DNA of 63,603 nucleotides, the filler included, from Babesia bigemina (Eukaryota), in the NCBI RefSeq assembly GCF_000981445.1. It is 10 parts of 10 records of this genome, joined end to end, with 100 filler letters (N's around TTAATTAATTAA, not from the genome) between each part and the next. Parts side by side here need not be neighbours in the genome. Positions count along the whole stretch, not along the records: positions 1 to 6,340 come from NW_012236955.1; 9 more parts are not named here. One strand, written 5' to 3'. The translations under genes were made by a program, and so were the position numbers. A model generated the notes under the pieces. That model did not search any database and had not been told where the DNA came from. It saw only the letters and a list, made by a program, of their open reading frames with translations. Of the stretch, positions 1 to 63,603 are shown piece by piece (within the stretch, counting starts at the first letter, position 1; the number at the start of each line of letters is the position of its first letter).

Positions 1-500
1 CGATGTAGAGTGGATAAAGGGGCGATGTAGAGTGGGTTAAGGGGCGATGGAGAGTGGGTTGAGGGGCGATGGAGAGTGGGTTGAGGGGCGATGTAGAGTG
101 GGTAGAGGGGCGATGTAGAGTGGGTAGAGGGGCGATGTAGAGTGGATAAAGGGGCGATGTAGAGTGGGTTAGGGAGCGATGTAGAGTGGATAAAGGAGCG
201 ATGTAGAGTGGATAAAGGGGCGATGTAGAGTGGGTTAGGGAGCGATGTAGAGTGGATAAAGGGGCGATGTAGAGTGGATAAAAGGGCGATGTAGAGTGGA
301 TAGAGGAGCGATGTAGAGTGGGTTAGGGAGCGATGTAGAGTGGATTAAGGAGCGATGTAGAGTGGGTAAGGAGCGATGTGGAGTGGGTTAAGGGGCGATG
401 TAGAGTGGGTTAAGGGGCGATGTAGAGTGCGTTAAGGGGCGATGTAGAGTGGGTTAAGGGGCGATGTAGAGTGGCTAAAGGGGCGATGTAGAGTGGATAA
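1..500. repeat. 22-bp minisatellite R22 (+ strand GCGATGTAGAGTGGGTTAGGGA variants), distal 3' flank of ves copy 1
   Basis: CGATG recurs every 22 (sometimes 21) nt. Confidence 0.97.
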
Positions 501-516
501 TAATCACCACTTAGGT

Positions 517-579
517 CATGTCATCGCTGCCGTTACCATGTCATCGCTGCCGTGACCATATCATCGCTGCCGTGACCAT
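517..579. repeat. 20-bp minisatellite R20 (CATGTCATCGCTGCCGTGAC), 3 units
   Basis: Direct tandem units between the junction motif and R12. Confidence 0.92.
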
Positions 580-583
580 CAAC

Positions 584-870
584 TTGGTCAGCACGTTGGT
601 CACTACTTTGGTCAACACGTTGGTCAGCTACTAGGTCAGCACATAGGTCAGCACATAGGTCAGCACATAGGTCAGCACATAGGTCACCAGGTTTGTCATG
701 GCATTGGTCACCACTTTGGTCATGGCATTGGTCACCACGTTAGTCAACACCTTGGTCAACACCTTGGTCAACACGTTGGTCAACACGTTGGTCAACACTT
801 TGGTCATGGCATTGGTCAGCACATTGGTCAGCACGTTGGTCAACACATTGTCACCACATTGGTCAACACT
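584..870. repeat. 12-bp minisatellite R12 (TTGGTCAGCACA variants)
   Basis: TGGTCA recurs every 12 nt. Confidence 0.95.
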
Positions 871-994
871 TCAGTTAACTATTACACAATCACATACAAC
901 GAGTAATGGGTGATTCAACAGATTAAAGCACAATTCATAAGTTAGGTGAGTAGGTGACGCTAGGTGAGTGTAGATAGTAGGCACGTGAGTACGA
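871..994 (-). other. Conserved A-type 3' flanking block (putative 3' UTR) of ves copies
   Basis: Near-identical blocks at about 26298-26412, 40837-40960, 43036-43158, 50031-50153, 59919-60042. Confidence 0.8.
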
Positions 995-3900
995 TTAAGG
1001 TTGTAGATAAAACACCCTGTTAAGCTTGTTAACACGTGCAGCAGCGAGTAGTGATTGAGCAGCAATGCGATGACTCGAGGGACTATGCAGATGCGATTTG
1101 ATGTGGAGCAGGTCGAGGCGGATGACCATGATGTGGAGGAGGTACAACAGAGAGAGGAGCCAGAGGGAAAGGACAAGGTAGGAGAAGGGTTGTCTGATGA
1201 TCCATAAGAAGTTGTCACATTCTTCGAACAGCTTCTTGAAATATTCTGAATTGAGAACTTTCTTCAACTGACTACAGAAATCAGAGCACTTCTTTGGCGA
1301 TTCACTATTCAACGTCGACGCCTCACCAAAGACGAAGCCATACTGGTAGAGCGTTGGTGCGACGCCTTTGCAGTCGACGATAGAAGGGCATTGGCAATTC
1401 GATTGCTTGGTCTTGTCGTTGACCGATCCATGCTCCCCCTTCTTACACTTATCTCCCCTCAGACACCCACGGCAGCCCCAGTCCTGGCAGTTGATGGAGC
1501 AGAAGGAATTGTAGAGATTGTTGAGTAGGTCCCAGAATGACCACGGGAGGTAGATGGCCCAGGAGAGGTAGGTGTTGGATTGTTTCTGGGTTGAATAAAT
1601 ATACGCATCTACGCACAGTGATGTGAGGTAAGGTGCACATTGAAGTTTCTCATCTTTCTTCCGGCATACGGTATTCATCGACAGACTTGACAGGTCAACA
1701 AGTGGACCTAGGTGGTTTTTATCTTGATGAATAGTCTGGCTGCTGCCATACGCATTTGCGAGAGCATTTGTCAGCTTGCTTGTGTCGTCATATAGTTCAA
1801 TGGATTGCTTCTTGATGGCTTCTTCAATGGATTCCATAATGAGGCCTTTGCGTGAAGTTTTCGTACTGTGCCAACCATCAACCAACGATAATACGAAACC
1901 GTAGTGTTCGGGCAATGATGCCGGCGTTTTTGGAGCTAGGCAGAATAGAGACGACAAATAGAAGTTTGAGAAAAGTTTTTCCAAAATTTCACATATATCC
2001 TCACCTCTGCGCGTGGACCCAGAGAAACCCCTGAATCCAAGTGGAGTTAAGCAGGGCATACCTTTTTTGGAAGCGGACGGACAGTTGGCGCAGTCATATT
2101 TGCATCCAATGGAACTCAATTGGTGAGGCTGGTGACCGGGAAGTGAGTCGCTTATGTAGCTCATTAGTGGCGACGTTGGTTGACAATTTGCTTTTGTGCT
2201 AGGTTTGTCGGTTGAGTGGTTGTTACATGGCCATTTGGTTGTCGTGACGTCCTTGCCGTAAAGGCATTGCGACCAGCCACCGTGCATAGCGCTTAGCTTG
2301 CATCGGCTGAACAGATATTGGAGCTGCGGTAACATCCTACGTAGGATATCAACGATGGTATACAAGCATTCCTCCCCTGACGCTGGATACTTTAGCTTAA
2401 GTGAGTTAGTACAGAAGTCAGCTGCGTACGTTGTGAATTCGTCACCGTGACCAGCAATAGTGGCCAACACGTCGTATGAAGTTGAGCAGATATGGTCCAA
2501 CGCTGCATTAATGTCGCCATGTGTTACCCTATTAGGATAGGTATCGGCGTAGTAGGCTTTCAGGTCGTCGAACTCCACTTCGAAGTCAGCATCACCCGTC
2601 TCTATCGGTTTCCGCTTGGGCTTCGTCAGGACGCTAGTCAAACCGTCAGATAGTAACACGGCATACACGTTGTTGTACGGCAAACCCGCGAACCAAACAA
2701 GCATCTCGTACACGGAGCACGGCTGCCTCCTTGCATTGAAAGTGGACAGGTGACATACCTGATTATAGGTTTCTAAGCAATCGAAGAGACTGTTGATTGC
2801 GTGTTTAGTGTCAGCAGAGGAATTAAAAACACACGGATAATTGCCAACGATTTTCACTCGAACTGCCGTACCATTCATCTCGTCACTACGCCTCAGCTCA
2901 CCGTCTTGTGACTTAGAGTCCTTGGCTACGACGTAACCGTAGCGCTTGAATAAACATCCCAGATCGGAAGAGAGACTGATTGTACTTTTGGAGAAACGTC
3001 TGTCACATTCTGCCTTTAACGTACTCATATCCTCAAAAATCATTCCGAGCATGGTAACAAAAACCTTGGCGCAGCACTGAGCGTCGGCGGTTAATGTCTC
3101 TTTATTCTCCTTCGTGTCAACCCACTTCATCGCAGGATACCCCTCGTACTTGTTTATGTACGCGTTGTCAAGCTCATTTACGAGAGCCGTAAGACCGGTC
3201 TTTACTGTGTCAAGTAATTGGGGATTTTGAGGGGCGGCGAACTGCTTGGATGAAAAGGCGACGATTTCTTCTTTTAGCTTCTCATGTTTTGCGGCAGCAA
3301 TATGGTCATAGTGAGCATACGTGGCATACGAAAGATGTTCGAAAAGTTTGCTGAAGGCCTTTTTGATATTCTCGAGCTGAGTATGCTGCGGAGACAGCCT
3401 GTGGATCTGAATCATAATGTAAGTTATTAGCCCAGTTATAACAGCGTTAATATCGGTAAACATGGAGTTCAACCGTTCTTTAATTCTAATTTCGCCTAAG
3501 TTACTATTCATTTTTTTAAGTAAACCTTTTATTCCGTTGTCGAAATCTTTCTTCATTATTTTTTCCATACTAACTGCTCGCTCCTCAACCAATTCTTTTA
3601 AAGCATTCAGGTCTGCATGTCGTTCGTTGGCAAACAAATTTTGGACTTCGGAGGTTATAATGGAAAACGCATCCTTCACTTCCTGGGTAAGATCATTAGC
3701 AAGCGCTCTGATGGCGCGCTCAGCCATTTGATGAGCATCGATGACCGATACATGAACGGCACGTATGGCCTTCTGTATTTCCGCTGCAGCTTTATTGACA
3801 TCTCTTTCCACATTTTCGATTTTCCTTTGAAGCTTATCGAGCTCCGCCTTCAACTGTTGTAACAATGTCTCCGTCTCCGTGCGCAGTTTAGTCACTTCCC

Positions 3901-5548
3901 CTGGCACCTCTTGCATAGTTCTAACTTTGAGAAGCACATGGTCTATAGCTTCTTTGACCTTTGATTTTGTACCACCGTTATCAGCATCCTTCTTGAACAG
4001 ATCTATAGCATTTTGAAGGCCCGCTTTGTTTACACTCATGTCCTTGATATCTTCAATTTCTTTTGATGTTTTAATCCCGTCGATTTTCTTATATACTGTT
4101 TCGTTTGAAATGCCACCGTTCTTGATCTGCGTGGTGAGTTCCTGAAAAACATCGCTGAATTTTTTGCCTTTCGTCGATTTCACTGCCTCGATAGCGTTAT
4201 GCATTTTTTGTTTGAGATCACCGACAAGCTCTTCGTAAAATGTGCCTTTATCGTTTTGTTTTTCACCAAGCTGCTTTAATACATCCTTGAAGTAACCGAA
4301 AAGCCTTGTATCCCACTCCAACTTCTTTATGGCATTAAAAAGTCCACCAGTGCGCATCGCCGTATCAGACCATGCGTGCAAGTTTCGAGTAACCTCTTTA
4401 TCCAGAGCAGTATTGAACTCTTGAATGACCACATTGGCACTTTGGGCGTTACTAGCGCTTCCAATGCCATCCTTAAGCTTATTAATGACTTCCTCAATTG
4501 GACGATCGATCTCAGCCTTTAATTTATTCAAACCTTTGTCCACTTCCGTTCCTAGATTCCCAAGCGCCGCTGTCGCTTCGCCGACCAATGCACAGACTTT
4601 ATTGTACGCCTCTCTAGCCGTAGCCTGAACGGCCTCCTCTAGATTAGAAACTTCCTGCTGCGCTGCTCTAACCTGTACCTCAATGTTGGACCTGATGTTC
4701 TCAACGTCGTCATGTATCGTGGAATTCGTCTTACCACCTTTCGTGTTCTTTTCTTTGTCAAGATCCTGCAATTTCTCCCTTATGACATCAAAATTCTGCA
4801 GAATAACTTTTTTATACTTTTCATCAAAACCTTGATCTGACCCACCAACCAACATATCAACACTTCTTTTAGCTATTTTGACATCAGATTTGACAGTCGT
4901 AAACTGGGAAACCTCCACATCATCGAGATTCAATATATACGTGTAAACCTCATTAAGTTTTTTATCCAACGCCCTTTTAAGTTCCTCTGATTTATTATCA
5001 ATTTGGCCACAGACATACACTTTTTGCTCCACCAACTCGTGATCAACAGCTGCAACCTGTGTCTCGTATTCCTTATTATCGCCAACTTTTTTCAATTGAT
5101 CGATCACCTTTATTATAGGTTCAATTTCATTATTCAATCTGTCATGTAGTGCGCTGTCTAATTCATTAACGTGGTTATATTTAATTTTCGTAACCTCTTT
5201 TTTTAGGTTACGAAGCATAATCTTCCAGGCCTCCAGTTGAGTGGCAAGTGGAGCATTTTCTTGCTTCATCACCTCTTGATAATATGTACCTGCAACAGAA
5301 TTAAGACCACTACTCAACTCACCTAATTTGTCTGTCACTGCTTTTGTCTTCTTGCCTACCTCCCTCTCATACCCCTCCAACCACCCCTTCACCGCGCCGA
5401 CAGCATCCACAAGCCCAGTACGCCCGGAGCCAATTTTTTTATTTACCTCTTCTAGTACTGTTTCTAGTCTCTTATCAAGATGTTTGTCATAAGTTGTCAC
5501 TTCATTCTCATCCTTCACCGCACCAAGCACACCACTCAAAAATCCCAT
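995..5548 (-). CDS. ves1: ves1-like variant surface antigen, copy 1 (A-type tail); 5' leader interrupted, possibly a silent cassette
   Basis: Frame open 995-5701; first ATG 5548 (MGFLSGVL). Motifs YSDLDRLCD, PCSVYEMLVW, GMPCLTPLGFRGFSG, TM, LDLLHIKSH...RVFYLQP. Family assignment from recalled motifs, no search run. Confidence 0.8.
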   Translation of the reverse strand: MGFLSGVLGAVKDENEVTTYDKHLDKRLETVLEEVNKKIGSGRTGLVDAVGAVKGWLEGYEREVGKKTKAVTDKLGELSSGLNSVAGTYYQEVMKQENAPLATQLEAWKIMLRNLKKEVTKIKYNHVNELDSALHDRLNNEIEPIIKVIDQLKKVGDNKEYETQVAAVDHELVEQKVYVCGQIDNKSEELKRALDKKLNEVYTYILNLDDVEVSQFTTVKSDVKIAKRSVDMLVGGSDQGFDEKYKKVILQNFDVIREKLQDLDKEKNTKGGKTNSTIHDDVENIRSNIEVQVRAAQQEVSNLEEAVQATAREAYNKVCALVGEATAALGNLGTEVDKGLNKLKAEIDRPIEEVINKLKDGIGSASNAQSANVVIQEFNTALDKEVTRNLHAWSDTAMRTGGLFNAIKKLEWDTRLFGYFKDVLKQLGEKQNDKGTFYEELVGDLKQKMHNAIEAVKSTKGKKFSDVFQELTTQIKNGGISNETVYKKIDGIKTSKEIEDIKDMSVNKAGLQNAIDLFKKDADNGGTKSKVKEAIDHVLLKVRTMQEVPGEVTKLRTETETLLQQLKAELDKLQRKIENVERDVNKAAAEIQKAIRAVHVSVIDAHQMAERAIRALANDLTQEVKDAFSIITSEVQNLFANERHADLNALKELVEERAVSMEKIMKKDFDNGIKGLLKKMNSNLGEIRIKERLNSMFTDINAVITGLITYIMIQIHRLSPQHTQLENIKKAFSKLFEHLSYATYAHYDHIAAAKHEKLKEEIVAFSSKQFAAPQNPQLLDTVKTGLTALVNELDNAYINKYEGYPAMKWVDTKENKETLTADAQCCAKVFVTMLGMIFEDMSTLKAECDRRFSKSTISLSSDLGCLFKRYGYVVAKDSKSQDGELRRSDEMNGTAVRVKIVGNYPCVFNSSADTKHAINSLFDCLETYNQVCHLSTFNARRQPCSVYEMLVWFAGLPYNNVYAVLLSDGLTSVLTKPKRKPIETGDADFEVEFDDLKAYYADTYPNRVTHGDINAALDHICSTSYDVLATIAGHGDEFTTYAADFCTNSLKLKYPASGEECLYTIVDILRRMLPQLQYLFSRCKLSAMHGGWSQCLYGKDVTTTKWPCNNHSTDKPSTKANCQPTSPLMSYISDSLPGHQPHQLSSIGCKYDCANCPSASKKGMPCLTPLGFRGFSGSTRRGEDICEILEKLFSNFYLSSLFCLAPKTPASLPEHYGFVLSLVDGWHSTKTSRKGLIMESIEEAIKKQSIELYDDTSKLTNALANAYGSSQTIHQDKNHLGPLVDLSSLSMNTVCRKKDEKLQCAPYLTSLCVDAYIYSTQKQSNTYLSWAIYLPWSFWDLLNNLYNSFCSINCQDWGCRGCLRGDKCKKGEHGSVNDKTKQSNCQCPSIVDCKGVAPTLYQYGFVFGEASTLNSESPKKCSDFCSQLKKVLNSEYFKKLFEECDNFLWIIRQPFSYLVLSLWLLSLLYLLHIMVIRLDLLHIKSHLHSPSSHRIAAQSLLAAARVNKLNRVFYLQP

Positions 5549-5853
5549 CACCCCGTCACACAGCCTGTCAAGGTCAGAGTACACAATCCCACTGCCGTCG
5601 TAGCCTTTTGACTCAGGGTTGAAGCCTAGGAAGGTCTCGAGACCAGTGCAGAGGTTATTAAGGATGATAGTAGGCTTATTATTTGAGGTGTTTTTAGCGT
5701 TTTAAATTTTGTCAAATTTCTTGCCAAGCTCCCTAGGCGGCACATGGTCAGGGCAGTGGCAAGAGGTGGAAGAGGGGAAGTGAAGGGTGACAAGGCACAA
5801 GTCATTATTATGGTTTAAGGAGGTCATAGCGTTAATATGGCGAGGTAAATCGA
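5549..5853 (-). other. Conserved cassette leader: ATG 5827 in frame with ORF, TAA at codon 42 (5702-5704)
   Basis: Manual translation MTSLNHNNDLCLVTLHFPSSTSCHCPDHVPPRELGKKFDKI*NAKNTS...GIVYSD. Confidence 0.85.
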
Positions 5854-6340
5854 GCGATGTAGAGTGGGTTAAGGGGCGATGTGGAGTGGGTTAAGGGGCG
5901 ATGTAGAGTGGGTTAAGGGGCGATGTAGAGTGGTTAAAGGGGCGATGTAGAGTGGGTTAGGTAGCGATGTGGAGTGGGTTAAGGAGCGATGTAGAGTGGA
6001 TTAAGGGGCGATGTAAGGTGGGTTAAGGGGCGATGTAGAGTGGATAAAGGAGCGATGTAGAGTGGGTTAAGGGGCGATGTAGAGTGAGTTAGGGAGCGAT
6101 GTAGAGTGGGTTAAGGGGCGATGTAGAGTGGATAAAGGGGCGATGTAGAGTGGATAAGGAGCGATGTGGAGTGGATTAGGGAGCGATGTGGAGTGGGTCA
6201 GGGAGCGATGTAGAGTGAGTAAAGGGGCGATGTAGAGTGGATAAGGAGCGATGTGGAGTGGATTAGGGAGCGATGTGGAGTGGGTTAGGGAGCGATGTGG
6301 AGAAGATAAAGGGGCGATGTAGAGTGGGTTAAGCGGCGAT
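5853..6340. repeat. R22 minisatellite upstream of ves copy 1
   Basis: 22-nt periodicity running into the gap. Confidence 0.97.
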
Positions 6341-6440
6341 NNNNNNNNNNNNNNNNNNNNNNNNNNNNNNNNNNNNNNNNNNNNTTAATTAATTAANNNN
6401 NNNNNNNNNNNNNNNNNNNNNNNNNNNNNNNNNNNNNNNN
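6341..6440. other. Artificial assembly linker (N44-TTAATTAATTAA-N44)
   Basis: Same 100-bp spacer with six-frame stops at 13289-13388, 20364-20463, 27501-27600, 34641-34740, 41818-41917, 49080-49179, 56355-56454, 58922-59021. Confidence 0.99.
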
Positions 6441-6890
6441 TCTACATCGCTCCCTAACCCACTCTACATCGCCCCTTTACCCACTCTACATCGCTCCTTT
6501 ATCCACTCCACATCGCCCCTTTATCCACCCTTCATCGCCCCTTTACCCACTCTACATCGCTCCCTAACCCATTCTACATCGCTCCCTAACCCACCCTACA
6601 TCGCCCCTTTATCCACTCTACATCGCTCCTTAACCCACTCTACATCGCCCCTTAACCCACTCTACATCGCTCCCTAACCCACTCTACATCGCTCCCTAAC
6701 CCACTCTACATCGCTCCCTAACCCACCCTACATCGCCCCTTTACCCACTCCACATCGCTCCCTTACCCACTCTACATCGCCCCTTATCCACTCTACATCG
6801 CTCCCTAACCCACTCTACATCGCTCCCTAACCCACTCTACATCGCCCCTTAACCCACTCTACATCGCTCCCTAACCCACTCTCCATCGCT
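6441..6890. repeat. R22 minisatellite (CCACTCTACATCGCTCCCTAAC) upstream of ves copy 2
   Basis: 22-nt tandem units ending at CTCGAATTACC. Confidence 0.97.
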
Positions 6891-7194
6891 CGAATTACCT
6901 CGCCATATTACCCCTATGACCTCTATAAACCATCCTAATAACTTGTGCCTTGTCACCCTTCACTTCCCTCCTTCCACCGCTTGCCACTGCCCTGACCATG
7001 TGCCGCCTAGGGAGCTTGACAAGAAATTTGACTAAATTTTGAACCTATAAAACACCTTTAATAATAACCCTACTAACATCCTTACTAATCTCTGCTCTGG
7101 CCTTCAGACTTTCCTCGGCTTCAACTCTGAGTCAAAAGGCTACACTGGCCAGGGGATTGTCTACTCTGACCTTGACAGGCTGTGTGATGCAGTG
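6888..7194 (+). other. Conserved cassette leader: ATG 6916 in frame, TAA at codons 40 (7033) and 45 (7048)
   Basis: MTSINHPNNLCLVTLHFPPSTACHCPDHVPPRELDKKFD*ILNL*NTF...GIVYSD. Confidence 0.85.
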
Positions 7195-10100
7195 ATGGGA
7201 TTTTTGAGTGGTGTGCTTGGTGCGGTGAAGGATGACAATAATGTAAAACACTACGTAAAAAACATTGAACCTAAGCTTAATGATGTTATTTTTAAATTAC
7301 ATGACAGTGTTGGTAAGGGTGCCAGTGCGTTTGGGCCTTGCCTTGTAGAGGTTGGCCGGTGGTTGCATTATTATGATGAGCATGTTAGCAGACGTACCGA
7401 TTACATTAAGACTCATCTAGATAGTCTCGAAAACGAGATAACGCAAAATCAAAATGTCTTCAACACTGAGAAAACAAATAGCCTCGACAAGCAATACGCT
7501 GATTGGGATCGCCGCGCCAAGCTGTATGTGAGTAAGGTGGAAGAGGCTGAAAAGGCAACCAAGAAATTGGATCCAGAACTTCAGCAAATGTTAGAAAAAC
7601 CGATGAGATTAATCAAACAAAGTATTGAACAGTTTAAAAAAATCTGTGAAAATAGAGATTTGGATATTCTGTATGGTGCTGCAGCGGATGAGTTGGCGAA
7701 GCTGAAGGGGAGTGTGGAAAAGCATATCACAGAAAGAATTAAAACATTGGAACAACGTTTATTAAAAACTTTTGAAAAGAATATTCAAGGTGATATTAAC
7801 GATATTAGGAAGGATTTAATCGCTATCGATTCAGATCTGGGCGGTTGGATAACAGTGGCACAGGATATTGTGGAAAATGCTATATTGAAGTGTAATAAAG
7901 TATTGGCAATGGTGAATGAAAATCATGAGAAATACAAACTTTCGAAAAGTGGTCCCGAAATTCTTGTTAAAGCTAAATTATTACACGATAAAGCCATTGA
8001 CCTGAGGGCGGCAGCAGTAGCAGCCAGAGATGCTGTCAAAGAGAACGTCACTAACGCGTTGAAGACTGTCGTCGAAATGAACGGAAAGCTTATGGCCGAT
8101 CTGAATGATATGAAAAGTCATATTTACAATGCCGTTGAAGCTTATGTTAAGAAGACTCTGTTAACTGATGTAAAATCTAAGGTTAGTCAGATTCTAAATG
8201 GCCACCAATCGAATGGTATAAAGCAAATTATAGAGCACGTGAAAGAGCATGCTGCAAAATTTAAGAACTCTGCGACGTTTGGAGATATGGTTCAAGCATG
8301 GGTATGCGAGATATTGCAGGAGAACAAGGATATTGTGAAAAGTAGGCTTGAGACTTATGTTACGCAAACTAAGCTACAGTTCACAAACCGGGAATATCAG
8401 AATCAAGAGAAAGATAAAATTAACGACAAATTCAGGCAGGAGATTGCGAAAGTGATTATGAGTCATCTTGAGAGAGAAGTCTATAGTACGGGCAATGTAA
8501 CATTCGTTGGTGAGTCTACTGGTAAATTCGCAAAGGATTTGCAAACCGTTCAAGCAACTTGCAAACAATTTGCTATGCAGCTTGATAAGAAGGTTAATGC
8601 TGACATATATAGTGAGTTCTTCGACAGCGTAACTAGGGCCATTGAAGAGAAGTTGACAGGTAAGCAACACGGCAACTCGGATCTCCACACAGCCGTCTAC
8701 TACATCCTCAAAGCTCTCCCAAAGAAAGTCCGAGATGCTTCCACGGAACTGAATTTGTTGGTCCGTGACGGCGTCAAACAGGCCAATCTTGGAAACGTGG
8801 AGACGTCCTTTAGTGTTGCGGAAGCAATTAACACCGCATTAGGAGAGGCTGTAGCCACTAGCACGTTATCATCCAATGCGAAACATCCATATGACGTGGA
8901 TAATAAAATTCACGGCGTATTGAACGACAACATTGGGATGAGTACTAAAGGTGTAGCCGTTGACATAACGCACAAGAATTCCATTTTGCAGGGATATAAG
9001 GGGCACGTGTCTCAATCACCAAAGAGCACAACTGCTACGTCAGACATTCCAGAACCAATAGACGGCGCTCTTCCACAGGCGATCAAAGGCGTTAGAGACA
9101 TTGGTCTTCATAGCCTCACAACTGGTGGAGATATCACTAACATCCTAGACTCCGCAAATCACATCTTCGAGCAAGCGTTCGCCGAAATAAAAAAACAGCT
9201 CAAAGGTCTGACAAAGTTGGTTGGTGATGAGGGGCATGTTTTGGAAAGTGAGAAGGGTATCAGAACACTTTTAAATGATTTGAAAAAATTGCTTGGAACG
9301 GGTAGCTATAACGTTTGGGATGTTTTTATCAATTCTCTAGGGAAACTCCACCAGCGCATGAATCGTATCATTGGTGCTAGCGTGGCAAAATTAATCGGAA
9401 AAGCTGCAAATTTCCATGATGTCACTATCCCACAGCAAACGACGCATACTACGAAGGATGTTTTGAATGCTGTTGAAACTCATGTTACTTCGGCTACCAC
9501 CAGCATTGCAATCATAGCGCAAGAATTGTATGCTGATAGGAAAAGAAAAGGGCTTGATGATTTGAAATTACTCTGTGCAACCGAAATCGGTGGCATTGAT
9601 GTTATAATTAAGAGCCATTTCGAATGTGGAATGAAGGGTTTGATACGTCACGTGAAATACGGAATTTCACAATTTTCGAATCTTCCACCATCTCTAAGCG
9701 TACCACATTTGTCATCAAAAATTGCAGACTTCGGAGACATAGTATTAATTTACGTTGGACAGCAGGTTGAAACATCAGATAAGTCTGCAACCTCCCCCCC
9801 AACCACCGACCAACCCACCGACCCAGCCAAACAGCTAACCAAAATCAAAGATGCCTTCGACGAATTGCTTGGACATCTTCATACTCATGAAAATAATCGT
9901 AAATACATCTATGATCATCCTTTCACCGTTAAACTCACCACCCTCAAAAACGCCACTAACGATTTATCCCCCTCCGCCTTCGCCAACCCCCGGCACCCGG
10001 AGCTGCTCGATGCGGTCAGAGCGGGGCTGCAGGGGTTTGTCGAGGAGATGGAGCGGGTGTATGTGAACGGGTATGATGATGGAAACAAAATTAATTGGGA

Positions 10101-12306
10101 TACGAACAAATTGGTCGAACCTAAGTCCGATTCTGAAAATTCTGGTCAAAACGATAAATTAACGCCTTACGGTGAAAAGTTGTCGAAGGTGTTCCTTAGC
10201 ACAATCCAAGTACTATTCCAAGACCTCTGGGAGTTATATAAAGAATGCGCCGAAAATAAAAGTGAACGCATTCGTTTACATAATAAAAGCAAGGATGGCG
10301 TTAAGTTGCCCAATGCACTTGGCGCTTTCTTAGCTAAGCGAGGGTACAAGGTACCAACGGAGGAAGACAAGCAGGACGGGGAGTTGCAGAACAAGGACAA
10401 AATCATGACAGGTGAAAAAATTAAGGAGTTATTTGAGAAGAAGTTAAAATTGCCGGCGATTGCCCTACTTGCAATTAAAGGACCTAGCATACTCAGTGCC
10501 TTATACGAGTACCTCAAAAAGTATTACGAGGTCTGTCACCTGCAGGTTCGACCTTCAACGAAATATCCAGCGAACAGTTATCAGATGCTACAGTGGCTTG
10601 CCGGTCTGCGGTGGAATCCAGTATTTTTGCCAGTGAGGAAATATTTCAGGGAATTATTCCCTATACCTGACAAATTCAAGAACACGCCGCGCGAGAAAAT
10701 TCGCACCGATGACCTTAACCTTGCTGCGACCTCAAACATCAAGGCTCAGCAATTAGCCAGCAAAATGTTGCCAAATGTTTGCTTGCACGCCCACTCGGTT
10801 CTGACTGCCATCCTCGGACATGGACACGCAGGCGGATGTTACGCAGTTGACTACAACACCAACGCGGAAAACTTATTGTACCCTAGCAGAGACAGTGACT
10901 GCTTCGATTTACTCGCAGATATATTAGAAAGATTGTATCACCAGTTCCGATTCCTATGCAGTCAGTGCGAGAACGGCCCTGAGAGCGGTGGATGGGCTGA
11001 TTGTTTGTACGGTAGGCATGTCGCTGGATCAGACTGGCAGTGTAATGAGAAGCAGTGTCCTAACCAATTATGCGACCAAACGGTGAACCAAACACGTAAC
11101 CAAATTCATGAGCAAACGGGTGACCAACACCCCAAGTGCGGTGTGAAATCGCCACTCCAATCGTACCTAGAGGACGGCCTACAAGGTTTCCTGCCACACC
11201 AGTTCAAAAAGCCAGGTTGCAAGCTGGACTGCAGTATGACTAATCACCGCGGCCTACCGTGCAAGACACCAATGGGTTTCGCTGATATCAGTGTAACCGC
11301 TTCTCACACGAAAACGGGCGCTGATCTCATAGAAGTGTTAAAAAATTTCTGTGGTGAAAGATCCCACCTCCGCTCATTATGCGCTTGCATTATATGTCTT
11401 ATGCAAAAACCTCCGCAGACGCTAGGTGACATGTTCGCGTTCTATTATAATTATATATACGGCTGGACCACGCAGGATAGAGAACATAGAGAGGGCGCAT
11501 TTAACAAAGCCGTCAGCGCAGCGCACTTCGAGAACAAATATGATGAGCTCAAAGTGCATAACCTATTTTCCCCTAGTCACTCCGCAGTGTGGCAGGGGCA
11601 TTCGAGCGGTAGTCTCGGCAGTTTCGTATGCACATCAAGAGAATCGGTCGTATGTGGGCCATATCTGTATCCCATCAATAGCGGAATCAGAAATATATAT
11701 GCAGCTAAATATGCCGATAAATACCTATCATGGATTGTTTACCAGACTGAGACATTCTACAATTTACTCAAAAAGTTATATGACGAGTGCAACTCTAACT
11801 GCGGTCCAAAGGGATCCAACTGCTTAACCACATGCTGTGTTGAGGAATGTCCAAGGCTTATAAAACCGCCAACCCCAAAGGAACATCATAGCGATTGTAA
11901 ATCTATAGTCCAATGCAGAAAAGCACTACCAACTTTGTCAAAATACGGGTTCGTGTTTTTGCAGCAAGCCAAGTTAAACGGGAATGAAGGACTCGAGAAA
12001 AAACGCACGTGTCAAAATTTCTGTGCGGCATTCAAAGATGTATTTAATAAGGAGTCTATACTTGTCGAACTTATTAAAAAAATTGATGAATTCATATTTG
12101 CCATCAGGCAGCCGTTTATATGGCTCAATGTCGCGCTCTGGTCACTGTCCCTCTTCTACCTCATCTGCGTAATGGTTGGCAGACTGGATGTGCTCCACAT
12201 ACGCTCACACCTTAGGATACCGGCATCGCACAAGATTACAGCGCAGTCATTGTTGGCTGCAGCGCAAGTCGGAAGGCTTGCCAAAATATCGTATCTACAA
12301 CCGTAA
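7195..12306 (+). CDS. ves1: ves1-like variant surface antigen, copy 2 (B-type tail)
   Basis: 1703 aa from ATG 7195; Cys-rich C-half (KCGVKSPLQSYLEDGL), TM, LDVLHIRSH...AKISYLQP. Confidence 0.8.
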   Translation: MGFLSGVLGAVKDDNNVKHYVKNIEPKLNDVIFKLHDSVGKGASAFGPCLVEVGRWLHYYDEHVSRRTDYIKTHLDSLENEITQNQNVFNTEKTNSLDKQYADWDRRAKLYVSKVEEAEKATKKLDPELQQMLEKPMRLIKQSIEQFKKICENRDLDILYGAAADELAKLKGSVEKHITERIKTLEQRLLKTFEKNIQGDINDIRKDLIAIDSDLGGWITVAQDIVENAILKCNKVLAMVNENHEKYKLSKSGPEILVKAKLLHDKAIDLRAAAVAARDAVKENVTNALKTVVEMNGKLMADLNDMKSHIYNAVEAYVKKTLLTDVKSKVSQILNGHQSNGIKQIIEHVKEHAAKFKNSATFGDMVQAWVCEILQENKDIVKSRLETYVTQTKLQFTNREYQNQEKDKINDKFRQEIAKVIMSHLEREVYSTGNVTFVGESTGKFAKDLQTVQATCKQFAMQLDKKVNADIYSEFFDSVTRAIEEKLTGKQHGNSDLHTAVYYILKALPKKVRDASTELNLLVRDGVKQANLGNVETSFSVAEAINTALGEAVATSTLSSNAKHPYDVDNKIHGVLNDNIGMSTKGVAVDITHKNSILQGYKGHVSQSPKSTTATSDIPEPIDGALPQAIKGVRDIGLHSLTTGGDITNILDSANHIFEQAFAEIKKQLKGLTKLVGDEGHVLESEKGIRTLLNDLKKLLGTGSYNVWDVFINSLGKLHQRMNRIIGASVAKLIGKAANFHDVTIPQQTTHTTKDVLNAVETHVTSATTSIAIIAQELYADRKRKGLDDLKLLCATEIGGIDVIIKSHFECGMKGLIRHVKYGISQFSNLPPSLSVPHLSSKIADFGDIVLIYVGQQVETSDKSATSPPTTDQPTDPAKQLTKIKDAFDELLGHLHTHENNRKYIYDHPFTVKLTTLKNATNDLSPSAFANPRHPELLDAVRAGLQGFVEEMERVYVNGYDDGNKINWDTNKLVEPKSDSENSGQNDKLTPYGEKLSKVFLSTIQVLFQDLWELYKECAENKSERIRLHNKSKDGVKLPNALGAFLAKRGYKVPTEEDKQDGELQNKDKIMTGEKIKELFEKKLKLPAIALLAIKGPSILSALYEYLKKYYEVCHLQVRPSTKYPANSYQMLQWLAGLRWNPVFLPVRKYFRELFPIPDKFKNTPREKIRTDDLNLAATSNIKAQQLASKMLPNVCLHAHSVLTAILGHGHAGGCYAVDYNTNAENLLYPSRDSDCFDLLADILERLYHQFRFLCSQCENGPESGGWADCLYGRHVAGSDWQCNEKQCPNQLCDQTVNQTRNQIHEQTGDQHPKCGVKSPLQSYLEDGLQGFLPHQFKKPGCKLDCSMTNHRGLPCKTPMGFADISVTASHTKTGADLIEVLKNFCGERSHLRSLCACIICLMQKPPQTLGDMFAFYYNYIYGWTTQDREHREGAFNKAVSAAHFENKYDELKVHNLFSPSHSAVWQGHSSGSLGSFVCTSRESVVCGPYLYPINSGIRNIYAAKYADKYLSWIVYQTETFYNLLKKLYDECNSNCGPKGSNCLTTCCVEECPRLIKPPTPKEHHSDCKSIVQCRKALPTLSKYGFVFLQQAKLNGNEGLEKKRTCQNFCAAFKDVFNKESILVELIKKIDEFIFAIRQPFIWLNVALWSLSLFYLICVMVGRLDVLHIRSHLRIPASHKITAQSLLAAAQVGRLAKISYLQP

Positions 12307-12447
12307 TTGTATTCACGTTTGTAATTCACTCAACTCACCTAGCATCACCTACTCACCTAACCGACAAACGTAGTCTAATGTTTTGACTTACTCTAGCGGC
12401 AACCTGTGAATCAGATAGCACATAAATTAGGTGATGAGTAAACGACA

Positions 12448-12805
12448 ATGCAACGTGCTAAGCTAGCACCCAGGCTAAGTGTTCACCTAGCACCCAGGCA
12501 AAGTGCTAACCTAGCAACCAGGCAAAGTGCTAAGCTGGTAACCAGGCAAAGTGCTAAGTTGGCAGCCAGGCAAAGTGTTGACCTAGCACCTAGGCAAAGT
12601 GGTAAGCTAGCAGCCGGGCAAAGTGGTAAGCTAGCACCCAGGCAAAGTGCTAACCTAGCACCCAGGCTAAGAGGTAAGCTGGCAACCAGGCAACGTGCTA
12701 ACCTAGCACCCAGGCAAAGTGCTAAGCTAGCACACAGGCAACGTGCTAAGCTAGCAACCAGGCAAAGTGTTAACCTAGCACACGGGCAAAGTGGTAAGCT
12801 ATCAC
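12448..12805. repeat. 24-bp minisatellite R24 (AGGCAAAGTGCTAAGCTAGCACCC variants)
   Basis: 24-nt period, seen as the 8-aa RQSAKLAP repeat in the ORF track. Confidence 0.95.
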
Positions 12806-12818
12806 CTGACCAAGTTGA

Positions 12819-13145
12819 TGGTCACGGCAGCGATGACATGGACACGGCAGCGATGAGATGGTTACGGCAGCGATGACATGGTCACGGCAGCGATGAGATG
12901 GTTACGGCAGCGATGACATGGTTACGGCAGCGATGAGATGGACACGGCAGCGATGACATGGTTACGGCAGCGATGACATGGTCACGGCAGCGATGAGATG
13001 GACACGGCAGCGATGACATGGTTACGGCAGCGATGACATGGTTACGGCAGCGATTACATGGTTAGGCAGCGATGACATGGACACGGCAGCGATGACATGG
13101 ACACGGCAGCGATGTCATGGTTACGGCAGCGATGACATGGACACA
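12819..13145. repeat. R20 minisatellite (GGTCACGGCAGCGATGACAT)
   Basis: About 16 tandem 20-nt units. Confidence 0.96.
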
Positions 13146-13156
13146 AGTGGTGATTA

Positions 13157-13288
13157 TTATCCACTCTTCATCGCTCCCTAATCCACTCTACATCGCCCCT
13201 TTATCCACTCTACATCGCCCCTAATCCACTCTACATCACCTCTTTATCCACTCTACATCGCTCCCTAACCCACTCTACATCGCTCCCT
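13157..13288. repeat. R22 minisatellite
   Basis: Follows the junction AAGTGGTGATTATTAT. Confidence 0.93.
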
Positions 13289-13388
13289 NNNNNNNNNNNN
13301 NNNNNNNNNNNNNNNNNNNNNNNNNNNNNNNNTTAATTAATTAANNNNNNNNNNNNNNNNNNNNNNNNNNNNNNNNNNNNNNNNNNNN

Positions 13389-14302
13389 TGTAGAGTGGGT
13401 AAAGGGGCGATGTAGAGTGGATAAAGGAGCGATGTAGAGTGGATAAAGGAGCGATGTAGAGTTGATAAAGGAGCGATGTAGAGTGGGTTAAGGAGCGATG
13501 TAAAGTGGATAAAGGAGCGATGTGGAGTGGATAAAGGAGCGATGTAGAGTGGATAAAGGGGCGATGTAGAGTGGGTTATGGAGCGATGAAGAGTGGGTTA
13601 AGGAGCGATGTAGAGTGGATAAGGGAGCGATGTATAGTGGGTTAGGGAGTGATGTAGAGTGGATAAAGGGGCGATGTAGAGTGGGTAAAGGGGCGATGTA
13701 GAGTGGATAGAGGAGGGATGTGGAGTAGGTTAGGGAGCGATGTAGAGTGGATAAAGAGGCGATGTAGAGTGGATAAAGGGGCGATGTGGAGTGGGTAAGG
13801 GAGCGATGTAGAGTGGGTTAGGGAGCGATGTGGAGTGGGTTAGGGAGCGATGTAGAGTGGGTAAGGGGCGATGTGGAGTGGATAAAGGGGCGATGTAGAG
13901 TGGATTAGGGAGCGATGTAGAGTGGATAGAGGAGCGATGTAGAGTGGGTAAGGGGCGATGTAGAGTGGATAAAGGAGGGATGTAGAGTGGGTTAGGGAGC
14001 GATGTGGAGTGGATAAAGGAGCGATGTAGAGTGGATAAAGGAGCGATGTAGGGTGGGTTAAGGAGCGATGTGGAGTGGATTAGGGAGCGATGTAGAGTGG
14101 ATAAAGGGGCGATGTAGAGTGGATAAAGGAGCGATGTAGAGTGGGTAAAGGGGCGATGTAGAGTGGGTTAGGGAGCGATGTAGAGTGGGTTAGGGAGCGA
14201 TGTAGAGTGGGTTAGGGAGCGATGTAGAGTGGGTTAAGGAGCGATGTAGAGTGGGTTAGGGAGCGATGTAGAGTGGGTTAAAGGGCGATGTAGAGTGGAT
14301 AA
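13389..14302. repeat. R22 minisatellite (G-rich on +), about 41 units
   Basis: 22-nt periodicity. Confidence 0.97.
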
Positions 14303-14320
14303 TAATCACCACTTAGCTCA

Positions 14321-14545
14321 CCATGTCATCGCTGCCGTAACCATGTCATCGCTGCCGTGTCCATGTCATCGCTGCCGTGTCCATGTCATCGCTGCCGTAA
14401 CCATGTCATCGCTGCCGTAACTATGTCATCGCTGCTGTAACCATGTCATCGCTGCCGTGACCATGTCATCGCTGCCGTAACCATGTCACCGCTGCCGTGA
14501 CCATGTCATCGCTACCGTAACCATGTCATCGCTGCCGTGGCCATC
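14321..14545. repeat. R20 minisatellite
   Basis: CCATGTCATCGCTGCCGTAA tandem units. Confidence 0.96.
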
Positions 14546-14548
14546 AAC

Positions 14549-14727
14549 TTGGTCAGCACTTTGGTCAGCACGTTGGTCACCACATTGGTCAGCACTTTGG
14601 TCAGGTGCTTGGTCAGCACTTTGGTCATCACTTTGGTCAGCACATTGGTCAACACGTTGGTCAGCACTTTGGTCATGGCATTGGTCAGGTGCTTGGTCAC
14701 CTCACTGCTCATGTGATTGGTCATCAG
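14549..14727. repeat. R12 minisatellite
   Basis: TGGTCA every 12 nt, degenerate at the right end. Confidence 0.9.
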
Positions 14728-14786
14728 TGCAATCATTACTGTCTACAACATTAGGTGTCAGTTGTCAGTTAGGTGATCATGGTTAT

Positions 14787-15257
14787 TCAGCTGCGCAGTA
14801 GATACCGCACCCTGTGGAACGGCCGGATGCGGAAGTAGATCATGACGCAGATGACGACAATGACGAGGGTGACGGGGGTGATGATGTAAGGGAGGGGATT
14901 AAAATTGGATGACGTAGAGTCATCGGTAGAAGATGCTCGAAGAGAGACGCTGTCAGAGAGCTGTTGAGTGGAGATTTGAGACAGAGCGCCGGGGGCAGAA
15001 GCAACAAACCGTTCACCGGTGGAAGTACGAACATAGACAGCAGGGCGTTTTGCCACACAACAGTAACATTGACAGCTGGTGTCACATTTTTGACATCTCG
15101 AATGATCGCACAGCCATGCTCCACTCATGCGCGAAATTCGGAAACTGGCACATAGACGACAATATTTGTTACATCCCCTACAACACCATGAACAGCATTT
15201 ACAGTCACGCTTTGTACAGCTCTTGCCACACGTACACGGAGGAGTCCAATCACTCAT
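14787..15257 (-). CDS. Small Cys-rich single-pass membrane protein (156 aa from ATG 15257; possibly extended by upstream micro-exons)
   Basis: 18 Cys in residues 8-67, Ser-rich linker, hydrophobic YIITPVTLVIVVICVMIYF, basic tail RIRPFHRVRYLLRS; unique, non-repetitive DNA. Confidence 0.65.
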   Translation of the reverse strand: MSDWTPPCTCGKSCTKRDCKCCSWCCRGCNKYCRLCASFRISRMSGAWLCDHSRCQKCDTSCQCYCCVAKRPAVYVRTSTGERFVASAPGALSQISTQQLSDSVSLRASSTDDSTSSNFNPLPYIITPVTLVIVVICVMIYFRIRPFHRVRYLLRS

Positions 15258-15504
15258 CTTCCCACTCCCAGTCCCCTCAACCTGCAAACTTATCAATCAC
15301 CTAGCAACGCACTCACCAACTGCAACACTTACACTGCCGCTCCCAGTCCCCTCAACCTGCGAACATATCAATTACCTAAGCAGCACTCACCAACTGCAAC
15401 ACGTACCACTGCCGCTCCCACTCCCCTCAACCTGCGAACATATCAATTACCTAAGCAGCACTCACCAACTGCAACACTACCACTGCCACTCCCAGTCCCC
15501 TCAT
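15258..15504 (-). repeat. ~75-bp tandem repeat R76 with exon/intron-like unit
   Basis: Minus-strand GTGAGT...CAG segments at 15465-15432, 15390-15357, 15316-15282, separated by 41- and 40-nt blocks starting GTTGAGGGG. Confidence 0.85.
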
Positions 15505-16002
15505 GAACACGTACCCTCACCCCTGTGTCCCCCCAGCCCGGGCCACCGACACCCACGCTGCCCAGGATACCACAGCTGCGGCTGACGCGACGCATGTGAC
15601 TAGCATCAACTGTCACTCTAAATTATTCACTATTCGCAACGCCATCAACATTGCGGCGACCCGTGCGCTCATCTCCCACAGTGCAGCAGCACCGTGCTAC
15701 GAGCCGCGGTATCGGCGCCATGCTGGCGGAGCGCGTCGGCTACGTGCCTAAATGTGATATTAACAATCGCTACATTGCCGCCTATAAACGCTACTTAACC
15801 AGGCCAACGCGGATTACGCCACTCTGCCAGTGACTCGCAACACACGACTTAGGTCACCCGCCGCGGCCCTCACGACCGCCTACGTTAGCGACCAATCACC
15901 CAGCCTCACGTGACACTGACTCAATGGGCAACGCGGACACCTCTCACAGTCAACGCCCAACTCAACGCACCAGGCAATCAACGTGCTACAACACCTACCA
16001 AA
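15505..16002 (-). promoter_or_regulatory. Conserved ~500-bp GC-rich non-coding element (candidate promoter or ncRNA)
   Basis: Colinear, highly similar copy at 57703-58198 (+) in the same context; function inferred only. Confidence 0.4.
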
Positions 16003-16390
16003 TCACGGTTCATCTGCCAGCTTTGCACGTTGCCTGGTTGCTAGGTTAGCACTTAGCATGGATGCTAGCTTAACACGTTGCCTGTGTGCTCGCTTAGCAC
16101 TTTGCCTGTGTGCCAGCTTACCACGTTGCCTGGGTGCTAGCTTAGCACTTTGCTTGTGTGCCAGGTTAGCACTTTGCCTGGTTGCTAGGTCAACACGTTG
16201 CCTGGGTGCCAGCTTAGCACTTTGCCTGCGTGCTTGCTTAGCACTTTGCCTGGTTGCTACCTTACCACTTTGCCTGGGTGCTAGCTTACCACGTTGCCTG
16301 GGTGCTAGCTTAGCACTTTGCCTGGTTGCCAGCTTTGCACTCTGCCTGGTTGCTAGCTTACCACTTTGCCTGGGTGCTAGATCAACACAT
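16003..16390. repeat. R24 minisatellite (minus orientation)
   Basis: GCACTTTGCCTGGGTGCTAGCTTA tandem units. Confidence 0.95.
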
Positions 16391-16542
16391 AGATTCATTG
16401 TTCAATCATCACATAATCTCAACGCTATCCAGTTCACAAAAAAATGCCGCTAGAGTAATTCGAGACATTAGACTACGTTTGTCGGTTAGGTGAGTAGGTG
16501 AGTTGTTAGGTGAGTTTATGTGAATTGCAGACGTGAATACAA

Positions 16543-19500
16543 TTACGGCTGTAGATACGATATCTTGGCAAGCCTTCCGACTTGCGCTGCCGCCAACAAT
16601 GATTGCGCCGTTATCTTGTGCGACGACGGTATCCTCAGGTGTGAGCGGATATGGAGCAGATCCAGTCTGCCAACCATTACGCAAAGGAGGTAGAAGAGGG
16701 ATAGTGACCAGAGTGCGATGTTAAGCCAGATGAAGGGTGCGCGGATCGTGAAGATGAATTCGTCGCACTTTTGGAGGAGCGTTTTGAAGTAGTTGGAATT
16801 TAATAACGCTTTCAGTTGCGTGACGAAATTCGCGCAATTCTTTACGCTGTCCGTACGCATCAGAGCTTGCGCATCTCCTAATGTGAACCCGTATCTGTAG
16901 AATGTAGGCGCAACGCCACGACAGCCTACAATTGTGTTGCACTTACAGTTCGCTTCCTTACCATGGGAGCCCGGCTTACATGGGCATCCTCTGCAACAGA
17001 AGCTTCCGCAATCAATCTGTTGGAAGGCATCGAGCAATGCTTTCAGGTAACTGTAGAATGTCCACGGTAGATATATAGCCCATGACAAGTAAGTGTCGCT
17101 GTGCTTGTGAGCGAGGTAATTGTACGCATCGTGACACGTCGATTGGAGATACGGGCCGCACTGAACATCCAGACCTGAACACGTCGCGTTTCTCGATAAG
17201 CTGGCCAGATCGGTGTATGCAGCTACATGACCCTGAGCGCTATGAGAGCTACTGCTGCTGCCATATGCATCACGAAGTGTATTTGTGAACTTGCTGCGGC
17301 TCTCAATAAGCCTGATCGACAGTTTGTCAATGGATGTTTCGATGCATGATTGCAAGTCATTTTCCTTGGTCGACCCACCGTACTGCCAGTCCTTGACAAG
17401 TGACGAAGCAAAACTGAAATGCTCAGCCAAAGTAGACGGCGGCTTCGGTACGAGGCAGAGAACCGATGAAATTAAGCCGGTACCGAAGAAAGTATTTATC
17501 ATGTCATATATATCCTTCCCCGTTTTCGCCGATCCGGAAAATCCCCTGAAGCCCATGGGTGTCAGGCAGGGCATTCCGGGCTTGTTCCGTGGACAATTGC
17601 TGCATACCGATCTACAGCCGATGGATGTCACGCGGTGGGGAAGGTGGCCGACCAAGCTATCGTTCAGGTAGGACTGAAGGGGCGAAGTTGGTCGGCACGT
17701 TGGTTTACCATTTGCTTGACAGTTTGCCTGGCACTTTGCTTCGTCGCTTGGGTGGTCGGTACATGGCCAATTACTTGGCGGTACACCCTTGCCGTACTGG
17801 CAGTTGGCCCAGCCGCTGTACTTATCATTCAAGACACACTGCGTCTGCAGGTACCTGAGAGCCGGCAAGAGCCTCCATAGCACGTCGAGCAGCATCTGGA
17901 AGCAATCTTCGCCGGATGACGGATATCTCAGCCTCAGAGAGTTATTGCATAAATCGCTGCCATACGTAGTGTCGGCGTCACCGTGCCCAGCTACGGTGGT
18001 GAGTATGCCGTACGATTTCGAGCAGACGTGGTCGATGGCCTTGATGACCTTGTTGAACGTGATGTCATATGGCTGCGCTTTTATGGGCGAATCACCTACT
18101 AAAGTGCCGGAGATCTCCCCGTCCGTTACTTGCTTGTCCGGATTCTCGAATAGCTCAGTGATTGTTGCGTGTCGCATGACCGAATTGGCAGCGGTATAAG
18201 GTAGACCGGTGAGCCATACGAGCATCTCGTATACGCTGCAAGGTGACTTGGATGAGGAGGAAGCGATGTGGCAGACCTCGTTGTACTCCTCGAAGTGATG
18301 GTAAATGCACTTGAGTATGTCGAAGATGTTAATGATATTTGTCAGTTTGTCTCTATTCTGTAGGCACGTTTTAAGGTGCTCGATTTTATCGGCATTCTTA
18401 ATTCTGAATGTAAGGCTGTTAGCGATGTACTCCCCTGTAATTAGGGACGTATCGTGTAATTCGCCATTTTGCTTGCCGTCGTCCGATACTGTGAAGCCAA
18501 GCTCGGCAAAGTGTCTACCGACGTCCGTGGATTTGTTGATTTGCTGCTTGGTCAGAGACTTGCAATTGTGCTTCAATATGGTCAACGAACTCAGAAGCGT
18601 GCATAGCAAAGTGAGGAATACCTTCGCGCACTTCCGGCCGTGATCTGTCAGATGGGTTAGCTTCTTTGTCTGTCCGGCATCATCTGTCTTAGTCTCTTCC
18701 GTGCACAGTAAACCTTCAAACGTTACACTATCATATGCTGAGATGTAAACTTCTCTAAGTTCGTCAACGTATTTGCCGACACCGCTGACCATGACGTCCA
18801 AGACGGGTGTTGTTACGGTCGCGAAGTCTTGTGGTTTTAGGTCAACAAGTGCGCCAGAGATGCCATCGAGCAGCGCTGGAACATGGCAGTCAAACCTGCT
18901 ATTGCGGCTAAGGTGAATGAGTAACTCGTTGAGTGCATCGTATATGGTCGACAACTTGCGGGGATAATCATGTGCAGGCGTGCCGGATGGATTCTTCTCT
19001 TTCTCGTAATCGTAGACCTTAAGCACCTGTTTGTTGACATATAGGTGGAGGTTATTGTAGAACTCTTTGAATTTCTGCGAAAGATTTGCGAATGCTGTTT
19101 TCTTATTGTCCGGTGAATCGACGGAATCAGATGCACGACTGCTAAGCTTGTTAATATTTTCTCCAGTAGTTTCACCTTCTGTAACTTCACCCTCGACAGC
19201 TTTCATGAACCCTTTGAAGCCAACCTTCAAATCCTCGTCGATGAGTTTAGGCAATGGTGACAGTTCGTCTTGCGCTTTGTCAGCGAAGGCCTGGAGCAGC
19301 GATTTTATGGAGTCGACGTACTGCTGACGGGCGTGGGAGGTGAGGGCTTTTTCGGCGTCTTTAATATCATTTTCGACCTGTTCCTTGAGTATCTTACTAA
19401 AGTGTTGTTCGGCTTGCTCGGCGAACTTTAGAAACTCTTCGGCGTCATGGATAGGGCCGACTTTGATTTCGTTGTGGAGGTCGTCGAGCTGACTGTAGAT

Positions 19501-20363
19501 TTTCAGTATGCTGTTTTTAGCTTCTGTTGATTTTACGAAATACTCATTTTTCAGCTGAGTGAGAGACTTCTTAGCGTAATACGCGTTGTTGCCGACGGTG
19601 CTGCAGAGTTGCATGAGTAGGTTGGTAACCTGCGGAACCTGGATGTGGAGTTTTTGCAGTTCACTCTGGATATGCGCGAGGCCTTGGACGTCGGTGTGCT
19701 TCTCTTTTATATCGGAGGTGAGGTTAACAGTAGAAACTTGACCAAGCATACTTGTAATATCATTCAGGTAGTTGTTCACGCCGTTCTTCTGGCCATCACC
19801 CGGTGCTGGACCCGGATCCTTTTTTTCGCTGTCAATCAGCCCGGCGATTTCTTTGAGTTTGGAGGTGATTTGGGAGAAGGGGGCGGTGAAAGTATTTTGC
19901 TCATCTATTTCTGATCCAAGATTATTTTCTTTAAGCTTGTCCGTCACTTGCGTTTCAATATTACCGATCGCCTTGGGGAGGGAGCCTTCAGCGGAGGTGC
20001 CTTCTAGAGCACCACCCATTTTAGTTTGATCGACGTAACCGTTATACTGTTTAAACGTTGTTTTTGTTTCGAGCGTAACTTTGCTATCACTATCTGCGGG
20101 AAAATGTTTTTTTAGCTCTTCAGTCACCCCCGTGATCGAGGTGTCGACGGCGGTGGCGGCGCTTTCTTCGCCTGATCCCCTGGCGAGCGCTTGTCCCAAT
20201 TTTTCTTCAAGCTGTTCAGCTGCATTGGACGCTGCAGCCAATTCATCAATTTTGGAATCAGTAATAAAGGTTTTTATCTCCGTCGCCGCTTTTTCGGTAG
20301 CCTGTTTGAGGGTGTCGACGATGATATGAATCGCACTTTCCAAATGATATTTGGCTGTCTCAT
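16543..20363 (-). CDS. ves1: ves1-like antigen, copy 3, 5'-partial (B-type tail)
   Basis: Frame open to the gap at 20363; conserved Cys-rich half and AKISYLQP tail. Confidence 0.8.
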
Positions 20364-20463
20364 NNNNNNNNNNNNNNNNNNNNNNNNNNNNNNNNNNNNN
20401 NNNNNNNTTAATTAATTAANNNNNNNNNNNNNNNNNNNNNNNNNNNNNNNNNNNNNNNNNNNN

Positions 20464-20759
20464 CTACATCGCCCCTTTATCCACCTTACATCGCTCCCTA
20501 ACCCACTCTACATCGCCCCTTAACCCACTCTACATCGCCCTTTTATCCACTCTACATCGCCCTTTTATCCACTCTACATCGCTCCCTAACCCACTCTACA
20601 TCGCTCCCTAACCCACTCCTCATCGCTCCTTTATCCACTCTACATCGCTCCCTAACCCACTCTACATCGCTCCTTTATCCACTCCACATCGCCCCTTTAT
20701 CCACTCTACATCGCCCCTTTACCCACTCCACATCGCCCCTTTACCCACTCTACATCGCT
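20464..20759. repeat. R22 minisatellite upstream of ves copy 4
   Basis: 22-nt units. Confidence 0.96.
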
Positions 20760-20810
20760 CGAATTACCTCGCCTTAATACCGCTATGACCTCTTTAGACC
20801 ACAATAATAA

Positions 20811-23800
20811 CTTGCTGATACTGACCATTCTCTCAGTGACGATGCTACTAGAAGAGCCTTGAATGACATTGACTCCAAGCTCATTAGCCTTGGTCACCTT
20901 GCTGGACAGCTTGGCGGATTTGTTGGTCAAAGTGAGAGTGTTAAGAAAGCCGTTGTGAAGGCTATTAAAGCTGTTTTCGACACTAATCCAGACCTTAAAA
21001 ATGACCTAAAACATCTTTACTCTTCTCATGTTACTACCCTTTCTGAGTCTGTCAACTCTGCTGGCAAGGCTGATGGCACCGTTGAAATTGGTCAACTAAA
21101 GCAGAAAGTTGAAAATGAAATTAAGAATTTTACAGATCAATATAATAGCCTTAATGAACCTAATAACCTTCCTAATAACTCTCCTCCTTCCCCCTCGCCC
21201 TCTGCTGAGTCAGACAAATTGCAGTCCAAGTTGGAGGCTTTGAAGAAAGTGAAGGAGCTTTGTGGATTTTTGACTAATTCTAAAAATGCGTCAAATGACC
21301 CTAAAAACCTCTTAGATAATTTATGTGACGGCCTTCAGACTTTCCTCGGCTTCAACTCTGCTACGAAAGGCTACACTGGCGAGGGGATTGTGTACTCTGA
21401 CTTGGACAGGCTGTGTGACGGGGTGATGGGATTTTTGAGTGGTGTTCTTGAGGCGGTGAAAGATGAAAATGAAGTGACAACTTATGATAAATACATACAG
21501 CCAGAGAGTAAAAGGCTTCAAAATGTACTAGACACCTTAAATAAAAATATTGGCACCGGGCGTGATGGGCTTGCGGCGTCTGTCGGCGCGGTGAAGGGGT
21601 GGTTGGGGAAATATAATTCACAAGTTGAGACATTGACTAAGAATGTTACTTCAAAATTAGGTACGTTAAGTACTAAATTATCATCTGATACAGGTGAATA
21701 CTACAAGCAAGTTAACGACAAGAATGACCTGAGTGCGCAGTTGACGATGTGGACCGGGACGCTTGGACGTATCTCAAGTGATCTCCAAGACATACAAAAC
21801 AAACAGATTAATATATTAGATAAGAGACTAAAAGCAGATGTTTTGCATGAAATTAAGCCGATTAATAAATCGGTTGAGTTTTTGCTTGAGTCGGGTAACA
21901 ACAGTGAGTTCAAGGGAAAGGTGGAGCAGGCAGTTGCGAAATTCCGTGAGACCCGTAAAAGTGCTGATCAAGGAGTGGAAGAATGTGTTCAAAAGGTTAC
22001 TGCAGGTTTGAACAAAAAGATTATGGAACTTCTACAGCAGCATACTGAAACCATCAAAAGCACCGAGTTGTACGTCATTGGCAAAATAGACGATGTGCTA
22101 TCTAAAGCGGAGAAGCGAAGTATAACACACATGGAGGCACTCGATGCGGAGTATAAACATAAAATCAAGGAGGCGCACAGTGCCTTGGCAAATGCTCTGA
22201 AGACGCTTCAGAATGGCGCAACTAAAGCAAATGATTTGCATAATGCGATCGAAAAATTACAGGAGAAGTTTCATAAGTTGCAGGGTCACGAGTCAGGCAT
22301 CGGTACAGTTGTCGATACGGAGAGGGATATTAAAGGCATGTTATTTAAATTTGTGGAGGAGGGAGAAAAGTTAAAGAAAACTATTGAAGAGAATATCAGG
22401 CAACCGTTGCATAAATGGCATGATGCCAATAAAGATAAGATGCCTGGTGGGCTTCATCAACTAGGGACTGACGTTGACACTAATATCACCACTTTTAGTT
22501 CGAATTATCCAGCAGTGCATAGTGCCCTGAAACAAATTAAAATGATAGTTCAGCCTATAGAAAACGTGTTGGCCGTCCGCATGAAAAATGTGCTGCCACA
22601 ATCGGACCTTGAAGATTTGTTGGAGCAAGTAAGAATGGAATTGAAAGCATATGCCGGCGCACTTATTGTAGATATGGAGAGTCTCAGAGATAGTTTAGAT
22701 AAAGAATTGAAAGGCTATATTAACAAATTGATGGGCGGTGGCGCGTATGCTGATATAGTGGCGAGATTCGTAAAAACTGTTTTGGACAGCGTTATCGACA
22801 CAATGAGTACCAAGCAAGCAGACGAATCGCATATGGCAAAGCAATTAAAAACACAGCATTCGCAAATGACAATTCCACAAACTCAAATGAAGTTTGACGA
22901 GATTATGACACATTTCAGAGGCGTAGATGTACGAATTACGACTGCTATATCCAAACTGAGTGATAAAGTCAAATTACTTAATCATCATTCAAAATCTACG
23001 AACGAGAATGACCAACAGCTTTCACACCTCACAACAAACTTGCCAAAATCCATGGAACAGGTCAAGAACAAAATAACTGAGGTCATTCAATTGGTAAATA
23101 GCACCAACAGTGGTCTGGTAGGGGCAGTCGCCAGTGCTAAAAAGCTCATTGACGATTTCAACAATGATCGTAAGACCACTTTATCCAATAAATTCGAAGG
23201 TTTAAAATCGGAAATTAGAGCGTTAAGTATGGAATCCGTAAGAAGCGCACTTGACTCAGCCATTGCGGGTGTTAATAAGAAGCTTGAAGATCTGAAGAAG
23301 GTTCCTACTACTATAGAAGACGAAGGCAAATACAGTCTTGCTGTACGAAAAAGCAAATTAATTGAATATATCATTAATCTTAAATCTGACATCATAGGGA
23401 CGATAACAGTGAATATGTCTGAAATAAAGGAGACACTCAACCGTTCCCTCATTAAGTCCGAGAAAGACGCTATCAATCACATCAGACAGCTTGCGGAAAC
23501 GTATAAAAGGAAACTCGAGGATGGTATTAACGCGGTAGAACAACAGATTCAATTGATGTTTGCGGAACAACATAAAGCAGATCTGACGGCTCTACAAAAA
23601 CTGATCGAGCATCAAAAAGCTGAAATTCAAAACATCATCGACAAGGACAGAGCCAGCGGTATCAAGTGCCTGCTCTGGTACATGAATCAAAATCACAATA
23701 CACTTACGGAACTTACCGGCATACAAGAGTCAAAATGGGCAGCAGATAAAATTAGACATTACTTACATCCCCTCTTTACCTACATCATCTCCCAAACCAA

Positions 23801-26297
23801 CCCCTCCTCCCAACTGGTCACCGACCTCCAAGCCCGCACTTACGCCCTCCTCACCCACCTCCACGCGAACAATCGCACCTTCACCTTCGACTCCGGTTTC
23901 CGCTCCCGCCTCCACAACCTGACCACCTATCTCTCCACGTTCAACCCCGCTGCCTTTGCGAACCCGCACCACCCGCAACTCCTGGACGCGCTGAAGGCAG
24001 GGATGCAAGGGCTGGTAGCGGAGATGCAGAAGGCGTATGTTAATAGGTATGACGGACATCCTGAGATGAAGTGGACGACACCGAACAAGGAGAAAGTTGA
24101 CGAACCAACCGACGACGCTACGCGCTGCGCCAAGGTGTTTATGAGCTGCCTGCCGATGTGGGTGGAGGACCTCGGGGAGTTGAAGAGGAGGTGCCAGCAT
24201 AGTTGGAGCAAGAAGGCTATACATCATAAAGATGAAATTGACAAAGAAAACCCCCTTGGTGAGTTCCTCAAGCAGTGCGGTTACCGTGTTCCTAGCAGTC
24301 AGAAGTCGCATCAGGACGGGGAGCTGCAGTGCAGACATACGTTCACTGGCAAACATATCGATGGAATTCTCGGTAAGATCATACAAATGTCGAATCTAGA
24401 ACACGTTCCGCAGTGTAGATCACGGGAGAAAGAATGGAACTTTAATATCATGGATTTCATAGCATGCCTCTACAGTCACCTCGACGAGTATAACGAAGTA
24501 TGTCATCTATCAACGTTATTCTCCAAAAGGCATCCGTGCAGTATATACGAAATACTCTGCTGGTTCTCAGGGCTCCCTCATAGTACCGTATATTCAGCGT
24601 TACCTGGCGGCATCACCAAGCTGCTTGATAAGCCTGAGAATCAACCGATAGATAGCGGTGACTCGGGAATTGAAATTGAGTTCGATGATGAAAACGCGTA
24701 CTACCTGGATGCGCATCCACATAAGTTCACATATAAAGATATCTATGCTGTGATTGAACTAATTTGCTCCAAATCATACGACGTGTTGGCTAGAATCGCC
24801 GGCACAGGTGATGAGCACACCAGGTACGCCTGCGAATACGCAAACAATTCCCTCAAGCTGCATTACCCTAAGACGGCGGACGACTGCTTGCCAATGTTAC
24901 TTGACATGTTACGTAGATTGCTCTCCGTGTTCCGATTCCTCGAATCCAAGTGTAGTTATTCGGCCGTGGAGTTCGGTTGGGCGGACTGCCAGTACGGTAA
25001 AAATGTGCCTACGACCAAATCGCATTGTAACGACAGATCAACGGAGGAAGTAACGTGCCAGGCAAAGTGTAAACCAAAGTGCCAACCAAACAGTCAACCA
25101 AACAGTCAACCAAATTGCCAGCCAACCTCTCCGTTGATGAGTTACTTAAATGACTGTTTGCCGGGTCACTTGCCTCATCAACTCACGAATGTCGGTTGTA
25201 AATCTGAATGTAAAACGTGCCCCGGTAATAAGCCTGGAATGCCCTGCTTAACCCCCCTTGGATTCAGAGGCTTCTCAGGGTCAATTAAAACGGGTGAACA
25301 ATTATGCAGCATTATTAAAGAGATATTAGGCAACGGTATGATTGCGTGTCTATTCACCCTCGCACCCAGGCCTCCAACTAACTTGCCGGAGCACTTCCAG
25401 TTTGCAGTGTCACTTGCCAAGGGACTTAGTGCTTCAAAGCAGAGTAAGGTTGACGGCATTAAAACATTGGCAGACACCATCGCAGATTCAATTACCGATC
25501 GCTCCATCAATCTGTATGAAAATACGGATGAACTTATCGATCCGATTTGCAAAGCTTATGGTAATAAAGGTATAGAGCATCGCAACCAGAAGCGTGATGC
25601 AAAACATAACGTGTCGTGCATTTCACTGACCACTTCCTGCATCAATCAGGAGCATTGCGTCCCTTACCTATCTCCCCTGAGCTGTGACACTTATAATTAC
25701 CTTGTCAACAAGCAATCGAACTCCTACCTATCATGGGCAGTTTACTTGCCGTGGACATTCCATAAATATCTTGCAAGTCTCCTCGACGCGTTTAAGGCTA
25801 TAAGATGTGAAGACTGGGGATGCAGGAACTGCTTGCATACCGATATATGCAAGGGAGAGAGTCATGGTATGCTTAATCCAAAAGGACCTGAAGGAGGATG
25901 CCAATGCGCTTCTGTTGTACATTGCAACGGCGTATCGCCAACGTTATACCAATATGGTTTCACATTCAGGGATGCGCAAAATTTGATATCGTTGAACAGA
26001 AACTGCTTCAATATGCGAAGTCACCTGTACAATGTTGTTAACTCTGACTATTTCACTGACCTATTTAAACAATGCGACATGTTACTGTGGAGAATCAGAG
26101 AACCCTTCTCCTACCTTGTCTTGGCCCTCTGGCTCCTCTCTTTGTTGTACCTCCTCCACATCATGGTCATCCGCCTCGACGTGCTCCACATCAAATCGCA
26201 TTTGCATAGTCCATCATCGCATCGCATCGCTGCTCAATCACTACTCGCCGCTGCACGTGTTAACAAACTGGGCAGGGTGTTTTATCTGCAACCATAA
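20811..26297 (+). CDS. ves1: ves1-like antigen, copy 4 (A-type tail); no ATG for the first ~205 codons, leader ATG out of frame
   Basis: Frame open from 20811 (LADTDHSLSDDATRRALNDIDSKLISLGHLAGQLGGFVG); first ATG 21426; leader ATG 20785 stops after 25 codons. Confidence 0.78.
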   Translation, partial: LADTDHSLSDDATRRALNDIDSKLISLGHLAGQLGGFVGQSESVKKAVVKAIKAVFDTNPDLKNDLKHLYSSHVTTLSESVNSAGKADGTVEIGQLKQKVENEIKNFTDQYNSLNEPNNLPNNSPPSPSPSAESDKLQSKLEALKKVKELCGFLTNSKNASNDPKNLLDNLCDGLQTFLGFNSATKGYTGEGIVYSDLDRLCDGVMGFLSGVLEAVKDENEVTTYDKYIQPESKRLQNVLDTLNKNIGTGRDGLAASVGAVKGWLGKYNSQVETLTKNVTSKLGTLSTKLSSDTGEYYKQVNDKNDLSAQLTMWTGTLGRISSDLQDIQNKQINILDKRLKADVLHEIKPINKSVEFLLESGNNSEFKGKVEQAVAKFRETRKSADQGVEECVQKVTAGLNKKIMELLQQHTETIKSTELYVIGKIDDVLSKAEKRSITHMEALDAEYKHKIKEAHSALANALKTLQNGATKANDLHNAIEKLQEKFHKLQGHESGIGTVVDTERDIKGMLFKFVEEGEKLKKTIEENIRQPLHKWHDANKDKMPGGLHQLGTDVDTNITTFSSNYPAVHSALKQIKMIVQPIENVLAVRMKNVLPQSDLEDLLEQVRMELKAYAGALIVDMESLRDSLDKELKGYINKLMGGGAYADIVARFVKTVLDSVIDTMSTKQADESHMAKQLKTQHSQMTIPQTQMKFDEIMTHFRGVDVRITTAISKLSDKVKLLNHHSKSTNENDQQLSHLTTNLPKSMEQVKNKITEVIQLVNSTNSGLVGAVASAKKLIDDFNNDRKTTLSNKFEGLKSEIRALSMESVRSALDSAIAGVNKKLEDLKKVPTTIEDEGKYSLAVRKSKLIEYIINLKSDIIGTITVNMSEIKETLNRSLIKSEKDAINHIRQLAETYKRKLEDGINAVEQQIQLMFAEQHKADLTALQKLIEHQKAEIQNIIDKDRASGIKCLLWYMNQNHNTLTELTGIQESKWAADKIRHYLHPLFTYIISQTNPSSQLVTDLQARTYALLTHLHANNRTFTFDSGFRSRLHNLTTYLSTFNPAAFANPHHPQLLDALKAGMQGLVAEMQKAYVNRYDGHPEMKWTTPNKEKVDEPTDDATRCAKVFMSCLPMWVEDLGELKRRCQHSWSKKAIHHKDEIDKENPLGEFLKQCGYRVPSSQKSHQDGELQCRHTFTGKHIDGILGKIIQMSNLEHVPQCRSREKEWNFNIMDFIACLYSHLDEYNEVCHLSTLFSKRHPCSIYEILCWFSGLPHSTVYSALPGGITKLLDKPENQPIDSGDSGIEIEFDDENAYYLDAHPHKFTYKDIYAVIELICSKSYDVLARIAGTGDEHTRYACEYANNSLKLHYPKTADDCLPMLLDMLRRLLSVFRFLESKCSYSAVEFGWADCQYGKNVPTTKSHCNDRSTEEVTCQAKCKPKCQPNSQPNSQPNCQPTSPLMSYLNDCLPGHLPHQLTNVGCKSECKTCPGNKPGMPCLTPLGFRGFSGSIKTGEQLCSIIKEILGNGMIACLFTLAPRPPTNLPEHFQFAVSLAKGLSASKQSKVDGIKTLADTIADSITDRSINLYENTDELIDPICKAYGNKGIEHRNQKRDAKHNVSCISLTTSCINQEHCVPYLSPLSCDTYNYLVNKQSNSYLSWAVYLPWTFHKYLASLLDAFKAIRCEDWGCRNCLHTDICKGESHGMLNPKGPEGGCQCASVVHCNGVSPTLYQYGFTFRDAQNLISLNRNCFNMRSHLYNVVNSDYFTDLFKQCDMLLWRIREPFSYLVLALWLLSLLYLLHIMVIRLDVLHIKSHLHSPSSHRIAAQSLLAAARVNKLGRVFYLQP

Positions 26298-26412
26298 TCG
26301 TACTCACGTGTTCACTATCTACACTCACCTAACATATCACCTACTCACCTAACCTATGAATTGTGCTTTAATGTGTTGTATCACTCATTAACCGTTGTAT
26401 GTGATTGTGTAA

Positions 26413-26830
26413 TGGTGACCAATGTGCTGACCAACGTGGTGACCAAGGTGCTGACCAATGTGCTGACCAAAGTGGTGACCAGAGTGGTGACCAATGCCAT
26501 AACCAGAGTGCTGACCAATGTGCTGACCAAGGTGGTGACCAATGCCATGACCTAAGTGCTGACCTATGTGCTGACCAAAGCCATGACCAAAGTGCTGACC
26601 AATGCCATGACCAAAGTGCTGACCAAAGTGCTGACCAATGCCATGACCAAAGTGTTGACCAATGTGCTGCCCAAAGTGTTGCCCAAAGTGCTGACCAATG
26701 CCATGACCAAGGTGCTGACCAAGATGCTGACCAAGGTGCTGACCAAGGTGCTGACCAATGTGCTGACCAAGATGCTGACCAAGATGCTGACCAATGCTCT
26801 GACATGAGTGGTAACCAATGTGCTGACCAA
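26413..26830. repeat. R12 minisatellite (GTGCTGACCAAT variants)
   Basis: 12-nt period. Confidence 0.96.
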
Positions 26831-26835
26831 GTTGA

Positions 26836-27105
26836 TGGTCACGGCAGCGATGACATGGTCACGGCAGCGATGACATGGTTACGGCAGCGATGACATGGTC
26901 ACGGCAGCGATGATTAGGTCACGGCAGCGATGACATGGTCACGGCAGCGATGAAATGGTCACGGCAGCGGTGACATGGACACAGTAGCGATGACATGGTT
27001 ACTGCAGCGATGACAGTTGATGGTCACGGCAGCGATGACATGGTTACGGCAGCGATTACAGCAGACACGGCAGCGATGACATGTACACGGCGGCGATGAC
27101 ATGGT
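26836..27105. repeat. R20 minisatellite
   Basis: 20-nt units. Confidence 0.95.
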
Positions 27106-27123
27106 GACCTAAGTGGTGATTAT

Positions 27124-27500
27124 CATCCACTCCACATCACCTCTTTACCCACTCTACATCGCCCCTTTACCTTCCTACATCGCCCCTTAACCCACTCTAC
27201 ATCGCCCCTTTACCCACTCTACATCGCTCCTTAACCCACTCTACATCGCCCCTTTGTCCACTCTACATCGCCCCTTTACCCACTCCACATCGCCCCTTTA
27301 TCCACTCTACATCGCCCCTTAATCCACTCTACATCGCCCCTTATCCACTCTACATCGCCCCTTAATCCACTCTACATCGCTCCCTAACCCACCTTACATC
27401 GCTCCCTAACCCACCTTACATCGCTCCCTAACCCACTCCACATCGCTCCCTAACCCACTCCACATCGCTCCCTAACCCACCTTACATCGCCCCTTTACCC
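27124..27500. repeat. R22 minisatellite
   Basis: 22-nt units after the junction motif. Confidence 0.96.
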
Positions 27501-27600
27501 NNNNNNNNNNNNNNNNNNNNNNNNNNNNNNNNNNNNNNNNNNNNTTAATTAATTAANNNNNNNNNNNNNNNNNNNNNNNNNNNNNNNNNNNNNNNNNNNN

Positions 27601-28380
27601 CTCTACATCGCTCCCTAACCCGCTCTACATGGCTCCCTAACCCACTCTAGATCGCTCCTTCATCCACTCTACATCGCTCCCTAACCCACTCTTCATCGCT
27701 CCTTTATCCACTCTACATCGCTCCCTAATCCACTCTACATCGCCCCTTTATCCACTCTACATCGCTCCCTAACCCACTCTACATCGCCCCTTAATCCACT
27801 CTACATCGCTCCCTAACCCACTCTACATCGCTCCCTAATCCACTCTACATCGCCCCTTAACCCACTCTACATCGCCCCTTTATCCACTCTACATCGCTCC
27901 CTTATCCACTCTACATCGCTCCCTAACCCACTCTACATCGCTCCCTAATCCACTCTACATCGCCCCTTAACCCACTCTACATCGCCCCTTTATCCACTCT
28001 ACATCGCTCCCTAATCCACTCTACATCGCCCCTTTACCCACTCTACATCGCTCCTTTACCCACTCTACATCGCCCCTTTATCCACTCTACATCGCTCCTT
28101 TGTCCACTCTACATCGCTCCTTTATCCACTCCACATCGCTCCTTTATCCACTCTACATCGCCGCTTAACCCACTCTACATCGCTCCCTAACCCACTCTAC
28201 ATCGTTCCCTTATCCACCCTACATCGCCCCTTTACCCACTCTACATCGCCCCTTTATCCACTCTACATCGCCCCTTAACCCACTCTACATCGCCCCTTTA
28301 CCCACTCTACATCGCTCCCTTATCCACTCTAAATCGCTCCTTTACCCACTCTACATCGCTCCCTTACCCACTCTACATCC
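27601..28380. repeat. R22 minisatellite upstream of ves copy 5
   Basis: About 35 units. Confidence 0.97.
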
Positions 28381-28441
28381 CTCGAATTACCTTGCCATAA
28401 TACCGCTATGACCTTCTTACACCATTATAATAACTTGTGCC

Positions 28442-31400
28442 TTGTCACCCTTCACTTCCCTTCTGACTGAGTCCATCGACTGGTTGATCCAGGTTAGGTA
28501 TGGGAATGGTGGTAGTGGTGATGGTCTTACCAAGTTGTCTCAAGCTTTGAAAAAGTTGATTGAGGAGGCTATAGGTAAAGCTTATGACTCTCTAAACAAG
28601 CAATACCCTCTCGCTAATGCTTCTTCTAATGTCGCCTCGTCTGGCGCCTCGGCTCCTTTGCCTGCTAAGCCTACTGTGTCTGCCAACTCGTCCCTTAGTG
28701 AGAAAATTAAAAATGAAATTGAACGTGTTAACAACATTAAAAAGTCTCTTGAAACTAAGCAAACTAGCCAAAATAATCCTCTAACTGAAGAAGATTCCAA
28801 GCGTTTATCTGACTGTCAGTCCAAGTTGTCTGCTTTGCAGACTGTGCATAAGCTTGCTGAATTTGCTGAATCACTTAATAAAACTAGTGAAAATAATAAT
28901 ATTTTAACACATTTGTGTGATGGCCTCGAAACCTTCCTCGGCTTTAACCCTGAGACAAAAGGCTACGACGGCAGTGGGACTGTCTACTCCGACTTGGACA
29001 GGCTGTGTGACGGGGTGATGGGATTTTTGAGTGGTGTGCTTGGTGCGGTGAAGGATGAAAATGAAGTGACAACTTATGATAATTACATCACTCCAGATGA
29101 TAATAAGCTTCAAAAAGTACTAGAAGAGGTAAATAATAATATTGGCTCCGGGCGTACTGGGCTTGCGGCGTCTGTCGGCGCGGTGAAGGGGTGGTTGGAG
29201 GGGTATGGAGATAAGGTAAATGAACAAATTACAAAATTCAATGAACCTCTAGAAATAATCAAATTCGATATCAATAAACTCGAAAAAAATTTCGAAAACC
29301 AAAAAACAAAATCCCTCCAGGACCAACAAAAAGATTGGACAAACTGTGTTAGGCTGTACCACGAACAAACGAAGCTGGCCGATAAGGCGAGAAAAACATT
29401 AGACAAAGAGCTTAGTAAGAAGTTAGAAACGCCGGTGAAAGTAGTAGAAGAGGAGACGAAAATGTTGTATGGGTCGGCGAAAAACAATGACGTCATGAAG
29501 CAGGCCATGGCAGTGGACTGGGAGCTGTTGAATCAGAAAGAGAAGTTGGATGAGGCGATAGGAAGAGAAGCTGAAAAAATAAAGGAGACGCTGAGAAAAC
29601 AAAAAGAGAGCATTGAGAACGAAATAGTTATGCAAAGTCAAAAACTAAAGAACGCATTTCATATGCAGTTTCGAAAGATCTTTCACGCAGTTAGTGAGAT
29701 GAAACGTGAGAAATCCAAGCAATTTAGGAACATCGATGAGCGTGTGAAAAATGCGCAGAAATTAGTTGAAGAGTTTCAGATGAAATACAAAGAGCACATT
29801 ACATTTTATTTTGATAATATTAAGAGTAAACTTAATGAGGTCTATGGTACCTTGTGCGCTCACAAACTTTTGCTCGTTGATTTGGTTACACAGGCTAAGG
29901 CATCGTTTGACAAAATCAAAAATGGTGTATGTAATAAAGAGCATGGCGGTGGGGAGTCAAGTATCGAAACGCATTGGCCGCAACTGAAAACGGAAATGAG
30001 GAAATTCGTGAGAGAACTCATACTCATTGAAAAACATGAGGAGGAAGAGGATGAGAAATTGCTTCCAAACGACGGATCGCTTCATGTGATAGAGAGCGGT
30101 ACCATCAATTATGCTACAAAATTTGAGGAGAAGTTTAAGGCGGCTATGAAGAATATGGTGGATGGAATGTTAAAAGGGGGAGAAGCGGAAGGAAAAATTA
30201 GAGGCTACGCAATTGTTTCTGGAGTTCCGGGGAGCGGAGATAAAATAAGTGCTGTGAAAAAAGCTATAATAAATCAGATTTTAAAACTCGACGATAGTGT
30301 AGATAAGCCTGGGCGTGTTCCCGCTACCGCCGAAAAAACTTTGCAGAGTATCGCTAAGTATCTCGAGGAATACGCCGCACAAGTAGGAATGAAGATGACT
30401 AACATCGTTAGATTTATAGATCTCGTTGAAAAGGACCATGCGATGGCAAAACTCACACCAAAAGTCACGTTTAGATCCAGCGATACAAACCTTCATACCG
30501 CTTTCCAAAACATCCTCAGTATGGTGAAGAAAGCAATGGAAGACACTAAGGACGAAGTTACAAGATTCATCGAAGGGTCAAGTATTGGAAAGTTAAATCA
30601 AGCTATCACAAGTGTTGAAAAGTTTCGCAGTTACATGATAAGCACATTAAGGGATATCGATTTCGCGTTGAGCGGCGTAACCGGAGCCATCGGCGAGCTC
30701 AGTCCAATCTTGGAGAAGACAAAGCAAAAAGGATTAATTGAAACAAAAATCGATGACATTCAAACACACGTTGTTGAAAAGCTTAATGAATTTCAAAAAG
30801 ACAAAGACGATAAAGGTGACGGAGAGATTAATAAAATTAAAAATCAGGCTGAGATCCTTATGGAAAAGTTAAAGGGGGAAATAAAGCAGAAACTCGAGTC
30901 AATTGAACATGCCGCTAAAAACGCAGGTGGCGTCTTAAATGATACCACTGCAGCACTCGACGCCGCATATGATAAGGCCTATAAAGCAGCAGGCGAAGCC
31001 GTCGACGCCTTAAAAAGCAACCTCACCGAAGCCGTACAAAACTCCTTCGCTGAGTCCCAACAAAAGGTTCAAGACGTCAAAAAAGTTTTGCTCACAGATG
31101 TCAGAAAGGCTTTTGAATCCGTCACAGAGCAAGTGCGCACCCTTTTCGCCGACTCTCACAAAGCCGACTTAAAGGCTCTGATGGACTTGCTGGATAGACA
31201 AAAATCCGCTATCGAAGACATCATCAACCTCGACAGAATTACAGGTCTCAAAGGCCTCCTAAACAAAATGAAAGACCATTTCGTCAAGAGAATCAACGAC
31301 CACATGTCACCTCCCCCCGCCCAGCAGGTAGTTCCCGCCAAGTCACCGGAAAAAACAATGGCCCAAGTGGCGGAAGTTGTAGACAGGGCTTTCGGATTCC

Positions 31401-33871
31401 TGTTCTACAATTTGGAACGTCAATCCGATTTCACCTCCGACTTCGAGAAATTAAGGCCGTCCACCACCGCGCTCCATACTCTGCTCGAGAAGCTCGTTGG
31501 CTCCAAGCACTTTGACTACAAATTCAAGGAGAACTTGGAGAAGCTGAACGACCTGCTCAACCGCTTAATTCCGCATACATTCGGCGAGGGACAGGCTCCT
31601 TCAATTCTGGAGGCGCTGAGAAGAGGTCTCCCCGAAATGGTCAAGGAGCTAGACAAGGCGTACGTCTCGAGGTACTCGGGGCAGAGGATAACGTGGACCG
31701 AAACGAAGGAGGATCAAACTGAAGTGCCATCAGATAGAGCGATGATGTGCGCTAAAGCGTTGCTTAGTACAATTCCGACGCTCTTTGAATTGATGGAAAT
31801 GAACGAAATGTGTATGTCAGAGACATGGTCTAAGAACGCCCTTTTCAAAACCACCAATAATAATCCTGTTGCAGCGTTACTGAAAAGACAGGGTTACGAG
31901 ATTCCGTCATCCGATAATGAGGAGAACGGCGAGTTGAGATGCGGTCTGACATCTAAGGGAATTTGTACACTACTAGTCAAAGAGAATAAGCTGTGCAATT
32001 ACATGGGCAAGAAAGAGGGCAGGATCTACGAACTGTGCGAGTATCTTAATCTCTACCACGAAGTCTGCCACCTCTCCAAATTCACAGCGAAAAGGCATCC
32101 ATGTTCCGCTTATGAAATGCTTTGCTGGCTCAGTGGTTTGCCGCATAATCCCATGTACGCGCCATTACGTTTTGACGCTCTACCGCCGTTGATGCAGTCT
32201 GATAAACCAACTAAGGACAAGGATGACGACATCGACATCGATTTCGTTGACCACAAATCGCTTTACCTGGCTGCCTACCCACATGACGTCAGATACAACG
32301 CTTTGTGTGACGCCATAGATCACGTTTGTACTAAAGCCTACGACGTACTTTGCACTGTCCTCGGAACGGGAGACGCACATACCAAATATGCCTGCTACTA
32401 CTCCAACAATTCGCTGGGTTTGACGTATCCTGCCAACGCCGAAGAATGTCTCCAGATGTTCGTCGACGTACTTAGCAGCTTGCTCGCTGTTTTCAGATAC
32501 ATAGAGAAGCGATGTAGTCTGTCCACTCAACATAACGGCTGGTCAAATTGCCTTTACGGCAGAGATATAATGTCGTCTAAATTCCAATGTAAGAACCACT
32601 TAAACAACACAACTGAGTGCCAACCAACTGACAAACCAACGACTCAAGCAAAGTGCCAACCAAATGGTGAACCAAAATGCCAACCTACGTCTCCACTTCA
32701 GTCCTACCTAAACGATTGTCTTACCGGGCACCTACCACACCACGTTACTTCTATCGGCTGCAAAGCCAAATGTACGACTTGTCCCTCTAATAAGCCCGGA
32801 CAGCCGTGTCTGACTCCACTTGGATTTAGAGGATTCTCGGGATCCCCCAAAACGGGTAAGGAGCTTTGTCGAGCCATTCGTAGATTCCTTGATCATGACA
32901 GTATATCAGCTCTCGTATGCATTCTGCCTAAACCGCCATCGACCTTGCCACAGCACTTTGGATTTGTATTGTCTTTGGTCAGGGGCTGGGCTAATAGCGG
33001 CAAATTGGAAAACAAGCGGCATAACCAAAGTAGTTTCCAATCGACATTTGAATCGTCGGTCGACGACAAATCCATTTACTTGTATCCCCGTTCATCTGAT
33101 CTAACGAGAGCTTTCACTAACGCATATGGTTCCCAGTCTGTAGTGCATGACTCCTGTAGGCACCCTCATCTTGTTAATTTCACAAGCTCTTCCATATGTA
33201 GCAACGCAGATAAGAAAGTAGATTGCGCGCCTTTCCTCGCCTCCCTATTCGATGATGCCTATTATTACATGGCTCTCAAGCAGGTAGATGCTTACCTATC
33301 GTGGGCTGTCTATCTTCCGTGGACATTCTGGAGATACCTCGCAACGTTGTACGATGAGTTTTGCAATATATCCTGTAATGATTGGGGATGCAGCAAATGT
33401 ATGCACGGCGACAAATGTAAGCCAGGACAGCACGGCCTCGTCGATGACAAAACTCAAAAGCCACACTGCCAATGTCCTTCTATAGTTGGCTGTACAGGTG
33501 TGTCATCCACATTGCACAAATTCGGATTCACCTTTGACGATGCGAAGTTTTTGAACAGATTAACCAGTGCGAAAACGTGTACTGATTTCTGCAAACAGCT
33601 TCGTTCTGTACTCCATTCTGAGTATTTTGAGAAGCTGTTTGAAAAATGCGATGAGTTCCTCTGGAAAATCCGTGAACCATTCTCCTACCTTGTCTTGTCT
33701 CTCTGGCTCCTCTCTCTGTTCTACCTCCTCCACATCATGGTCATCCGCCTCGACCTGCTCCACATCAAATCGCATCTACATAGTCCCTCGTCACATCGTA
33801 TCGCCGCTCAATCATTGTTGGCGGCAGCGCGTGTCGGCAAACTTGCCAAGATATCGTATCTACAACCGTAA
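28442..33871 (+). CDS. ves1: ves1-like antigen, copy 5 (hybrid tail); leader ATG out of frame
   Basis: Starts with ves N-terminal-like ESIDWLIQVRYG...LSQALKKLI; first ATG 29018; leader ATG 28408 stops at TGA 28468. Confidence 0.78.
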   Translation: MSPFTSLLTESIDWLIQVRYGNGGSGDGLTKLSQALKKLIEEAIGKAYDSLNKQYPLANASSNVASSGASAPLPAKPTVSANSSLSEKIKNEIERVNNIKKSLETKQTSQNNPLTEEDSKRLSDCQSKLSALQTVHKLAEFAESLNKTSENNNILTHLCDGLETFLGFNPETKGYDGSGTVYSDLDRLCDGVMGFLSGVLGAVKDENEVTTYDNYITPDDNKLQKVLEEVNNNIGSGRTGLAASVGAVKGWLEGYGDKVNEQITKFNEPLEIIKFDINKLEKNFENQKTKSLQDQQKDWTNCVRLYHEQTKLADKARKTLDKELSKKLETPVKVVEEETKMLYGSAKNNDVMKQAMAVDWELLNQKEKLDEAIGREAEKIKETLRKQKESIENEIVMQSQKLKNAFHMQFRKIFHAVSEMKREKSKQFRNIDERVKNAQKLVEEFQMKYKEHITFYFDNIKSKLNEVYGTLCAHKLLLVDLVTQAKASFDKIKNGVCNKEHGGGESSIETHWPQLKTEMRKFVRELILIEKHEEEEDEKLLPNDGSLHVIESGTINYATKFEEKFKAAMKNMVDGMLKGGEAEGKIRGYAIVSGVPGSGDKISAVKKAIINQILKLDDSVDKPGRVPATAEKTLQSIAKYLEEYAAQVGMKMTNIVRFIDLVEKDHAMAKLTPKVTFRSSDTNLHTAFQNILSMVKKAMEDTKDEVTRFIEGSSIGKLNQAITSVEKFRSYMISTLRDIDFALSGVTGAIGELSPILEKTKQKGLIETKIDDIQTHVVEKLNEFQKDKDDKGDGEINKIKNQAEILMEKLKGEIKQKLESIEHAAKNAGGVLNDTTAALDAAYDKAYKAAGEAVDALKSNLTEAVQNSFAESQQKVQDVKKVLLTDVRKAFESVTEQVRTLFADSHKADLKALMDLLDRQKSAIEDIINLDRITGLKGLLNKMKDHFVKRINDHMSPPPAQQVVPAKSPEKTMAQVAEVVDRAFGFLFYNLERQSDFTSDFEKLRPSTTALHTLLEKLVGSKHFDYKFKENLEKLNDLLNRLIPHTFGEGQAPSILEALRRGLPEMVKELDKAYVSRYSGQRITWTETKEDQTEVPSDRAMMCAKALLSTIPTLFELMEMNEMCMSETWSKNALFKTTNNNPVAALLKRQGYEIPSSDNEENGELRCGLTSKGICTLLVKENKLCNYMGKKEGRIYELCEYLNLYHEVCHLSKFTAKRHPCSAYEMLCWLSGLPHNPMYAPLRFDALPPLMQSDKPTKDKDDDIDIDFVDHKSLYLAAYPHDVRYNALCDAIDHVCTKAYDVLCTVLGTGDAHTKYACYYSNNSLGLTYPANAEECLQMFVDVLSSLLAVFRYIEKRCSLSTQHNGWSNCLYGRDIMSSKFQCKNHLNNTTECQPTDKPTTQAKCQPNGEPKCQPTSPLQSYLNDCLTGHLPHHVTSIGCKAKCTTCPSNKPGQPCLTPLGFRGFSGSPKTGKELCRAIRRFLDHDSISALVCILPKPPSTLPQHFGFVLSLVRGWANSGKLENKRHNQSSFQSTFESSVDDKSIYLYPRSSDLTRAFTNAYGSQSVVHDSCRHPHLVNFTSSSICSNADKKVDCAPFLASLFDDAYYYMALKQVDAYLSWAVYLPWTFWRYLATLYDEFCNISCNDWGCSKCMHGDKCKPGQHGLVDDKTQKPHCQCPSIVGCTGVSSTLHKFGFTFDDAKFLNRLTSAKTCTDFCKQLRSVLHSEYFEKLFEKCDEFLWKIREPFSYLVLSLWLLSLFYLLHIMVIRLDLLHIKSHLHSPSSHRIAAQSLLAAARVGKLAKISYLQP

Positions 33872-33988
33872 TTGTATTCACGTTTGTAACTCACAGTAAC
33901 TCACGTAACAATTCACCTACTCACCTAACTTATGAATTGTGCTTTAATCTGTTGTATCACTCATTAATCGTTGTATGTGATTGTGTAG

Positions 33989-34640
33989 ATGTTAATTAAA
34001 GTGTTGACCAAGATGCTGCCCAAAGTGTTGACCAATGTGCTGACCAAGGTGCTGACCAATGTGCTGACCAATGCCACGACCAACGTGCTGACCATAGTGC
34101 TGACCAATGCCATGACCAAAGTGCTGACCAACGTGCTGACCAACGTGCTGACCAAAACGCTGACCAATGTGTTGACCAATGTGTTGACCAAAGTGCTGAC
34201 CAATGCCATGACCAACGTGCTGACCAACGTGCTGACCAAGGTGCTGACCAAAGCGCTGACCAATGCCATGACCAATGTGCTGACCAATCACCTGACGAAA
34301 GTGATGACCAAGCACCTGACCAACACCATGACCAAGGTGCTGACCAAAGTGGTGACTAATGTGCTGACCAAAGTGGTGACTAATGTGCTGACCTAGTGGC
34401 TGACCAAGGTGCTGACCAATGCCATGACCAAAGTGCTGACCAATGTGCTGACCTATGTGCTGACCAAAGTGTTGACCAAGGTGCTGACCAAAGCCATGAC
34501 CAAGGTGCTGACCAATGCCATGACCAAAGTGCTGACCAATGTGCTGACCAATGCCATGACCAATGCCATGACCAAAGTGGTGACCAAGGTGCTGACCAAG
34601 GTGCTGACCAAGGTGCTGACCAAGCACCTGACCAAGTTGA
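33989..34640. repeat. R12 minisatellite
   Basis: 12-nt period to the gap. Confidence 0.97.
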
Positions 34641-34740
34641 NNNNNNNNNNNNNNNNNNNNNNNNNNNNNNNNNNNNNNNNNNNNTTAATTAATTAANNNN
34701 NNNNNNNNNNNNNNNNNNNNNNNNNNNNNNNNNNNNNNNN

Positions 34741-35361
34741 CTACATCGCCCCTTATCCACTCTACATCGCCCCTTTATCCACTCTACATCGCTCCTTAAC
34801 CCACTCTACATCGCTCCCTAACCCACTCCACATCGCCCCTTAACCTCTTCTAATCGCTCCCTTATCCACCCTACATCGCTCCCTAACCCACTCTACATCG
34901 CCCCTTTCACCACCCTACATCGCCCCTTAACCCACTCTACATCGTCCCTTTACCCACTCTTCATCGCTCCCTAACCCACTCTACATCGCTCCCTAACCCA
35001 CTCTACATCGCTCCCTAACCCACTCTACATCGCCTTTTTATCCACTCTACATCTCCCCTTATCCACTCTACATCGCTCCCTAATCCACTCTGCATCGCCC
35101 CTTAACCCACTCTACATCGCTCCCTTACCCACTCCACATCGCCCCTTTATCCACTCTACATCGCTCCCTAACCCACTCTACATCGCTCCCTAACCCACTC
35201 TACATCGCTCCTTTACCCACTCTACATCGCTCCCTAACCCACTCTACATCGCCCCTTTATCCACTCTACATCGCTCCTTTATCCACTCTACATCGCCCCT
35301 TATCCCACTCCACATCGCCCCTTATCCCACTCCACATCGCCCCTTTATCCACCCTACATCC
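34741..35361. repeat. R22 minisatellite upstream of ves copy 6
   Basis: 22-nt units. Confidence 0.97.
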
Positions 35362-35667
35362 CTCGAATTACCTCGCCATAATACCGCTATGACCTCTTTA
35401 AACCATAGCAATAACTTGTGCCTTGTCACCCTTCACTTCCCCTCTTCCACCTCTTGCCACTGCCCTGACCATGTGCCGCCTAGGTAGCTTGACAAGAAAT
35501 TTGATGAAATTTAGAACCTTAAAAACACCTCAAATGATAACCCTACTAACATCCTTACTAACCTTTGTACCGGCCTTGAAACTTTCCTCGGCTTCAACAA
35601 AGAGTCCAAAGGCTACACTGGCCAGGGCATTGTCTTCTCCGACTTGGACAGGCTGTGTGACGGGGTG
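35362..35667 (+). other. Conserved cassette leader: ATG 35389 in frame, TAG at codons 33 (35485) and 42 (35512)
   Basis: MTSLNHSNNLCLVTLHFPSSTSCHCPDHVPPR*LDKKFDEI*NLKNTS...GIVFSD. Confidence 0.85.
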
Positions 35668-38600
35668 ATGGGATTTTTGAGTGGTGTGCTTGAGGCGGTG
35701 AAAGATGAAAATGAAGTGACAACTTATGATAAAAATGATGATAATAACATTAATACAGTTATTAGCAAGGTAAATAAAAATATTGGCACCGGGCGTGAAG
35801 GGCTTGCGGAGTCTGTCGGCGCGGTGAAGGGGTGGTTGGAGGGGTATGGGAAGAAATTAGATGAGAAAATAAATGAAGTAAAAAATCCAATAAATGAAAT
35901 TAAAAACAAAATTGAAGAACATATGAAAGAAATTGAGAATGAAAAAAGCGATCCACTTTTTAGGCAGATTGCGCGGTGGACTCAGCGAGCCGGGGACTAT
36001 CATGCTAGAGTGGTGAGATCATCAAATGCGTTAATAAACGTCGACAGCACGCTAAATGGTAAGTTATCATCGAACATTGAAATGTTGAAACAGGCAACAC
36101 AAACGTTTGAAGAGGCAGCGAAAAATGACGATCTTAACGTTTTGTATGACTTGGCGGGGACGAAGTGGACGGAAGTTACAGAATTTATATCATCACAATT
36201 TCAGCATTATTCCGCTAGCCTGCAGAAACATTTAAAACGTGAAATTGGAGAGTTGCATGACAAACAACGAAATTTTCGAAATTGTCAGTTTTCAGAGTTG
36301 TTCTCTTCCATTAACATTGAGATGTTGAACGCATTCAATACTGTGCAAAGAGGTATTGATGATCTATTGAGCAAGCACAACAGCGTTTTTGTTCCGCAAG
36401 TTGAACAGATTAAACAGAAGGCAAAAGACCTCCAAGAATTAGTAGTAAAGGAGAAAGGGATACTTAAAGCGCAAGTCAGAGATCTAGGTGCACAGATGGA
36501 CGAACTTAGAGGAACTGGCGCAGCAGTTTTAGACATAGTGCCCAATAATGGTGTAGAGGATTTTGAAAAAGGTGACAAGGGTGATTGGGATTTGAAAAAA
36601 TTCATACAAAGTCTTAAAGGAACGATTGTCAAGGAGATGAAGCAGCACGTTGGAAATGAAATTTTACATACTATTCAAGGCTTCACAAGCATCATTAAAG
36701 GTACAGATTCAGACAATTCCGGCCTTGTGGGAATAAAGACAAAAATTGTAGAACAATACGCCAGTGGCTTTAAAACAAATTTTAAGGATGTTGTGAAAGG
36801 GTGGATTGAAGATATACTAGACAATAATATTGTTGTTAGGAAGTACATTCAGCAGCATTTTAAAGAGAATTTGGCTGCAACGTCAACAAACATTATCGAT
36901 CCTGGAACGAATTATATCGAGACCCAACACGCAGGAAATATTGCAGGTGCAATTGTCGAACAGCTAAAACAACTAGGCGTAAAAATGGTAGACGCCAAAG
37001 TTGGAGGTGGAAAGGGCGACGTTCAAAAATGTATTGATGCTGTATTTACGTGCATCAGCGACTTCGTAAATGACCTTAAAAAGCAACTTAACAACGTAAA
37101 AATTGATTACGCAAGTACTGCAGATGAGTTCGTTGACAAGATAGTCACCGCGATCGAGGATAAAATAGTAGTTAATCCGAAAGACGCCAGAATAAAATTT
37201 AACATGAAGCGAGCCGTTCATTCCATTCTATCTGCGCTTCAATCTGCAGCCAGTCAGGCACTGGATGACCTTGAGAACCTAGCCGGATACGAAGAATATG
37301 ATGTAAGCGGTAATATGAAAGTGGGTGACAACGTTGACAAAACACTCAGTGCAGTTGAAGGGCTTTATGTGAGCCTTAAAGAAGCAATGGATGAAGCCAA
37401 TGGCACGTCCCAAAACGAGGATCATGGTCTGGTCAGTAAGGTGAAAACGATGGACAAAAAGGTCAGTGAGCGGGCAGTCAACGACAAACTGAAAGATCTC
37501 ATCCAAGAAGCAACCAAAAAAGGCATCACAGAACTCCAGAAAAAGGTTAATGTAATTGTCAGTGGTTCGCTAGATGGCGTTGTCAATAGTGAATTTACTG
37601 TTTTAAAACCTACACTTACGAAAATTAGAAATACTTTAGCAAAACTGCGAAACGAAGTTGAACGCGCGGATAAGTCTACGGGGTTGCCTAAAGGTGAGTC
37701 TACTCTCAATCAACAAGCAAATGAACTCCACTCCACAATCGAAGCATTTTTGAGAGTCAATGTTGGCCAAGGTGACGACCCTGCTGTAGGCAGCCTCTAC
37801 AAGGATATGCAAAGCTTGCAGAGTAGTATTAAGAATCTTGGCGATCAAGTCAATAAAGTGATGGAGAAAGTCGAAAATGTTCAAAGTGAACTCGCCAGCT
37901 GCATTACAAAAGCCGAACATCTGCTAAGCGAAGCTCCTAAAGATATTGAAAAATGTTTCAAGGGACTGAATATCGCTGTTACAAAGAAAATTGATGCCGT
38001 CTTTGAAGAAATCCAACAAAAATCTAAGGACCTCTACACCGCAAGGAAAACTCAAGAAGTTACAGCTTTGCAGAAAATTGTTGACGACCAGTTCACCGAC
38101 ATTAAGCAAATTATCGACGCTGACAAAGACTTAGGCCTCAAGGGCTATCTATCAAAATTGCATGAACAATTCATGCCACCGCTTAGTTCTTTCACTCAAC
38201 CTGCATCCCGTGCCCATCTACCCGAAAAGAAGCTTTCCGACTTTGCTCCAGTTGTCAAAAATAGCTTTCATGATTTCCTCCAAAACTTGCAATCACAAGG
38301 CGATTTGACAATCCTCCACGTTACTTTTGGAGATATTCTAAAAGCTCTCGAAACATTTCTTACTCCCCTGACCCACTTTAATCACTCCTTCACGACCCAG
38401 TTAGAGAGACTTACAGAAGAGGTCGAGAGGTTCCGTCACTTGCTGCTCGCCAACACCGCCCAGAGAGTGTCCTTGAGTCTCGTCCCAGGGTTGCGCGATT
38501 TCGTGAAGGAGTTGGAAAAGGCGTACGTGAGCGTGTATGATGGACATCCTGATCGTATTGACTTTGATAATTTGGTTAAGAAAACCGGACAAATAGTTGA

Positions 38601-40836
38601 CTTAAGTGGGCCTGCCAGATGGATTACTGTGTCAACCCCGGATGGCACTAAGCTCGCCAAAATACTCCTGACGATTTTCAACTTTATTTACGAAGATCTT
38701 GATAAACTAAACAATAAGTGTGATGGGCCGTGGAGAGAATCGCATATATGTGAAATGGATGGAGACAATGATAATCGTCTCGGCCAATTCATGAAACGCT
38801 GTGGCTATAAGGTCGCAGGAAACAAGGATTCCAAGGAAGGGGAGTTAAACTTCCCATCGAGAAATTTTACAGGCAAAAACATTCATACTAACCTTAATGC
38901 TACGAAATTCGGCGACGGCCATGTTATTGCTCAACACCTTTCAAAATGTGAATCGAACGAAGAGGATGAAGAAGGCGAAAAAGTTAAAAAGCACAATTTC
39001 GATTTCTTTGACCTCCTCAATTGCCTGCTTAGTCATGTCAATGAGTACAACGAAGTATGTTATCTGTCCACTTTACAGGCACGAAGACAACCATGTTCCG
39101 TCTACGAAATGCTCGTATGGCTTTCGGGTCTCCCACATCATCCCGTATATACGGATATGAAAGATTTAACCACGCTTGGAATTATCGACGGTTTGAACAA
39201 GAATAGAGAGGAAGAATTGAGTGTATCGTTCGTCGACAACTCATCCCTTGAAGCCTATCCGGATAAGATCACGTACAACAGCGTACAAGGAGCCGTAACG
39301 GAGGTATGCTCCAAAGCGTATGACACCGTCGTCTGCATTGCTGGTACCGGAGACGCTCAGACAGTTTACGGCTGCGATTACTCCAACAATTCGTTCAACT
39401 TCTATTACCCGCAAGACGGTGAAGGCTGCCTTGACATGCTCCTCGACGTACTTCGTAGGCTCTTCCCTCCGCTTAAATTTCTGCGAAATCAGTGCAAGTA
39501 CCGTTCCAATCATCTCGGTTGGCGAGATTGTCAGTACGGGATGGATGTTCCCACGGGCAAATCGCAGTGTACCGAGCACTCAAGGGACCAAGTAACGGAC
39601 CAACCAAAGTGCCGACCAACGTGCCAGGCAAGCAGCAAAGTAAGCTGCCAACCAAATTCACCACTTATGTCCTATTTGAATGATTGCTTGCCCGGGCATT
39701 TACCGCATCACCTAACTAAAATTGGTTGCAGATACGAATGTGCGACTTGCCCATCCACCTCCAAGAAAGGAATGCCGTGCATGACTCCCCTTGGATTCAG
39801 AGGATTCTCTGGTAGCATAAAAACAGGCAAAGATATATGTGCCATACTCGATTCGTTCTTCAGCATCCGAAAAGTTGAGACGCTGTTCACTCTGCTGCCT
39901 AAGCCGCCGTCCAGTCTGCCAGAGCACTTTGGTTTCGCGTTGTCACTTGTTGGCGGCTGGTATGAATATAGTAACGAGGCCAAGAATGCTGTACAGAAAG
40001 CTTTCGAAGATTCCATTAAGACCGTTTCCATTCAGTTAGTTGACAAACCTAATGAGCTAACCGACGCTATAACTAACGCGTATGGTTCCGGTTATGCTAA
40101 GCATAACAACTGCCTGCATAACCACGTCAAGAATTTAACGACGGGGGATATATGTAAATACGATACCGCAAATGTAGATTGCGCTCCTTACATGTCTTCT
40201 CTGTGCGCTGATTCATATTATTATGTTGCCAAAGCGCATTCGGACACCTACTTGTCCTGGGCAGTTTACTTACCATGGAACTTCTGGACGTTGCTCAGCA
40301 ATTTATACCAAGACTTCTGCAACATTATGTGCCAAGATTGGGGTTGCCGTAATTGCTTGAACAGTAGACAGTGCAAACGCGGACAACATGGTCTTACCGA
40401 GAAAGTTGACAAAAAGCCTGAAATCCCACACTGTAAATGCGATTCTATGGTTAAGTGCAAAGGTGTCGCACCTACATTCTACAGATATGGTTTCTCATTT
40501 GGCAACGTAATCGCATTGAATGCTGGTACGAAAAAGAGGCTGTGTTCGGACTTCTGCACATTGTTAGACAATATATTGAAATCAAAATATTTCGCTGACC
40601 TATTTGACAAGTGCGACGAATTCCTCTTCAAAATCCGCGCCCCCTTCATCTGGCTCAACGTAGCCCTGTGGCTCCTTTCCCTGCTCTACCTCCTCCACAT
40701 CATGGTCATCCGCCTAGACCTGCTCCACATCAAATCGCATTTGCATAGTCCCTCATCACATCGCATAGCAGCTCAATCGCTACTCGCCGCTGCACGTGTT
40801 AACAAGCTTAACAGAGTGTTTTACCTGCAACCATAA
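35668..40836 (+). CDS. ves1: ves1-like antigen, copy 6
   Basis: First ATG 35668 (MGFLSGVL); family motifs; RVNKLNRVFYLQP tail. Confidence 0.8.
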   Translation: MGFLSGVLEAVKDENEVTTYDKNDDNNINTVISKVNKNIGTGREGLAESVGAVKGWLEGYGKKLDEKINEVKNPINEIKNKIEEHMKEIENEKSDPLFRQIARWTQRAGDYHARVVRSSNALINVDSTLNGKLSSNIEMLKQATQTFEEAAKNDDLNVLYDLAGTKWTEVTEFISSQFQHYSASLQKHLKREIGELHDKQRNFRNCQFSELFSSINIEMLNAFNTVQRGIDDLLSKHNSVFVPQVEQIKQKAKDLQELVVKEKGILKAQVRDLGAQMDELRGTGAAVLDIVPNNGVEDFEKGDKGDWDLKKFIQSLKGTIVKEMKQHVGNEILHTIQGFTSIIKGTDSDNSGLVGIKTKIVEQYASGFKTNFKDVVKGWIEDILDNNIVVRKYIQQHFKENLAATSTNIIDPGTNYIETQHAGNIAGAIVEQLKQLGVKMVDAKVGGGKGDVQKCIDAVFTCISDFVNDLKKQLNNVKIDYASTADEFVDKIVTAIEDKIVVNPKDARIKFNMKRAVHSILSALQSAASQALDDLENLAGYEEYDVSGNMKVGDNVDKTLSAVEGLYVSLKEAMDEANGTSQNEDHGLVSKVKTMDKKVSERAVNDKLKDLIQEATKKGITELQKKVNVIVSGSLDGVVNSEFTVLKPTLTKIRNTLAKLRNEVERADKSTGLPKGESTLNQQANELHSTIEAFLRVNVGQGDDPAVGSLYKDMQSLQSSIKNLGDQVNKVMEKVENVQSELASCITKAEHLLSEAPKDIEKCFKGLNIAVTKKIDAVFEEIQQKSKDLYTARKTQEVTALQKIVDDQFTDIKQIIDADKDLGLKGYLSKLHEQFMPPLSSFTQPASRAHLPEKKLSDFAPVVKNSFHDFLQNLQSQGDLTILHVTFGDILKALETFLTPLTHFNHSFTTQLERLTEEVERFRHLLLANTAQRVSLSLVPGLRDFVKELEKAYVSVYDGHPDRIDFDNLVKKTGQIVDLSGPARWITVSTPDGTKLAKILLTIFNFIYEDLDKLNNKCDGPWRESHICEMDGDNDNRLGQFMKRCGYKVAGNKDSKEGELNFPSRNFTGKNIHTNLNATKFGDGHVIAQHLSKCESNEEDEEGEKVKKHNFDFFDLLNCLLSHVNEYNEVCYLSTLQARRQPCSVYEMLVWLSGLPHHPVYTDMKDLTTLGIIDGLNKNREEELSVSFVDNSSLEAYPDKITYNSVQGAVTEVCSKAYDTVVCIAGTGDAQTVYGCDYSNNSFNFYYPQDGEGCLDMLLDVLRRLFPPLKFLRNQCKYRSNHLGWRDCQYGMDVPTGKSQCTEHSRDQVTDQPKCRPTCQASSKVSCQPNSPLMSYLNDCLPGHLPHHLTKIGCRYECATCPSTSKKGMPCMTPLGFRGFSGSIKTGKDICAILDSFFSIRKVETLFTLLPKPPSSLPEHFGFALSLVGGWYEYSNEAKNAVQKAFEDSIKTVSIQLVDKPNELTDAITNAYGSGYAKHNNCLHNHVKNLTTGDICKYDTANVDCAPYMSSLCADSYYYVAKAHSDTYLSWAVYLPWNFWTLLSNLYQDFCNIMCQDWGCRNCLNSRQCKRGQHGLTEKVDKKPEIPHCKCDSMVKCKGVAPTFYRYGFSFGNVIALNAGTKKRLCSDFCTLLDNILKSKYFADLFDKCDEFLFKIRAPFIWLNVALWLLSLLYLLHIMVIRLDLLHIKSHLHSPSSHRIAAQSLLAAARVNKLNRVFYLQP

Positions 40837-40960
40837 TCGTACTCACGTGTTTACTATCTACACTCACCTAGCATATCACCTACTCACCTAACTTATGAAT
40901 TGTTGTTTAATCTGTTGTATCACTCATTAATCGTTGTTTGTGATTGTGTAGTAGTTAACT

Positions 40961-41110
40961 AAAGAGTTGACCAAGATGCTGCCAAAAGTGCTGACCAAAC
41001 AGCTGACCAATGCCATGACCAACGTGCTGCCCAATGTGCTGACCAAAGTGGTGACCTATGTGCTGACCAAAGTGGTGACCTATGTGCTGACCAAAGTGGT
41101 GACCAAGTTG
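40961..41110. repeat. R12 minisatellite
   Basis: 12-nt period. Confidence 0.92.
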
Positions 41111-41112
41111 AT

Positions 41113-41495
41113 GGTGACGGCAGCGATGACATGGTTACGGCAGCGGTGACATGGTTACGGCAGCGATGACATGGTGACGGCAGCGATGACATGTCTACGG
41201 CAGCGATGACATGGTCACGGCAGTTATGACATGGTTAAGGCAGCGATGACATGGTCACGGCAGCGATGACATGGTTAGGCAGCGATGGCATGGTCACGGC
41301 AGCGATGACATGGATCCGGCAGCGATGACATGGTCACGGCAGCGATGACATGGTCACGGCAGCGGTGACATGGTCACGGCAGCGATGACATGGTCACGGC
41401 AGCGATGACATGGTTACGGCAGCGATGACATGGTTACGGCAGCGATGACATGGTTACGGCAGCGATGACATGGACACGGCAGCGATGACATGGTG
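41113..41495. repeat. R20 minisatellite
   Basis: About 19 units. Confidence 0.96.
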
Positions 41496-41510
41496 ACCTA
41501 AGTGGTGATT

Positions 41511-41817
41511 ATTATCCACTCTACATCGCCCCTCTACCCACTCCACATCGCCCCTTAATCCACTCTACATCGCTCCCTAACCCACTCTACATCGCTCCCT
41601 AACCCACTCCACATCGCTCCCTAACCCACTCTACATCGCCCCTTATCCACTCTACATCGCTCCTTTATCCACTCTACATCGCTCCTTTATCCACTCCACA
41701 TCGCCCCTTTATCCACTCCACATCGCCCCTTTATCCACTCTACATCGCTCCCTAATCCACTCTACATCGCCCCTTAACCCACTCTACATCGCTCCTTAAC
41801 CCACTCCACATCGCTCC
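41511..41817. repeat. R22 minisatellite
   Basis: 22-nt units after the junction motif. Confidence 0.96.
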
Positions 41818-41917
41818 NNNNNNNNNNNNNNNNNNNNNNNNNNNNNNNNNNNNNNNNNNNNTTAATTAATTAANNNNNNNNNNNNNNNNNNNNNNNNNNN
41901 NNNNNNNNNNNNNNNNN

Positions 41918-42104
41918 TAACCATGTCTTCGCTGCCGTGATTATGTCTTCGCTGCCGTGACCATGTCATCGCTGCCGTGTCCATGTCATCGCTGCCGTGT
42001 CCATGTCATCGCTGCCGTGATTATGTCTTCGCTGCCGTGACCATGTCATCGCTGCCGTGTCCATGTCATCGCTGCTGTGACCATGTCATCGCTGCCGTAA
42101 CCAT
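41918..42104. repeat. R20 minisatellite (minus orientation)
   Basis: 20-nt units. Confidence 0.95.
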
Positions 42105-42108
42105 CAAC

Positions 42109-43035
42109 TTGGTAAGGTGCTTGGTCATGGCATTGGTCAGCACCTTGGTCAACACATTGGTCATGGCATTGGTCAGCACATTGGTCAGCACATTGGTCAC
42201 CACGTTGGTCACCACTTTGGTCAGCACCTTGGTCACCACTTTGGTCATGGCATTGGTCAGCACTTTGGTCATGGCATTGGTCAGCACATTGGTCAACACT
42301 TTGGTCAGCACCTTGGTCATCACGTTGGTCAGCACATTGGTCAGCACATTGGTCAGCACTTTGGTCGTGGCATTGGTCAGCACATTGGTCAGCACATTGG
42401 TCAGCACATTGGTCACCACGTTGGTCAGCACCTTGGTCACCACTTTGGTCATGGCATTGGTCAGCACTTTGGTCAACACATTGGTCATGGCATTGGTCAG
42501 CACATTGGTCAGCACATTGGTCACCACGTTGGTCACCACTTTGGTCAGCACCTTGGTCACCACTTTGGTCAGCACCTTGGTCACCACTTTGGTCATGGCA
42601 TTGGTCAGCACTTTGGTCAACACATTGGTCATGGCATTGGTCAGCACATTGGTCAGCACATTGGTCACCACGTTGGTCACCACTTTGGTCAGCACCTTGG
42701 TCACCACTTTGGTCATGGCATTGGTCAGCACTTTGGTCATGGCATTGGTCAGCACATTGGTCAACACTTTGGTCAGCACCTTGGTCACCACGTTGGTCAG
42801 CACCTTGGTCAACACGTTGATCGTGGCATTGGTCAGGTGCTTGGTCAGCACCTTGGGCAGCACTTTGGTCATGGCATTGGTCAACACGTTGGTCATGGCA
42901 TTGGTCAGCACATTGGTCACCACGTTGGTCATGGCATTGGTCAGGTGGTTGGTCACCACCTTGGTCAGCATCTTGGTCAGCATCTTGGTCACCACGTTAC
43001 TCGTGGCTTTGGTCAGCACGTTGGTCAGCACTTTA
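42109..43035. repeat. R12 minisatellite, about 77 units
   Basis: 12-nt period with repeated blocks of variant units. Confidence 0.97.
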
Positions 43036-43158
43036 GTTAACTATTACACAATCACATACAGCGGTTAATGTGTGATACAACAGATTAAAGCACAATTCAT
43101 AAGTTAGGTGAGTAGGTGATATGCTAGGTGAGTGTAGACAGTAAACACGTGAGTACGA

Positions 43159-46100
43159 TTATGGTTGCAGATAAAACACCCTGTTAAGCTTGTTAACGCG
43201 TCCAGCAGCAAGTAGTGATTGAGCAGCTATGCGATGCGATGAGGGTGAGTGCAAATGCGATTTGATGTGGAGGAGATCGAGCCGGATGACCATGATGTGG
43301 AGGAGGTACAACAAGGAGAGGAGCCAGAGGGCCATTACAAGGTAGGAGAAGGGTTCACGAATTCTCCACAGGAGCATGTCACATTCGTCGAATAATTTTG
43401 AGAAGTAATTGGAACGCGTGACCTTGAACAATAGCGTTTGGAAATCAAAACATTTCATGGCGGATTTGCGAGCATCCAGCGTCGGCGCGTCTTGGAATGC
43501 GAAACCATATCTGTACAATGTTGGCATGACACCACTACATTTGACCATTGAGGCGCACTGACATGTATTATCCAGTACACCATGTTCGCCCTTTTTACAT
43601 TTGCCATTCAAGCAGCTTCTGCAACCCCAATCGTTGCAAAAGATGTCTTTAAAAGCGCCGAGGAGACTTTCAAGATACTTGTGGAAATTCCACGGGAGAT
43701 ATAAAACCCATGAGAGATATGCGTTGGAATGTTTGTTGGCCAAATACAAGTATGAATCGGCGCATAACGATTCAAGATATGGAGCGGAGTACTGGTTTTT
43801 GTTGCACGTGCTCGACGACGTAAGATCCATCAGATGACTGTCTTCGCACTTGGGTTCCTCAGCTGTGCAATGACTGTAAGCGTTGCTAACTGCATCCGTG
43901 AGTTCGGATGCGTTCTTATACAGATCGATTGATACGCCGTTGATTGACTTGTCGATGGAATCTTTCAGAGTCTGGGTGTCGTACTTGGAGCGACTAGTCC
44001 ATCCAGTGACTAGCGACAAGGTGAAAGAGAAATGCTCGGGCAATGTTGACGGCGCTTTGGGAGCTAGGCAAAGGAAGGATGCGAGATAGGGGTTGCCGAA
44101 GAATTTGGCCAGCACGTTGCACAGGTCTCTCCCTGTCTTCATGCTACCGGAGAAACCCCTAAACCCGAGAGGCGTCAAGCAGGGCATCCCTGGCTTATTA
44201 CTTGGACAGGTTTTGCATTCGTATCTACAGCCGATTGAAGTCAGCTGATGAGGCAGGCAACCGACGTGACAGTCGGATAGGTAACTCATTAATGGGGACT
44301 TTGGTTGGCAATTTGGTTGGCACTTTGACCTGTCGGTTGGATGCTCCTTGCAGGGCCACGTAGCTGGTTGCACGTCCCTACCGTAAGTGCACTGCAACCA
44401 ACCGTTATGCGATGCGCCGACGGAACACTGTGTCTGCAAAAATCTGAGTGGCGGAAACAGTCTGCGGAGGATGTCCAGAAGCATGTCCAGGCAATCTTCG
44501 CCGGAAGCGGGGTACTTGAATTTAAATGAGTTATTGCACAGGTCGCTCCCATAGATGGTGTCCGCGTCTCCAGTGCCAGCGATACTAACGAGAAGATCGT
44601 ACGATGATGAACAGAGAATCTCAAGCGCTTCATTAATGCCATACCACGTGATTTTCCTTGGATTAGCATCCAGGTATGAGGATTCGTGGTCAAGCAGTGA
44701 GATACCATCGACGTCTGCAAGCGCTTTGTTCGGGTTGTCAAGCAAGTTACCGATGCCGTCATGTAACAACGAGTGCTGTGCGACGCTGTATGGAAGGCCA
44801 CTGAGCCAAATCAACATCTCATATGTAGAGCATGGTTGCCTCTTCGCGAAGTGAGTTGAGTAGTGGCACACTTCATTATACCTGTCTATGTGATTTAGAA
44901 GACAATCGAGAAGATCAGCGAACTTAAAGGATGCCTGTTTTTTCGGCTTACCTTCTTCAGTCAAATTCGATTCGCAAGCTGTAAGATGTGAAGTAATTTG
45001 ACGGTCATCGATGTTTGCTGTCACTTTTGCAAGTATATCTGCACCCGTTATACTCCTCCTACATTGCGTTTCTCCGTCCTTCGAATTTTCATTTTGGGCG
45101 ACCAGGTATCCACAGCGTTGTAGGAACAAACCAAGTGGGTTGTCTGTGTCACCTTGTGTTAAGCAAAGTTTCTTACTTCCCCAGTTGTCGTCACATTTAT
45201 TTATCAATCTGATTATGTCTTCGTAAATAAAGTTGAAAATCGTCAGGAGTATTTTGGCGAGCTTGGTGCCATCCGGGGTTGAAACGGTAATCCATCTGGG
45301 AGGCCCATTCAAGTCAACTATTTGTCCGGTTCTCTGAACCAAATTATCGAAGTCAATATGATCAGAATGCCCATCATACACCCTCACGTACGCTTTATCC
45401 AACTCCTTCACGAACGCACGCGACCCTGGCACGAGACTCCTGGACACCCTCTGGGCGGTGTTGGCATACGTCTGCTGGGCGAAGTCGTCAATCTCGCTTT
45501 TTACCTTCGCCAGATTTTTGGTAAAAGTGTGGTCGTAGCGGGTGAGGGAGGTGAGCAGGGTGCTTAGAGCGTTGGAAATTGCGTTGACACGGCCCGTTAG
45601 TGGCAGCAGGTCGGGTTGCGTTCGCAAATCATCAAAGAAATTGGTGAAGCTGTTTTTGACAATTGGCGCCAAGTCGGAGAGCTTCTTTTCGGGTAGCTGG
45701 GGACGGGATGCAGGTTGAGTGAAATCACTAAACGGTGGTATGAATTTGCTGCGCAATTTTGATAAATAGCCTTTGAGGCTGAGGTCTTTGTCGTTCTCTA
45801 TTATTTGCTTAATTTCAGTGAATTGGTCGTCAACGATTTTATAAAGGGCGGCGACTTCATTTTTCTTCCTCTCCGCATATACATCCTTGATTTGATTTTG
45901 CATATTGTGGAACGCTGCAGTTATGTCTGCATTAACCAAACGACGCAACTCATCGAATACAGATGTTGTCCTCTGAGGTGCAGCAATATATAATCGGTTC
46001 GCAAATCGCATACAATGTTGTAGCTCCGCCTGTACAGTTTCGACGTTTGTTCGTACTTTATTAACTTCTTCAACGAGCAATTTGATATTGTCTTTCAGTA

Positions 46101-48330
46101 CTTTTAGGTCCTTGTGAACACTGCCATCTTTCGAATTGTTGTCGCCAACCTTATTTTGTAAGAAATCTTTTAAGTCATTCTCGAGTTGCGTTGTTTGCTT
46201 CATAAGCGTAGATGAACCCTGCACTGCAGCTGCAGGCGTATCTGTGGTCTCACCCACATTACGAAGACCTGCGAATTTATCTCGAATTCCATTAAGGTGA
46301 TCCCTGATCATATCATCAATCTTCACCCACAAAGTATGTATGCCTTTAATCGCCGTATCTTTGAGAAGAGCGGTGAGTTGTTTGTTAGCCGCGTCGAACT
46401 TTTCGTCCATGGCCCTAACTTTATCGGCAATATGAGTGTTGTTGGTGGCGGTGTAACCTGTATTCGTTGCGACTTTCTGCGCCTGATCGAGACTCTCGTC
46501 AAGCGTCTGGATTCTCGGCTTCACATCTGATAGCGCCTTATCAATCTTGTCTCCGGGATGATTGGTTGTGAGTTGTTTGCCTAGATCTTCGACACTTGGT
46601 ATGACCTGCGTTAGTTTCTTAATTTGAGACACATCGGCAAATCTTTTCAGTTCTTTAGCAACATGCTGGAAGGTATGTACTAAGCACTGCACTATTGTCC
46701 TAACGGCTGATTCTAGATTGCGTCTAAAATTTGCTTTCCCATCGTTTAGCCCTAGTTCCTTTTCAATGGCCAGCACTGCTGCCCCAATAGATGAATTTAA
46801 CGTGTCATTTAGTGTATTACTAATTTGCTTTGCGAAACCGTCAAACTTTGCTGCAATATTATCCACATTTGCGTCTCTAAGATGCGTTTGTGCAACCATA
46901 GTAATTTCTGTATGAATATGCCCTGGGAGATGTCGCTCAATAGCTGATTTTATACTCTCAGCATTCTTTTGCTGCAGCTTACCCTGGCCCTGGTTAAGTG
47001 TGACATACTGACGAATTTTACTCCGAACAATGCTTTCATCGGTGTCCTCTAATATATTATGAATCCACTCCTTTACCACATCAGCTTCAAAGGCCTCCCT
47101 GCTAAAGCCCTCTGCATACTTCTTAACTCCGGCCACAATCACCTTCAGCGTTCCAGTCGCTGCACCACCTTCTTCACCGATCAAACCTCCAACACATCCT
47201 TCAATATCTTCTCTAATTGCATCCCAATTGTGATATATGCTGTTGTTTTCCGGTTCAGCGTCGCCTGGCAATGTTTTAGGTTCACCAATGCTGGCTTTAA
47301 TTGTGCTAACCTCCTTTTTAATGGTAGGCAGAATTGCAGTTCCGACATGCTGTTTCATTTCGCTTACTATCTGGTCTTTCAGCTGCTGAATCTGCTTAGT
47401 CAAATTCCATATATCTTCACCTTGCTTTTGATAACTCTTCAAATGGTCTTTTGGTACCGCAATTTTTACTTGCCCTTCGAGCTTTATAAGCAAAATAATT
47501 TGCTGCCGCAGCTTCTCCACTTCCTCCTTAAGCGTTTGTTTCTCCCTCTCGACCAACGTCTTAACCTCAGACGCACTATGTATTATTTGCTGTAAACCGC
47601 CAACGATATCCCTTCCATACTTATCGATTATATCTTTAATACCCTGATCTACTACGTTTGAATACATCGTAAGATCGCCGATGGACTGAGCTAACGCTAA
47701 GAATTTCTTATCACGCAAAGCTGTTAATTTCTCACACAAGTTAAGAAGCTGTGTTTTTAGATAGTACTGGATCCATTTGCACTTTTCAACTGCAACGTTT
47801 TCAAACTGCGACAGCGCTTCACTTAACTTGCTTTCAGTGAAACGGAAAATTATTTTCAAATCTCTAACTTTTGCGTCCTCCTTGAACGTTCCCGTGGCCT
47901 GAACCAGCAATGAAATGTTACACTTTAACTTACCTGATAGCTGGGAGTCAAGATGCTTCATGTCCTTCTCCGCTGCTACGACGTGAAGTCTATACTGCTC
48001 GGCGCGTGCAGTCCAATTTTGAATCTGCGTGGAAAGGTCAGAGAGCTTTTCATTGTCAATATTGTCTTTGTGACGTGTCAAATCGTTCATTAAATGCGTA
48101 ATATTGTCTGTTACTTTTTTTGTTTTTTCACCAACTTCACCCTCATACCCCTCCAACCACCCCTTCACCGCGGCGACAGCATCCACAAGCCCAGCACGCC
48201 CGGAGCCAATATTTTTAGATAATGTTTCTAGTACTTTTTCAAGCTTATTATTCTCAGGCATGTATTCATTGTATTTTTTAACTGCATCATCATCTTTCAC
48301 CGCATCAAGCACACCACTCAAAAATCCCAT
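43159..48330 (-). CDS. ves1: ves1-like antigen, copy 7 (A-type tail)
   Basis: First ATG 48330; frame open to 48483; family motifs, TM, RVFYLQP. Confidence 0.8.
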   Translation of the reverse strand: MGFLSGVLDAVKDDDAVKKYNEYMPENNKLEKVLETLSKNIGSGRAGLVDAVAAVKGWLEGYEGEVGEKTKKVTDNITHLMNDLTRHKDNIDNEKLSDLSTQIQNWTARAEQYRLHVVAAEKDMKHLDSQLSGKLKCNISLLVQATGTFKEDAKVRDLKIIFRFTESKLSEALSQFENVAVEKCKWIQYYLKTQLLNLCEKLTALRDKKFLALAQSIGDLTMYSNVVDQGIKDIIDKYGRDIVGGLQQIIHSASEVKTLVEREKQTLKEEVEKLRQQIILLIKLEGQVKIAVPKDHLKSYQKQGEDIWNLTKQIQQLKDQIVSEMKQHVGTAILPTIKKEVSTIKASIGEPKTLPGDAEPENNSIYHNWDAIREDIEGCVGGLIGEEGGAATGTLKVIVAGVKKYAEGFSREAFEADVVKEWIHNILEDTDESIVRSKIRQYVTLNQGQGKLQQKNAESIKSAIERHLPGHIHTEITMVAQTHLRDANVDNIAAKFDGFAKQISNTLNDTLNSSIGAAVLAIEKELGLNDGKANFRRNLESAVRTIVQCLVHTFQHVAKELKRFADVSQIKKLTQVIPSVEDLGKQLTTNHPGDKIDKALSDVKPRIQTLDESLDQAQKVATNTGYTATNNTHIADKVRAMDEKFDAANKQLTALLKDTAIKGIHTLWVKIDDMIRDHLNGIRDKFAGLRNVGETTDTPAAAVQGSSTLMKQTTQLENDLKDFLQNKVGDNNSKDGSVHKDLKVLKDNIKLLVEEVNKVRTNVETVQAELQHCMRFANRLYIAAPQRTTSVFDELRRLVNADITAAFHNMQNQIKDVYAERKKNEVAALYKIVDDQFTEIKQIIENDKDLSLKGYLSKLRSKFIPPFSDFTQPASRPQLPEKKLSDLAPIVKNSFTNFFDDLRTQPDLLPLTGRVNAISNALSTLLTSLTRYDHTFTKNLAKVKSEIDDFAQQTYANTAQRVSRSLVPGSRAFVKELDKAYVRVYDGHSDHIDFDNLVQRTGQIVDLNGPPRWITVSTPDGTKLAKILLTIFNFIYEDIIRLINKCDDNWGSKKLCLTQGDTDNPLGLFLQRCGYLVAQNENSKDGETQCRRSITGADILAKVTANIDDRQITSHLTACESNLTEEGKPKKQASFKFADLLDCLLNHIDRYNEVCHYSTHFAKRQPCSTYEMLIWLSGLPYSVAQHSLLHDGIGNLLDNPNKALADVDGISLLDHESSYLDANPRKITWYGINEALEILCSSSYDLLVSIAGTGDADTIYGSDLCNNSFKFKYPASGEDCLDMLLDILRRLFPPLRFLQTQCSVGASHNGWLQCTYGRDVQPATWPCKEHPTDRSKCQPNCQPKSPLMSYLSDCHVGCLPHQLTSIGCRYECKTCPSNKPGMPCLTPLGFRGFSGSMKTGRDLCNVLAKFFGNPYLASFLCLAPKAPSTLPEHFSFTLSLVTGWTSRSKYDTQTLKDSIDKSINGVSIDLYKNASELTDAVSNAYSHCTAEEPKCEDSHLMDLTSSSTCNKNQYSAPYLESLCADSYLYLANKHSNAYLSWVLYLPWNFHKYLESLLGAFKDIFCNDWGCRSCLNGKCKKGEHGVLDNTCQCASMVKCSGVMPTLYRYGFAFQDAPTLDARKSAMKCFDFQTLLFKVTRSNYFSKLFDECDMLLWRIREPFSYLVMALWLLSLLYLLHIMVIRLDLLHIKSHLHSPSSHRIAAQSLLAAGRVNKLNRVFYLQP

Positions 48331-48635
48331 CACTGCATCGCAAAGCCTATCCAGGTCAGAGTACACTATCCCAGTGCCGTCGTAGCCTTTGGACTCAGAG
48401 TTGAAGCCGAGGAATTTTTCGAGGCCAGAGCAGAGGTTAGTAAGGATGTTAGTAGGGTTGTTATTTGAGGTATTTTTAGAGTTTTAAATTTTGTCAAATT
48501 TCTTGTCAAGCTCCCTGGGAGGCACATGGTCAGGGCAGTGGCAAGCGGTGGAAGAGGGGAAGTGAAGGGTGACAAGGCAGGAGTTATTAGGATGGTTTAT
48601 AGAGGTCATAGCGGTATTATGGCGAGGTAATTCAA
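48331..48635 (-). other. Conserved cassette leader: ATG 48609 in frame, TAA at codon 42 (48484-48486)
   Basis: MTSINHPNNSCLVTLHFPSSTACHCPDHVPPRELDKKFDKI*NSKNTS... Confidence 0.85.
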
Positions 48636-49079
48636 GGGGTGTAGAGTGGATAAAGGGGCGATGTAGAGTGGGTTAAGGGGCGATGTAGAGTGGGTTAAGG
48701 GGCGATGTAGAATGGGTTAGGGAGCGATGTGGAGTGGGTTAGGGAGCGATGTAGAGTGGGTTAGGGAGTGATGTAGAGTGGGTTAGGGAGCGATGTAGAG
48801 TGGATAAGGGGCGATGTAGAGTGGGTAAAGGGGCGATGTAGAGTTGGTTAGGGAGCGATGTAGAGTGGATTAAGGGGCGATGTGGAGTGGGTTAGGGAGC
48901 GATGGAGAGTGGGTTAGGGAGCGATGTAGAGTGGATAAAGGGGCGATGTAGGGTGGGTTAGGGAGCGATGTAGAGTGGATAAAGGGGCGATGTAGAGTTG
49001 ATAAGGGGCGATGTAGAGTGGATAAGGACCGATGTGGAGTGGGTTAAGGGGCGATGTAGAGTGGATAAAGGGGCGATGT
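48636..49079. repeat. R22 minisatellite upstream of ves copy 7
   Basis: 22-nt units. Confidence 0.97.
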
Positions 49080-49179
49080 NNNNNNNNNNNNNNNNNNNNN
49101 NNNNNNNNNNNNNNNNNNNNNNNTTAATTAATTAANNNNNNNNNNNNNNNNNNNNNNNNNNNNNNNNNNNNNNNNNNNN

Positions 49180-49365
49180 TGTCATCGCTGCCGTAACCAT
49201 GTCATCGCTGCCGTGTCCATGACATCGCTGCCGTGACCATGTCATCGCTGCCGTGACCATGTCATCGCTGCCGTAACCATGTCATCGCTGCCGTGTCCAT
49301 GTCATCGCTGCGGTAACCATGTCATGTCATCGCTGCCGTGACCATGTCATCGCTGCCGTGACCAT
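49180..49365. repeat. R20 minisatellite
   Basis: 20-nt units. Confidence 0.95.
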
Positions 49366-49369
49366 CAAC

Positions 49370-50030
49370 TTGGTCAACACGTTGGTCACCACTTTGGGCA
49401 GCATCTTGGTCAACACTTTGGGCAGCATCTTGGTCAACACGTTGGTCAGCACTTTGGTCATGGCATTGGTCAACACATTGGACAGAATCTTGATCAGCAT
49501 CTTGGTCAGCACATTGGTCAACACGTTAGTCAACACTTTGGTCACCACTTTGGTCATGGCATTGGTCAGCACTTTGGTCATCACGTTGGTCATGGCATTG
49601 ATCAACACCTTGGTCAGCACTTTGGTCACCACGTTGGTCAGGTGCTTGGTCACCACTTTGGTCATGGCATTGGTCAGCACATTGGTCACCACTTTGGTCA
49701 GCACTTTGGTCATGGCATTGTTCACCACTTTGGTCAACACGTTGGTCATGGCATTGGTCAGCACATTGGTCAACACTTTGGGCAGCATCTTGGTCAACAC
49801 CTTGGTCAGCACATTGGTCAGCACGTTGGTCAGCACATTGGTCATCACGTTGGTCATGGCATTGGTCAGCACATTGGTCACCACTTTGGGCAGCATCTTG
49901 GTCAACACCTTGGTCAGCACTTTGGTCATGGCATTGTTCACCACTTTGGTCAACACGTTGGTCAGCACCTTGGTCAACACGTTGGTCAGCACATTGGTCA
50001 TGGCATTGGTCAGCTACTAGATCACCACAT
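49370..50030. repeat. R12 minisatellite
   Basis: 12-nt period. Confidence 0.96.
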
Positions 50031-50153
50031 CAGTTAACTACTACACAATCACATACAACGATTAATGAGTGATGCAACAGATTAAAGCACAATTCATAAT
50101 TTAGGTGAGTAGGTGATGCTAGGTGAGTGTAGATAGTAAACACGTGAGTACGA

Positions 50154-53100
50154 TTATGGCTGCAGGTACGATATCTTGCCAAGTCTGCCAACACGCGCAG
50201 CAGCAAGTAGTGATTGCGCAGCAATCCTATGACTCGAGGGACTATGTAGATGCGATTTGATATGGAGCAGATCGAGGCGGATGACCATGATGTGGAGGAG
50301 GTACAACAGAGAGAGGAGCCAGAGGGCGACGTTGAGCCAGATGAAGGGGGCGCGGATGGCAAAAAAGAAATTGTCAATAGTCTTGAAAAAGTAGTCGAAT
50401 TGTGAGGAATTGAGTAATTGCTTTAACTTGCTGTAAAAGTCATGACATGTTTTCTTCCGTTTGTTTAATTCACTCGCATTGTACAGTGTCATTCCATATT
50501 TGTACAACATACGGAGAACGCCTCCACACTGAACTATTGAAGAGCAATTACACACAGCTGCGTCTTCTATCATATCACCATGTTTACCAACAGTACACGT
50601 GCAGGATAAGCATCCAGATGCTTTGCATGATATATTATGGAAGTCGTTCAACAGATCATCGAGCATCTTTTTGAAAGTCCACGGCAGATAGATCATCCAT
50701 GAGACGTATAGTCGGGCATGTTTGGCAGGGAATGTGTGATTGGTGTAATGACCGAGAGGCATAAGGTAGGGAATGCAAACACCGCTGGGACATTCATGTC
50801 CCATGACTATGCCCGAAAGGTCGTAATGCATTATTTCATTTTCAACTTTATAACCTGGATGATTGTCCACGATGCAATTCACGTATGAATATGATGTGGT
50901 GAGGGACTTAGCCTCGTAATTATTATGGAGAGATCTGCAGTTTTTAAACGGGAAACATGACTCAATGACGCTTTTGATTGCTTGTACATATTTTTCATTA
51001 TAGCTGTAGGTTTTTGACTTCCAGTTTCTGAACAATAGACAATAAAAGGATATCATGTCGCTTAAACTGCTTGGAGGCACCGGGCAGAGAAGTGACAACC
51101 CTCTGTAAAGCGACGCAAGAAGAGCGTCAGCGTCATTTGCCACGAAGTGCAACACTGCGGCAATGTCCTTTCCCGTGCCACTTAACGAAGCTACATAACC
51201 AAGGTTACCAAAGCCCATGGGCGTTATACATGGCGTACCAGGTGACGCCATTGGACATGTCGCACATTTGAGTTTTGTTCCTTCGAAGGTTAAAGCGTGA
51301 GGCAAGAAACCAGACAGGCCATCTTCCAGGAACGACTGCAAAGGAGATTTTACACCGCACTTAGGCCTTTGGTCGCACGGTTGGTTACCAATTTGGTTAC
51401 ATCTTTGGTTACCCATTTGGTTAGGTGTTTGGTTACCTTCTTGATAAGAGCATTGCACGGTATTGCATAGCCACTGATATCCGGATACGTTACGCCCGTA
51501 CTCACAGTCATACCAGCCATTGGCTTGAGACGTGGTATATTGACACTGAGCATGTAGGAAGTAGAGCGCAGTCCAAAGACGCTTACATATATCGCGCAAC
51601 ATATCGAAGACACCTGAAACGTTAGCAGGATAATGGAAATTACGAGAATTGTTGGACACGTCACACGCGTAAGGGTAGTCTGCGTTAGGGACGCCATGAC
51701 CGTGGCCTTGTATTGTATTGACGACACGGTAGGAATGAAGGCAAGTAGCACGCAGCGTTTTATACAGCTCACCCTTGAGGATATTGCTAATTACCGGGTC
51801 GGGGTCTTTGGATCTTTTGGCAGCGTCCTCGACTTCCTCTCCCAGCAGCTTAGAGCAATGCGATTCAATTTTCGCGTATACCGATGTGAAGGGGAGACCA
51901 GCAAGCCACGACAACATGTCACGTACGCTGCAGGGGTATTGTGGATGCGTTGGAACGGTTAGATGACACACCTTATTATATTCGGTTAAGTGAGTGGAGA
52001 GGCATTCAAGAATGTTAAATAGATGAAAAGCTTTAATTTTATTGCGTACGTTTGATTTACACAGAATCAGATGTTCGTTGTTTTTGACACCGCTAATGGG
52101 CAATGTAAATCTCTTAGAGATGTGCTCCCCAAGTATCTTGTCGCAATCATGCAGCTCTCCATTCTGCTTGCCTTGGTCGGACACAATGAAGCCTAGACCA
52201 TCGAATAATTTCCCCAAATCGGTGGATTTGTTAATTTGTATGCCACCCAAACTCTTGCAATTAATACTCAATACAGTCAATGAACTCATCACCATCTCCA
52301 CTATCGTCAGGCAGACCTTGGCGCAGTTGCGGCCCTCAGGGGTTAATTCAAAAACAGGTTTCTTGGGAGTTGTAGGCTTTTCAGCAGCATCTTTAGACTT
52401 AACTTCCTTCAGCAACTCACCCTGGAATTGTTTCCCCGAGTACCTGTTCACGTACGCGAGGCCGAGTTGCGCGGTGAAGTTGGAGAGGCCGGCCTTGAGG
52501 GGGGCGAGGAGGGGGGAGGGGGAGGAGAAGGAGGGAGAAAGTTTACTAAGAGAGTCATTAAGGGCAGTCAAATAAGACACATAAATGTGGTCGAAATTAT
52601 GAACTTTTGTGTCATTGATTGTTAGGTAGCCAAGCAAGTTGTCCAGTACGGTCTTGATATCCTTGACCCTCTCGGACTGGTCGGTGGGCAAATTAGCAGT
52701 CTGTCCGGGCGTATTTGCTTGATGTTCAACGTACTGCAGAACCATGTTTGAATAACCTCTGAATTTGTCAGACAGGTTTGGTGAAGCATTCGAATTTTCT
52801 TTTATGAATTCCAACGTATACATATCATTGCCATTATGCATCCACTTTAATAAGCCTTTAATGCCGTTGCTTTTATCCTCGTCAATTTTGTTTTTGATGT
52901 TCATGATATCTTTAGTAAGAACATCGGACACAGCTTTCAGAATGTTACTAAGCTTCTTGTAGTAGTCCGTTCTAACTTTCTTCTGAAATTCGCTGGTGAG
53001 ATTGGTTAGTAGCGTTGAAGCCGTGGCATTAATATATTTTATTGCAAAATCGGTCTGAACCAGAACGACATCATTATAAAAGTTGCGTGCTTCCGTTTCC

Positions 53101-55349
53101 AGACTGCTAACTGCACTGTTCTGAAGATGGTTGAGATCGTTGTAAATTTTCGTGAGGTTCTCAATTGTTCCCAAATACACACTATCGTCATCTTTGAGAA
53201 TTCTGTCCAGCATTTTTAAATAATCAAGCAGAGTTTTGTCTTCGCTTAGGCTGTTGTTATCACCAACCAGCTTCGTAATACCGTTAACAAATCGACGAAA
53301 ACTACTGTCGAACTCACCGTAAGCCATCGAAATAGTATCGGTGGTTATGGGTTTGCCGTTGCTTGGATGTGCAGGATATTTAATGTTGTCCAACTCCGCA
53401 TTCACCTTCTCCCTAATATCTCCAATAGCTTTGGGGAGGGAGCCCTCTTGATCACCTTTGCCGGTGAGTCCGCTCGAAGGGACTGGTTGTTTAATGCAAC
53501 CAGTATACGTTTTAAACGTAGTCGTCTTGGAGATGTCAATTTTAGTCGTTGTTAACCCATTGAGATCATACCCTTGCGGCAGTTGTTGTCCCAGTGCTTC
53601 ATCAATATCCTTATTAAAATAATAGTCGGCGAGTTCTTTTTTCTTGCCGAGACCTGGGAGCAATGCTTGATCAGTCGAAGACCCTGCAGTTGCTGTTACT
53701 AAATTTTCATGCAGTTTATTAGCCACACCGAGCGCCGCGTCAACGTTTTTCATGTTTCCTTCTTTATTCCCTTGACCGATAAGCCACTTAAGATTGGCGG
53801 AGTGTTGGCTAGCAACGCCGAGTAGCTGATTGAGAGCGTATTTAACGGCATTAATGAAGAGTCTGTCAGGCCGGTCGGCGCGTTTTCCGTAGATCACAAT
53901 TTCTTCATTATTCTGAATAGCCTTAGCTATTTTCGTCGCAACGTCGTGAATAGATCCATCCTTAACCTTTCCTTCAAGCTGCTGAACAAATATATTTATA
54001 CCGCTCTCTACAGCGTCCAGATAGCCAGTTATTTTGGCATCGGGATGGGTTGAACCGATCTGTTGGATTTGTTCTTCCACCGCTTGACCAGCCAGATCGA
54101 TATAGCCATCAACGAGCTGTCTCTTCAAAACATCTGCAACTCCTGCTCTTTTTACTTCAAAGTTCACGTCAACATACGTTGTAAATAGTTTCTTCACATA
54201 CTCATCTTTCTCCAATATTCCCTTCACCCACTCCTCCACTTTTTCCCCAAACTTATCTGCCCCGCTAAAATCCGCAGCCCACTTCTGCACTTCGGTTTCA
54301 ATTTTTAGTAGACCTGGCCCATAATCTTTAATTTTCGTAACTTCATTTCGAACTACATCGACGTACTCTCTAACATAATTCCATATGCTCATCTGAATCT
54401 CCTGTTTCACTAGATGTAAACCGTCCCTGACCGCTTCGTTCAGAAACATCACACTCTCAAGCGCTGCCGTAGTTTGCTGATCTGCCAATTTTTTTGCCGT
54501 AGTTATAGCCCTAATGAGTATCTCGGCTTTGTCATTCAACTTCTTGGCAGCCTCCTCTACTGCTGCTTTTTTCTTGGGAGTATGTCTTCTTTTTTCTTCT
54601 TCTGTTTGTGCTTCTTTACAGTTTAGAACATTTGTGATTTCTTTCACTATCTCCAAAGCTTTTGCAACCGCATCCGTAGCGTTCTCTCTCCAAGCATTTA
54701 AGGCACCTAGGTGATTCTTCAGCCGACTGTTAATGTCTTCAATTTTCGTCTTTATTTGCGACTCAAATTTTATATTAATATTCGTTGACAAATCTGATAC
54801 TCTACTCATTACTTCGCCGTGAACCTGAGTTTGAAGTTGTTCTAACTGCCATTCAGCGTATTGTAACATAGACTTCAATTCCTCATTGGTGGCAGCGGAT
54901 ACGAAGGCCCTAACCTGCACTTCCACGTCACTGATTGCAGGTTGTAGTGTATTCTGCAGGTTAGTATCTAACTTGCTACAAGATGCTTTCGCGAACAGGA
55001 AGTCTTTCGACATGTTTCTAGCTTCAGTGATACACGTGTCTAATGCATCGGCCACCTGACTAATTGTGCTGCCTTTGAGGTCTCTAAGTGATTTGAGTGC
55101 TTTAGTAATTCTAGGAATATTATAGTTTGTTAGAACATTAAGACAGTTTTTTATATTTTCTGTTCTACCAGTCACCTCTCCATCCCACTCCCCCAGCGCC
55201 GTGCTCACAGCCTTAACGGCCTTAGACAATCCACCAGATTTGTGCATACTGTCTTTAATTGTTTTAAGTGTTTTATCCATGTTAGTATAGTAAGTTGTAA
55301 CGCTTGGATCATCTTTCACCGCACCAAGCACACCACTCAAAAATCCCAT
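50154..55349 (-). CDS. ves1: ves1-like antigen, copy 8 (mosaic, hybrid tail)
   Basis: First ATG 55349; frame open to 55502; tail RVGRLGKISYLQP. Confidence 0.8.
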   Translation of the reverse strand: MGFLSGVLGAVKDDPSVTTYYTNMDKTLKTIKDSMHKSGGLSKAVKAVSTALGEWDGEVTGRTENIKNCLNVLTNYNIPRITKALKSLRDLKGSTISQVADALDTCITEARNMSKDFLFAKASCSKLDTNLQNTLQPAISDVEVQVRAFVSAATNEELKSMLQYAEWQLEQLQTQVHGEVMSRVSDLSTNINIKFESQIKTKIEDINSRLKNHLGALNAWRENATDAVAKALEIVKEITNVLNCKEAQTEEEKRRHTPKKKAAVEEAAKKLNDKAEILIRAITTAKKLADQQTTAALESVMFLNEAVRDGLHLVKQEIQMSIWNYVREYVDVVRNEVTKIKDYGPGLLKIETEVQKWAADFSGADKFGEKVEEWVKGILEKDEYVKKLFTTYVDVNFEVKRAGVADVLKRQLVDGYIDLAGQAVEEQIQQIGSTHPDAKITGYLDAVESGINIFVQQLEGKVKDGSIHDVATKIAKAIQNNEEIVIYGKRADRPDRLFINAVKYALNQLLGVASQHSANLKWLIGQGNKEGNMKNVDAALGVANKLHENLVTATAGSSTDQALLPGLGKKKELADYYFNKDIDEALGQQLPQGYDLNGLTTTKIDISKTTTFKTYTGCIKQPVPSSGLTGKGDQEGSLPKAIGDIREKVNAELDNIKYPAHPSNGKPITTDTISMAYGEFDSSFRRFVNGITKLVGDNNSLSEDKTLLDYLKMLDRILKDDDSVYLGTIENLTKIYNDLNHLQNSAVSSLETEARNFYNDVVLVQTDFAIKYINATASTLLTNLTSEFQKKVRTDYYKKLSNILKAVSDVLTKDIMNIKNKIDEDKSNGIKGLLKWMHNGNDMYTLEFIKENSNASPNLSDKFRGYSNMVLQYVEHQANTPGQTANLPTDQSERVKDIKTVLDNLLGYLTINDTKVHNFDHIYVSYLTALNDSLSKLSPSFSSPSPLLAPLKAGLSNFTAQLGLAYVNRYSGKQFQGELLKEVKSKDAAEKPTTPKKPVFELTPEGRNCAKVCLTIVEMVMSSLTVLSINCKSLGGIQINKSTDLGKLFDGLGFIVSDQGKQNGELHDCDKILGEHISKRFTLPISGVKNNEHLILCKSNVRNKIKAFHLFNILECLSTHLTEYNKVCHLTVPTHPQYPCSVRDMLSWLAGLPFTSVYAKIESHCSKLLGEEVEDAAKRSKDPDPVISNILKGELYKTLRATCLHSYRVVNTIQGHGHGVPNADYPYACDVSNNSRNFHYPANVSGVFDMLRDICKRLWTALYFLHAQCQYTTSQANGWYDCEYGRNVSGYQWLCNTVQCSYQEGNQTPNQMGNQRCNQIGNQPCDQRPKCGVKSPLQSFLEDGLSGFLPHALTFEGTKLKCATCPMASPGTPCITPMGFGNLGYVASLSGTGKDIAAVLHFVANDADALLASLYRGLSLLCPVPPSSLSDMISFYCLLFRNWKSKTYSYNEKYVQAIKSVIESCFPFKNCRSLHNNYEAKSLTTSYSYVNCIVDNHPGYKVENEIMHYDLSGIVMGHECPSGVCIPYLMPLGHYTNHTFPAKHARLYVSWMIYLPWTFKKMLDDLLNDFHNISCKASGCLSCTCTVGKHGDMIEDAAVCNCSSIVQCGGVLRMLYKYGMTLYNASELNKRKKTCHDFYSKLKQLLNSSQFDYFFKTIDNFFFAIRAPFIWLNVALWLLSLLYLLHIMVIRLDLLHIKSHLHSPSSHRIAAQSLLAAARVGRLGKISYLQP

Positions 55350-55654
55350 CACCCCGTCGCACAGCCTGTCCAAGTCAGAGTACACAATCCCCTGGCCAGT
55401 GTAGCCTTTGGAAGCAGAGTTGAAGCCGAGGAAAGTCTCAAGGCCGGTGCAGAGGTAATTTAGGATGTGATTAGGGTTGTTATTTAAGGTATTTTTAAGG
55501 TTTTAAATTTTGTCAAATTTCTTGCCAAGCTTCTCAAGTGGCACATGGTCAGGGCAGTGGCAAGAGGTGGAAGAGGGGAAGAGAAGGGTGACAAGGCACA
55601 AGTTATTGCTATGGTTTATAGAGGTCATAGCGGTATTATGGCGAGGTAATTCGA
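55350..55654 (-). other. Conserved cassette leader: ATG 55628 in frame, TAA at codon 42 (55503-55505)
   Basis: MTSINHSNNLCLVTLLFPSSTSCHCPDHVPLEKLGKKFDKI*NLKNTL... Confidence 0.85.
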
Positions 55655-56354
55655 GGGATGTAGAGTGGATAAAGGGGCGATGTAGAGTGGGTTAAGGAGC
55701 GATGTAGAGTGGGTTAAAGGGCGATGTAGAGTGGGTTAGGGAGCGATGTAGAGTGGGTAAAGGGGCGATGTAGAGTGGGTTAGGGAGCGATGTAGAGTGG
55801 GTTAGGGAGCGATGTGGAGTGGTTAAAGGGGCGATGTGGAGTGGGTTAGGGAGCGATGTAGAGTGGGTAAAGGGGCGATGTAGAGTGGGTAAAGGGGCGA
55901 TGTAGAGTGGGTTAGGGAGCGATGTAGAGTGGATAAGGAGCGATGTAGAGTGGGTTAGGGAGCGATGTAGAGTGGATAAAGGGGCGATGTAGAGTGGATT
56001 AAGGAGCGATGTAGAGTGGGTTAAGGGGCGATGTGGAGTGGATTAGGGAGCGATGTAGAGTGGGTTAAGGGGCGATGTAGGGTGGATAAAGGAGCGATGT
56101 CGAGTGGATTAGGGAGCGATGTGGAGTGGATAAAGGGGCGATGTAGAGTGGATAAAGGGACGATGTAGAGTGGGTTAGGGAGCGATGTGGAGTGGATTAG
56201 GGAGCGATGTAGAGTAGGTTAGGGAGCGATGTGGAGTGAATTAGGGAGCGATGTAGAGTGGGTTAGGGAGCGATGTAGAGTGGGTAAAGGGGCGATGTAG
56301 AGTGGGTAAAGGGGCGATGTAGAGTGGATAAGGGAGCGATGTGGAGTGGACAAA
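55654..56354. repeat. R22 minisatellite upstream of ves copy 8
   Basis: 22-nt units. Confidence 0.97.
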
Positions 56355-56454
56355 NNNNNNNNNNNNNNNNNNNNNNNNNNNNNNNNNNNNNNNNNNNNTT
56401 AATTAATTAANNNNNNNNNNNNNNNNNNNNNNNNNNNNNNNNNNNNNNNNNNNN

Positions 56455-57213
56455 ATTGCGCTTTGTAATGCTTATAACAGCAACAAAAGGCACGACGGTA
56501 TGGAGCATCCTAACGTTTCAGACGCCGATTTGTCAACTTTGTCGAAAGAAACGACATGTAATTATCCAAACAAAAACATTCATTGCGCACCATATCTGTC
56601 GACCTTATACAGCGATTACTACTACTATGCTGCCGAAAAGCACACTGCTCTCTACCTGTCCTGGGCACTGTATTCAGCGTGGACGTTATACGAATATCTG
56701 AAATCGTTGCTAGATGCCTTCGGTAACATTTCCTGTCAGGATTGGGGATGTGACAAATGCCAACATGGAGGCAAATGTAAACCAGGCAGACATGGCCTTA
56801 ACTACAACTGCCGATGCAAAGGGCTTGTTGAGTGCCGCGGTGTAAGGAGCATCTTTTACGCCTACGGGTTCACATTTGGTAATGCTGAAGTCTTATCTGA
56901 CTTTGAGAATAAAAGATACTGTCACAATTTCTACAAACAACTGCAGAACGTATTAAATTCCAAATGTTTCATTGACCTCTTCCAAAAATGTGACGAATTC
57001 ATATTCACCATCAGGCAGCCGTTTATATGGCTGAACATCGCACTCTGGTCACTGTCCCTCTTCTACCTCATCTGCGTGATGGTTGGTCGCCTGGACGTTT
57101 TCCACATCCGATCCCATCTCAGATCACCCTCATCGCACACCATCACTGCGCAATCACTGTTGGCTGCAGCGCAAGTCGGAAGGCTTGCCAAGATAACTTA
57201 TCTACAACCGTAA
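56455..57213 (+). CDS. ves1: ves1-like antigen, copy 9, 3' fragment (B-type tail)
   Basis: Frame open from the gap edge (IALCNAYNS...); CAPYL, CQDWGC, TM, AKITYLQP. Confidence 0.8.
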   Translation: MALCNAYNSNKRHDGMEHPNVSDADLSTLSKETTCNYPNKNIHCAPYLSTLYSDYYYYAAEKHTALYLSWALYSAWTLYEYLKSLLDAFGNISCQDWGCDKCQHGGKCKPGRHGLNYNCRCKGLVECRGVRSIFYAYGFTFGNAEVLSDFENKRYCHNFYKQLQNVLNSKCFIDLFQKCDEFIFTIRQPFIWLNIALWSLSLFYLICVMVGRLDVFHIRSHLRSPSSHTITAQSLLAAAQVGRLAKITYLQP

Positions 57214-57357
57214 TTGTATTCACATTTGTAATTCACAGTAACTCACGTAACTACTCACCTACTCACCTAACAAACAAACGTAGTCTAATGTCTCGAATTA
57301 CTCGAGCGGCAACCTGTGAACTGGATAGCACCTAGATGAGGTGATGAGTGAACGACA

Positions 57358-57702
57358 ATGCAACGTGTCTACCTAACAACCAGGCAAAGTGTTAACCTAG
57401 CACACAGGCAAAGTGCTAAGCTAGCATCCAGGCAAAGTGGTAAGCAAGCAACCAGGCAACGTGCTAAGCAAGCAACCAGGCAACGTGCTAAGCAAGCACC
57501 CAGGCAAAGTGTTAACCTAGCACCCAGGCAAAGTGCTAAGCTAGCACCCAGGCACAGTGCTAAGCTAGCACTCAGGCAACGTGATAAGCTGGCACACAGG
57601 CAAAGTGCTAAGCTGGCACCCAGGCGAAGTGCTAACCTAGCACCCAGGCAAAGTGTTGGCCTAGCAACCGGGCAACGTGGTAAGCTGGCGGATGAACCGT
57701 AA
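57358..57702. repeat. R24 minisatellite
   Basis: 24-nt units. Confidence 0.95.
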
Positions 57703-58198
57703 TTTGGTGGGTGCGTTAAGACGTTGATTGCCTGTTGCGTTGAGTCACGCGTTGGCTGTGAGAGGTGTCCGCGTTGCCCATTGAGTGAGTGTCAGGTGAG
57801 GCTAGGTGATTGGTCGCTAACGTAGGCGGTCGTGAGGGCCGCGGCGGGTGACCCAAGTCGTGTGTTGCGAGTCACCGGCAGGGTGGAGTTATCCGCGTCG
57901 GCCTGGTTAAGTAGCGTTTATAGGCGGCGATGTAGCGATTGTTAATATCACATTTAGGCACTTAGCCGACCCGCTGCGCCAGCATGGCGTCGATACCGCG
58001 GCTCGTAGAACGGTGCTGCTGCACTGTGGGAGTTGAGCGCACGGGTCGCTGCAATTTTTATGGCGTTGCGAATGATAAATAATTTAAGTGGCTGTTGGTG
58101 CCAATCACATGCGTCGCGTCAGGGAAGCTGTGGTATCCTGGGCAGCGTGGGTGTCGGTAGCCTGGGCTGGGGGAACACAGGGGTGAGGGTAGGTGTTG
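57703..58198 (+). promoter_or_regulatory. Second copy of the conserved ~500-bp GC-rich non-coding element
   Basis: Colinear with the reverse complement of 15505-16002. Confidence 0.4.
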
Positions 58199-58671
58199 AT
58201 GAGGGGACTGGGAGCGGCAGTGGTACGTGTTGCAGTTGGTGAGTGCGTTGCTGGGTGATTGATATGTCAGCAGGTTGAGGGGAGTGGGAGCGGCAGTGGT
58301 ACGCGTTGCAGTTGGTGAGTGCTGCTTGAGTGATTGATATGTCTGCAGGTTGAGGGGACTGGGAGCGGCAGTGGCACGTGTTGCAGTTGGTGAGTGCGTT
58401 GCTAGGTGATTGACATGTTCGCAGGTTGAGGGTACTGGGAGCGGCAGTGGCACGTGTTGCAGTTGGTGAGTGTTTGCATAGGTGATTGATATGTTTGCAG
58501 GCTGAGAGACTGGGAGCGGCAGTGGTACGTGTTGCAGTTGGTGAGTGCGTTGTTTGAGTGATTGATATGTTTGCAGGTTGAGGGGAGTGGGAGCGGCAGT
58601 GGTAGTGTTGCAGTTGGTGAGTGCTGCTTGAGTGATTGATGCTTGCAGGTTGAGGGGACTGGGAGCGGCAG
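58199..58671 (+). repeat. R76 exon/intron-like tandem repeat, about 6 units
   Basis: Units restart after CAG at 58274, 58349, 58425, 58501, 58577, 58649; each has TTG|GTGAGT...TGAT/TGAC...GCAG. Confidence 0.88.
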
Positions 58672-58921
58672 CGATGACAAGGTCACGGCAGCGATGTCAT
58701 GGTTACGGCAGCGATGACAAGGTCACGGCAGCGATGACATGGTTACAGCAGCGATGACATGGTTACAGCAGCGATGACATGGTTACCAAGTTAGTGGTCA
58801 CGGCAGCGATGACATGGTCACGGCAGCGATGACATGGTCACGGCAGCGATGACATGGTTACAGCAGCGATGACATGGTTACCAAGTTAGTGGTCACGGCA
58901 GCGGTGACATGGTCACGGCAG
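58666..58921. repeat. R20 minisatellite
   Basis: 20-nt units with two CCAAGTTAGT interruptions. Confidence 0.93.
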
Positions 58922-59021
58922 NNNNNNNNNNNNNNNNNNNNNNNNNNNNNNNNNNNNNNNNNNNNTTAATTAATTAANNNNNNNNNNNNNNNNNNNNNNN
59001 NNNNNNNNNNNNNNNNNNNNN

Positions 59022-59643
59022 TAGAGTGGGTTAGGGAGCGATGGAGAGTGGGTTAAGGGGCGATGTAGAGTGAATAGAGGGGCGATGTGTAGTGGGTAAG
59101 GGAGCGATGTAGAGTGGGTAAGGGGCGATGTAGAGTGGGTAAGGGAGCGATGTAGAGTGGGTAAAGGAGCGATGTAGAGTGGGTTAAGGAGCGATGGAGA
59201 GTGGAAAAAGGGGCGATGTGGAGTGGGTAAAGGGGCGATGTAGAGTGGGTTAAGGGGCGATCTAGAGTGGATAAGGAGCGATGTAGAGTGGATAAGGAGC
59301 GATGTAGAGTGGTTAAGGGGCGATGTAGAGTGGGTTAGGGAACGATGTAGAGTGGATAAAGGAGCGATGTGGAGTGGGTAAAGGAGCGATGTAGAGTGGG
59401 TTAAGGAGCGATGTGGAGTGGATAAAGGGGCCATGTGGAGTGGATTAAGGGGCGATGTAGAGTAGATAAAGGGGGGATGTAGAGTGGATAGAGGAGCGAT
59501 GTGGAGTGGGTTAGGGGCGATGTAGAGTGGATAAAGGGTCGATGTAGAGTGGATTAAGGGGCGATGTGGAGTGGGTAAAAGGGAGATGTAGAGTGGGTTA
59601 AGGGGCGATGTAGAGTGGGTTAGGGAGCGATGTGGAGTGGATA
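59022..59643. repeat. R22 minisatellite (G-rich on +)
   Basis: 22-nt units. Confidence 0.96.
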
Positions 59644-59660
59644 ATAATCACTACTTTGGT

Positions 59661-59915
59661 AACCATGTCATCGCTGCCGTGACCATCAACTTGGTCAGGT
59701 GCTTGGTCACCACTTTGGTCAGCACGTTGGTCATGGCATTGGTCAGCACCTTGGTCAGCACCTTGGTCAGCACTCTGGTCAGCATCTTGGTCAGCACATT
59801 GGTCATGGCATTGGTCAGCACATTGGTCATGGCATTGGTCAGCACTCTGGTCGTGGCATTGGTCAGCACATTGGTCATGGCATTGGTCAGCTACTAGGTC
59901 AGGTGGTTGATCATC
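59661..59915. repeat. Single R20 unit followed by R12 minisatellite
   Basis: AACCATGTCATCGCTGCCGTGACCATC then TTGGTCA every 12 nt. Confidence 0.92.
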
Positions 59916-60042
59916 ACTTTAGTTAACTACTACACAACAACATACAACGATGAATGAGTGATGCAACAGCTTAAAGCACAATTCATAAGTTAGGTGAGTA
60001 GGTGATGCTAGGTGAGTGTGGACAGTAAACACGTGAGTACGA

Positions 60043-63000
60043 TTAAGGTTGCAGGTAAAACACCCTGTTAAGCTTGTTAACACGTGCGGCAGCCAGTAGT
60101 GATTGAGCAGCAATCCTATGACTCGAGGGACTATGCAAATGCGATTTGATGTGGAGCAGGTCTAGGCGGATGACCATGATGTGGAGGAGGTACAACAAAG
60201 AGAGGAGCCAGAGGGTCAAAACATTAAGCATGAAAGGCCATCTTATACATAGTAGAATGTCGTCGCATTTGTCGAAGAGGTCTCTGAAATATTGCGAGTG
60301 TAGCACGTCGTAAAGCTGTTTGCAAAATTGGGAACACGTTTTACGCGTGCCTTCAGCGTTTAAGGTAGATGCTTCACCGAAGCAAAAACCGTGCCTATAC
60401 AATATGGGTGAGACACCTCTACACTGAACTATTGAAGCACACTGACAATACGGCGTCTTAGTCTTCTCATCGCTGAGTCCATGCTGACCACGTCGGCATT
60501 TATCAGCGCGTAAACACGTGCGACATCCCCAATCTGCGCATAAGATATTGCAGAATTCGTCATATAGGCTCTTGAGGTATTTCCAGAAATCCCACGGCAG
60601 GTAGACAGCCCAGGAGAGATAGGTTTTTGAATTCTTAGATGGTAGACACGAGTAGTAATCTTCACTAAGCGATAACATATATGGAGCGCAATATGCTTTC
60701 ATTTTAGGATCATTATATCCTGTTATCGAAAGACTGGATAACGCAGCGTGTGGAGGCATACGAACCTGAGTGAGTTGAACAGGCCGTGGATCACCATACG
60801 CATTACGCAATGCTTCTGTAAAATTCGTAGGTTTTTCGTATAGTTCAATGGAGACGTTTGTAATTGCTTCCTCAAAAGGTTTTTCCACACCTGTCTTACG
60901 CTTCTTGTTGTCGCTACCAACCCACCCAGCAACAAGCGACAACGTGAATCCGAAGTGTTCCGGTAACGTAGATGGCGTTTTAGTTTGCAAGCTGAATAGG
61001 ACCTTAAGGTTGCCGTTGTCAAAGAATTTGCCTAGCACGTCACTTATGTCTCTACCTTCACGCTTGGTCCCGGAGAAACCTCGGAATCCTAGGGGAGTGA
61101 GACAGGGCATTCCAGGCGTGGATCTAGGGCAGGTAGTACATTTCGCTTTGCAGCCAATGTCACTCAAAACGTGAGGTAAGTGGCCAGGTAAGCAGTCGTT
61201 CAGATAGGACATCAACGGCGATTTTGGTTGGCAATTTGGTTCGCACTTTGCTTGACCATTTGGTTGGCATGTTACTTTGCTGCTTGAGTGTTCGTTACAG
61301 GGCCAGTTGGTTGTCTGTACGTCTTTGCCATAATGGCAACCTGCCCACCCGTACTCTCTCGCGGCGGTGCTGCACTGTGTCTCCAGGTATTTGAGCGGCG
61401 GGAACAATCTGCGGAGGATGTCGAGGAACATGTCAAGGCATTCCTCAGCCGACGTCGGATATCTGAACTTGAGAGAGTTATTGCAGAAGTCTACGCCGTA
61501 CGTTGTGTATTCGTCGCCGTGACCGATGATGCGAGTCAGCACGTCATGCGATGTTGCACAAATATGGTTGATGGCAGAATGTATATGATCATATCGGATC
61601 TTACTCGGGAACACGTCCACGTAGTACGCTGTCAAATCGTCATATTCAGCATCCAATTCCAATCCGTCGTCGCTCGCCTGTATTATCTTCTTCTTCGGCT
61701 TCTCCATCAGACCAGTGAAACCATCGCGCACAAATATCTCGTAAACCGAATTATAATGCAAACCAGCGCACCAAACTAGCATCTCGTACACAGAACATGG
61801 ATTACGTTTGGCAGTTAAAGATGCCATGTGGCCGAGAGTATAGTACGTTTCCAGGTGGCAATGGAGGCAGGCAAGTACATCAAGGACGTGGAACTTATCA
61901 CTTTTCTTTTCTCTGCCGGTCTTCTCATCCTCGTTTGATTTGCACTTCAAAAGATGTGTTTTGATGTTTTCGACGTTCGTAAGTGCCTGCCTAATTTTTG
62001 CATGAATATGTGAACCCATCATCTGGTCACTACGCCTCAACTCGCCGTCCTGCTTATCCCTATTGGAAACAACGTAACCGCAATCACTTAAAAATGAACC
62101 AAGAACACTAATACGATCTATTTGTTTGGAATGCCAATCTAATTTGCATTTCTCTCTCAACACATCCAACTCCCCTTTCACCATCTCCACTATCGTCAGG
62201 CAGACCTTGGCGCAGTTGCGGCCCTCAGGGGTTAAATCGTACTTTTTCTCAGATTTTTGTTTAAGAGCAGGAACAGCTTTTTTGGAGTCAGAATCTTCCA
62301 CTTCCTTCAACAAAGCCCCGTTGAATCGTTTACCCGAGTACCTGTTCACGTACGCGCGGCCGAGTTGCTCGGCGAATTTGGAGAGGCCGGCCTTGAGGGG
62401 GGCGAGGAGGGGGGAGGGGGAGGTGAAGGAGGGAGAGAGGGAGTCAACAAGAGAGTTGAGGGAGGCGAGTAAATCAACGAAATTATGGTCGTAGTTATAT
62501 AACTTGTCTTTTTCGAGGTGATTAAGAAGTTCGACGAGTTTGTCGAAAATGGCCTTGAGTTGAGAGGGGTAGTCGGTGGAGGGAGAAGGGTGGGAGGCGA
62601 TAAGTCTTTCGATTTCGTCTTTATTGTAGACGATAATGGGACGGAGATAGGCACGGACGTAGGGAACTAACTCTGCTACCTTTTCCCCGTCTTCCTCCAT
62701 TTTCTTTCTGAGCTGCATAAGCAAATTATGTTCTTCCGTCACATCACCTTTATGACCAGCAGGAACACCGCTCAAGGTTTTCATAGAGCCTATGACGCCT
62801 GTTCTCATGGCATTGGATATGAGTCCATCAATAATAATACTTTGGCTTTCCACTAACATTTCCAAAGCTCTCAAGTCCGCCTGTCGTTCAGTTGCAAAGA
62901 GCTGCTGCACGCTAGACGTGACGATTAAGAATGAAGCTTTGATTTGATTAAGCATATTATTCCGAAGATCGTCTACGGCTTGCTTGCACATTTTTTCACA

Positions 63001-63603
63001 TTTGACTAATTCCTCTACAAAGTCATTGATAGTTTTGGTTAGCGTTTGATCGGCTGTAATTATAGCTAGATCAATACCTATCACAATGCTTTCTACATCG
63101 ATTTTCAATTTTTTCATAAGCTCGTCTGCTTTTCTCCTCTTCTCTCTCACGTCACTCGGCACAGTCTCCAGGTTTTCAACAATCGCAATCACAGTCTTGA
63201 TGGCACTTTGGATCCTGCCCTGTGTATGCGAAAACTCTTCATTTTTCAGTGCGTATAAATTATAGTGAATTTTGGCAAGTTGGGTATCCAGGAATTCCGT
63301 TTTTAAGTCGTACAAATATCGATGCATAAATTCACCAGTTTTCGAGTATTCGGATAAAAGCCTGTGGATGTTAGCTTCAATTCCTTCGGACCATTCTCTG
63401 AGCTTTGAGATGGTTAAATCTATATTTATTCCGTCAACCTTGTCGGTAATAGCGTCTATAGCAGCGTCAACATTTTGTGCATACTTCTCCGATCCAGCCG
63501 CTTTGTATAGGTTTTTTAGAAGCTTATCAGTCTTCGTCACAGCATCGTCCACGTTGCCCATTTTATACCTATCCAGACAAACCGCAATTTCCTCGGCAAC
63601 ATG
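60043..63603 (-). CDS. ves1: ves1-like antigen, copy 10, 5'-partial (A-type tail)
   Basis: Frame open to the window end; family motifs, TM, RVFYLQP. Confidence 0.8.
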   Translation of the reverse strand, partial: HVAEEIAVCLDRYKMGNVDDAVTKTDKLLKNLYKAAGSEKYAQNVDAAIDAITDKVDGINIDLTISKLREWSEGIEANIHRLLSEYSKTGEFMHRYLYDLKTEFLDTQLAKIHYNLYALKNEEFSHTQGRIQSAIKTVIAIVENLETVPSDVREKRRKADELMKKLKIDVESIVIGIDLAIITADQTLTKTINDFVEELVKCEKMCKQAVDDLRNNMLNQIKASFLIVTSSVQQLFATERQADLRALEMLVESQSIIIDGLISNAMRTGVIGSMKTLSGVPAGHKGDVTEEHNLLMQLRKKMEEDGEKVAELVPYVRAYLRPIIVYNKDEIERLIASHPSPSTDYPSQLKAIFDKLVELLNHLEKDKLYNYDHNFVDLLASLNSLVDSLSPSFTSPSPLLAPLKAGLSKFAEQLGRAYVNRYSGKRFNGALLKEVEDSDSKKAVPALKQKSEKKYDLTPEGRNCAKVCLTIVEMVKGELDVLREKCKLDWHSKQIDRISVLGSFLSDCGYVVSNRDKQDGELRRSDQMMGSHIHAKIRQALTNVENIKTHLLKCKSNEDEKTGREKKSDKFHVLDVLACLHCHLETYYTLGHMASLTAKRNPCSVYEMLVWCAGLHYNSVYEIFVRDGFTGLMEKPKKKIIQASDDGLELDAEYDDLTAYYVDVFPSKIRYDHIHSAINHICATSHDVLTRIIGHGDEYTTYGVDFCNNSLKFRYPTSAEECLDMFLDILRRLFPPLKYLETQCSTAAREYGWAGCHYGKDVQTTNWPCNEHSSSKVTCQPNGQAKCEPNCQPKSPLMSYLNDCLPGHLPHVLSDIGCKAKCTTCPRSTPGMPCLTPLGFRGFSGTKREGRDISDVLGKFFDNGNLKVLFSLQTKTPSTLPEHFGFTLSLVAGWVGSDNKKRKTGVEKPFEEAITNVSIELYEKPTNFTEALRNAYGDPRPVQLTQVRMPPHAALSSLSITGYNDPKMKAYCAPYMLSLSEDYYSCLPSKNSKTYLSWAVYLPWDFWKYLKSLYDEFCNILCADWGCRTCLRADKCRRGQHGLSDEKTKTPYCQCASIVQCRGVSPILYRHGFCFGEASTLNAEGTRKTCSQFCKQLYDVLHSQYFRDLFDKCDDILLCIRWPFMLNVLTLWLLSLLYLLHIMVIRLDLLHIKSHLHSPSSHRIAAQSLLAAARVNKLNRVFYLQP

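What the first reader, a model, noticed from the sequence alone, without database searches (positions are those of the whole stretch)
1..63603. Repeat-bounded archive of ves-like cassettes with a fixed modular grammar
Seen: as far as each piece extends, it reads in gene sense [R22]n - CTCGAATTACCTCGCCATAATACCGCTATGACC-type leader - ORF - conserved 3' block - [R12 or R24]n - [R20]n - junction - [R22]n. R22 has the same polarity at both ends, which implies head-to-tail ~7-kb units that the assembler broke inside repeats. Known: Babesia bovis ves1 varies by segmental gene conversion into a locus of active transcription; trypanosome VSG cassettes are bounded by upstream 70-bp repeats and a conserved 3' end. 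Inference: a VSG-like silent donor library in which invariant flanks provide homology and silencing signals around hypervariable bodies. I do not know of this flank architecture being described for ves genes, but cannot verify novelty.
Basis: partly seen in the sequence, partly recalled or inferred. Interest (0 to 1): 0.85.

Follow-up and report, generated by a model that had tools for sequence, protein, structure and literature searches.

The report
Headless antigen-gene arrays in cattle parasite
These DNA pieces, closest to the cattle blood parasite Babesia bigemina, carry surface-antigen genes that have lost their start and sit between the same short repeats; they likely lie in rows at chromosome ends as a mostly silent reserve that swaps sequence with the complete, expressed genes.

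Summary
The window is ten separate contigs joined by artificial linkers. Each carries a Babesia bigemina ves1b (VESA1b) gene. The repeat grammar holds exactly in 8 of 10; two carry an extra small gene. All 7 visible 5' ends lack the normal start: a non-coding leader is fused into the gene at different points. The bodies are fully open. Among 131 B. bigemina homologs, the complete N-terminus occurs in 32/32 chromosome-interior genes, 0/16 chromosome-end genes and 2/83 small-contig genes; B. ovata shows a similar split. Reference end copies form same-strand tandem rows. Published blood-stage RNA is dominated by complete interior genes. Cassettes are mosaics of each other (58/106) and share long tracts with 2/32 complete genes. 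Best reading: a subtelomeric archive of decapitated donors, with homology inside the ORF rather than in the repeats. Against it: a published proteome has many peptides matching end copies, which my simulation does not explain, and complete genes share tracts with each other more often than with the archive. I found no description of this architecture in ten literature searches. New variant of a known kind.

The parts
1..994 (-). Piece 1, 3' flank: conserved 3' block, R12 (584-869), R20 (517-579), junction, R22 (1-500)
998..5701 (-). Piece 1, 5'-truncated ves1b open frame, 1568 codons stop to stop; internal MGFL Met at 5548; aa ~900-1400 are 91-95% identical to complete gene BBBOND_0305380
5702..6340 (-). 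Piece 1, 5' flank: R22 (5854-6340) and leader; leader ATG at 5827 is closed by an in-frame stop
6441..7050 (+). Piece 2, 5' flank: R22 (6441-6891) and leader; leader ATG at 6916 is closed by two in-frame stops
7051..12303 (+). Piece 2, truncated ves1b open frame, 1751 codons; internal Met at 7195
12307..13288 (+). Piece 2, 3' flank: 3' block of the R24 type, R24 (12450-12806), R20 (12818-13144), R22 (13159-13288)
13389..14725 (-). Piece 3, distal flank: R12 (14549-14725), R20 (14320-14538), R22 (13389-14302)
14790..16014 (-). Piece 3, insert: unique spacer, 75-bp repeat (15265-15503; looks like short introns plus GS-rich mini-exons, inferred) and last exon of a small Cys-rich protein with a C-terminal hydrophobic segment; 16 homologs, all B. 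bigemina hypothetical proteins
16015..16542 (-). Piece 3, 3' block and R24 (16015-16380)
16546..20361 (-). Piece 3, ves1b open frame cut by the contig end, 1272 codons
20464..20810 (+). Piece 4, 5' flank: R22 (20464-20758) and short leader; leader ATG at 20785 is out of frame with the gene, which is joined in mid N-terminal domain
20811..26294 (+). Piece 4, truncated ves1b open frame, 1828 codons; MGFL Met at 21426
26298..27500 (+). Piece 4, 3' flank: 3' block, R12 (26416-26830), R20 (26835-27105), R22 (27127-27500)
27601..28411 (+). Piece 5, 5' flank: R22 (27601-28383) and leader start; leader ATG at 28408 is out of frame; only about the first dozen codons of the gene are missing
28412..33868 (+). 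Piece 5, truncated ves1b open frame, 1819 codons; MGFL Met at 29018
33872..34640 (+). Piece 5, 3' flank: 3' block (mosaic of the two types) and R12 (34001-34636)
34741..35514 (+). Piece 6, 5' flank: R22 (34741-35360) and leader; leader ATG at 35389 is closed by two stops
35515..40833 (+). Piece 6, truncated ves1b open frame, 1773 codons; MGFL Met at 35668
40837..41817 (+). Piece 6, 3' flank: 3' block, R12 (40968-41106), R20 (41111-41494), R22 (41514-41817)
41918..43158 (-). Piece 7, 3' flank: 3' block, R12 (42120-43031), R20 (41920-42104)
43162..48483 (-). Piece 7, truncated ves1b open frame, 1774 codons; MGFL Met at 48330
48484..49079 (-). Piece 7, 5' flank: R22 (48640-49079) and leader; leader ATG at 48609 is closed by a stop
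49180..50153 (-). Piece 8, 3' flank: 3' block, R12 (49370-50014), R20 (49180-49365)
50157..55502 (-). Piece 8, truncated ves1b open frame, 1782 codons; MGFL Met at 55349
55503..56354 (-). Piece 8, 5' flank: R22 (55653-56349) and leader; leader ATG at 55628 is closed by a stop
56455..57210 (+). Piece 9, last 252 codons of a ves1b gene
57214..58921 (+). Piece 9, 3' flank: 3' block, R24 (57373-57686), spacer, 75-bp repeat (58200-58671) running directly into R20 (58666-58921) at a short shared word
59022..60042 (-). Piece 10, 3' flank: 3' block, R12 (59691-59902), one or two R20 units, R22 (59022-59640)
60046..63603 (-). Piece 10, ves1b open frame cut by the contig end, 1186 codons; a mosaic of three other cassettes
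6341..6440 (.). One of nine identical artificial linkers (44 N, 12 bases, 44 N) that join the contigs; not biology

Best explanation
The pieces are ves1b surface-antigen genes that lack their start and are spaced by a shared set of short repeats; they likely come from tandem rows at chromosome ends that act as a mostly silent sequence reserve for about 30 complete ves1b genes, most of them inside chromosome 3. Shown: family, 5' truncation at several different points, open bodies, the split between complete interior genes and truncated end genes, mosaicism among cassettes, and long shared tracts with two complete genes. Inferred: expression runs mainly from complete loci, with switching among them; tracts are copied from cassettes into complete genes using homology inside the ORF (the conserved block just before the MGFL Met, the conserved C-terminal part, or retained N-terminal sequence); the repeats serve exchange among the rows themselves and perhaps silencing, not productive conversion.
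For: Family: best C-terminal hit 91% to a B. bigemina protein; homologs 0303890 and 0305380 are labelled BbigVes1b in Jackson 2014's table. Truncation: leader ATG closed by stops in 5 of 7 and out of frame in 2 of 7; the MGFL Met is internal, 10 residues into a motif that begins at about residue 140-200 of complete proteins; 5 of 5 complete genes with coordinates have CDS span = 3 x length + 3, so no upstream exon is expected (lengths). Partition: complete N-terminal motif in 32/32 interior, 0/16 end, 2/83 small-contig B. bigemina homologs; B. ovata 23/24 on one 3.7-Mb contig, 1/53 on small contigs, 0/10 on a 3.1-Mb contig. Rows: 14 of 14 listed large genes at the right end of chromosome 3 are on the reverse strand, neighbours 1.2-3.8 kb apart; 4 of 4 at the left end are forward. 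RNA (Mexico strain on the BOND reference, 3 calves): complete 0304560 at 310/98/157 CPM, 0303650 at 0.6/1.9/82; 5 of 30 complete genes looked up pass the filter, against 1 of 16 verified end copies (about 1.5 CPM); all cassette-sized rows together are 7-15% of the ves1b-like signal. Exchange: 58 of 106 truncated copies share a 100-aa tile at >=90% with another; B. bigemina against B. ovata 0 of 1742 tiles. Window piece 1 is 91-95% identical to complete 0305380 over about 500 aa and 18-41% in the preceding body. Complete 0312580 shares two tracts (93-95%) with a truncated copy, and there the 12 best hits of each are all truncated, while 7 and 9 of the 12 best hits for its C-terminal half are complete genes. 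The 37 codons before the MGFL Met vary mostly at third positions (7/8/24), the leader does not (8/7/8; Fisher p = 0.065). 14,753 codons in 9 ORFs hold no stop.
Against: Proteome of strain PR: 24 single-gene rows for chromosome-end large genes with 49 quantified peptides, against 17 rows labelled ves1b with 33 (hand tally; 10 of the 24 verified as truncated, the rest by place only). Holding out each complete gene gives on average only 0.8 unique peptides matching end copies against 18 matching other complete genes (only 16 end copies in the test), so cross-matching from reference-like complete genes does not explain it. Flow into complete genes looks modest: 8 of 457 tiles (2 of 32 genes) against 43 of 457 (13 of 32) among complete genes; complete and truncated copies are partly separated on a C-terminal tree (15 changes against 27.9 shuffled, 0 of 1000). 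12 of 131 homologs have the leader ATG in frame. The RNA comes from another strain than the reference, so reads from diverged cassettes may fail to map, and genes under 1 CPM were removed. Direction is suggested for one gene only. Both homolog lists are the best 120 of 373 and 217 hits.
Confidence: 0.58

Rival explanations
1. The cassettes are a second class of working genes, transcribed in place from the leader and translated from the MGFL Met (or from the leader ATG where it is in frame), each in a small part of the population.
For: Peptides for 24 end-gene rows in the PR proteome, most including gel fraction 2, not explained by the hold-out test; bodies and transmembrane tails intact; 14 cassette-sized genes have 0.5-5 CPM in blood and almost none in tick stages; 12 of 131 homologs have an open leader.
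Against: The MGFL Met lies inside a conserved motif, with 2-11 ATGs upstream of it counting the leader ATG; codons before it still show third-position bias (p = 0.065); truncation points differ from copy to copy; RNA is dominated by complete genes; peptide scores are low and the peptides' sequences were not seen.
Confidence: 0.2
2. VSG-like system: one or a few expression sites inside the repeat rows, not yet recognised, take whole cassettes using the repeats as homology.
For: Two homologs on small contigs have a complete N-terminus and bodies closer to truncated than to complete genes; one has private patches with five truncated copies. This would explain cassette-type peptides. The most expressed B. 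caballi ves1c gene lies near a telomere (PMC10463595).
Against: Conversion starting in R22 would carry the headless leader into the site (inference); tracts seen start inside ORFs; by accession order neither small-contig complete gene is among the 23 unplaced genes in the RNA table; the top transcript comes from an interior gene among housekeeping genes.
Confidence: 0.12
3. A graveyard: duplicates that lost their 5' ends, multiplied by unequal crossing-over at chromosome ends, with no donor role; open bodies reflect youth and homogenisation.
For: Exchange within the rows is far more common than with complete genes; deletions also hit the flanks (pieces 2 and 9).
Against: No stop in 14,753 body codons while 7 of 7 heads are blocked; bodies are only about 20-35% identical to one another, so not recent copies; synonymous bias in the anchor and tail; a similar partition in B. 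ovata.
Confidence: 0.1

Closest known systems
BbigVes1b family of Babesia bigemina (Jackson et al. 2014, PMC4066756; read parts 3-6 of 10, Discussion, supplementary legends, rows of the proteomics table)
   Same: Same protein family; C-terminal transmembrane domain; that paper reports 28 lineage-specific ves1b loci on chromosome 3, 0-3.3% orthology of ves1b at conserved positions between strains, and many subtelomeric loci unassembled.
   Different: In what I read it does not describe 5'-truncated copies, end rows or flanking repeats; its proteomics table labels the end copies 'hypothetical protein' or 'undefined product'. Figures and the FTP gene lists were not seen.
B. bovis ves1 segmental gene conversion and proposed 'functional pseudogenes' (Brayton 2007, PMC2034396; Mack 2020, PMC7485966; passages)
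   Same: Truncated ves1 copies were already proposed as donors; conversion and in situ switching coexist.
   Different: B. bovis genes are 75% interstitial and often head-to-head, with tracts near 109 bp. Here the donors are near-full-length, headless, same-strand, repeat-spaced and at chromosome ends, and tracts of 200-500 aa are seen.
Pneumocystis msg-I with UCS and CRJE (PMC10622565, passages)
   Same: Subtelomeric silent copies that lack the 5' part, conserved blocks at both ends of the coding region, mostly open frames, mosaicism.
   Different: msg-I has one expression site and one fixed 33-bp junction; here there are at least 32 complete genes and the truncation point varies.
Trypanosoma brucei VSG archive with 70-bp repeats (PMC4858185, abstract)
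   Same: Repeat upstream, conserved 3' end, large low-expressed archive.
   Different: 70-bp repeats are in both donor and expression site and give homology for whole-gene conversion; here the donors lack the start, and repeats at complete loci are untested.
Plasmodium falciparum telomere-associated repeats (rep20) and Borrelia vls / Anaplasma msp2 cassettes (recalled, no call)
   Same: Short degenerate repeats beside subtelomeric antigen genes; headless donor cassettes.
   Different: No sequence relation tested; leads only.

Membership tests
BbigVes1b | Homology to named ves1b proteins | tested here: met
   0303890 and 0305380 are labelled BbigVes1b and are hits at E < 1e-198; piece 1 is 91-95% identical to 0305380 over about 500 aa.
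BbigVes1b | Conserved C-terminal domain with one transmembrane helix | tested here: met
   One hydrophobic peak 59-62 aa from the end in 9 of 9 long ORFs (piece 3 has one further peak), as in two complete genes.
BbigVes1b | Complete N-terminus with start codon and first conserved motif | tested here: not met
   Missing in 7 of 7 visible 5' ends: these are truncated members.
BbigVes1b | Pfam VESA1 N-terminal domain | tested here: inconclusive
   No hit in 11 window ORFs; precomputed PF12785 shows on 1 of 120 homologs, so the model barely covers this clade.
VSG-type archive | Repeat upstream of silent copies and conserved 3' end | tested here: met
   R22 in 7 of 7; conserved 3' block in 10 of 10.
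VSG-type archive | Same repeat at the expression site | not testable with these tools
   No genome is held for the window and no eukaryotic genome DNA could be fetched.
VSG-type archive | Conversion boundaries in the repeats | tested here: not met
   Both long tracts shared with complete genes start inside the ORF; protein level only.
VSG-type archive | Archive copies silent | tested here: inconclusive
   Low in published RNA but many peptide hits in a published proteome; neither was read for the window's own copies.
Pneumocystis msg-I (UCS/CRJE) | Silent copies lack the 5' part of the expressed gene | tested here: met
Pneumocystis msg-I (UCS/CRJE) | One invariant junction element at the start of every copy | tested here: not met
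   At least three join points in the window and more in homologs; the 111-nt block before the Met averages 80% identity.
Pneumocystis msg-I (UCS/CRJE) | Single expression site | tested here: not met
   32 complete genes; 5 of 30 looked up have RNA, with different ranks between calves.
B. bovis LAT | Head-to-head ves1 pair with a shared promoter | tested here: not met
   Every visible 5' end abuts R22; reference end copies are same-strand.

The most novel reading that the evidence does not exclude
B. bigemina and B. ovata run a two-tier antigenic-variation system: rows of 100 or more start-less, fully open ves1b cassettes at chromosome ends, spaced by a G-rich repeat with telomere polarity that keeps them silent, feed sequence into about 30 complete interior genes. 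This would be a structurally dedicated donor archive in an apicomplexan, with most of the ves1b repertoire hidden under 'hypothetical protein' labels.
Probability: 0.4. Interest if true: 0.82.

Novelty: new variant of a known kind. Interest (0 to 1): 0.66.

Why it matters
How B. bigemina varies its red-cell surface antigens is open: a 2015 review leaves location and expression of its ves1 genes blank and says Babesia lacks subtelomeric families (PMC4413850, passages). A clean split into expressed complete genes and headless end cassettes gives direct tests (which loci start transcripts, where new tracts come from). It may explain why ves1b loci are almost never orthologous between strains and why this genome is large and fragmented. 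It also means many current gene models start at an internal Met. In passing, the standard SpeI-AvaI diagnostic PCR target maps onto the conserved block of this family, which would explain its sensitivity and its cross-reaction with B. ovata.

Tried and rejected
Whole genome of the window: none held, so no genome-wide repeat map. Joining pieces by their repeat ends: no overlap above 28 bp. Leader as an intron with an upstream exon: rejected because 5 of 5 complete genes checked are intronless and no AG lies at a shared place after the stop in the five late-join copies. Leader as a real alternative N-terminus: disfavoured, no third-position bias. Retroposed 5'-truncated copies: disfavoured, no poly(A) tail after the 3' block and the leader-side join is clustered. 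Pfam: only weak coiled-coil-type hits under cut-off. ESM Atlas on the small protein: best 0.82, leads only. Earlier findings: nothing relevant. Cross-matching as the source of end-copy peptides: tested, does not suffice. No structure or complex prediction was run. Six search hits that the window itself encodes were left out of all counts.

Full report
What the window is. It is ten contigs joined by nine identical artificial linkers. Pieces 2-8 rise from 6848 to 7175 bp, so their even size likely reflects sorting. A search with the last 624 aa of piece 6 gave 373 hits; the named ones among the best 120 are all B. bigemina or B. ovata, the best at 91%. Two hits are labelled BbigVes1b in the proteomics table of Jackson et al. 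2014 (PMC4066756). So the genes are ves1b, closest to B. bigemina.

The grammar. R22 precedes the leader in 7 of 7 visible 5' ends. All 10 pieces run to a conserved 3' end followed by R12 or R24, then R20 in 9 of 9 and R22 in 6 of 6 that reach so far. Repeat motifs are absent from 45 kb of ORF. The 3' UTR comes in two types: one leads to R24 (pieces 2, 3, 9), the other to R12 (the other seven). Pieces 3 and 9 break the rule: after R24 come a unique spacer and a 75-bp repeat, and in piece 3 the end of a small Cys-rich transmembrane-protein gene followed by R12-R20-R22. That gene has 16 homologs, all B. bigemina hypothetical proteins; by locus tag some lie in end rows and two directly follow complete ves1b genes. 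Pieces 2 and 9 look like deletion forms of the long flank (inference). R22 is G-rich on the strand opposite to the gene, holds telomere-like hexamers but no TTTAGGG, and has G-quadruplex-type patterns in 11 of 13 arrays against 6 in the other 56 kb. With the gene orientation below, its G-rich strand would point to the chromosome end, like a telomere (inference). These are leads.

The 5' ends are decapitated. Complete ves1b proteins begin with a conserved motif and reach a second block ending in the MGFL Met near residue 150-210. In the window a 62-nt leader core (86% mean identity) is fused to the gene at three places: about a dozen codons in (piece 5), in mid domain (piece 4), and shortly before the second block (pieces 1, 2, 6, 7, 8). 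The leader's ATG is closed by stops in five and out of frame in two. Homologs show further join points, and 12 of 131 have the leader in frame. Leader codons vary evenly (8/7/8 columns by position), while the 37 codons before the MGFL Met vary mostly at third positions (7/8/24; p = 0.065). That block seems to be kept as protein although translation from the MGFL Met would skip it. Five of five complete genes with coordinates are intronless. The nine long ORFs hold 14,753 codons without a stop, each with the transmembrane tail.

Two tiers. A second search with the first 200 aa of a complete gene (best 120 of 217) allowed a count. Of 131 B. bigemina homologs, the complete motif is in 32 of 32 interior genes, 0 of 16 chromosome-end genes and 2 of 83 on small contigs. 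I set the end/interior line by locus tag after seeing the data; two 'interior' genes (0300080, 0400060) lie at the inner border of end rows, and four untagged genes were placed by accession order. Part of the 31 'other truncated' small-contig models may be cut by contig ends. B. ovata: 23 of 24 complete on one large contig, 1 of 53 on small contigs, 0 of 10 on another large contig. Coordinates in Jackson's table show 14 large genes over 147 kb at the right end of chromosome 3, all reverse, neighbours 1.2-3.8 kb apart, the last 0.9 kb from the end; four at the left end are forward, and complete 0300080 faces them. Seven of the 14 were verified as truncated. Leader-derived N-termini occur on end copies and on no interior gene. 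Whether R22 fills those gaps could not be seen.

Expression. In blood-stage RNA-seq of another strain mapped to the reference (PMC9806345, passages and rows of supplementary file 1), complete 0304560 has 310, 98 and 157 CPM and 0303650 rises to 82 in one calf; 5 of 30 complete genes looked up pass the 1-CPM filter, against 1 of 16 verified end copies. Three end genes and 11 unplaced genes of cassette size (identity by size and place only) have 0.5-5 CPM, together 7-15% of the signal. Two B. ovata small-contig genes have RPKM under 0.1 (one verified truncated). Against silence: the PR proteome has 24 end-gene rows with 49 quantified peptides, against 17 rows labelled ves1b with 33 (hand tally; 28 of 29 'variant' rows seen). 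Held-out complete genes give only 0.8 unique peptides to end copies against 18 to complete genes. So cassette-type sequence seems to be translated in that culture, through heavily converted loci or in place, unless many of these low-score matches are false. This is unresolved.

Exchange. At 100-aa tiles and 90% identity: truncated against truncated 231 of 1285 tiles (58 of 106 genes); complete against complete 43 of 457 (13 of 32); complete against truncated 8 of 457 (2 of 32); between species 0 of 1742. Boundaries are sharp: piece 1 jumps from 18-41% to 91-95% against 0305380 near aa 900; piece 10 is a patchwork of three cassettes at up to 100%. For 0312580 the shared tracts sit among truncated neighbours while its C-terminal half sits mostly among complete ones, which suggests archive-to-gene flow in that case. 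Tiles of 100 aa miss tracts of the B. bovis size (mean 109 bp, PMC7485966). A finer test (private patches of 25 aa or more) links 12 of 34 complete genes to truncated copies and 20 of 34 to other complete genes, some patches lying in conserved blocks. On a C-terminal tree the two classes are partly separate (15 changes against 27.9 shuffled) but interleaved (FastTree, 142 rows, drawing cut).

Mechanism. Most likely the rows are a reserve. Loss of the start makes a cassette safe to keep in many copies; shared repeats let rows exchange and resize; tracts reach complete genes through homology inside the ORF; expression switches among complete loci. The repeats cannot serve as 5' homology for productive conversion into a complete gene, because that would bring in the headless leader. 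Each functional step is inferred.

What is known. Donor archives of headless or silent antigen genes are known in Pneumocystis (PMC10622565, passages) and trypanosomes (PMC4858185, abstract), and truncated B. bovis ves1 were proposed as functional pseudogenes (PMC2034396, passages). Ten searches found eight distinct papers naming ves1b with Babesia. I read parts or passages of six (PMC4066756; PMC5660447 passages, one section and two supplementary rows; PMC10463595 parts 1-3 of 5; PMC6630957, PMC4413850 and PMC10471129 passages) and saw two only as listings (PMC12064010, PMC9477259). None of what I read describes these repeats, the truncation or the two tiers. Subscription papers, theses, figures and Jackson's gene lists were not seen. 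PMC9531838 (passages) reports only sporadic VESA expression in single cells; its supplements were not read.

Verdict. New variant of a known kind; interest 0.66.

Noticed in passing
window 35586-35863 (piece 6); partial matches in pieces 1, 2, 4, 5, 7, 8: The four primers of the widely used B. bigemina SpeI-AvaI nested PCR (as printed in PMC7909277 and PMC12025327, passages) match the conserved ves1b block with 2-6 mismatches and give exactly the published 278-bp and 170-bp products in piece 6. A multi-copy ves1b target would explain the assay's sensitivity and its reported cross-reaction with B. ovata. I did not find this link stated in those passages; no separate search was left.
   Followed up: yes
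window 14790-16014 and 57690-58671: Small multi-copy gene family with a possible signal peptide, 75-bp intron/mini-exon-like repeats, a Cys-rich part and an invariant hydrophobic tail; 16 homologs, B. bigemina only, unnamed; four looked up are absent from the RNA table.
   Followed up: partly
homologs P0012 and P0135 (small contigs): The only two small-contig genes with a complete N-terminus; both start alike and have cassette-type bodies. Candidates for expression sites inside the rows.
   Followed up: partly
window 33872-34000 (piece 5): The 3' block starts like the R24 type and ends like the R12 type, so a crossover lies in the invariant stretch of the 3' UTR.
   Followed up: partly
window 25055-25125, 51381-51437, 61223-61269: A 12-bp coding repeat inside the conserved part of the ORFs has the same period as R12 and a similar core; R12 may derive from it.
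   Followed up: no
homologs P0105 and P0217: Their annotated N-termini read through two leaders in tandem, or from the leader-upstream sequence, so the leader itself is duplicated in places.
   Followed up: no
B. ovata homologs P0172, P0182, P0206: A different leader is fused at nearly the same point as in piece 5, removing only the first dozen codons; the same kind of cut in two species.
   Followed up: no

What the first reader, a model, noticed from the sequence alone, without database searches (positions are those of the whole stretch)
5549..5853. Conserved in-frame stop(s) in the shared leader of five cassettes
Seen: copies 1, 2, 6, 7 and 8 each have an ATG exactly 279 nt upstream of, and in frame with, the MGFLSG ATG. 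Copies 1, 7, 8 have TAA at codon 42; copy 6 has TAG at codons 33 and 42; copy 2 has TTG at 42 but TAA at 40 and 45. No copy reads through and none has an indel, while the next 1500-1750 codons are stop-free. Random decay would scatter stops through the gene. Inference: either a maintained translational lock on silent donors or a ~40-codon uORF/readthrough control comparable to the var2csa uORF. One inherited stop spread by gene conversion is also possible.
Basis: partly seen in the sequence, partly recalled or inferred. Interest (0 to 1): 0.75.

Follow-up and report, generated by a model that had tools for sequence, protein, structure and literature searches.

The report
Headless Babesia surface-antigen gene cassettes
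The stop codons are real, but they sit where repeat-flanking DNA joins copies of a cattle-parasite surface-antigen gene that lack their front end, and many sister copies have no stop there, so the stops are likely leftover damage in spare genes that likely serve as donors for antigen switching rather than a control switch.

Summary
The stops are exactly as described. The genes are Babesia bigemina ves1b variant surface antigens. They are 5'-truncated: complete relatives have about 185-320 residues before the 'MGFLSG' Met, which is internal. Each copy lies on its own short contig between 22-, 20- and 12/24-bp repeat arrays. The leader ATG belongs to a flank shared by all seven copies whose 5' end is in the window; in copies 4 and 5 it is out of frame. 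Twenty-four distinct database leaders have the same 93 codons with no stop. Codons 1-50, which hold all the stops, show no coding-type constraint; codons 51-93 do. No shared intron removes the stops. Best reading (0.6): inherited or converted damage in the junction of a donor archive, not a var2csa-like uORF. Against it: stops exceed a neutral estimate (4 versus 0.74, nominal P 0.007), the five leaders have no indels, and published proteomics lists peptides for some truncated-type genes. The stop is modest; the repeat-flanked cassette archive is the more interesting result and was not found described in my searches.

The parts
5854..6340 (-). 22-bp tandem repeat array upstream of copy 1; runs into the contig end
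   Evidence: like arrays precede copies 2, 4, 5, 6, 7, 8
5741..5853 (-). Shared post-repeat flank of copy 1, with the 'leader' ATG at 5827 and codons 1-29; likely non-coding
   Evidence: same flank before copies 4 and 5 over 83 and 110 nt of a 180-nt query, ATG out of frame there; variable columns 5/3/4 by codon position
5678..5740 (-). Junction remnant of copy 1, codons 30-50, 67% A+T; in all five copies the stops fall in this segment
5702..5704 (-). TAA at codon 42, copy 1
5549..5677 (-). Codons 51-93 of copy 1: conserved ves1b block upstream of the Met, homologous to complete genes, stop-free, third-position bias
   Evidence: 26 of 44 variable columns at third positions, P 4e-4
995..5548 (-). 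Copy 1 ves1b ORF from the internal Met to the stop; residues 901-1400 are 86-95% identical per 100 residues to complete gene BBBOND_0305380
1..869 (-). 12-bp, 20-bp and 22-bp arrays downstream of copy 1
6916..7194 (+). Copy 2 leader; TAA at 7033-7035 and 7048-7050, sense codon at 42
7195..12306 (+). Copy 2 ves1b ORF from the internal Met
20785..26297 (+). Copy 4: same flank ATG (20785), out of frame, 25-codon frame; ves1b frame open from 20811 with no ATG before 21426
28408..33871 (+). Copy 5: same flank ATG (28408), out of frame, 20-codon frame; ves1b homology starts about 12 residues into the complete protein
35389..35667 (+). Copy 6 leader; TAG at 35485-35487 and 35512-35514
35668..40836 (+). 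Copy 6 ves1b ORF from the internal Met
48331..48609 (-). Copy 7 leader; TAA at 48484-48486
43159..48330 (-). Copy 7 ves1b ORF from the internal Met
55350..55628 (-). Copy 8 leader; TAA at 55503-55505
50154..55349 (-). Copy 8 ves1b ORF from the internal Met
6341..6440 (.). Artificial contig linker (N run, TTAATTAATTAA, N run); one of nine in the window

Best explanation
The stops lie in the junction between a repeat-flanking element and Babesia bigemina ves1b genes that lack the family's front end, and they are likely unselected damage in cassettes that likely act as donors for antigenic variation by gene conversion. Shown: each copy is repeat array, shared flank with an ATG, 5'-truncated ves1b, repeat arrays; the flank joins the gene at three different points in this window; the stops are confined to codons 33-45; coding-type constraint begins at about codon 51; many sister leaders are stop-free. 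Inferred: only sequence from the conserved block (codon ~51 onward) to the conserved C-terminus is copied into complete, expressed ves1b genes, so it stays open, whereas the junction is left behind and drifts; the codon-42 stop is one allele shared by descent or by conversion among leaders, and the stops at 33, 40 and 45 are separate hits in an A+T-rich, stop-adjacent stretch. Not shown: silence of the cassettes, direction of transfer, any role of the repeats.
For: Family: named hits are B. bigemina or B. ovata; BBBOND_0303890 (P0045) is labelled BbigVes1b in the supplement of PMC4066756. Truncation: the Met is internal (residue 185-319) in 24 of 26 proteins with the complete start motif, one has Ile, one was missed by the pattern and has Met at 188; three of four start-motif patterns have no match in six frames and the fourth matches once, in copy 5; in a predicted model of copy 5 the Met (186) lies inside helix 173-196 (mean pLDDT 76, pTM 0.45). 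Flank: same ATG before 7 of 7 copies with a 5' end, in three different frames; models P0015 and P0075 show the element twice in tandem. Stop not fixed: 27 proteins, 24 distinct leaders, same 93 codons, no stop, five different residues at 42. Constraint: variable columns by codon position 11/9/12 in codons 1-50 (P 0.37) versus 8/10/26 in 51-93 (P 4e-4); among 18 open leaders, 10 of 49 columns invariant and mean BLOSUM -1.03 in codons 2-50 versus 29 of 43 and -0.08 in 51-93 (Mann-Whitney P 0.008; neutral estimate about -0.5 to -0.6). Exchange: copy 1 residues 901-1400 match complete gene BBBOND_0305380 at 86-95 of 100 per window while residues 101-800 match nothing above 43. Location: complete genes on chromosome-scale scaffolds 15 of 17, truncated types 8 of 78 (P 5e-10; biased sample). 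Precedent: truncated B. bovis ves1 genes proposed as conversion donors (PMC2034396); ves1b loci almost never orthologous between strains, 0-3.3% (PMC4066756 Table 2).
Against: Stops exceed the neutral estimate (4 vs 0.74, nominal P 0.007; 3 vs 0.74, P 0.04). In 7 of 7 window copies the flank ATG is cut off from the main frame. No indel in five leaders despite 37 substitution events in codons 1-50. The direct contrast of third-position share between the two segments is not significant by Fisher test (P 0.10), and codons 30-50 have pN/pS 0.40, between the flank (0.78) and the block (0.27). The proteomics table lists peptides for truncated-type reference genes: BBBOND_0314000 (model starts at the Met; 12 peptides, 7 used for quantitation), BBBOND_0400020 (6, 2) and the open-leader BBBOND_0212310 (6, 1), so silence is not established. 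Only 1 of 6 copies tested shows a long near-identical tract with a complete gene. No DNA of other copies could be read.
Confidence: 0.6

Rival explanations
1. Same donor archive, but stops are weakly favoured: cutting the flank ATG off from the main frame would prevent leaky expression of archived antigens.
For: Excess of stops over neutral estimate; copy 2, which lacks the codon-42 stop, has two others; 7 of 7 window copies disconnected by stop or frame; 46 of 138 B. bigemina models start at the Met.
Against: 24 distinct open leaders; a stop 150 nt or more upstream leaves the downstream Met available; the excess is post hoc and rests on 4 sites; copy 5 shows that a Met-start model needs no stop.
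Confidence: 0.15
2. The cassettes are genes for a short VESA1b form, translated from the flank ATG when the leader is open or from the MGFLSG Met by reinitiation after a 20-41-codon uORF (var2csa-like control or readthrough).
For: Main ORFs are intact over 1500-1800 codons with pN/pS 0.51 in the last 300 codons; fixed 279-nt spacing without indels; peptides assigned to truncated-type genes, including one with an open leader; the ATG is present in all seven copies.
Against: The Met is internal and mid-helix in the model; codons 51-93 would be untranslated yet show coding-type constraint; upstream frame length, frame and stop identity vary (TAA, TAG, tandem stops), unlike a readthrough signal; amino-acid changes in open leaders are radical; 9 of 9 matched genes among 18 rows labelled BbigVes1b have the complete start motif; the proteomics used another strain than the reference and gives no peptide positions.
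Confidence: 0.15
3. The stops are removed by splicing (a local intron, or a first exon hidden in or beyond the unassembled repeat arrays), or are assembly errors.
For: Some database models bypass the region with what look like predicted introns (P0121, P0171, P0182, P0149); contigs break in the 22-bp arrays, so upstream DNA is unseen; B. bovis ves1 genes have short 5' introns (PMC2034396).
Against: No in-frame GT-AG pair removes the stops in all 5 copies; best is 4 of 5, with donors GTGCC or GTCAC, and each such intron deletes part of the conserved block. Contigs with 22-bp arrays at both ends contain no start motif. Stops differ in type and place across five separate contigs. Only GT donors within the 279-nt leader were enumerated.
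Confidence: 0.1

Closest known systems
BbigVes1b family of Babesia bigemina (Jackson et al. 2014, PMC4066756)
   Same: Same conserved block and C-terminal membrane-anchor region; hits carry BBBOND locus tags, one labelled BbigVes1b; family known to recombine and to be poorly assembled at subtelomeres.
   Different: In the passages and sections I read the paper does not describe 5' truncation ('truncat' 0 occurrences in the main text), the shared flank, leader stops or the repeat arrays; its figures were not visible.
Truncated B. bovis ves1 genes as 'functional pseudogene' donors for segmental gene conversion (PMC2034396; review PMC6630957)
   Same: Truncated ves1 copies outside expression loci proposed as donors; conversion from silent loci shown for B. 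bovis.
   Different: Here the truncated copies share one flank and a fixed repeat architecture and keep full-length open frames; B. bovis ves1 genes are mostly interstitial and are not orthologous to ves1a/ves1b.
Trypanosoma brucei silent VSG archive with 70-bp repeats (PMC4858185, PMC8612549; listing and abstract start only)
   Same: Works like it if the best reading holds: repeat-flanked silent antigen genes copied into an expression site.
   Different: Unrelated sequence; no expression site with the same repeats was identified here; these cassettes lack the N-terminus, and the repeat's role is untested.
var2csa uORF of Plasmodium falciparum (PMC2603286)
   Same: An upstream ATG-stop frame ahead of a variant surface antigen ORF.
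   Different: var2csa has a 360-bp uORF conserved across isolates, in the transcribed leader of a complete gene, with reporter-proven repression. Here the frame is 20-41 codons, polymorphic, often open, and precedes an internal Met.

Membership tests
BbigVes1b | Homology to genes labelled BbigVes1b | tested here: met
   (copy 1 shares 86-95% windows with BBBOND_0305380, labelled BbigVes1b)
BbigVes1b | Conserved C-terminal domain with one membrane-spanning stretch | tested here: met
   All nine long ORFs end in the shared hydrophobic stretch and tail; read by eye, no membrane predictor run; Pfam gave no family above cut-off
BbigVes1b (complete gene) | Complete N-terminus with the start motif, about 185-320 residues before the conserved Met | tested here: not met
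   copy 5 lacks about 12 residues, the five leader copies about 140 or more
Gene-conversion donor pseudogenes (B. bovis ves1 type) | Truncated, cannot make the complete protein in place | tested here: met
Gene-conversion donor pseudogenes (B. bovis ves1 type) | Sequence tracts shared with complete, expressed loci | tested here: inconclusive
   1 of 6 copies has a long tract shared with a complete gene; direction unknown
Gene-conversion donor pseudogenes (B. bovis ves1 type) | Transcriptionally silent | not testable with these tools
   No RNA holder listed; one search lists peptides for some truncated-type reference genes
var2csa-type uORF control | uORF of conserved length and position | tested here: not met
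   20, 25, 32, 39, 41, 41, 41 codons in seven copies, three frames; open in 24 leaders
var2csa-type uORF control | Downstream ATG is the true start of a complete gene | tested here: not met
var2csa-type uORF control | uORF lies in the mRNA, is translated and represses the main ORF | not testable with these tools
   needs 5' RACE, ribosome profiling, reporter assay
Programmed stop-codon readthrough | One conserved stop with conserved context and coding constraint on both sides | tested here: not met
   TAA, TAG and tandem stops at four positions; no third-position bias upstream
VSG-type repeat-guided archive | Same repeats at silent cassettes and at the expression site | not testable with these tools
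   Repeats at cassettes shown; DNA of complete loci not available

The most novel reading that the evidence does not exclude
Babesia bigemina keeps a trypanosome-like archive of headless, full-length-open ves1b cassettes in repeat-built subtelomeric arrays, copies them into complete ves1b genes from the conserved block onward, and selection favours stops or frame breaks after the flank ATG as a safety catch against premature exposure of archived antigens.
Probability: 0.15. Interest if true: 0.75.

Novelty: new variant of a known kind. Interest (0 to 1): 0.4.

Why it matters
How B. bigemina varies its surface antigen has not been worked out as it has for B. bovis (my reading of PMC4066756 and PMC6630957, passages only). 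A defined class of headless, repeat-flanked ves1b cassettes gives a testable donor pool, a predicted 5' boundary for conversion (about codon 51 of the leader) and an explanation for why many database gene models start at an internal Met or in non-coding flank. The stop itself is a small part of this and probably not a regulatory device.

Tried and rejected
Whole genome: none held. DNA pattern from the leader in metagenome contigs: 0 matches. Sequencing runs: no RNA holder listed; four listed RNA runs laid 0 reads, about 1-2% of each run read, which is no test. Pfam: no family above its cut-off for 7 window ORFs or 5 relatives. Local intron: no GT-AG pair shared by all five. Leader peptide against 1.84 billion representatives: 23 hits, 20 are this leader (6 of them unnamed), 3 are weak repetitive proteins; no leader was seen among the 41 B. 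ovata proteins held. First stop simulation was biased low and was replaced. My first reading that only complete genes are seen by proteomics was withdrawn. In one search one protein (P0012) was misfiled as a Met start (48, not 49); the open-leader class did not trigger, so those 18 are inside the 32 'flank' proteins. An alignment of the leader with copy 4 hinted at a frame-shifted origin of codons 33-45 but is too weak to use. Earlier scan findings: none by sequence or words. Literature searches for a description of this architecture listed none; the library lacks most subscription journals.

Full report
Observation. They align without gaps and the ORFs behind the last stop run 1568-1782 codons. 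The window is a pseudomolecule: nine N-TTAATTAATTAA-N linkers join ten contig pieces, and the contigs mostly end in tandem repeats. No whole genome is held, so other copies could be studied only as proteins.

Identity. A search with the first 80 residues after the stop of copy 1 gave 162 proteins, 120 listed; all named ones are Babesia bigemina or B. ovata. One, BBBOND_0303890, is labelled BbigVes1b in the supplement of PMC4066756. Pfam names no family above cut-off. I therefore file the genes as ves1b, the variant erythrocyte surface antigen family of B. bigemina.

The genes are headless. Of 185 proteins held begin with the family's complete start motif. In 24 of these the Met of MGFL is internal, at residue 185-319; one has Ile there and one escaped the pattern but has the Met at 188. 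The start motif is absent from all six frames of the window except for its tail end in copy 5. In an AlphaFold2 model of 320 residues of copy 5 (36-sequence alignment, mean pLDDT 76, pTM 0.45) the Met falls inside one helix, 173-196; this is a prediction of moderate confidence. So MGFLSG is not the family's start.

The leader is a composite. The flank that follows the 22-bp array, with its ATG, also precedes copies 4 and 5, where it joins the gene farther upstream and the ATG is out of frame, giving 25- and 20-codon frames. Database models P0015 and P0075 show the same element twice in tandem (these models may contain predicted introns). Codons 1-29 are therefore flank. Codons 30-50 are an A+T-rich junction (67%) with weak likeness to ves1b. 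Codons 51-93 are the conserved ves1b block.

The stop is not fixed. Across, 27 proteins with 24 distinct leaders have the same 93 codons with no stop and five different residues at position 42 (the filter required the 93-codon spacing; 7 of the 27 carry no source name). This sample is biased to open copies, because only they are annotated with the leader. In the other direction, 46 of 138 B. bigemina models start at the Met, but copy 5 shows that a Met start needs no stop. The genome-wide share of stopped leaders is unknown.

Constraint changes at about codon 51. Among the five leaders, variable columns by codon position are 11/9/12 in codons 1-50 (third-position excess P 0.37) and 8/10/26 in codons 51-93 (P 4e-4); the direct contrast is not significant (Fisher P 0.10). 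pN/pS is 0.78, 0.40 and 0.27 for codons 1-29, 30-50 and 51-93. Among 18 open leaders, codons 2-50 have 10 of 49 invariant columns and radical changes (mean BLOSUM -1.03), codons 51-93 have 29 of 43 and -0.08 (P 0.008); single-base neutral changes average about -0.5 to -0.6. The block between the stops and the Met thus behaves as protein-coding although neither ATG can translate it in these five copies. The simplest account is exchange with complete genes. In support, residues 901-1400 of copy 1 match complete gene BBBOND_0305380 at 86-95 of 100 per window while residues 101-800 match nothing above 43; this was seen for 1 of 6 copies tested. Complete genes lie on chromosome-scale scaffolds in 15 of 17 cases, truncated types in 8 of 78; 43 further B. 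bigemina models fit neither class and were left out of that contrast.

Results against this reading. Four stop-bearing sites compare with 0.74 expected from 37 substitution events (nominal P 0.007; P 0.04 for three). The test is post hoc and small, but it keeps a selected lock possible. All seven flank ATGs in the window are cut off from the main frame. The five leaders have no indel. In the proteomics table of PMC4066756, 9 of 9 matched genes among 18 rows labelled BbigVes1b have the complete start, but rows labelled 'hypothetical protein' include BBBOND_0314000 and BBBOND_0400020, whose models start at the Met, and the open-leader BBBOND_0212310. The spectra came from a different strain than the reference and the table gives no peptide positions, so it fits both direct expression and conversion of cassette sequence into an expressed gene.

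Splicing and error. No in-frame GT-AG pair within the leader removes the stops in all five copies; the best pairs work in four, have weak donors and delete part of the conserved block. Stops of two kinds at four positions on five contigs make a common sequencing error unlikely, but raw reads were not available: no RNA holder was listed and four laid runs gave no reads, which is no test.

Comparison. It is a member of BbigVes1b by homology but not a complete gene. It works most like the truncated B. bovis ves1 genes proposed as conversion donors (PMC2034396, passages; PMC6630957, passages) and, in layout, like the repeat-flanked VSG archive of trypanosomes (PMC4858185, PMC8612549, listing and abstract start only). 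It fails two tested features of the var2csa uORF, conserved length and a true downstream start (PMC2603286, passages). Of PMC4066756 I read passages, sections 22 (first part), 23, 24, 25 and matching supplement rows; figures and supplement file 1 were not seen and may show gene structures. Passages of PMC5660447 and PMC10463595 note B. bigemina-specific ves1b clusters or related families but not this layout. Six searches listed no description of headless repeat-flanked ves1b cassettes; the library omits most subscription journals.

Verdict. Observation confirmed. The stop is most likely shared damage in a junction that is not under coding constraint (0.6); a selected lock (0.15), direct expression with uORF control (0.15) and splicing or error (0.1) remain. 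Novelty: new variant of a known kind, carried by the cassette architecture rather than by the stop. Interest 0.4.

Noticed in passing
window 6341-6440 and eight further linkers to 59021: The window is ten contig pieces joined by artificial N-TTAATTAATTAA-N linkers, mostly 6.3-7.2 kb each; order and orientation of cassettes carry no biology.
   Followed up: yes
window 22-bp arrays, e.g. 1-500, 5854-6340, 55653-56349: The 13 arrays hold TTAGGG hexamers (3-13 each) and 28 loose four-G-run motifs on the strand opposite the genes, against 6 such motifs in the rest of the window; telomere-like or quadruplex role untested, no shuffle control.
   Followed up: partly
window 14787-15296 (-): 169-codon frame without a start: Cys-rich stretch, Ser/Thr-rich stretch, hydrophobic segment and short tail; looks like the 3' end of another ves-like gene (recalled resemblance to ves1a, not tested).
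   Followed up: no
window 15265-15503 and 58200-58671: 75-76-bp tandem repeat within a conserved ~1-kb spacer found downstream of two cassettes that also carry the 24-bp array.
   Followed up: no
3' ends of the nine long ORFs and 56455-57213: Two C-terminal tail types and two 3' flank types occur; the 24-bp array follows one flank type and the 12-bp array the other, and copy 5 mixes tail and flank features, suggesting recombination near the stop codon.
   Followed up: no
proteins P0121, P0149, P0171, P0182, P0015, P0075: Several public B. bigemina gene models begin in the non-coding flank or in a shifted frame and seem to use predicted introns to reach the ORF; their N-termini are probably annotation artefacts.
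   Followed up: partly
PMC4066756 supplement file 3: Several truncated-type ves1b genes at chromosome ends are listed as 'hypothetical protein' and so were not among the 18 rows labelled BbigVes1b, though they have peptides.
   Followed up: partly

What the first reader, a model, noticed from the sequence alone, without database searches (positions are those of the whole stretch)
14787..15504. Small 18-Cys membrane protein gene behind a tandem array of micro-exon/intron units
Seen (minus strand): ATG 15504 opens a 39-nt block MRGLGVAVVVLQL, followed by 34/34/35-nt GTGAGT...CAG segments alternating with 41- and 40-nt blocks, then VEGTGSGK-MSDWTPPCTC... Splicing block 1 directly to the last block is in frame and gives a signal-peptide-like MRGLGVAVVVLQLVEG, Cys-rich domain, Ser linker, TM and basic tail. 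Including both middle blocks keeps the frame (81 nt) but meets a TAA that overlaps an alternative GTAAGT donor. Known: Babesia introns are typically very short, and VESA1 has Cys/Lys-rich domains. Inference: a ves-associated small surface or metal-binding protein whose N-terminus or expression is set by alternative splicing and repeat number.
Basis: partly seen in the sequence, partly recalled or inferred. Interest (0 to 1): 0.78.

Follow-up and report, generated by a model that had tools for sequence, protein, structure and literature searches.

The report
Unnamed Babesia mini-antigen family, intron-repeat leader
This is one copy of an apparently unnamed family of at least 35 small, variable, cysteine-rich membrane-protein genes lying beside the big surface-antigen genes of the cattle parasite Babesia bigemina; it likely makes a surface antigen, and the tiny repeated introns in front of it likely sit in the untranslated leader rather than coding for a signal peptide.

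Summary
The anatomy is confirmed: three 34/34/35-nt GTGAGT..GCAG segments alternate with 39/41/40-nt blocks, ahead of an open block with 18 ectodomain Cys, a Ser/Thr linker, one hydrophobic helix and an Arg-rich tail. Searches give 36 relatives, 35 of them annotated B. bigemina hypothetical proteins, many next to ves1b-sized genes. There is no Pfam, PDB, VESA1 or other-species match. Paralogue peptides place a conserved ATG 23-30 nt after the last acceptor, and in 17 of 21 scorable paralogues that ATG lies in the frame closed by a TGA at the start of the block. The coding region is therefore likely one exon from 15257 (156 aa, no signal peptide), and the array a spliced 5' leader of variable unit number (3 here, 6 in a second window copy lacking the coding exon). 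Best reading: a miniature VESA-like, C-terminally anchored variant antigen. Splicing, expression and location are untested; 0 of 19 members were found in a published proteome. It is not ves1, ves2 or smORF by the tests run. Interest 0.55.

The parts
14787..15257 (-). Likely coding exon: 156-aa protein from the ATG at 15257, with no N-terminal hydrophobic stretch
   Evidence: Open frame. The ATG follows GGGAAG and is conserved in paralogues. Five annotated paralogues start at the matching Met.
15057..15236 (-). Cys-rich variable domain, residues 8-67, 18 Cys
   Evidence: Cys positions. Spacing is kept in paralogues (alignments). 17-20 Cys before the helix in 7 of 7 full-length paralogues counted.
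14838..14894 (-). Predicted single membrane helix, residues 122-140, followed by a 16-aa tail with 5 Arg
   Evidence: Kyte-Doolittle 19-residue mean 2.6. It is the only confidently modelled part in AlphaFold2 and the most conserved part of the family.
15466..15504 (-). Leader block 1 (39 nt), with an upstream ATG in weak context (T at -3)
   Evidence: The ATG is also present in the second copy (58199).
15432..15465 (-). Candidate intron 1, 34 nt
   Evidence: Splicing not shown.
15391..15431 (-). Leader block 2 (41 nt)
15357..15390 (-). Candidate intron 2, 34 nt, identical to intron 1
15317..15356 (-). Leader block 3 (40 nt), carrying the TAA and the unshared GTAAGT
15282..15316 (-). Candidate intron 3, 35 nt
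15258..15281 (-). Last leader stretch (24 nt) from acceptor to ATG; 23-30 nt in paralogues
15505..16045 (-). Unique upstream region shared with the second cassette; likely promoter and transcript start
   Evidence: About 90% identical to 57660-58198. Function inferred.
16015..16380 (.). 24-bp tandem repeat between the ves1-type gene and the cassette
   Evidence: The same repeat lies at 12450-12806 and 57373-57686.
16543..20415 (-). Upstream, co-oriented ves1-type gene (likely ves1b class); its 5' part falls in an assembly gap
   Evidence: It has a degenerate ves motif (motif described in PMC6630957).
14743..14810 (-). Candidate 68-nt intron overlapping the stop codon; some paralogue models use it to reach a second membrane segment, which is absent here
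   Evidence: Matching peptide in P0017, P0020 and P0024.
57660..58671 (+). Second cassette: same upstream region and a 6-unit array, running straight into the 20-bp repeat with no coding exon
   Evidence: It may be a deletion or an assembly collapse (gap at 58922).

Best explanation
The locus is one member of a B. bigemina family of 35 or more small Cys-rich, single-membrane-helix protein genes lying beside ves1-type genes; it likely starts at the ATG at 15257 and likely encodes a miniature variant antigen, predicted to be anchored by its C-terminal helix with the Cys domain facing out of the cell, while the exon-intron repeats in front likely form a spliced, untranslated leader. Shown by sequence: the open frame, the array, family membership, conserved Cys spacing, helix and tail, and variable unit number. 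Inferred from paralogue peptides: the start codon and the non-coding nature of the array. Inferred by analogy with VESA1 (no signal peptide, C-terminal helix, short tail; PMC6630957): entry into the secretory route through the helix, disulphide bonding, display to the host and diversification by recombination. The leader, with a weak upstream ATG whose frame stops before the main ATG in the fully spliced form, would tune translation. Split odds: real protein-coding family 0.85; array is 5' leader 0.75; host-facing variant antigen 0.6.
For: Family: 17 of 21 candidates, 28 of 7995 scored and 32 among 1.84 billion representatives; 36 distinct proteins, 35 named B. bigemina. Cys spacing survives 30-46% identity with indels. 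Start codon: three different annotated frames (Lys-Met, Glu-Asp-x, Arg-Trp/Cys) converge on one ATG at 29 nt (12 proteins) or 23 nt (5) after the acceptor. The frames split 17 TGA-closed, 3 in frame with the block and 1 in the third frame, of 21 scorable among 28. Three more read by eye are also in the TGA-closed frame. That ATG has A at -3; the block-1 ATG has T. Intron halves diverge about twice as fast as exon halves, with invariant splice signals. Leader peptides appear in 25 of 36 proteins, so the array travels with the gene. Ten family locus tags have a 180-256 kDa neighbour within one or two tags, two of them labelled BbigVes1b. Arg-rich tail and acidic N-side of the helix. Two related tail types plus hybrids point to recombination.
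Against: There is no transcript, junction or protein evidence. 0 of 19 tested family tags are in the 459-row PR proteome table, although that search used BOND models, many mis-framed, for a different strain. 0 of 18 tags are in a 3,721-gene RNA-seq table, but three abundant ves genes used as controls are missing too. The start-codon argument rests on annotated peptides from ab initio models, not on paralogue DNA. Only 6 of 36 models show the whole N-half Cys motif and 21 of 36 the C-half; the rest are mis-framed or truly deleted, which I cannot separate. This copy is one of the few where the ATG is in frame with the block. The second window cassette has no coding exon. Topology comes from hydropathy and charge only. 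A helix 16 residues from the C-terminus also fits a tail-anchored protein with a cytosolic N-terminus.
Confidence: 0.55

Rival explanations
1. The gene structure is the same, but the protein is tail-anchored with the Cys domain in the parasite cytosol, binding zinc or copper like a metallothionein or small zinc finger.
For: CC, CxC and CxxC clusters. No signal peptide from 15257. Helix within 16 residues of the C-terminus with a basic tail. Odd Cys counts in 2 of 7 paralogues.
Against: 35 divergent copies with indels between cysteines, restricted to one species and sited beside variant-antigen genes, fit host-driven variation better than metal housekeeping. No Pfam metal-binding family matched. 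No His is conserved in the domain.
Confidence: 0.15
2. One reading: alternative splicing of the micro-exons chooses the N-terminus, and skipping to block 1 adds a signal peptide.
For: In this copy block 1 joined to the last block is in frame and has an 11-residue hydrophobic run (mean 2.75). A second in-frame form exists through the GTAAGT donor. The block-1 ATG is in both window copies and begins 3 annotated models.
Against: 17 of 21 paralogues have the main ATG in the TGA-closed frame. 12 of 13 enumerated splice patterns stop early. It needs double skipping of near-identical exons. The hydrophobicity follows from a GT-rich repeat and is broken in copy 2. GTAAGT is in 1 of 9 units.
Confidence: 0.12
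3. The cassette is mostly silent: a mobile repeat-flanked module or a store of gene fragments carried along with ves1b copies, seldom or never translated.
For: No proteome hit (0 of 19). The second copy has no coding exon. Several models lack the Cys domain. The neighbouring ves ORFs look 5'-truncated.
Against: The open frame, conservative substitutions in the helix and Cys spacing kept at 30-46% identity point to selection on the protein, at least historically. A shared 540-nt upstream region is kept at about 90%.
Confidence: 0.18

Closest known systems
VESA1 (ves1alpha/beta of B. bovis; ves1a/ves1b of B. bigemina)
   Same: Multi-copy and variable. No N-terminal signal peptide, Cys-rich segments, C-terminal membrane helix with a short tail (PMC6630957, passages). 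Same genomic neighbourhoods.
   Different: About 17 kDa against more than 100 kDa. No conserved VESA C-terminal domain (HH probability 2.7%) and no ves motif. No hit to longer proteins. B. bigemina ves1 are reported to lack the Cys/Lys domain (PMC4066756, section 22).
smORF of B. bovis
   Same: Small variable genes interspersed with ves1 clusters (PMC2034396, passages); the niche is the same.
   Different: smORFs have a signal peptide (43 of 44) and are predicted extracellular. This family has a membrane helix, a Cys domain and likely no signal peptide. No smORF homologue is reported in B. bigemina and none was hit here.
ves2 of B. bigemina (BbigVes2)
   Same: Short, species-specific, placed near ves1.
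   Different: [quoted passage not shown] This family is anchored and shows no ves homology.
Signal-less single-helix exported proteins of Plasmodium (PNEPs such as REX2 and SBP1; recalled, not from a call)
   Same: Small, no signal peptide, one helix as the likely secretory entry.
   Different: No sequence link found. These are not Cys-rich variant families, by recall.

Membership tests
ves1 (VESA1) | Conserved VESA C-terminal domain | tested here: not met
   Profile comparison of 7 family sequences with 9 window ves C-termini: probability 2.7%, 19 columns.
ves1 (VESA1) | Large size (about 100 kDa or more) and the internal ves motif | tested here: not met
   156 aa. The motif is in 8 of 8 large window ORFs and not visible in the 156-aa protein.
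ves1 (VESA1) | C-terminal membrane helix, short tail, no signal peptide | tested here: met
   Hydropathy; holds if the start is 15257.
ves1 (VESA1) | Homology of the Cys domain to the B. bovis CKRD | tested here: inconclusive
   No longer protein scored (0 of 3708 candidates, a weak test by the tool's own note) or (one spurious repeat protein). No B. bovis VESA1 sequence was in hand for a direct comparison.
ves1 (VESA1) | Display on the infected red-cell surface | not testable with these tools
   Needs experiment.
ves2 (BbigVes2) | No membrane anchor; predicted signal peptide | tested here: not met
   A helix or tail motif is present in 34 of 36 proteins by pattern.
ves2 (BbigVes2) | Homology to the 5' 500 bp of ves1b | tested here: inconclusive
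   No Pfam or long-protein hit, but the window's ves ORFs lack a clear 5' end, so no direct comparison was made. Published ves lists returned no hit even for control tags.
smORF | Cleaved signal peptide, no membrane helix, homology to B. bovis smORF | tested here: not met
   Helix present; no B. bovis protein among the 36 hits.
smORF | Association with ves1 clusters | tested here: met
   Window layout; neighbouring locus tags in BOND.
Metallothionein / zinc-finger families | Match to a curated model | tested here: not met
   Pfam: 0 families for the window protein; only sub-threshold membrane or linker hits for 8 paralogues. PDB: 0 hits.
Spliceosomal introns (array segments) | GT-AG ends, invariant across units, faster interior change | tested here: met
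   9 of 9 units.
Spliceosomal introns (array segments) | Junction-spanning reads | not tested

The most novel reading that the evidence does not exclude
The array is a phase-variable translation switch built from introns. Every exon unit is open in two frames and closed by TGA in the third. The upstream ATG's reading frame therefore steps through the 40- and 41-nt units, and the number and mix of units decides whether it stops just before the main ATG (on), runs over it out of frame (off) or fuses to it (adds a signal peptide). Unequal crossing-over in the array would flip each copy of an undescribed surface-antigen family on or off. That family would supply, as a free-standing mini-protein, the variable Cys-rich module that B. 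bigemina VESA1 is reported to lack.
Probability: 0.1. Interest if true: 0.85.

Novelty: new variant of a known kind. Interest (0 to 1): 0.55.

Why it matters
Published descriptions of B. bigemina list ves1a, ves1b, ves1ba and ves2 at its variant-antigen loci and state that it has no smORF. An additional 35-member membrane-anchored family in the same loci would fill that gap and give new candidates for diagnostics, immunity studies and the question of what partners VESA1b, since VESA1a was not detected in the published proteome. The analysis also shows that most database models of these genes likely have the wrong N-terminus, which would hide them from proteomics and export predictions. A leader built of tandem exon-intron units with variable copy number is an unusual gene layout that one RT-PCR or RNA-seq look could test.

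Tried and rejected
No whole genome is held and no RNA reads were obtained, so splicing and expression remain open. Pfam and PDB sequences: nothing above threshold. AlphaFold2 on two alignments gave mean pLDDT 55.6 and 49.8; only the helix is confident, so no fold search was run. The ESM Atlas did not answer. Metagenome contigs held neither the repeat pattern (0 matches) nor relatives (25 pattern hits, 0 confirmed), so paralogue DNA and dN/dS were out of reach. Earlier findings of the scan: none. A visible likeness between the family's CCxWCC motif and a Cys motif in the ves1 C-terminus was tested and rejected. P0030, an unnamed 542-aa repeat protein matching only the helix region, was dropped from the family count. 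The RNA-seq table of PMC9806345 and the supplements of PMC5660447 and PMC9531838 were uninformative because control genes were absent too. No complex prediction was run: no specific partner is claimed.

Full report
Observation. The minus strand carries three 75-nt units, each a 39-41-nt block and a 34-35-nt GTGAGT..GCAG segment, then a block open for 164 codons to the stop at 14787. The protein has 18 Cys in residues 8-67 counted from the ATG at 15257, a Ser/Thr-rich linker, one hydrophobic stretch (residues 122-140, mean hydropathy 2.6) and a 16-residue tail with five Arg.

Setting. The window is a cluster of nine long ves1-type reading frames or fragments separated by 12-, 20-, 22- and 24-bp tandem repeats. 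All 8 long frames carry a degenerate form of the motif that a review gives as the mark of ves paralogues (PMC6630957, passages); by size they are likely ves1b, which is an inference. The finding lies 1 kb downstream of one of them, on the same strand, behind a 24-bp repeat. A second cassette at 57660-58671 (+) has the same position behind a ves 3' end, 90.5% identity over 788 nt and six units, but it passes directly into the 20-bp repeat with no coding block. The junction sits on a short word shared by the two repeats, so a deletion is plausible, but an assembly gap lies 250 nt away. A third ves gene has the same 24-bp repeat (12450-12806) and no cassette.

Family. A single-sequence search gave 17 hits of 21 candidates, a profile search 28 of 7995 scored, and the full scan of 1.84 billion representatives 32. 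Of 36 distinct proteins, 35 are annotated as hypothetical proteins of B. bigemina; the remaining one is an unnamed repeat protein that I dropped. No protein of another species was hit, and a search of longer proteins found none (a weak test). The window is therefore likely B. bigemina or its nearest kin, and its protein is not identical to any listed one. Members share the helix and tail closely and keep Cys spacing at 30-46% identity with indels. There are two related tail types: 23 proteins have type A only, 8 type B only and 3 both by pattern, with 2 unassigned. Hybrids between the types exist. In the BOND proteome table, proteins of 180-256 kDa lie within one or two locus tags of ten family members, two of them labelled BbigVes1b; only neighbours detected in that proteome are visible this way.

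Where translation starts. The database models come from ab initio prediction with manual improvement (PMC4066756, methods part 1) and read the last leader block in different frames, which turns out to be informative. Whether the model reads Lys-Met, Glu-Asp plus a G-starting codon, or Arg-Trp/Cys, the peptides fit one ATG after a purine run. Of 28 proteins examined, 21 could be scored. The ATG falls 29 nt (12 proteins) or 23 nt (5) after the acceptor, in the frame that begins with TGA; three others have it in frame with the block (27, 30 and 42 nt, the last likely spanning a predicted splice) and one in the third frame (28 nt). Three further proteins, read by eye, also fall in the TGA-closed frame. 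Five models begin at this Met. Two models read the whole Cys domain in a shifted frame and match the window's own shifted frame (40-44% identity). Because most copies cannot fuse any upstream block to the Cys domain, the array is most simply a 5' untranslated leader and the window protein begins at 15257. This is inferred from peptides, not from paralogue DNA.

Are the segments introns? Across the nine window units the first seven and last four intron bases are invariant, the interiors differ by 19% and vary from 32 to 36 nt, and the exon halves differ by 10%. This is the pattern expected of real introns with a constrained exon part. It rests on two loci that may be homogenised, and a loose donor-acceptor pattern also occurs 18 times elsewhere in the window. 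Splicing is not shown. With all three removed, the block-1 ATG opens a 35-codon frame that ends 36 nt before the main ATG; in copy 2 the equivalent frame has 14 codons. The block-1 ATG has T at -3 and the main ATG has A; that A at -3 favours initiation is recalled knowledge. Of 13 splice patterns enumerated, one reaches the C-terminus from block 1, and one more does so through the GTAAGT donor, which exists in 1 of 9 units.

How it likely works. The gene would be transcribed from the shared upstream region, the leader spliced, and a 17-kDa protein made from the strong ATG. With no signal peptide, the helix would serve as the membrane entry, as proposed for VESA1 (PMC6630957, passages). The Arg-rich tail would stay cytosolic and the Cys domain would face outward, disulphide-bonded on a flexible stalk. 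Copy number, variability and location argue for exposure to the host or tick. All of this is inference. The rivals are a tail-anchored cytosolic metal binder (0.15), a spliced signal peptide (0.12) and a largely silent module (0.18).

Results against. 0 of 19 tested family tags (of 27 tags known) appear in the published PR-strain proteome table, which does hold many ves proteins; mis-framed models, strain differences and small Cys-rich membrane peptides weaken this. 0 of 18 tags appear in a blood-versus-kinete RNA-seq table, but three abundant ves controls are absent as well. Structure prediction was uninformative. Only 6 of 36 models contain the full N-half Cys motif.

Comparison with known families. 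The family works like the ves-linked small variant genes (smORF, ves2) in position and like VESA1 in architecture, but it fails membership tests for each: no VESA C-terminal domain, a membrane helix that ves2 and smORF lack, and no cross-species hit. PMC4066756 (abstract, sections 20, 22 part 1, 23, methods part 1, passages, supplementary table S1 in part) names only ves1a, ves1b, ves1ba and ves2 and notes in general that other species-specific genes are often predicted to be surface-located. I found no description of this family in the paper searches, nor in passages of PMC10463595, PMC5660447, PMC10975891, PMC9531838, PMC9806345 or PMC2034396. The library lacks most subscription papers, and supplements I could not match by tag or did not open (the figure file of PMC4066756) may list these genes as a cluster.

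Verdict. A real and apparently undescribed species-specific gene family with an unusual intron-repeat leader. New variant of a known kind; interest 0.55, or 0.85 if the array proves to be a repeat-number switch (probability about 0.1).

Noticed in passing
window 57660-58671 (+): Second cassette with six exon-intron units and no coding exon, joined to the 20-bp repeat at a short shared word; a deletion or an assembly collapse.
   Followed up: partly
window 995-5701, 7051-12306, 20811-26297, 28412-33871, 35515-40836, 43159-48483, 50154-55502: Seven ves1-type frames begin shortly after a 22-bp repeat and a shared short leader, with the first in-frame Met 49-206 codons in. They look 5'-truncated and may be silent donor copies.
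   Followed up: partly
window 3' flanks of the ves genes, e.g. 946, 16498, 43108, 50105, 59994 (+) and 12391, 26348, 33894, 40887 (-): A GTGAGT..AG intron-like motif recurs on the antisense strand just downstream of nine ves stop codons; it could reflect antisense transcripts or chance in a shared flank.
   Followed up: no
window intergenic regions: A recurring order of tandem repeats (12-bp or 24-bp, then 20-bp, then 22-bp) separates successive ves genes; these are possible recombination or silencing elements.
   Followed up: no
window 12306, 16543, 57213: The three ves genes that share one variant of the membrane segment and tail are the three followed by the 24-bp repeat; two of them lead into the cassette.
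   Followed up: partly
window 14743-14810 (-) and proteins P0012, P0017, P0020, P0024: A candidate 68-nt intron over the stop codon leads, in some paralogue models, to a second membrane segment of tail type B, which suggests alternative tails or remnants of tandem copies.
   Followed up: partly
window, ten N-runs such as 6341-6440 and 58922-59021: Gaps are padded with a fixed 12-nt spacer between N-runs, so order and repeat lengths near them come from scaffolding and are uncertain.
   Followed up: no
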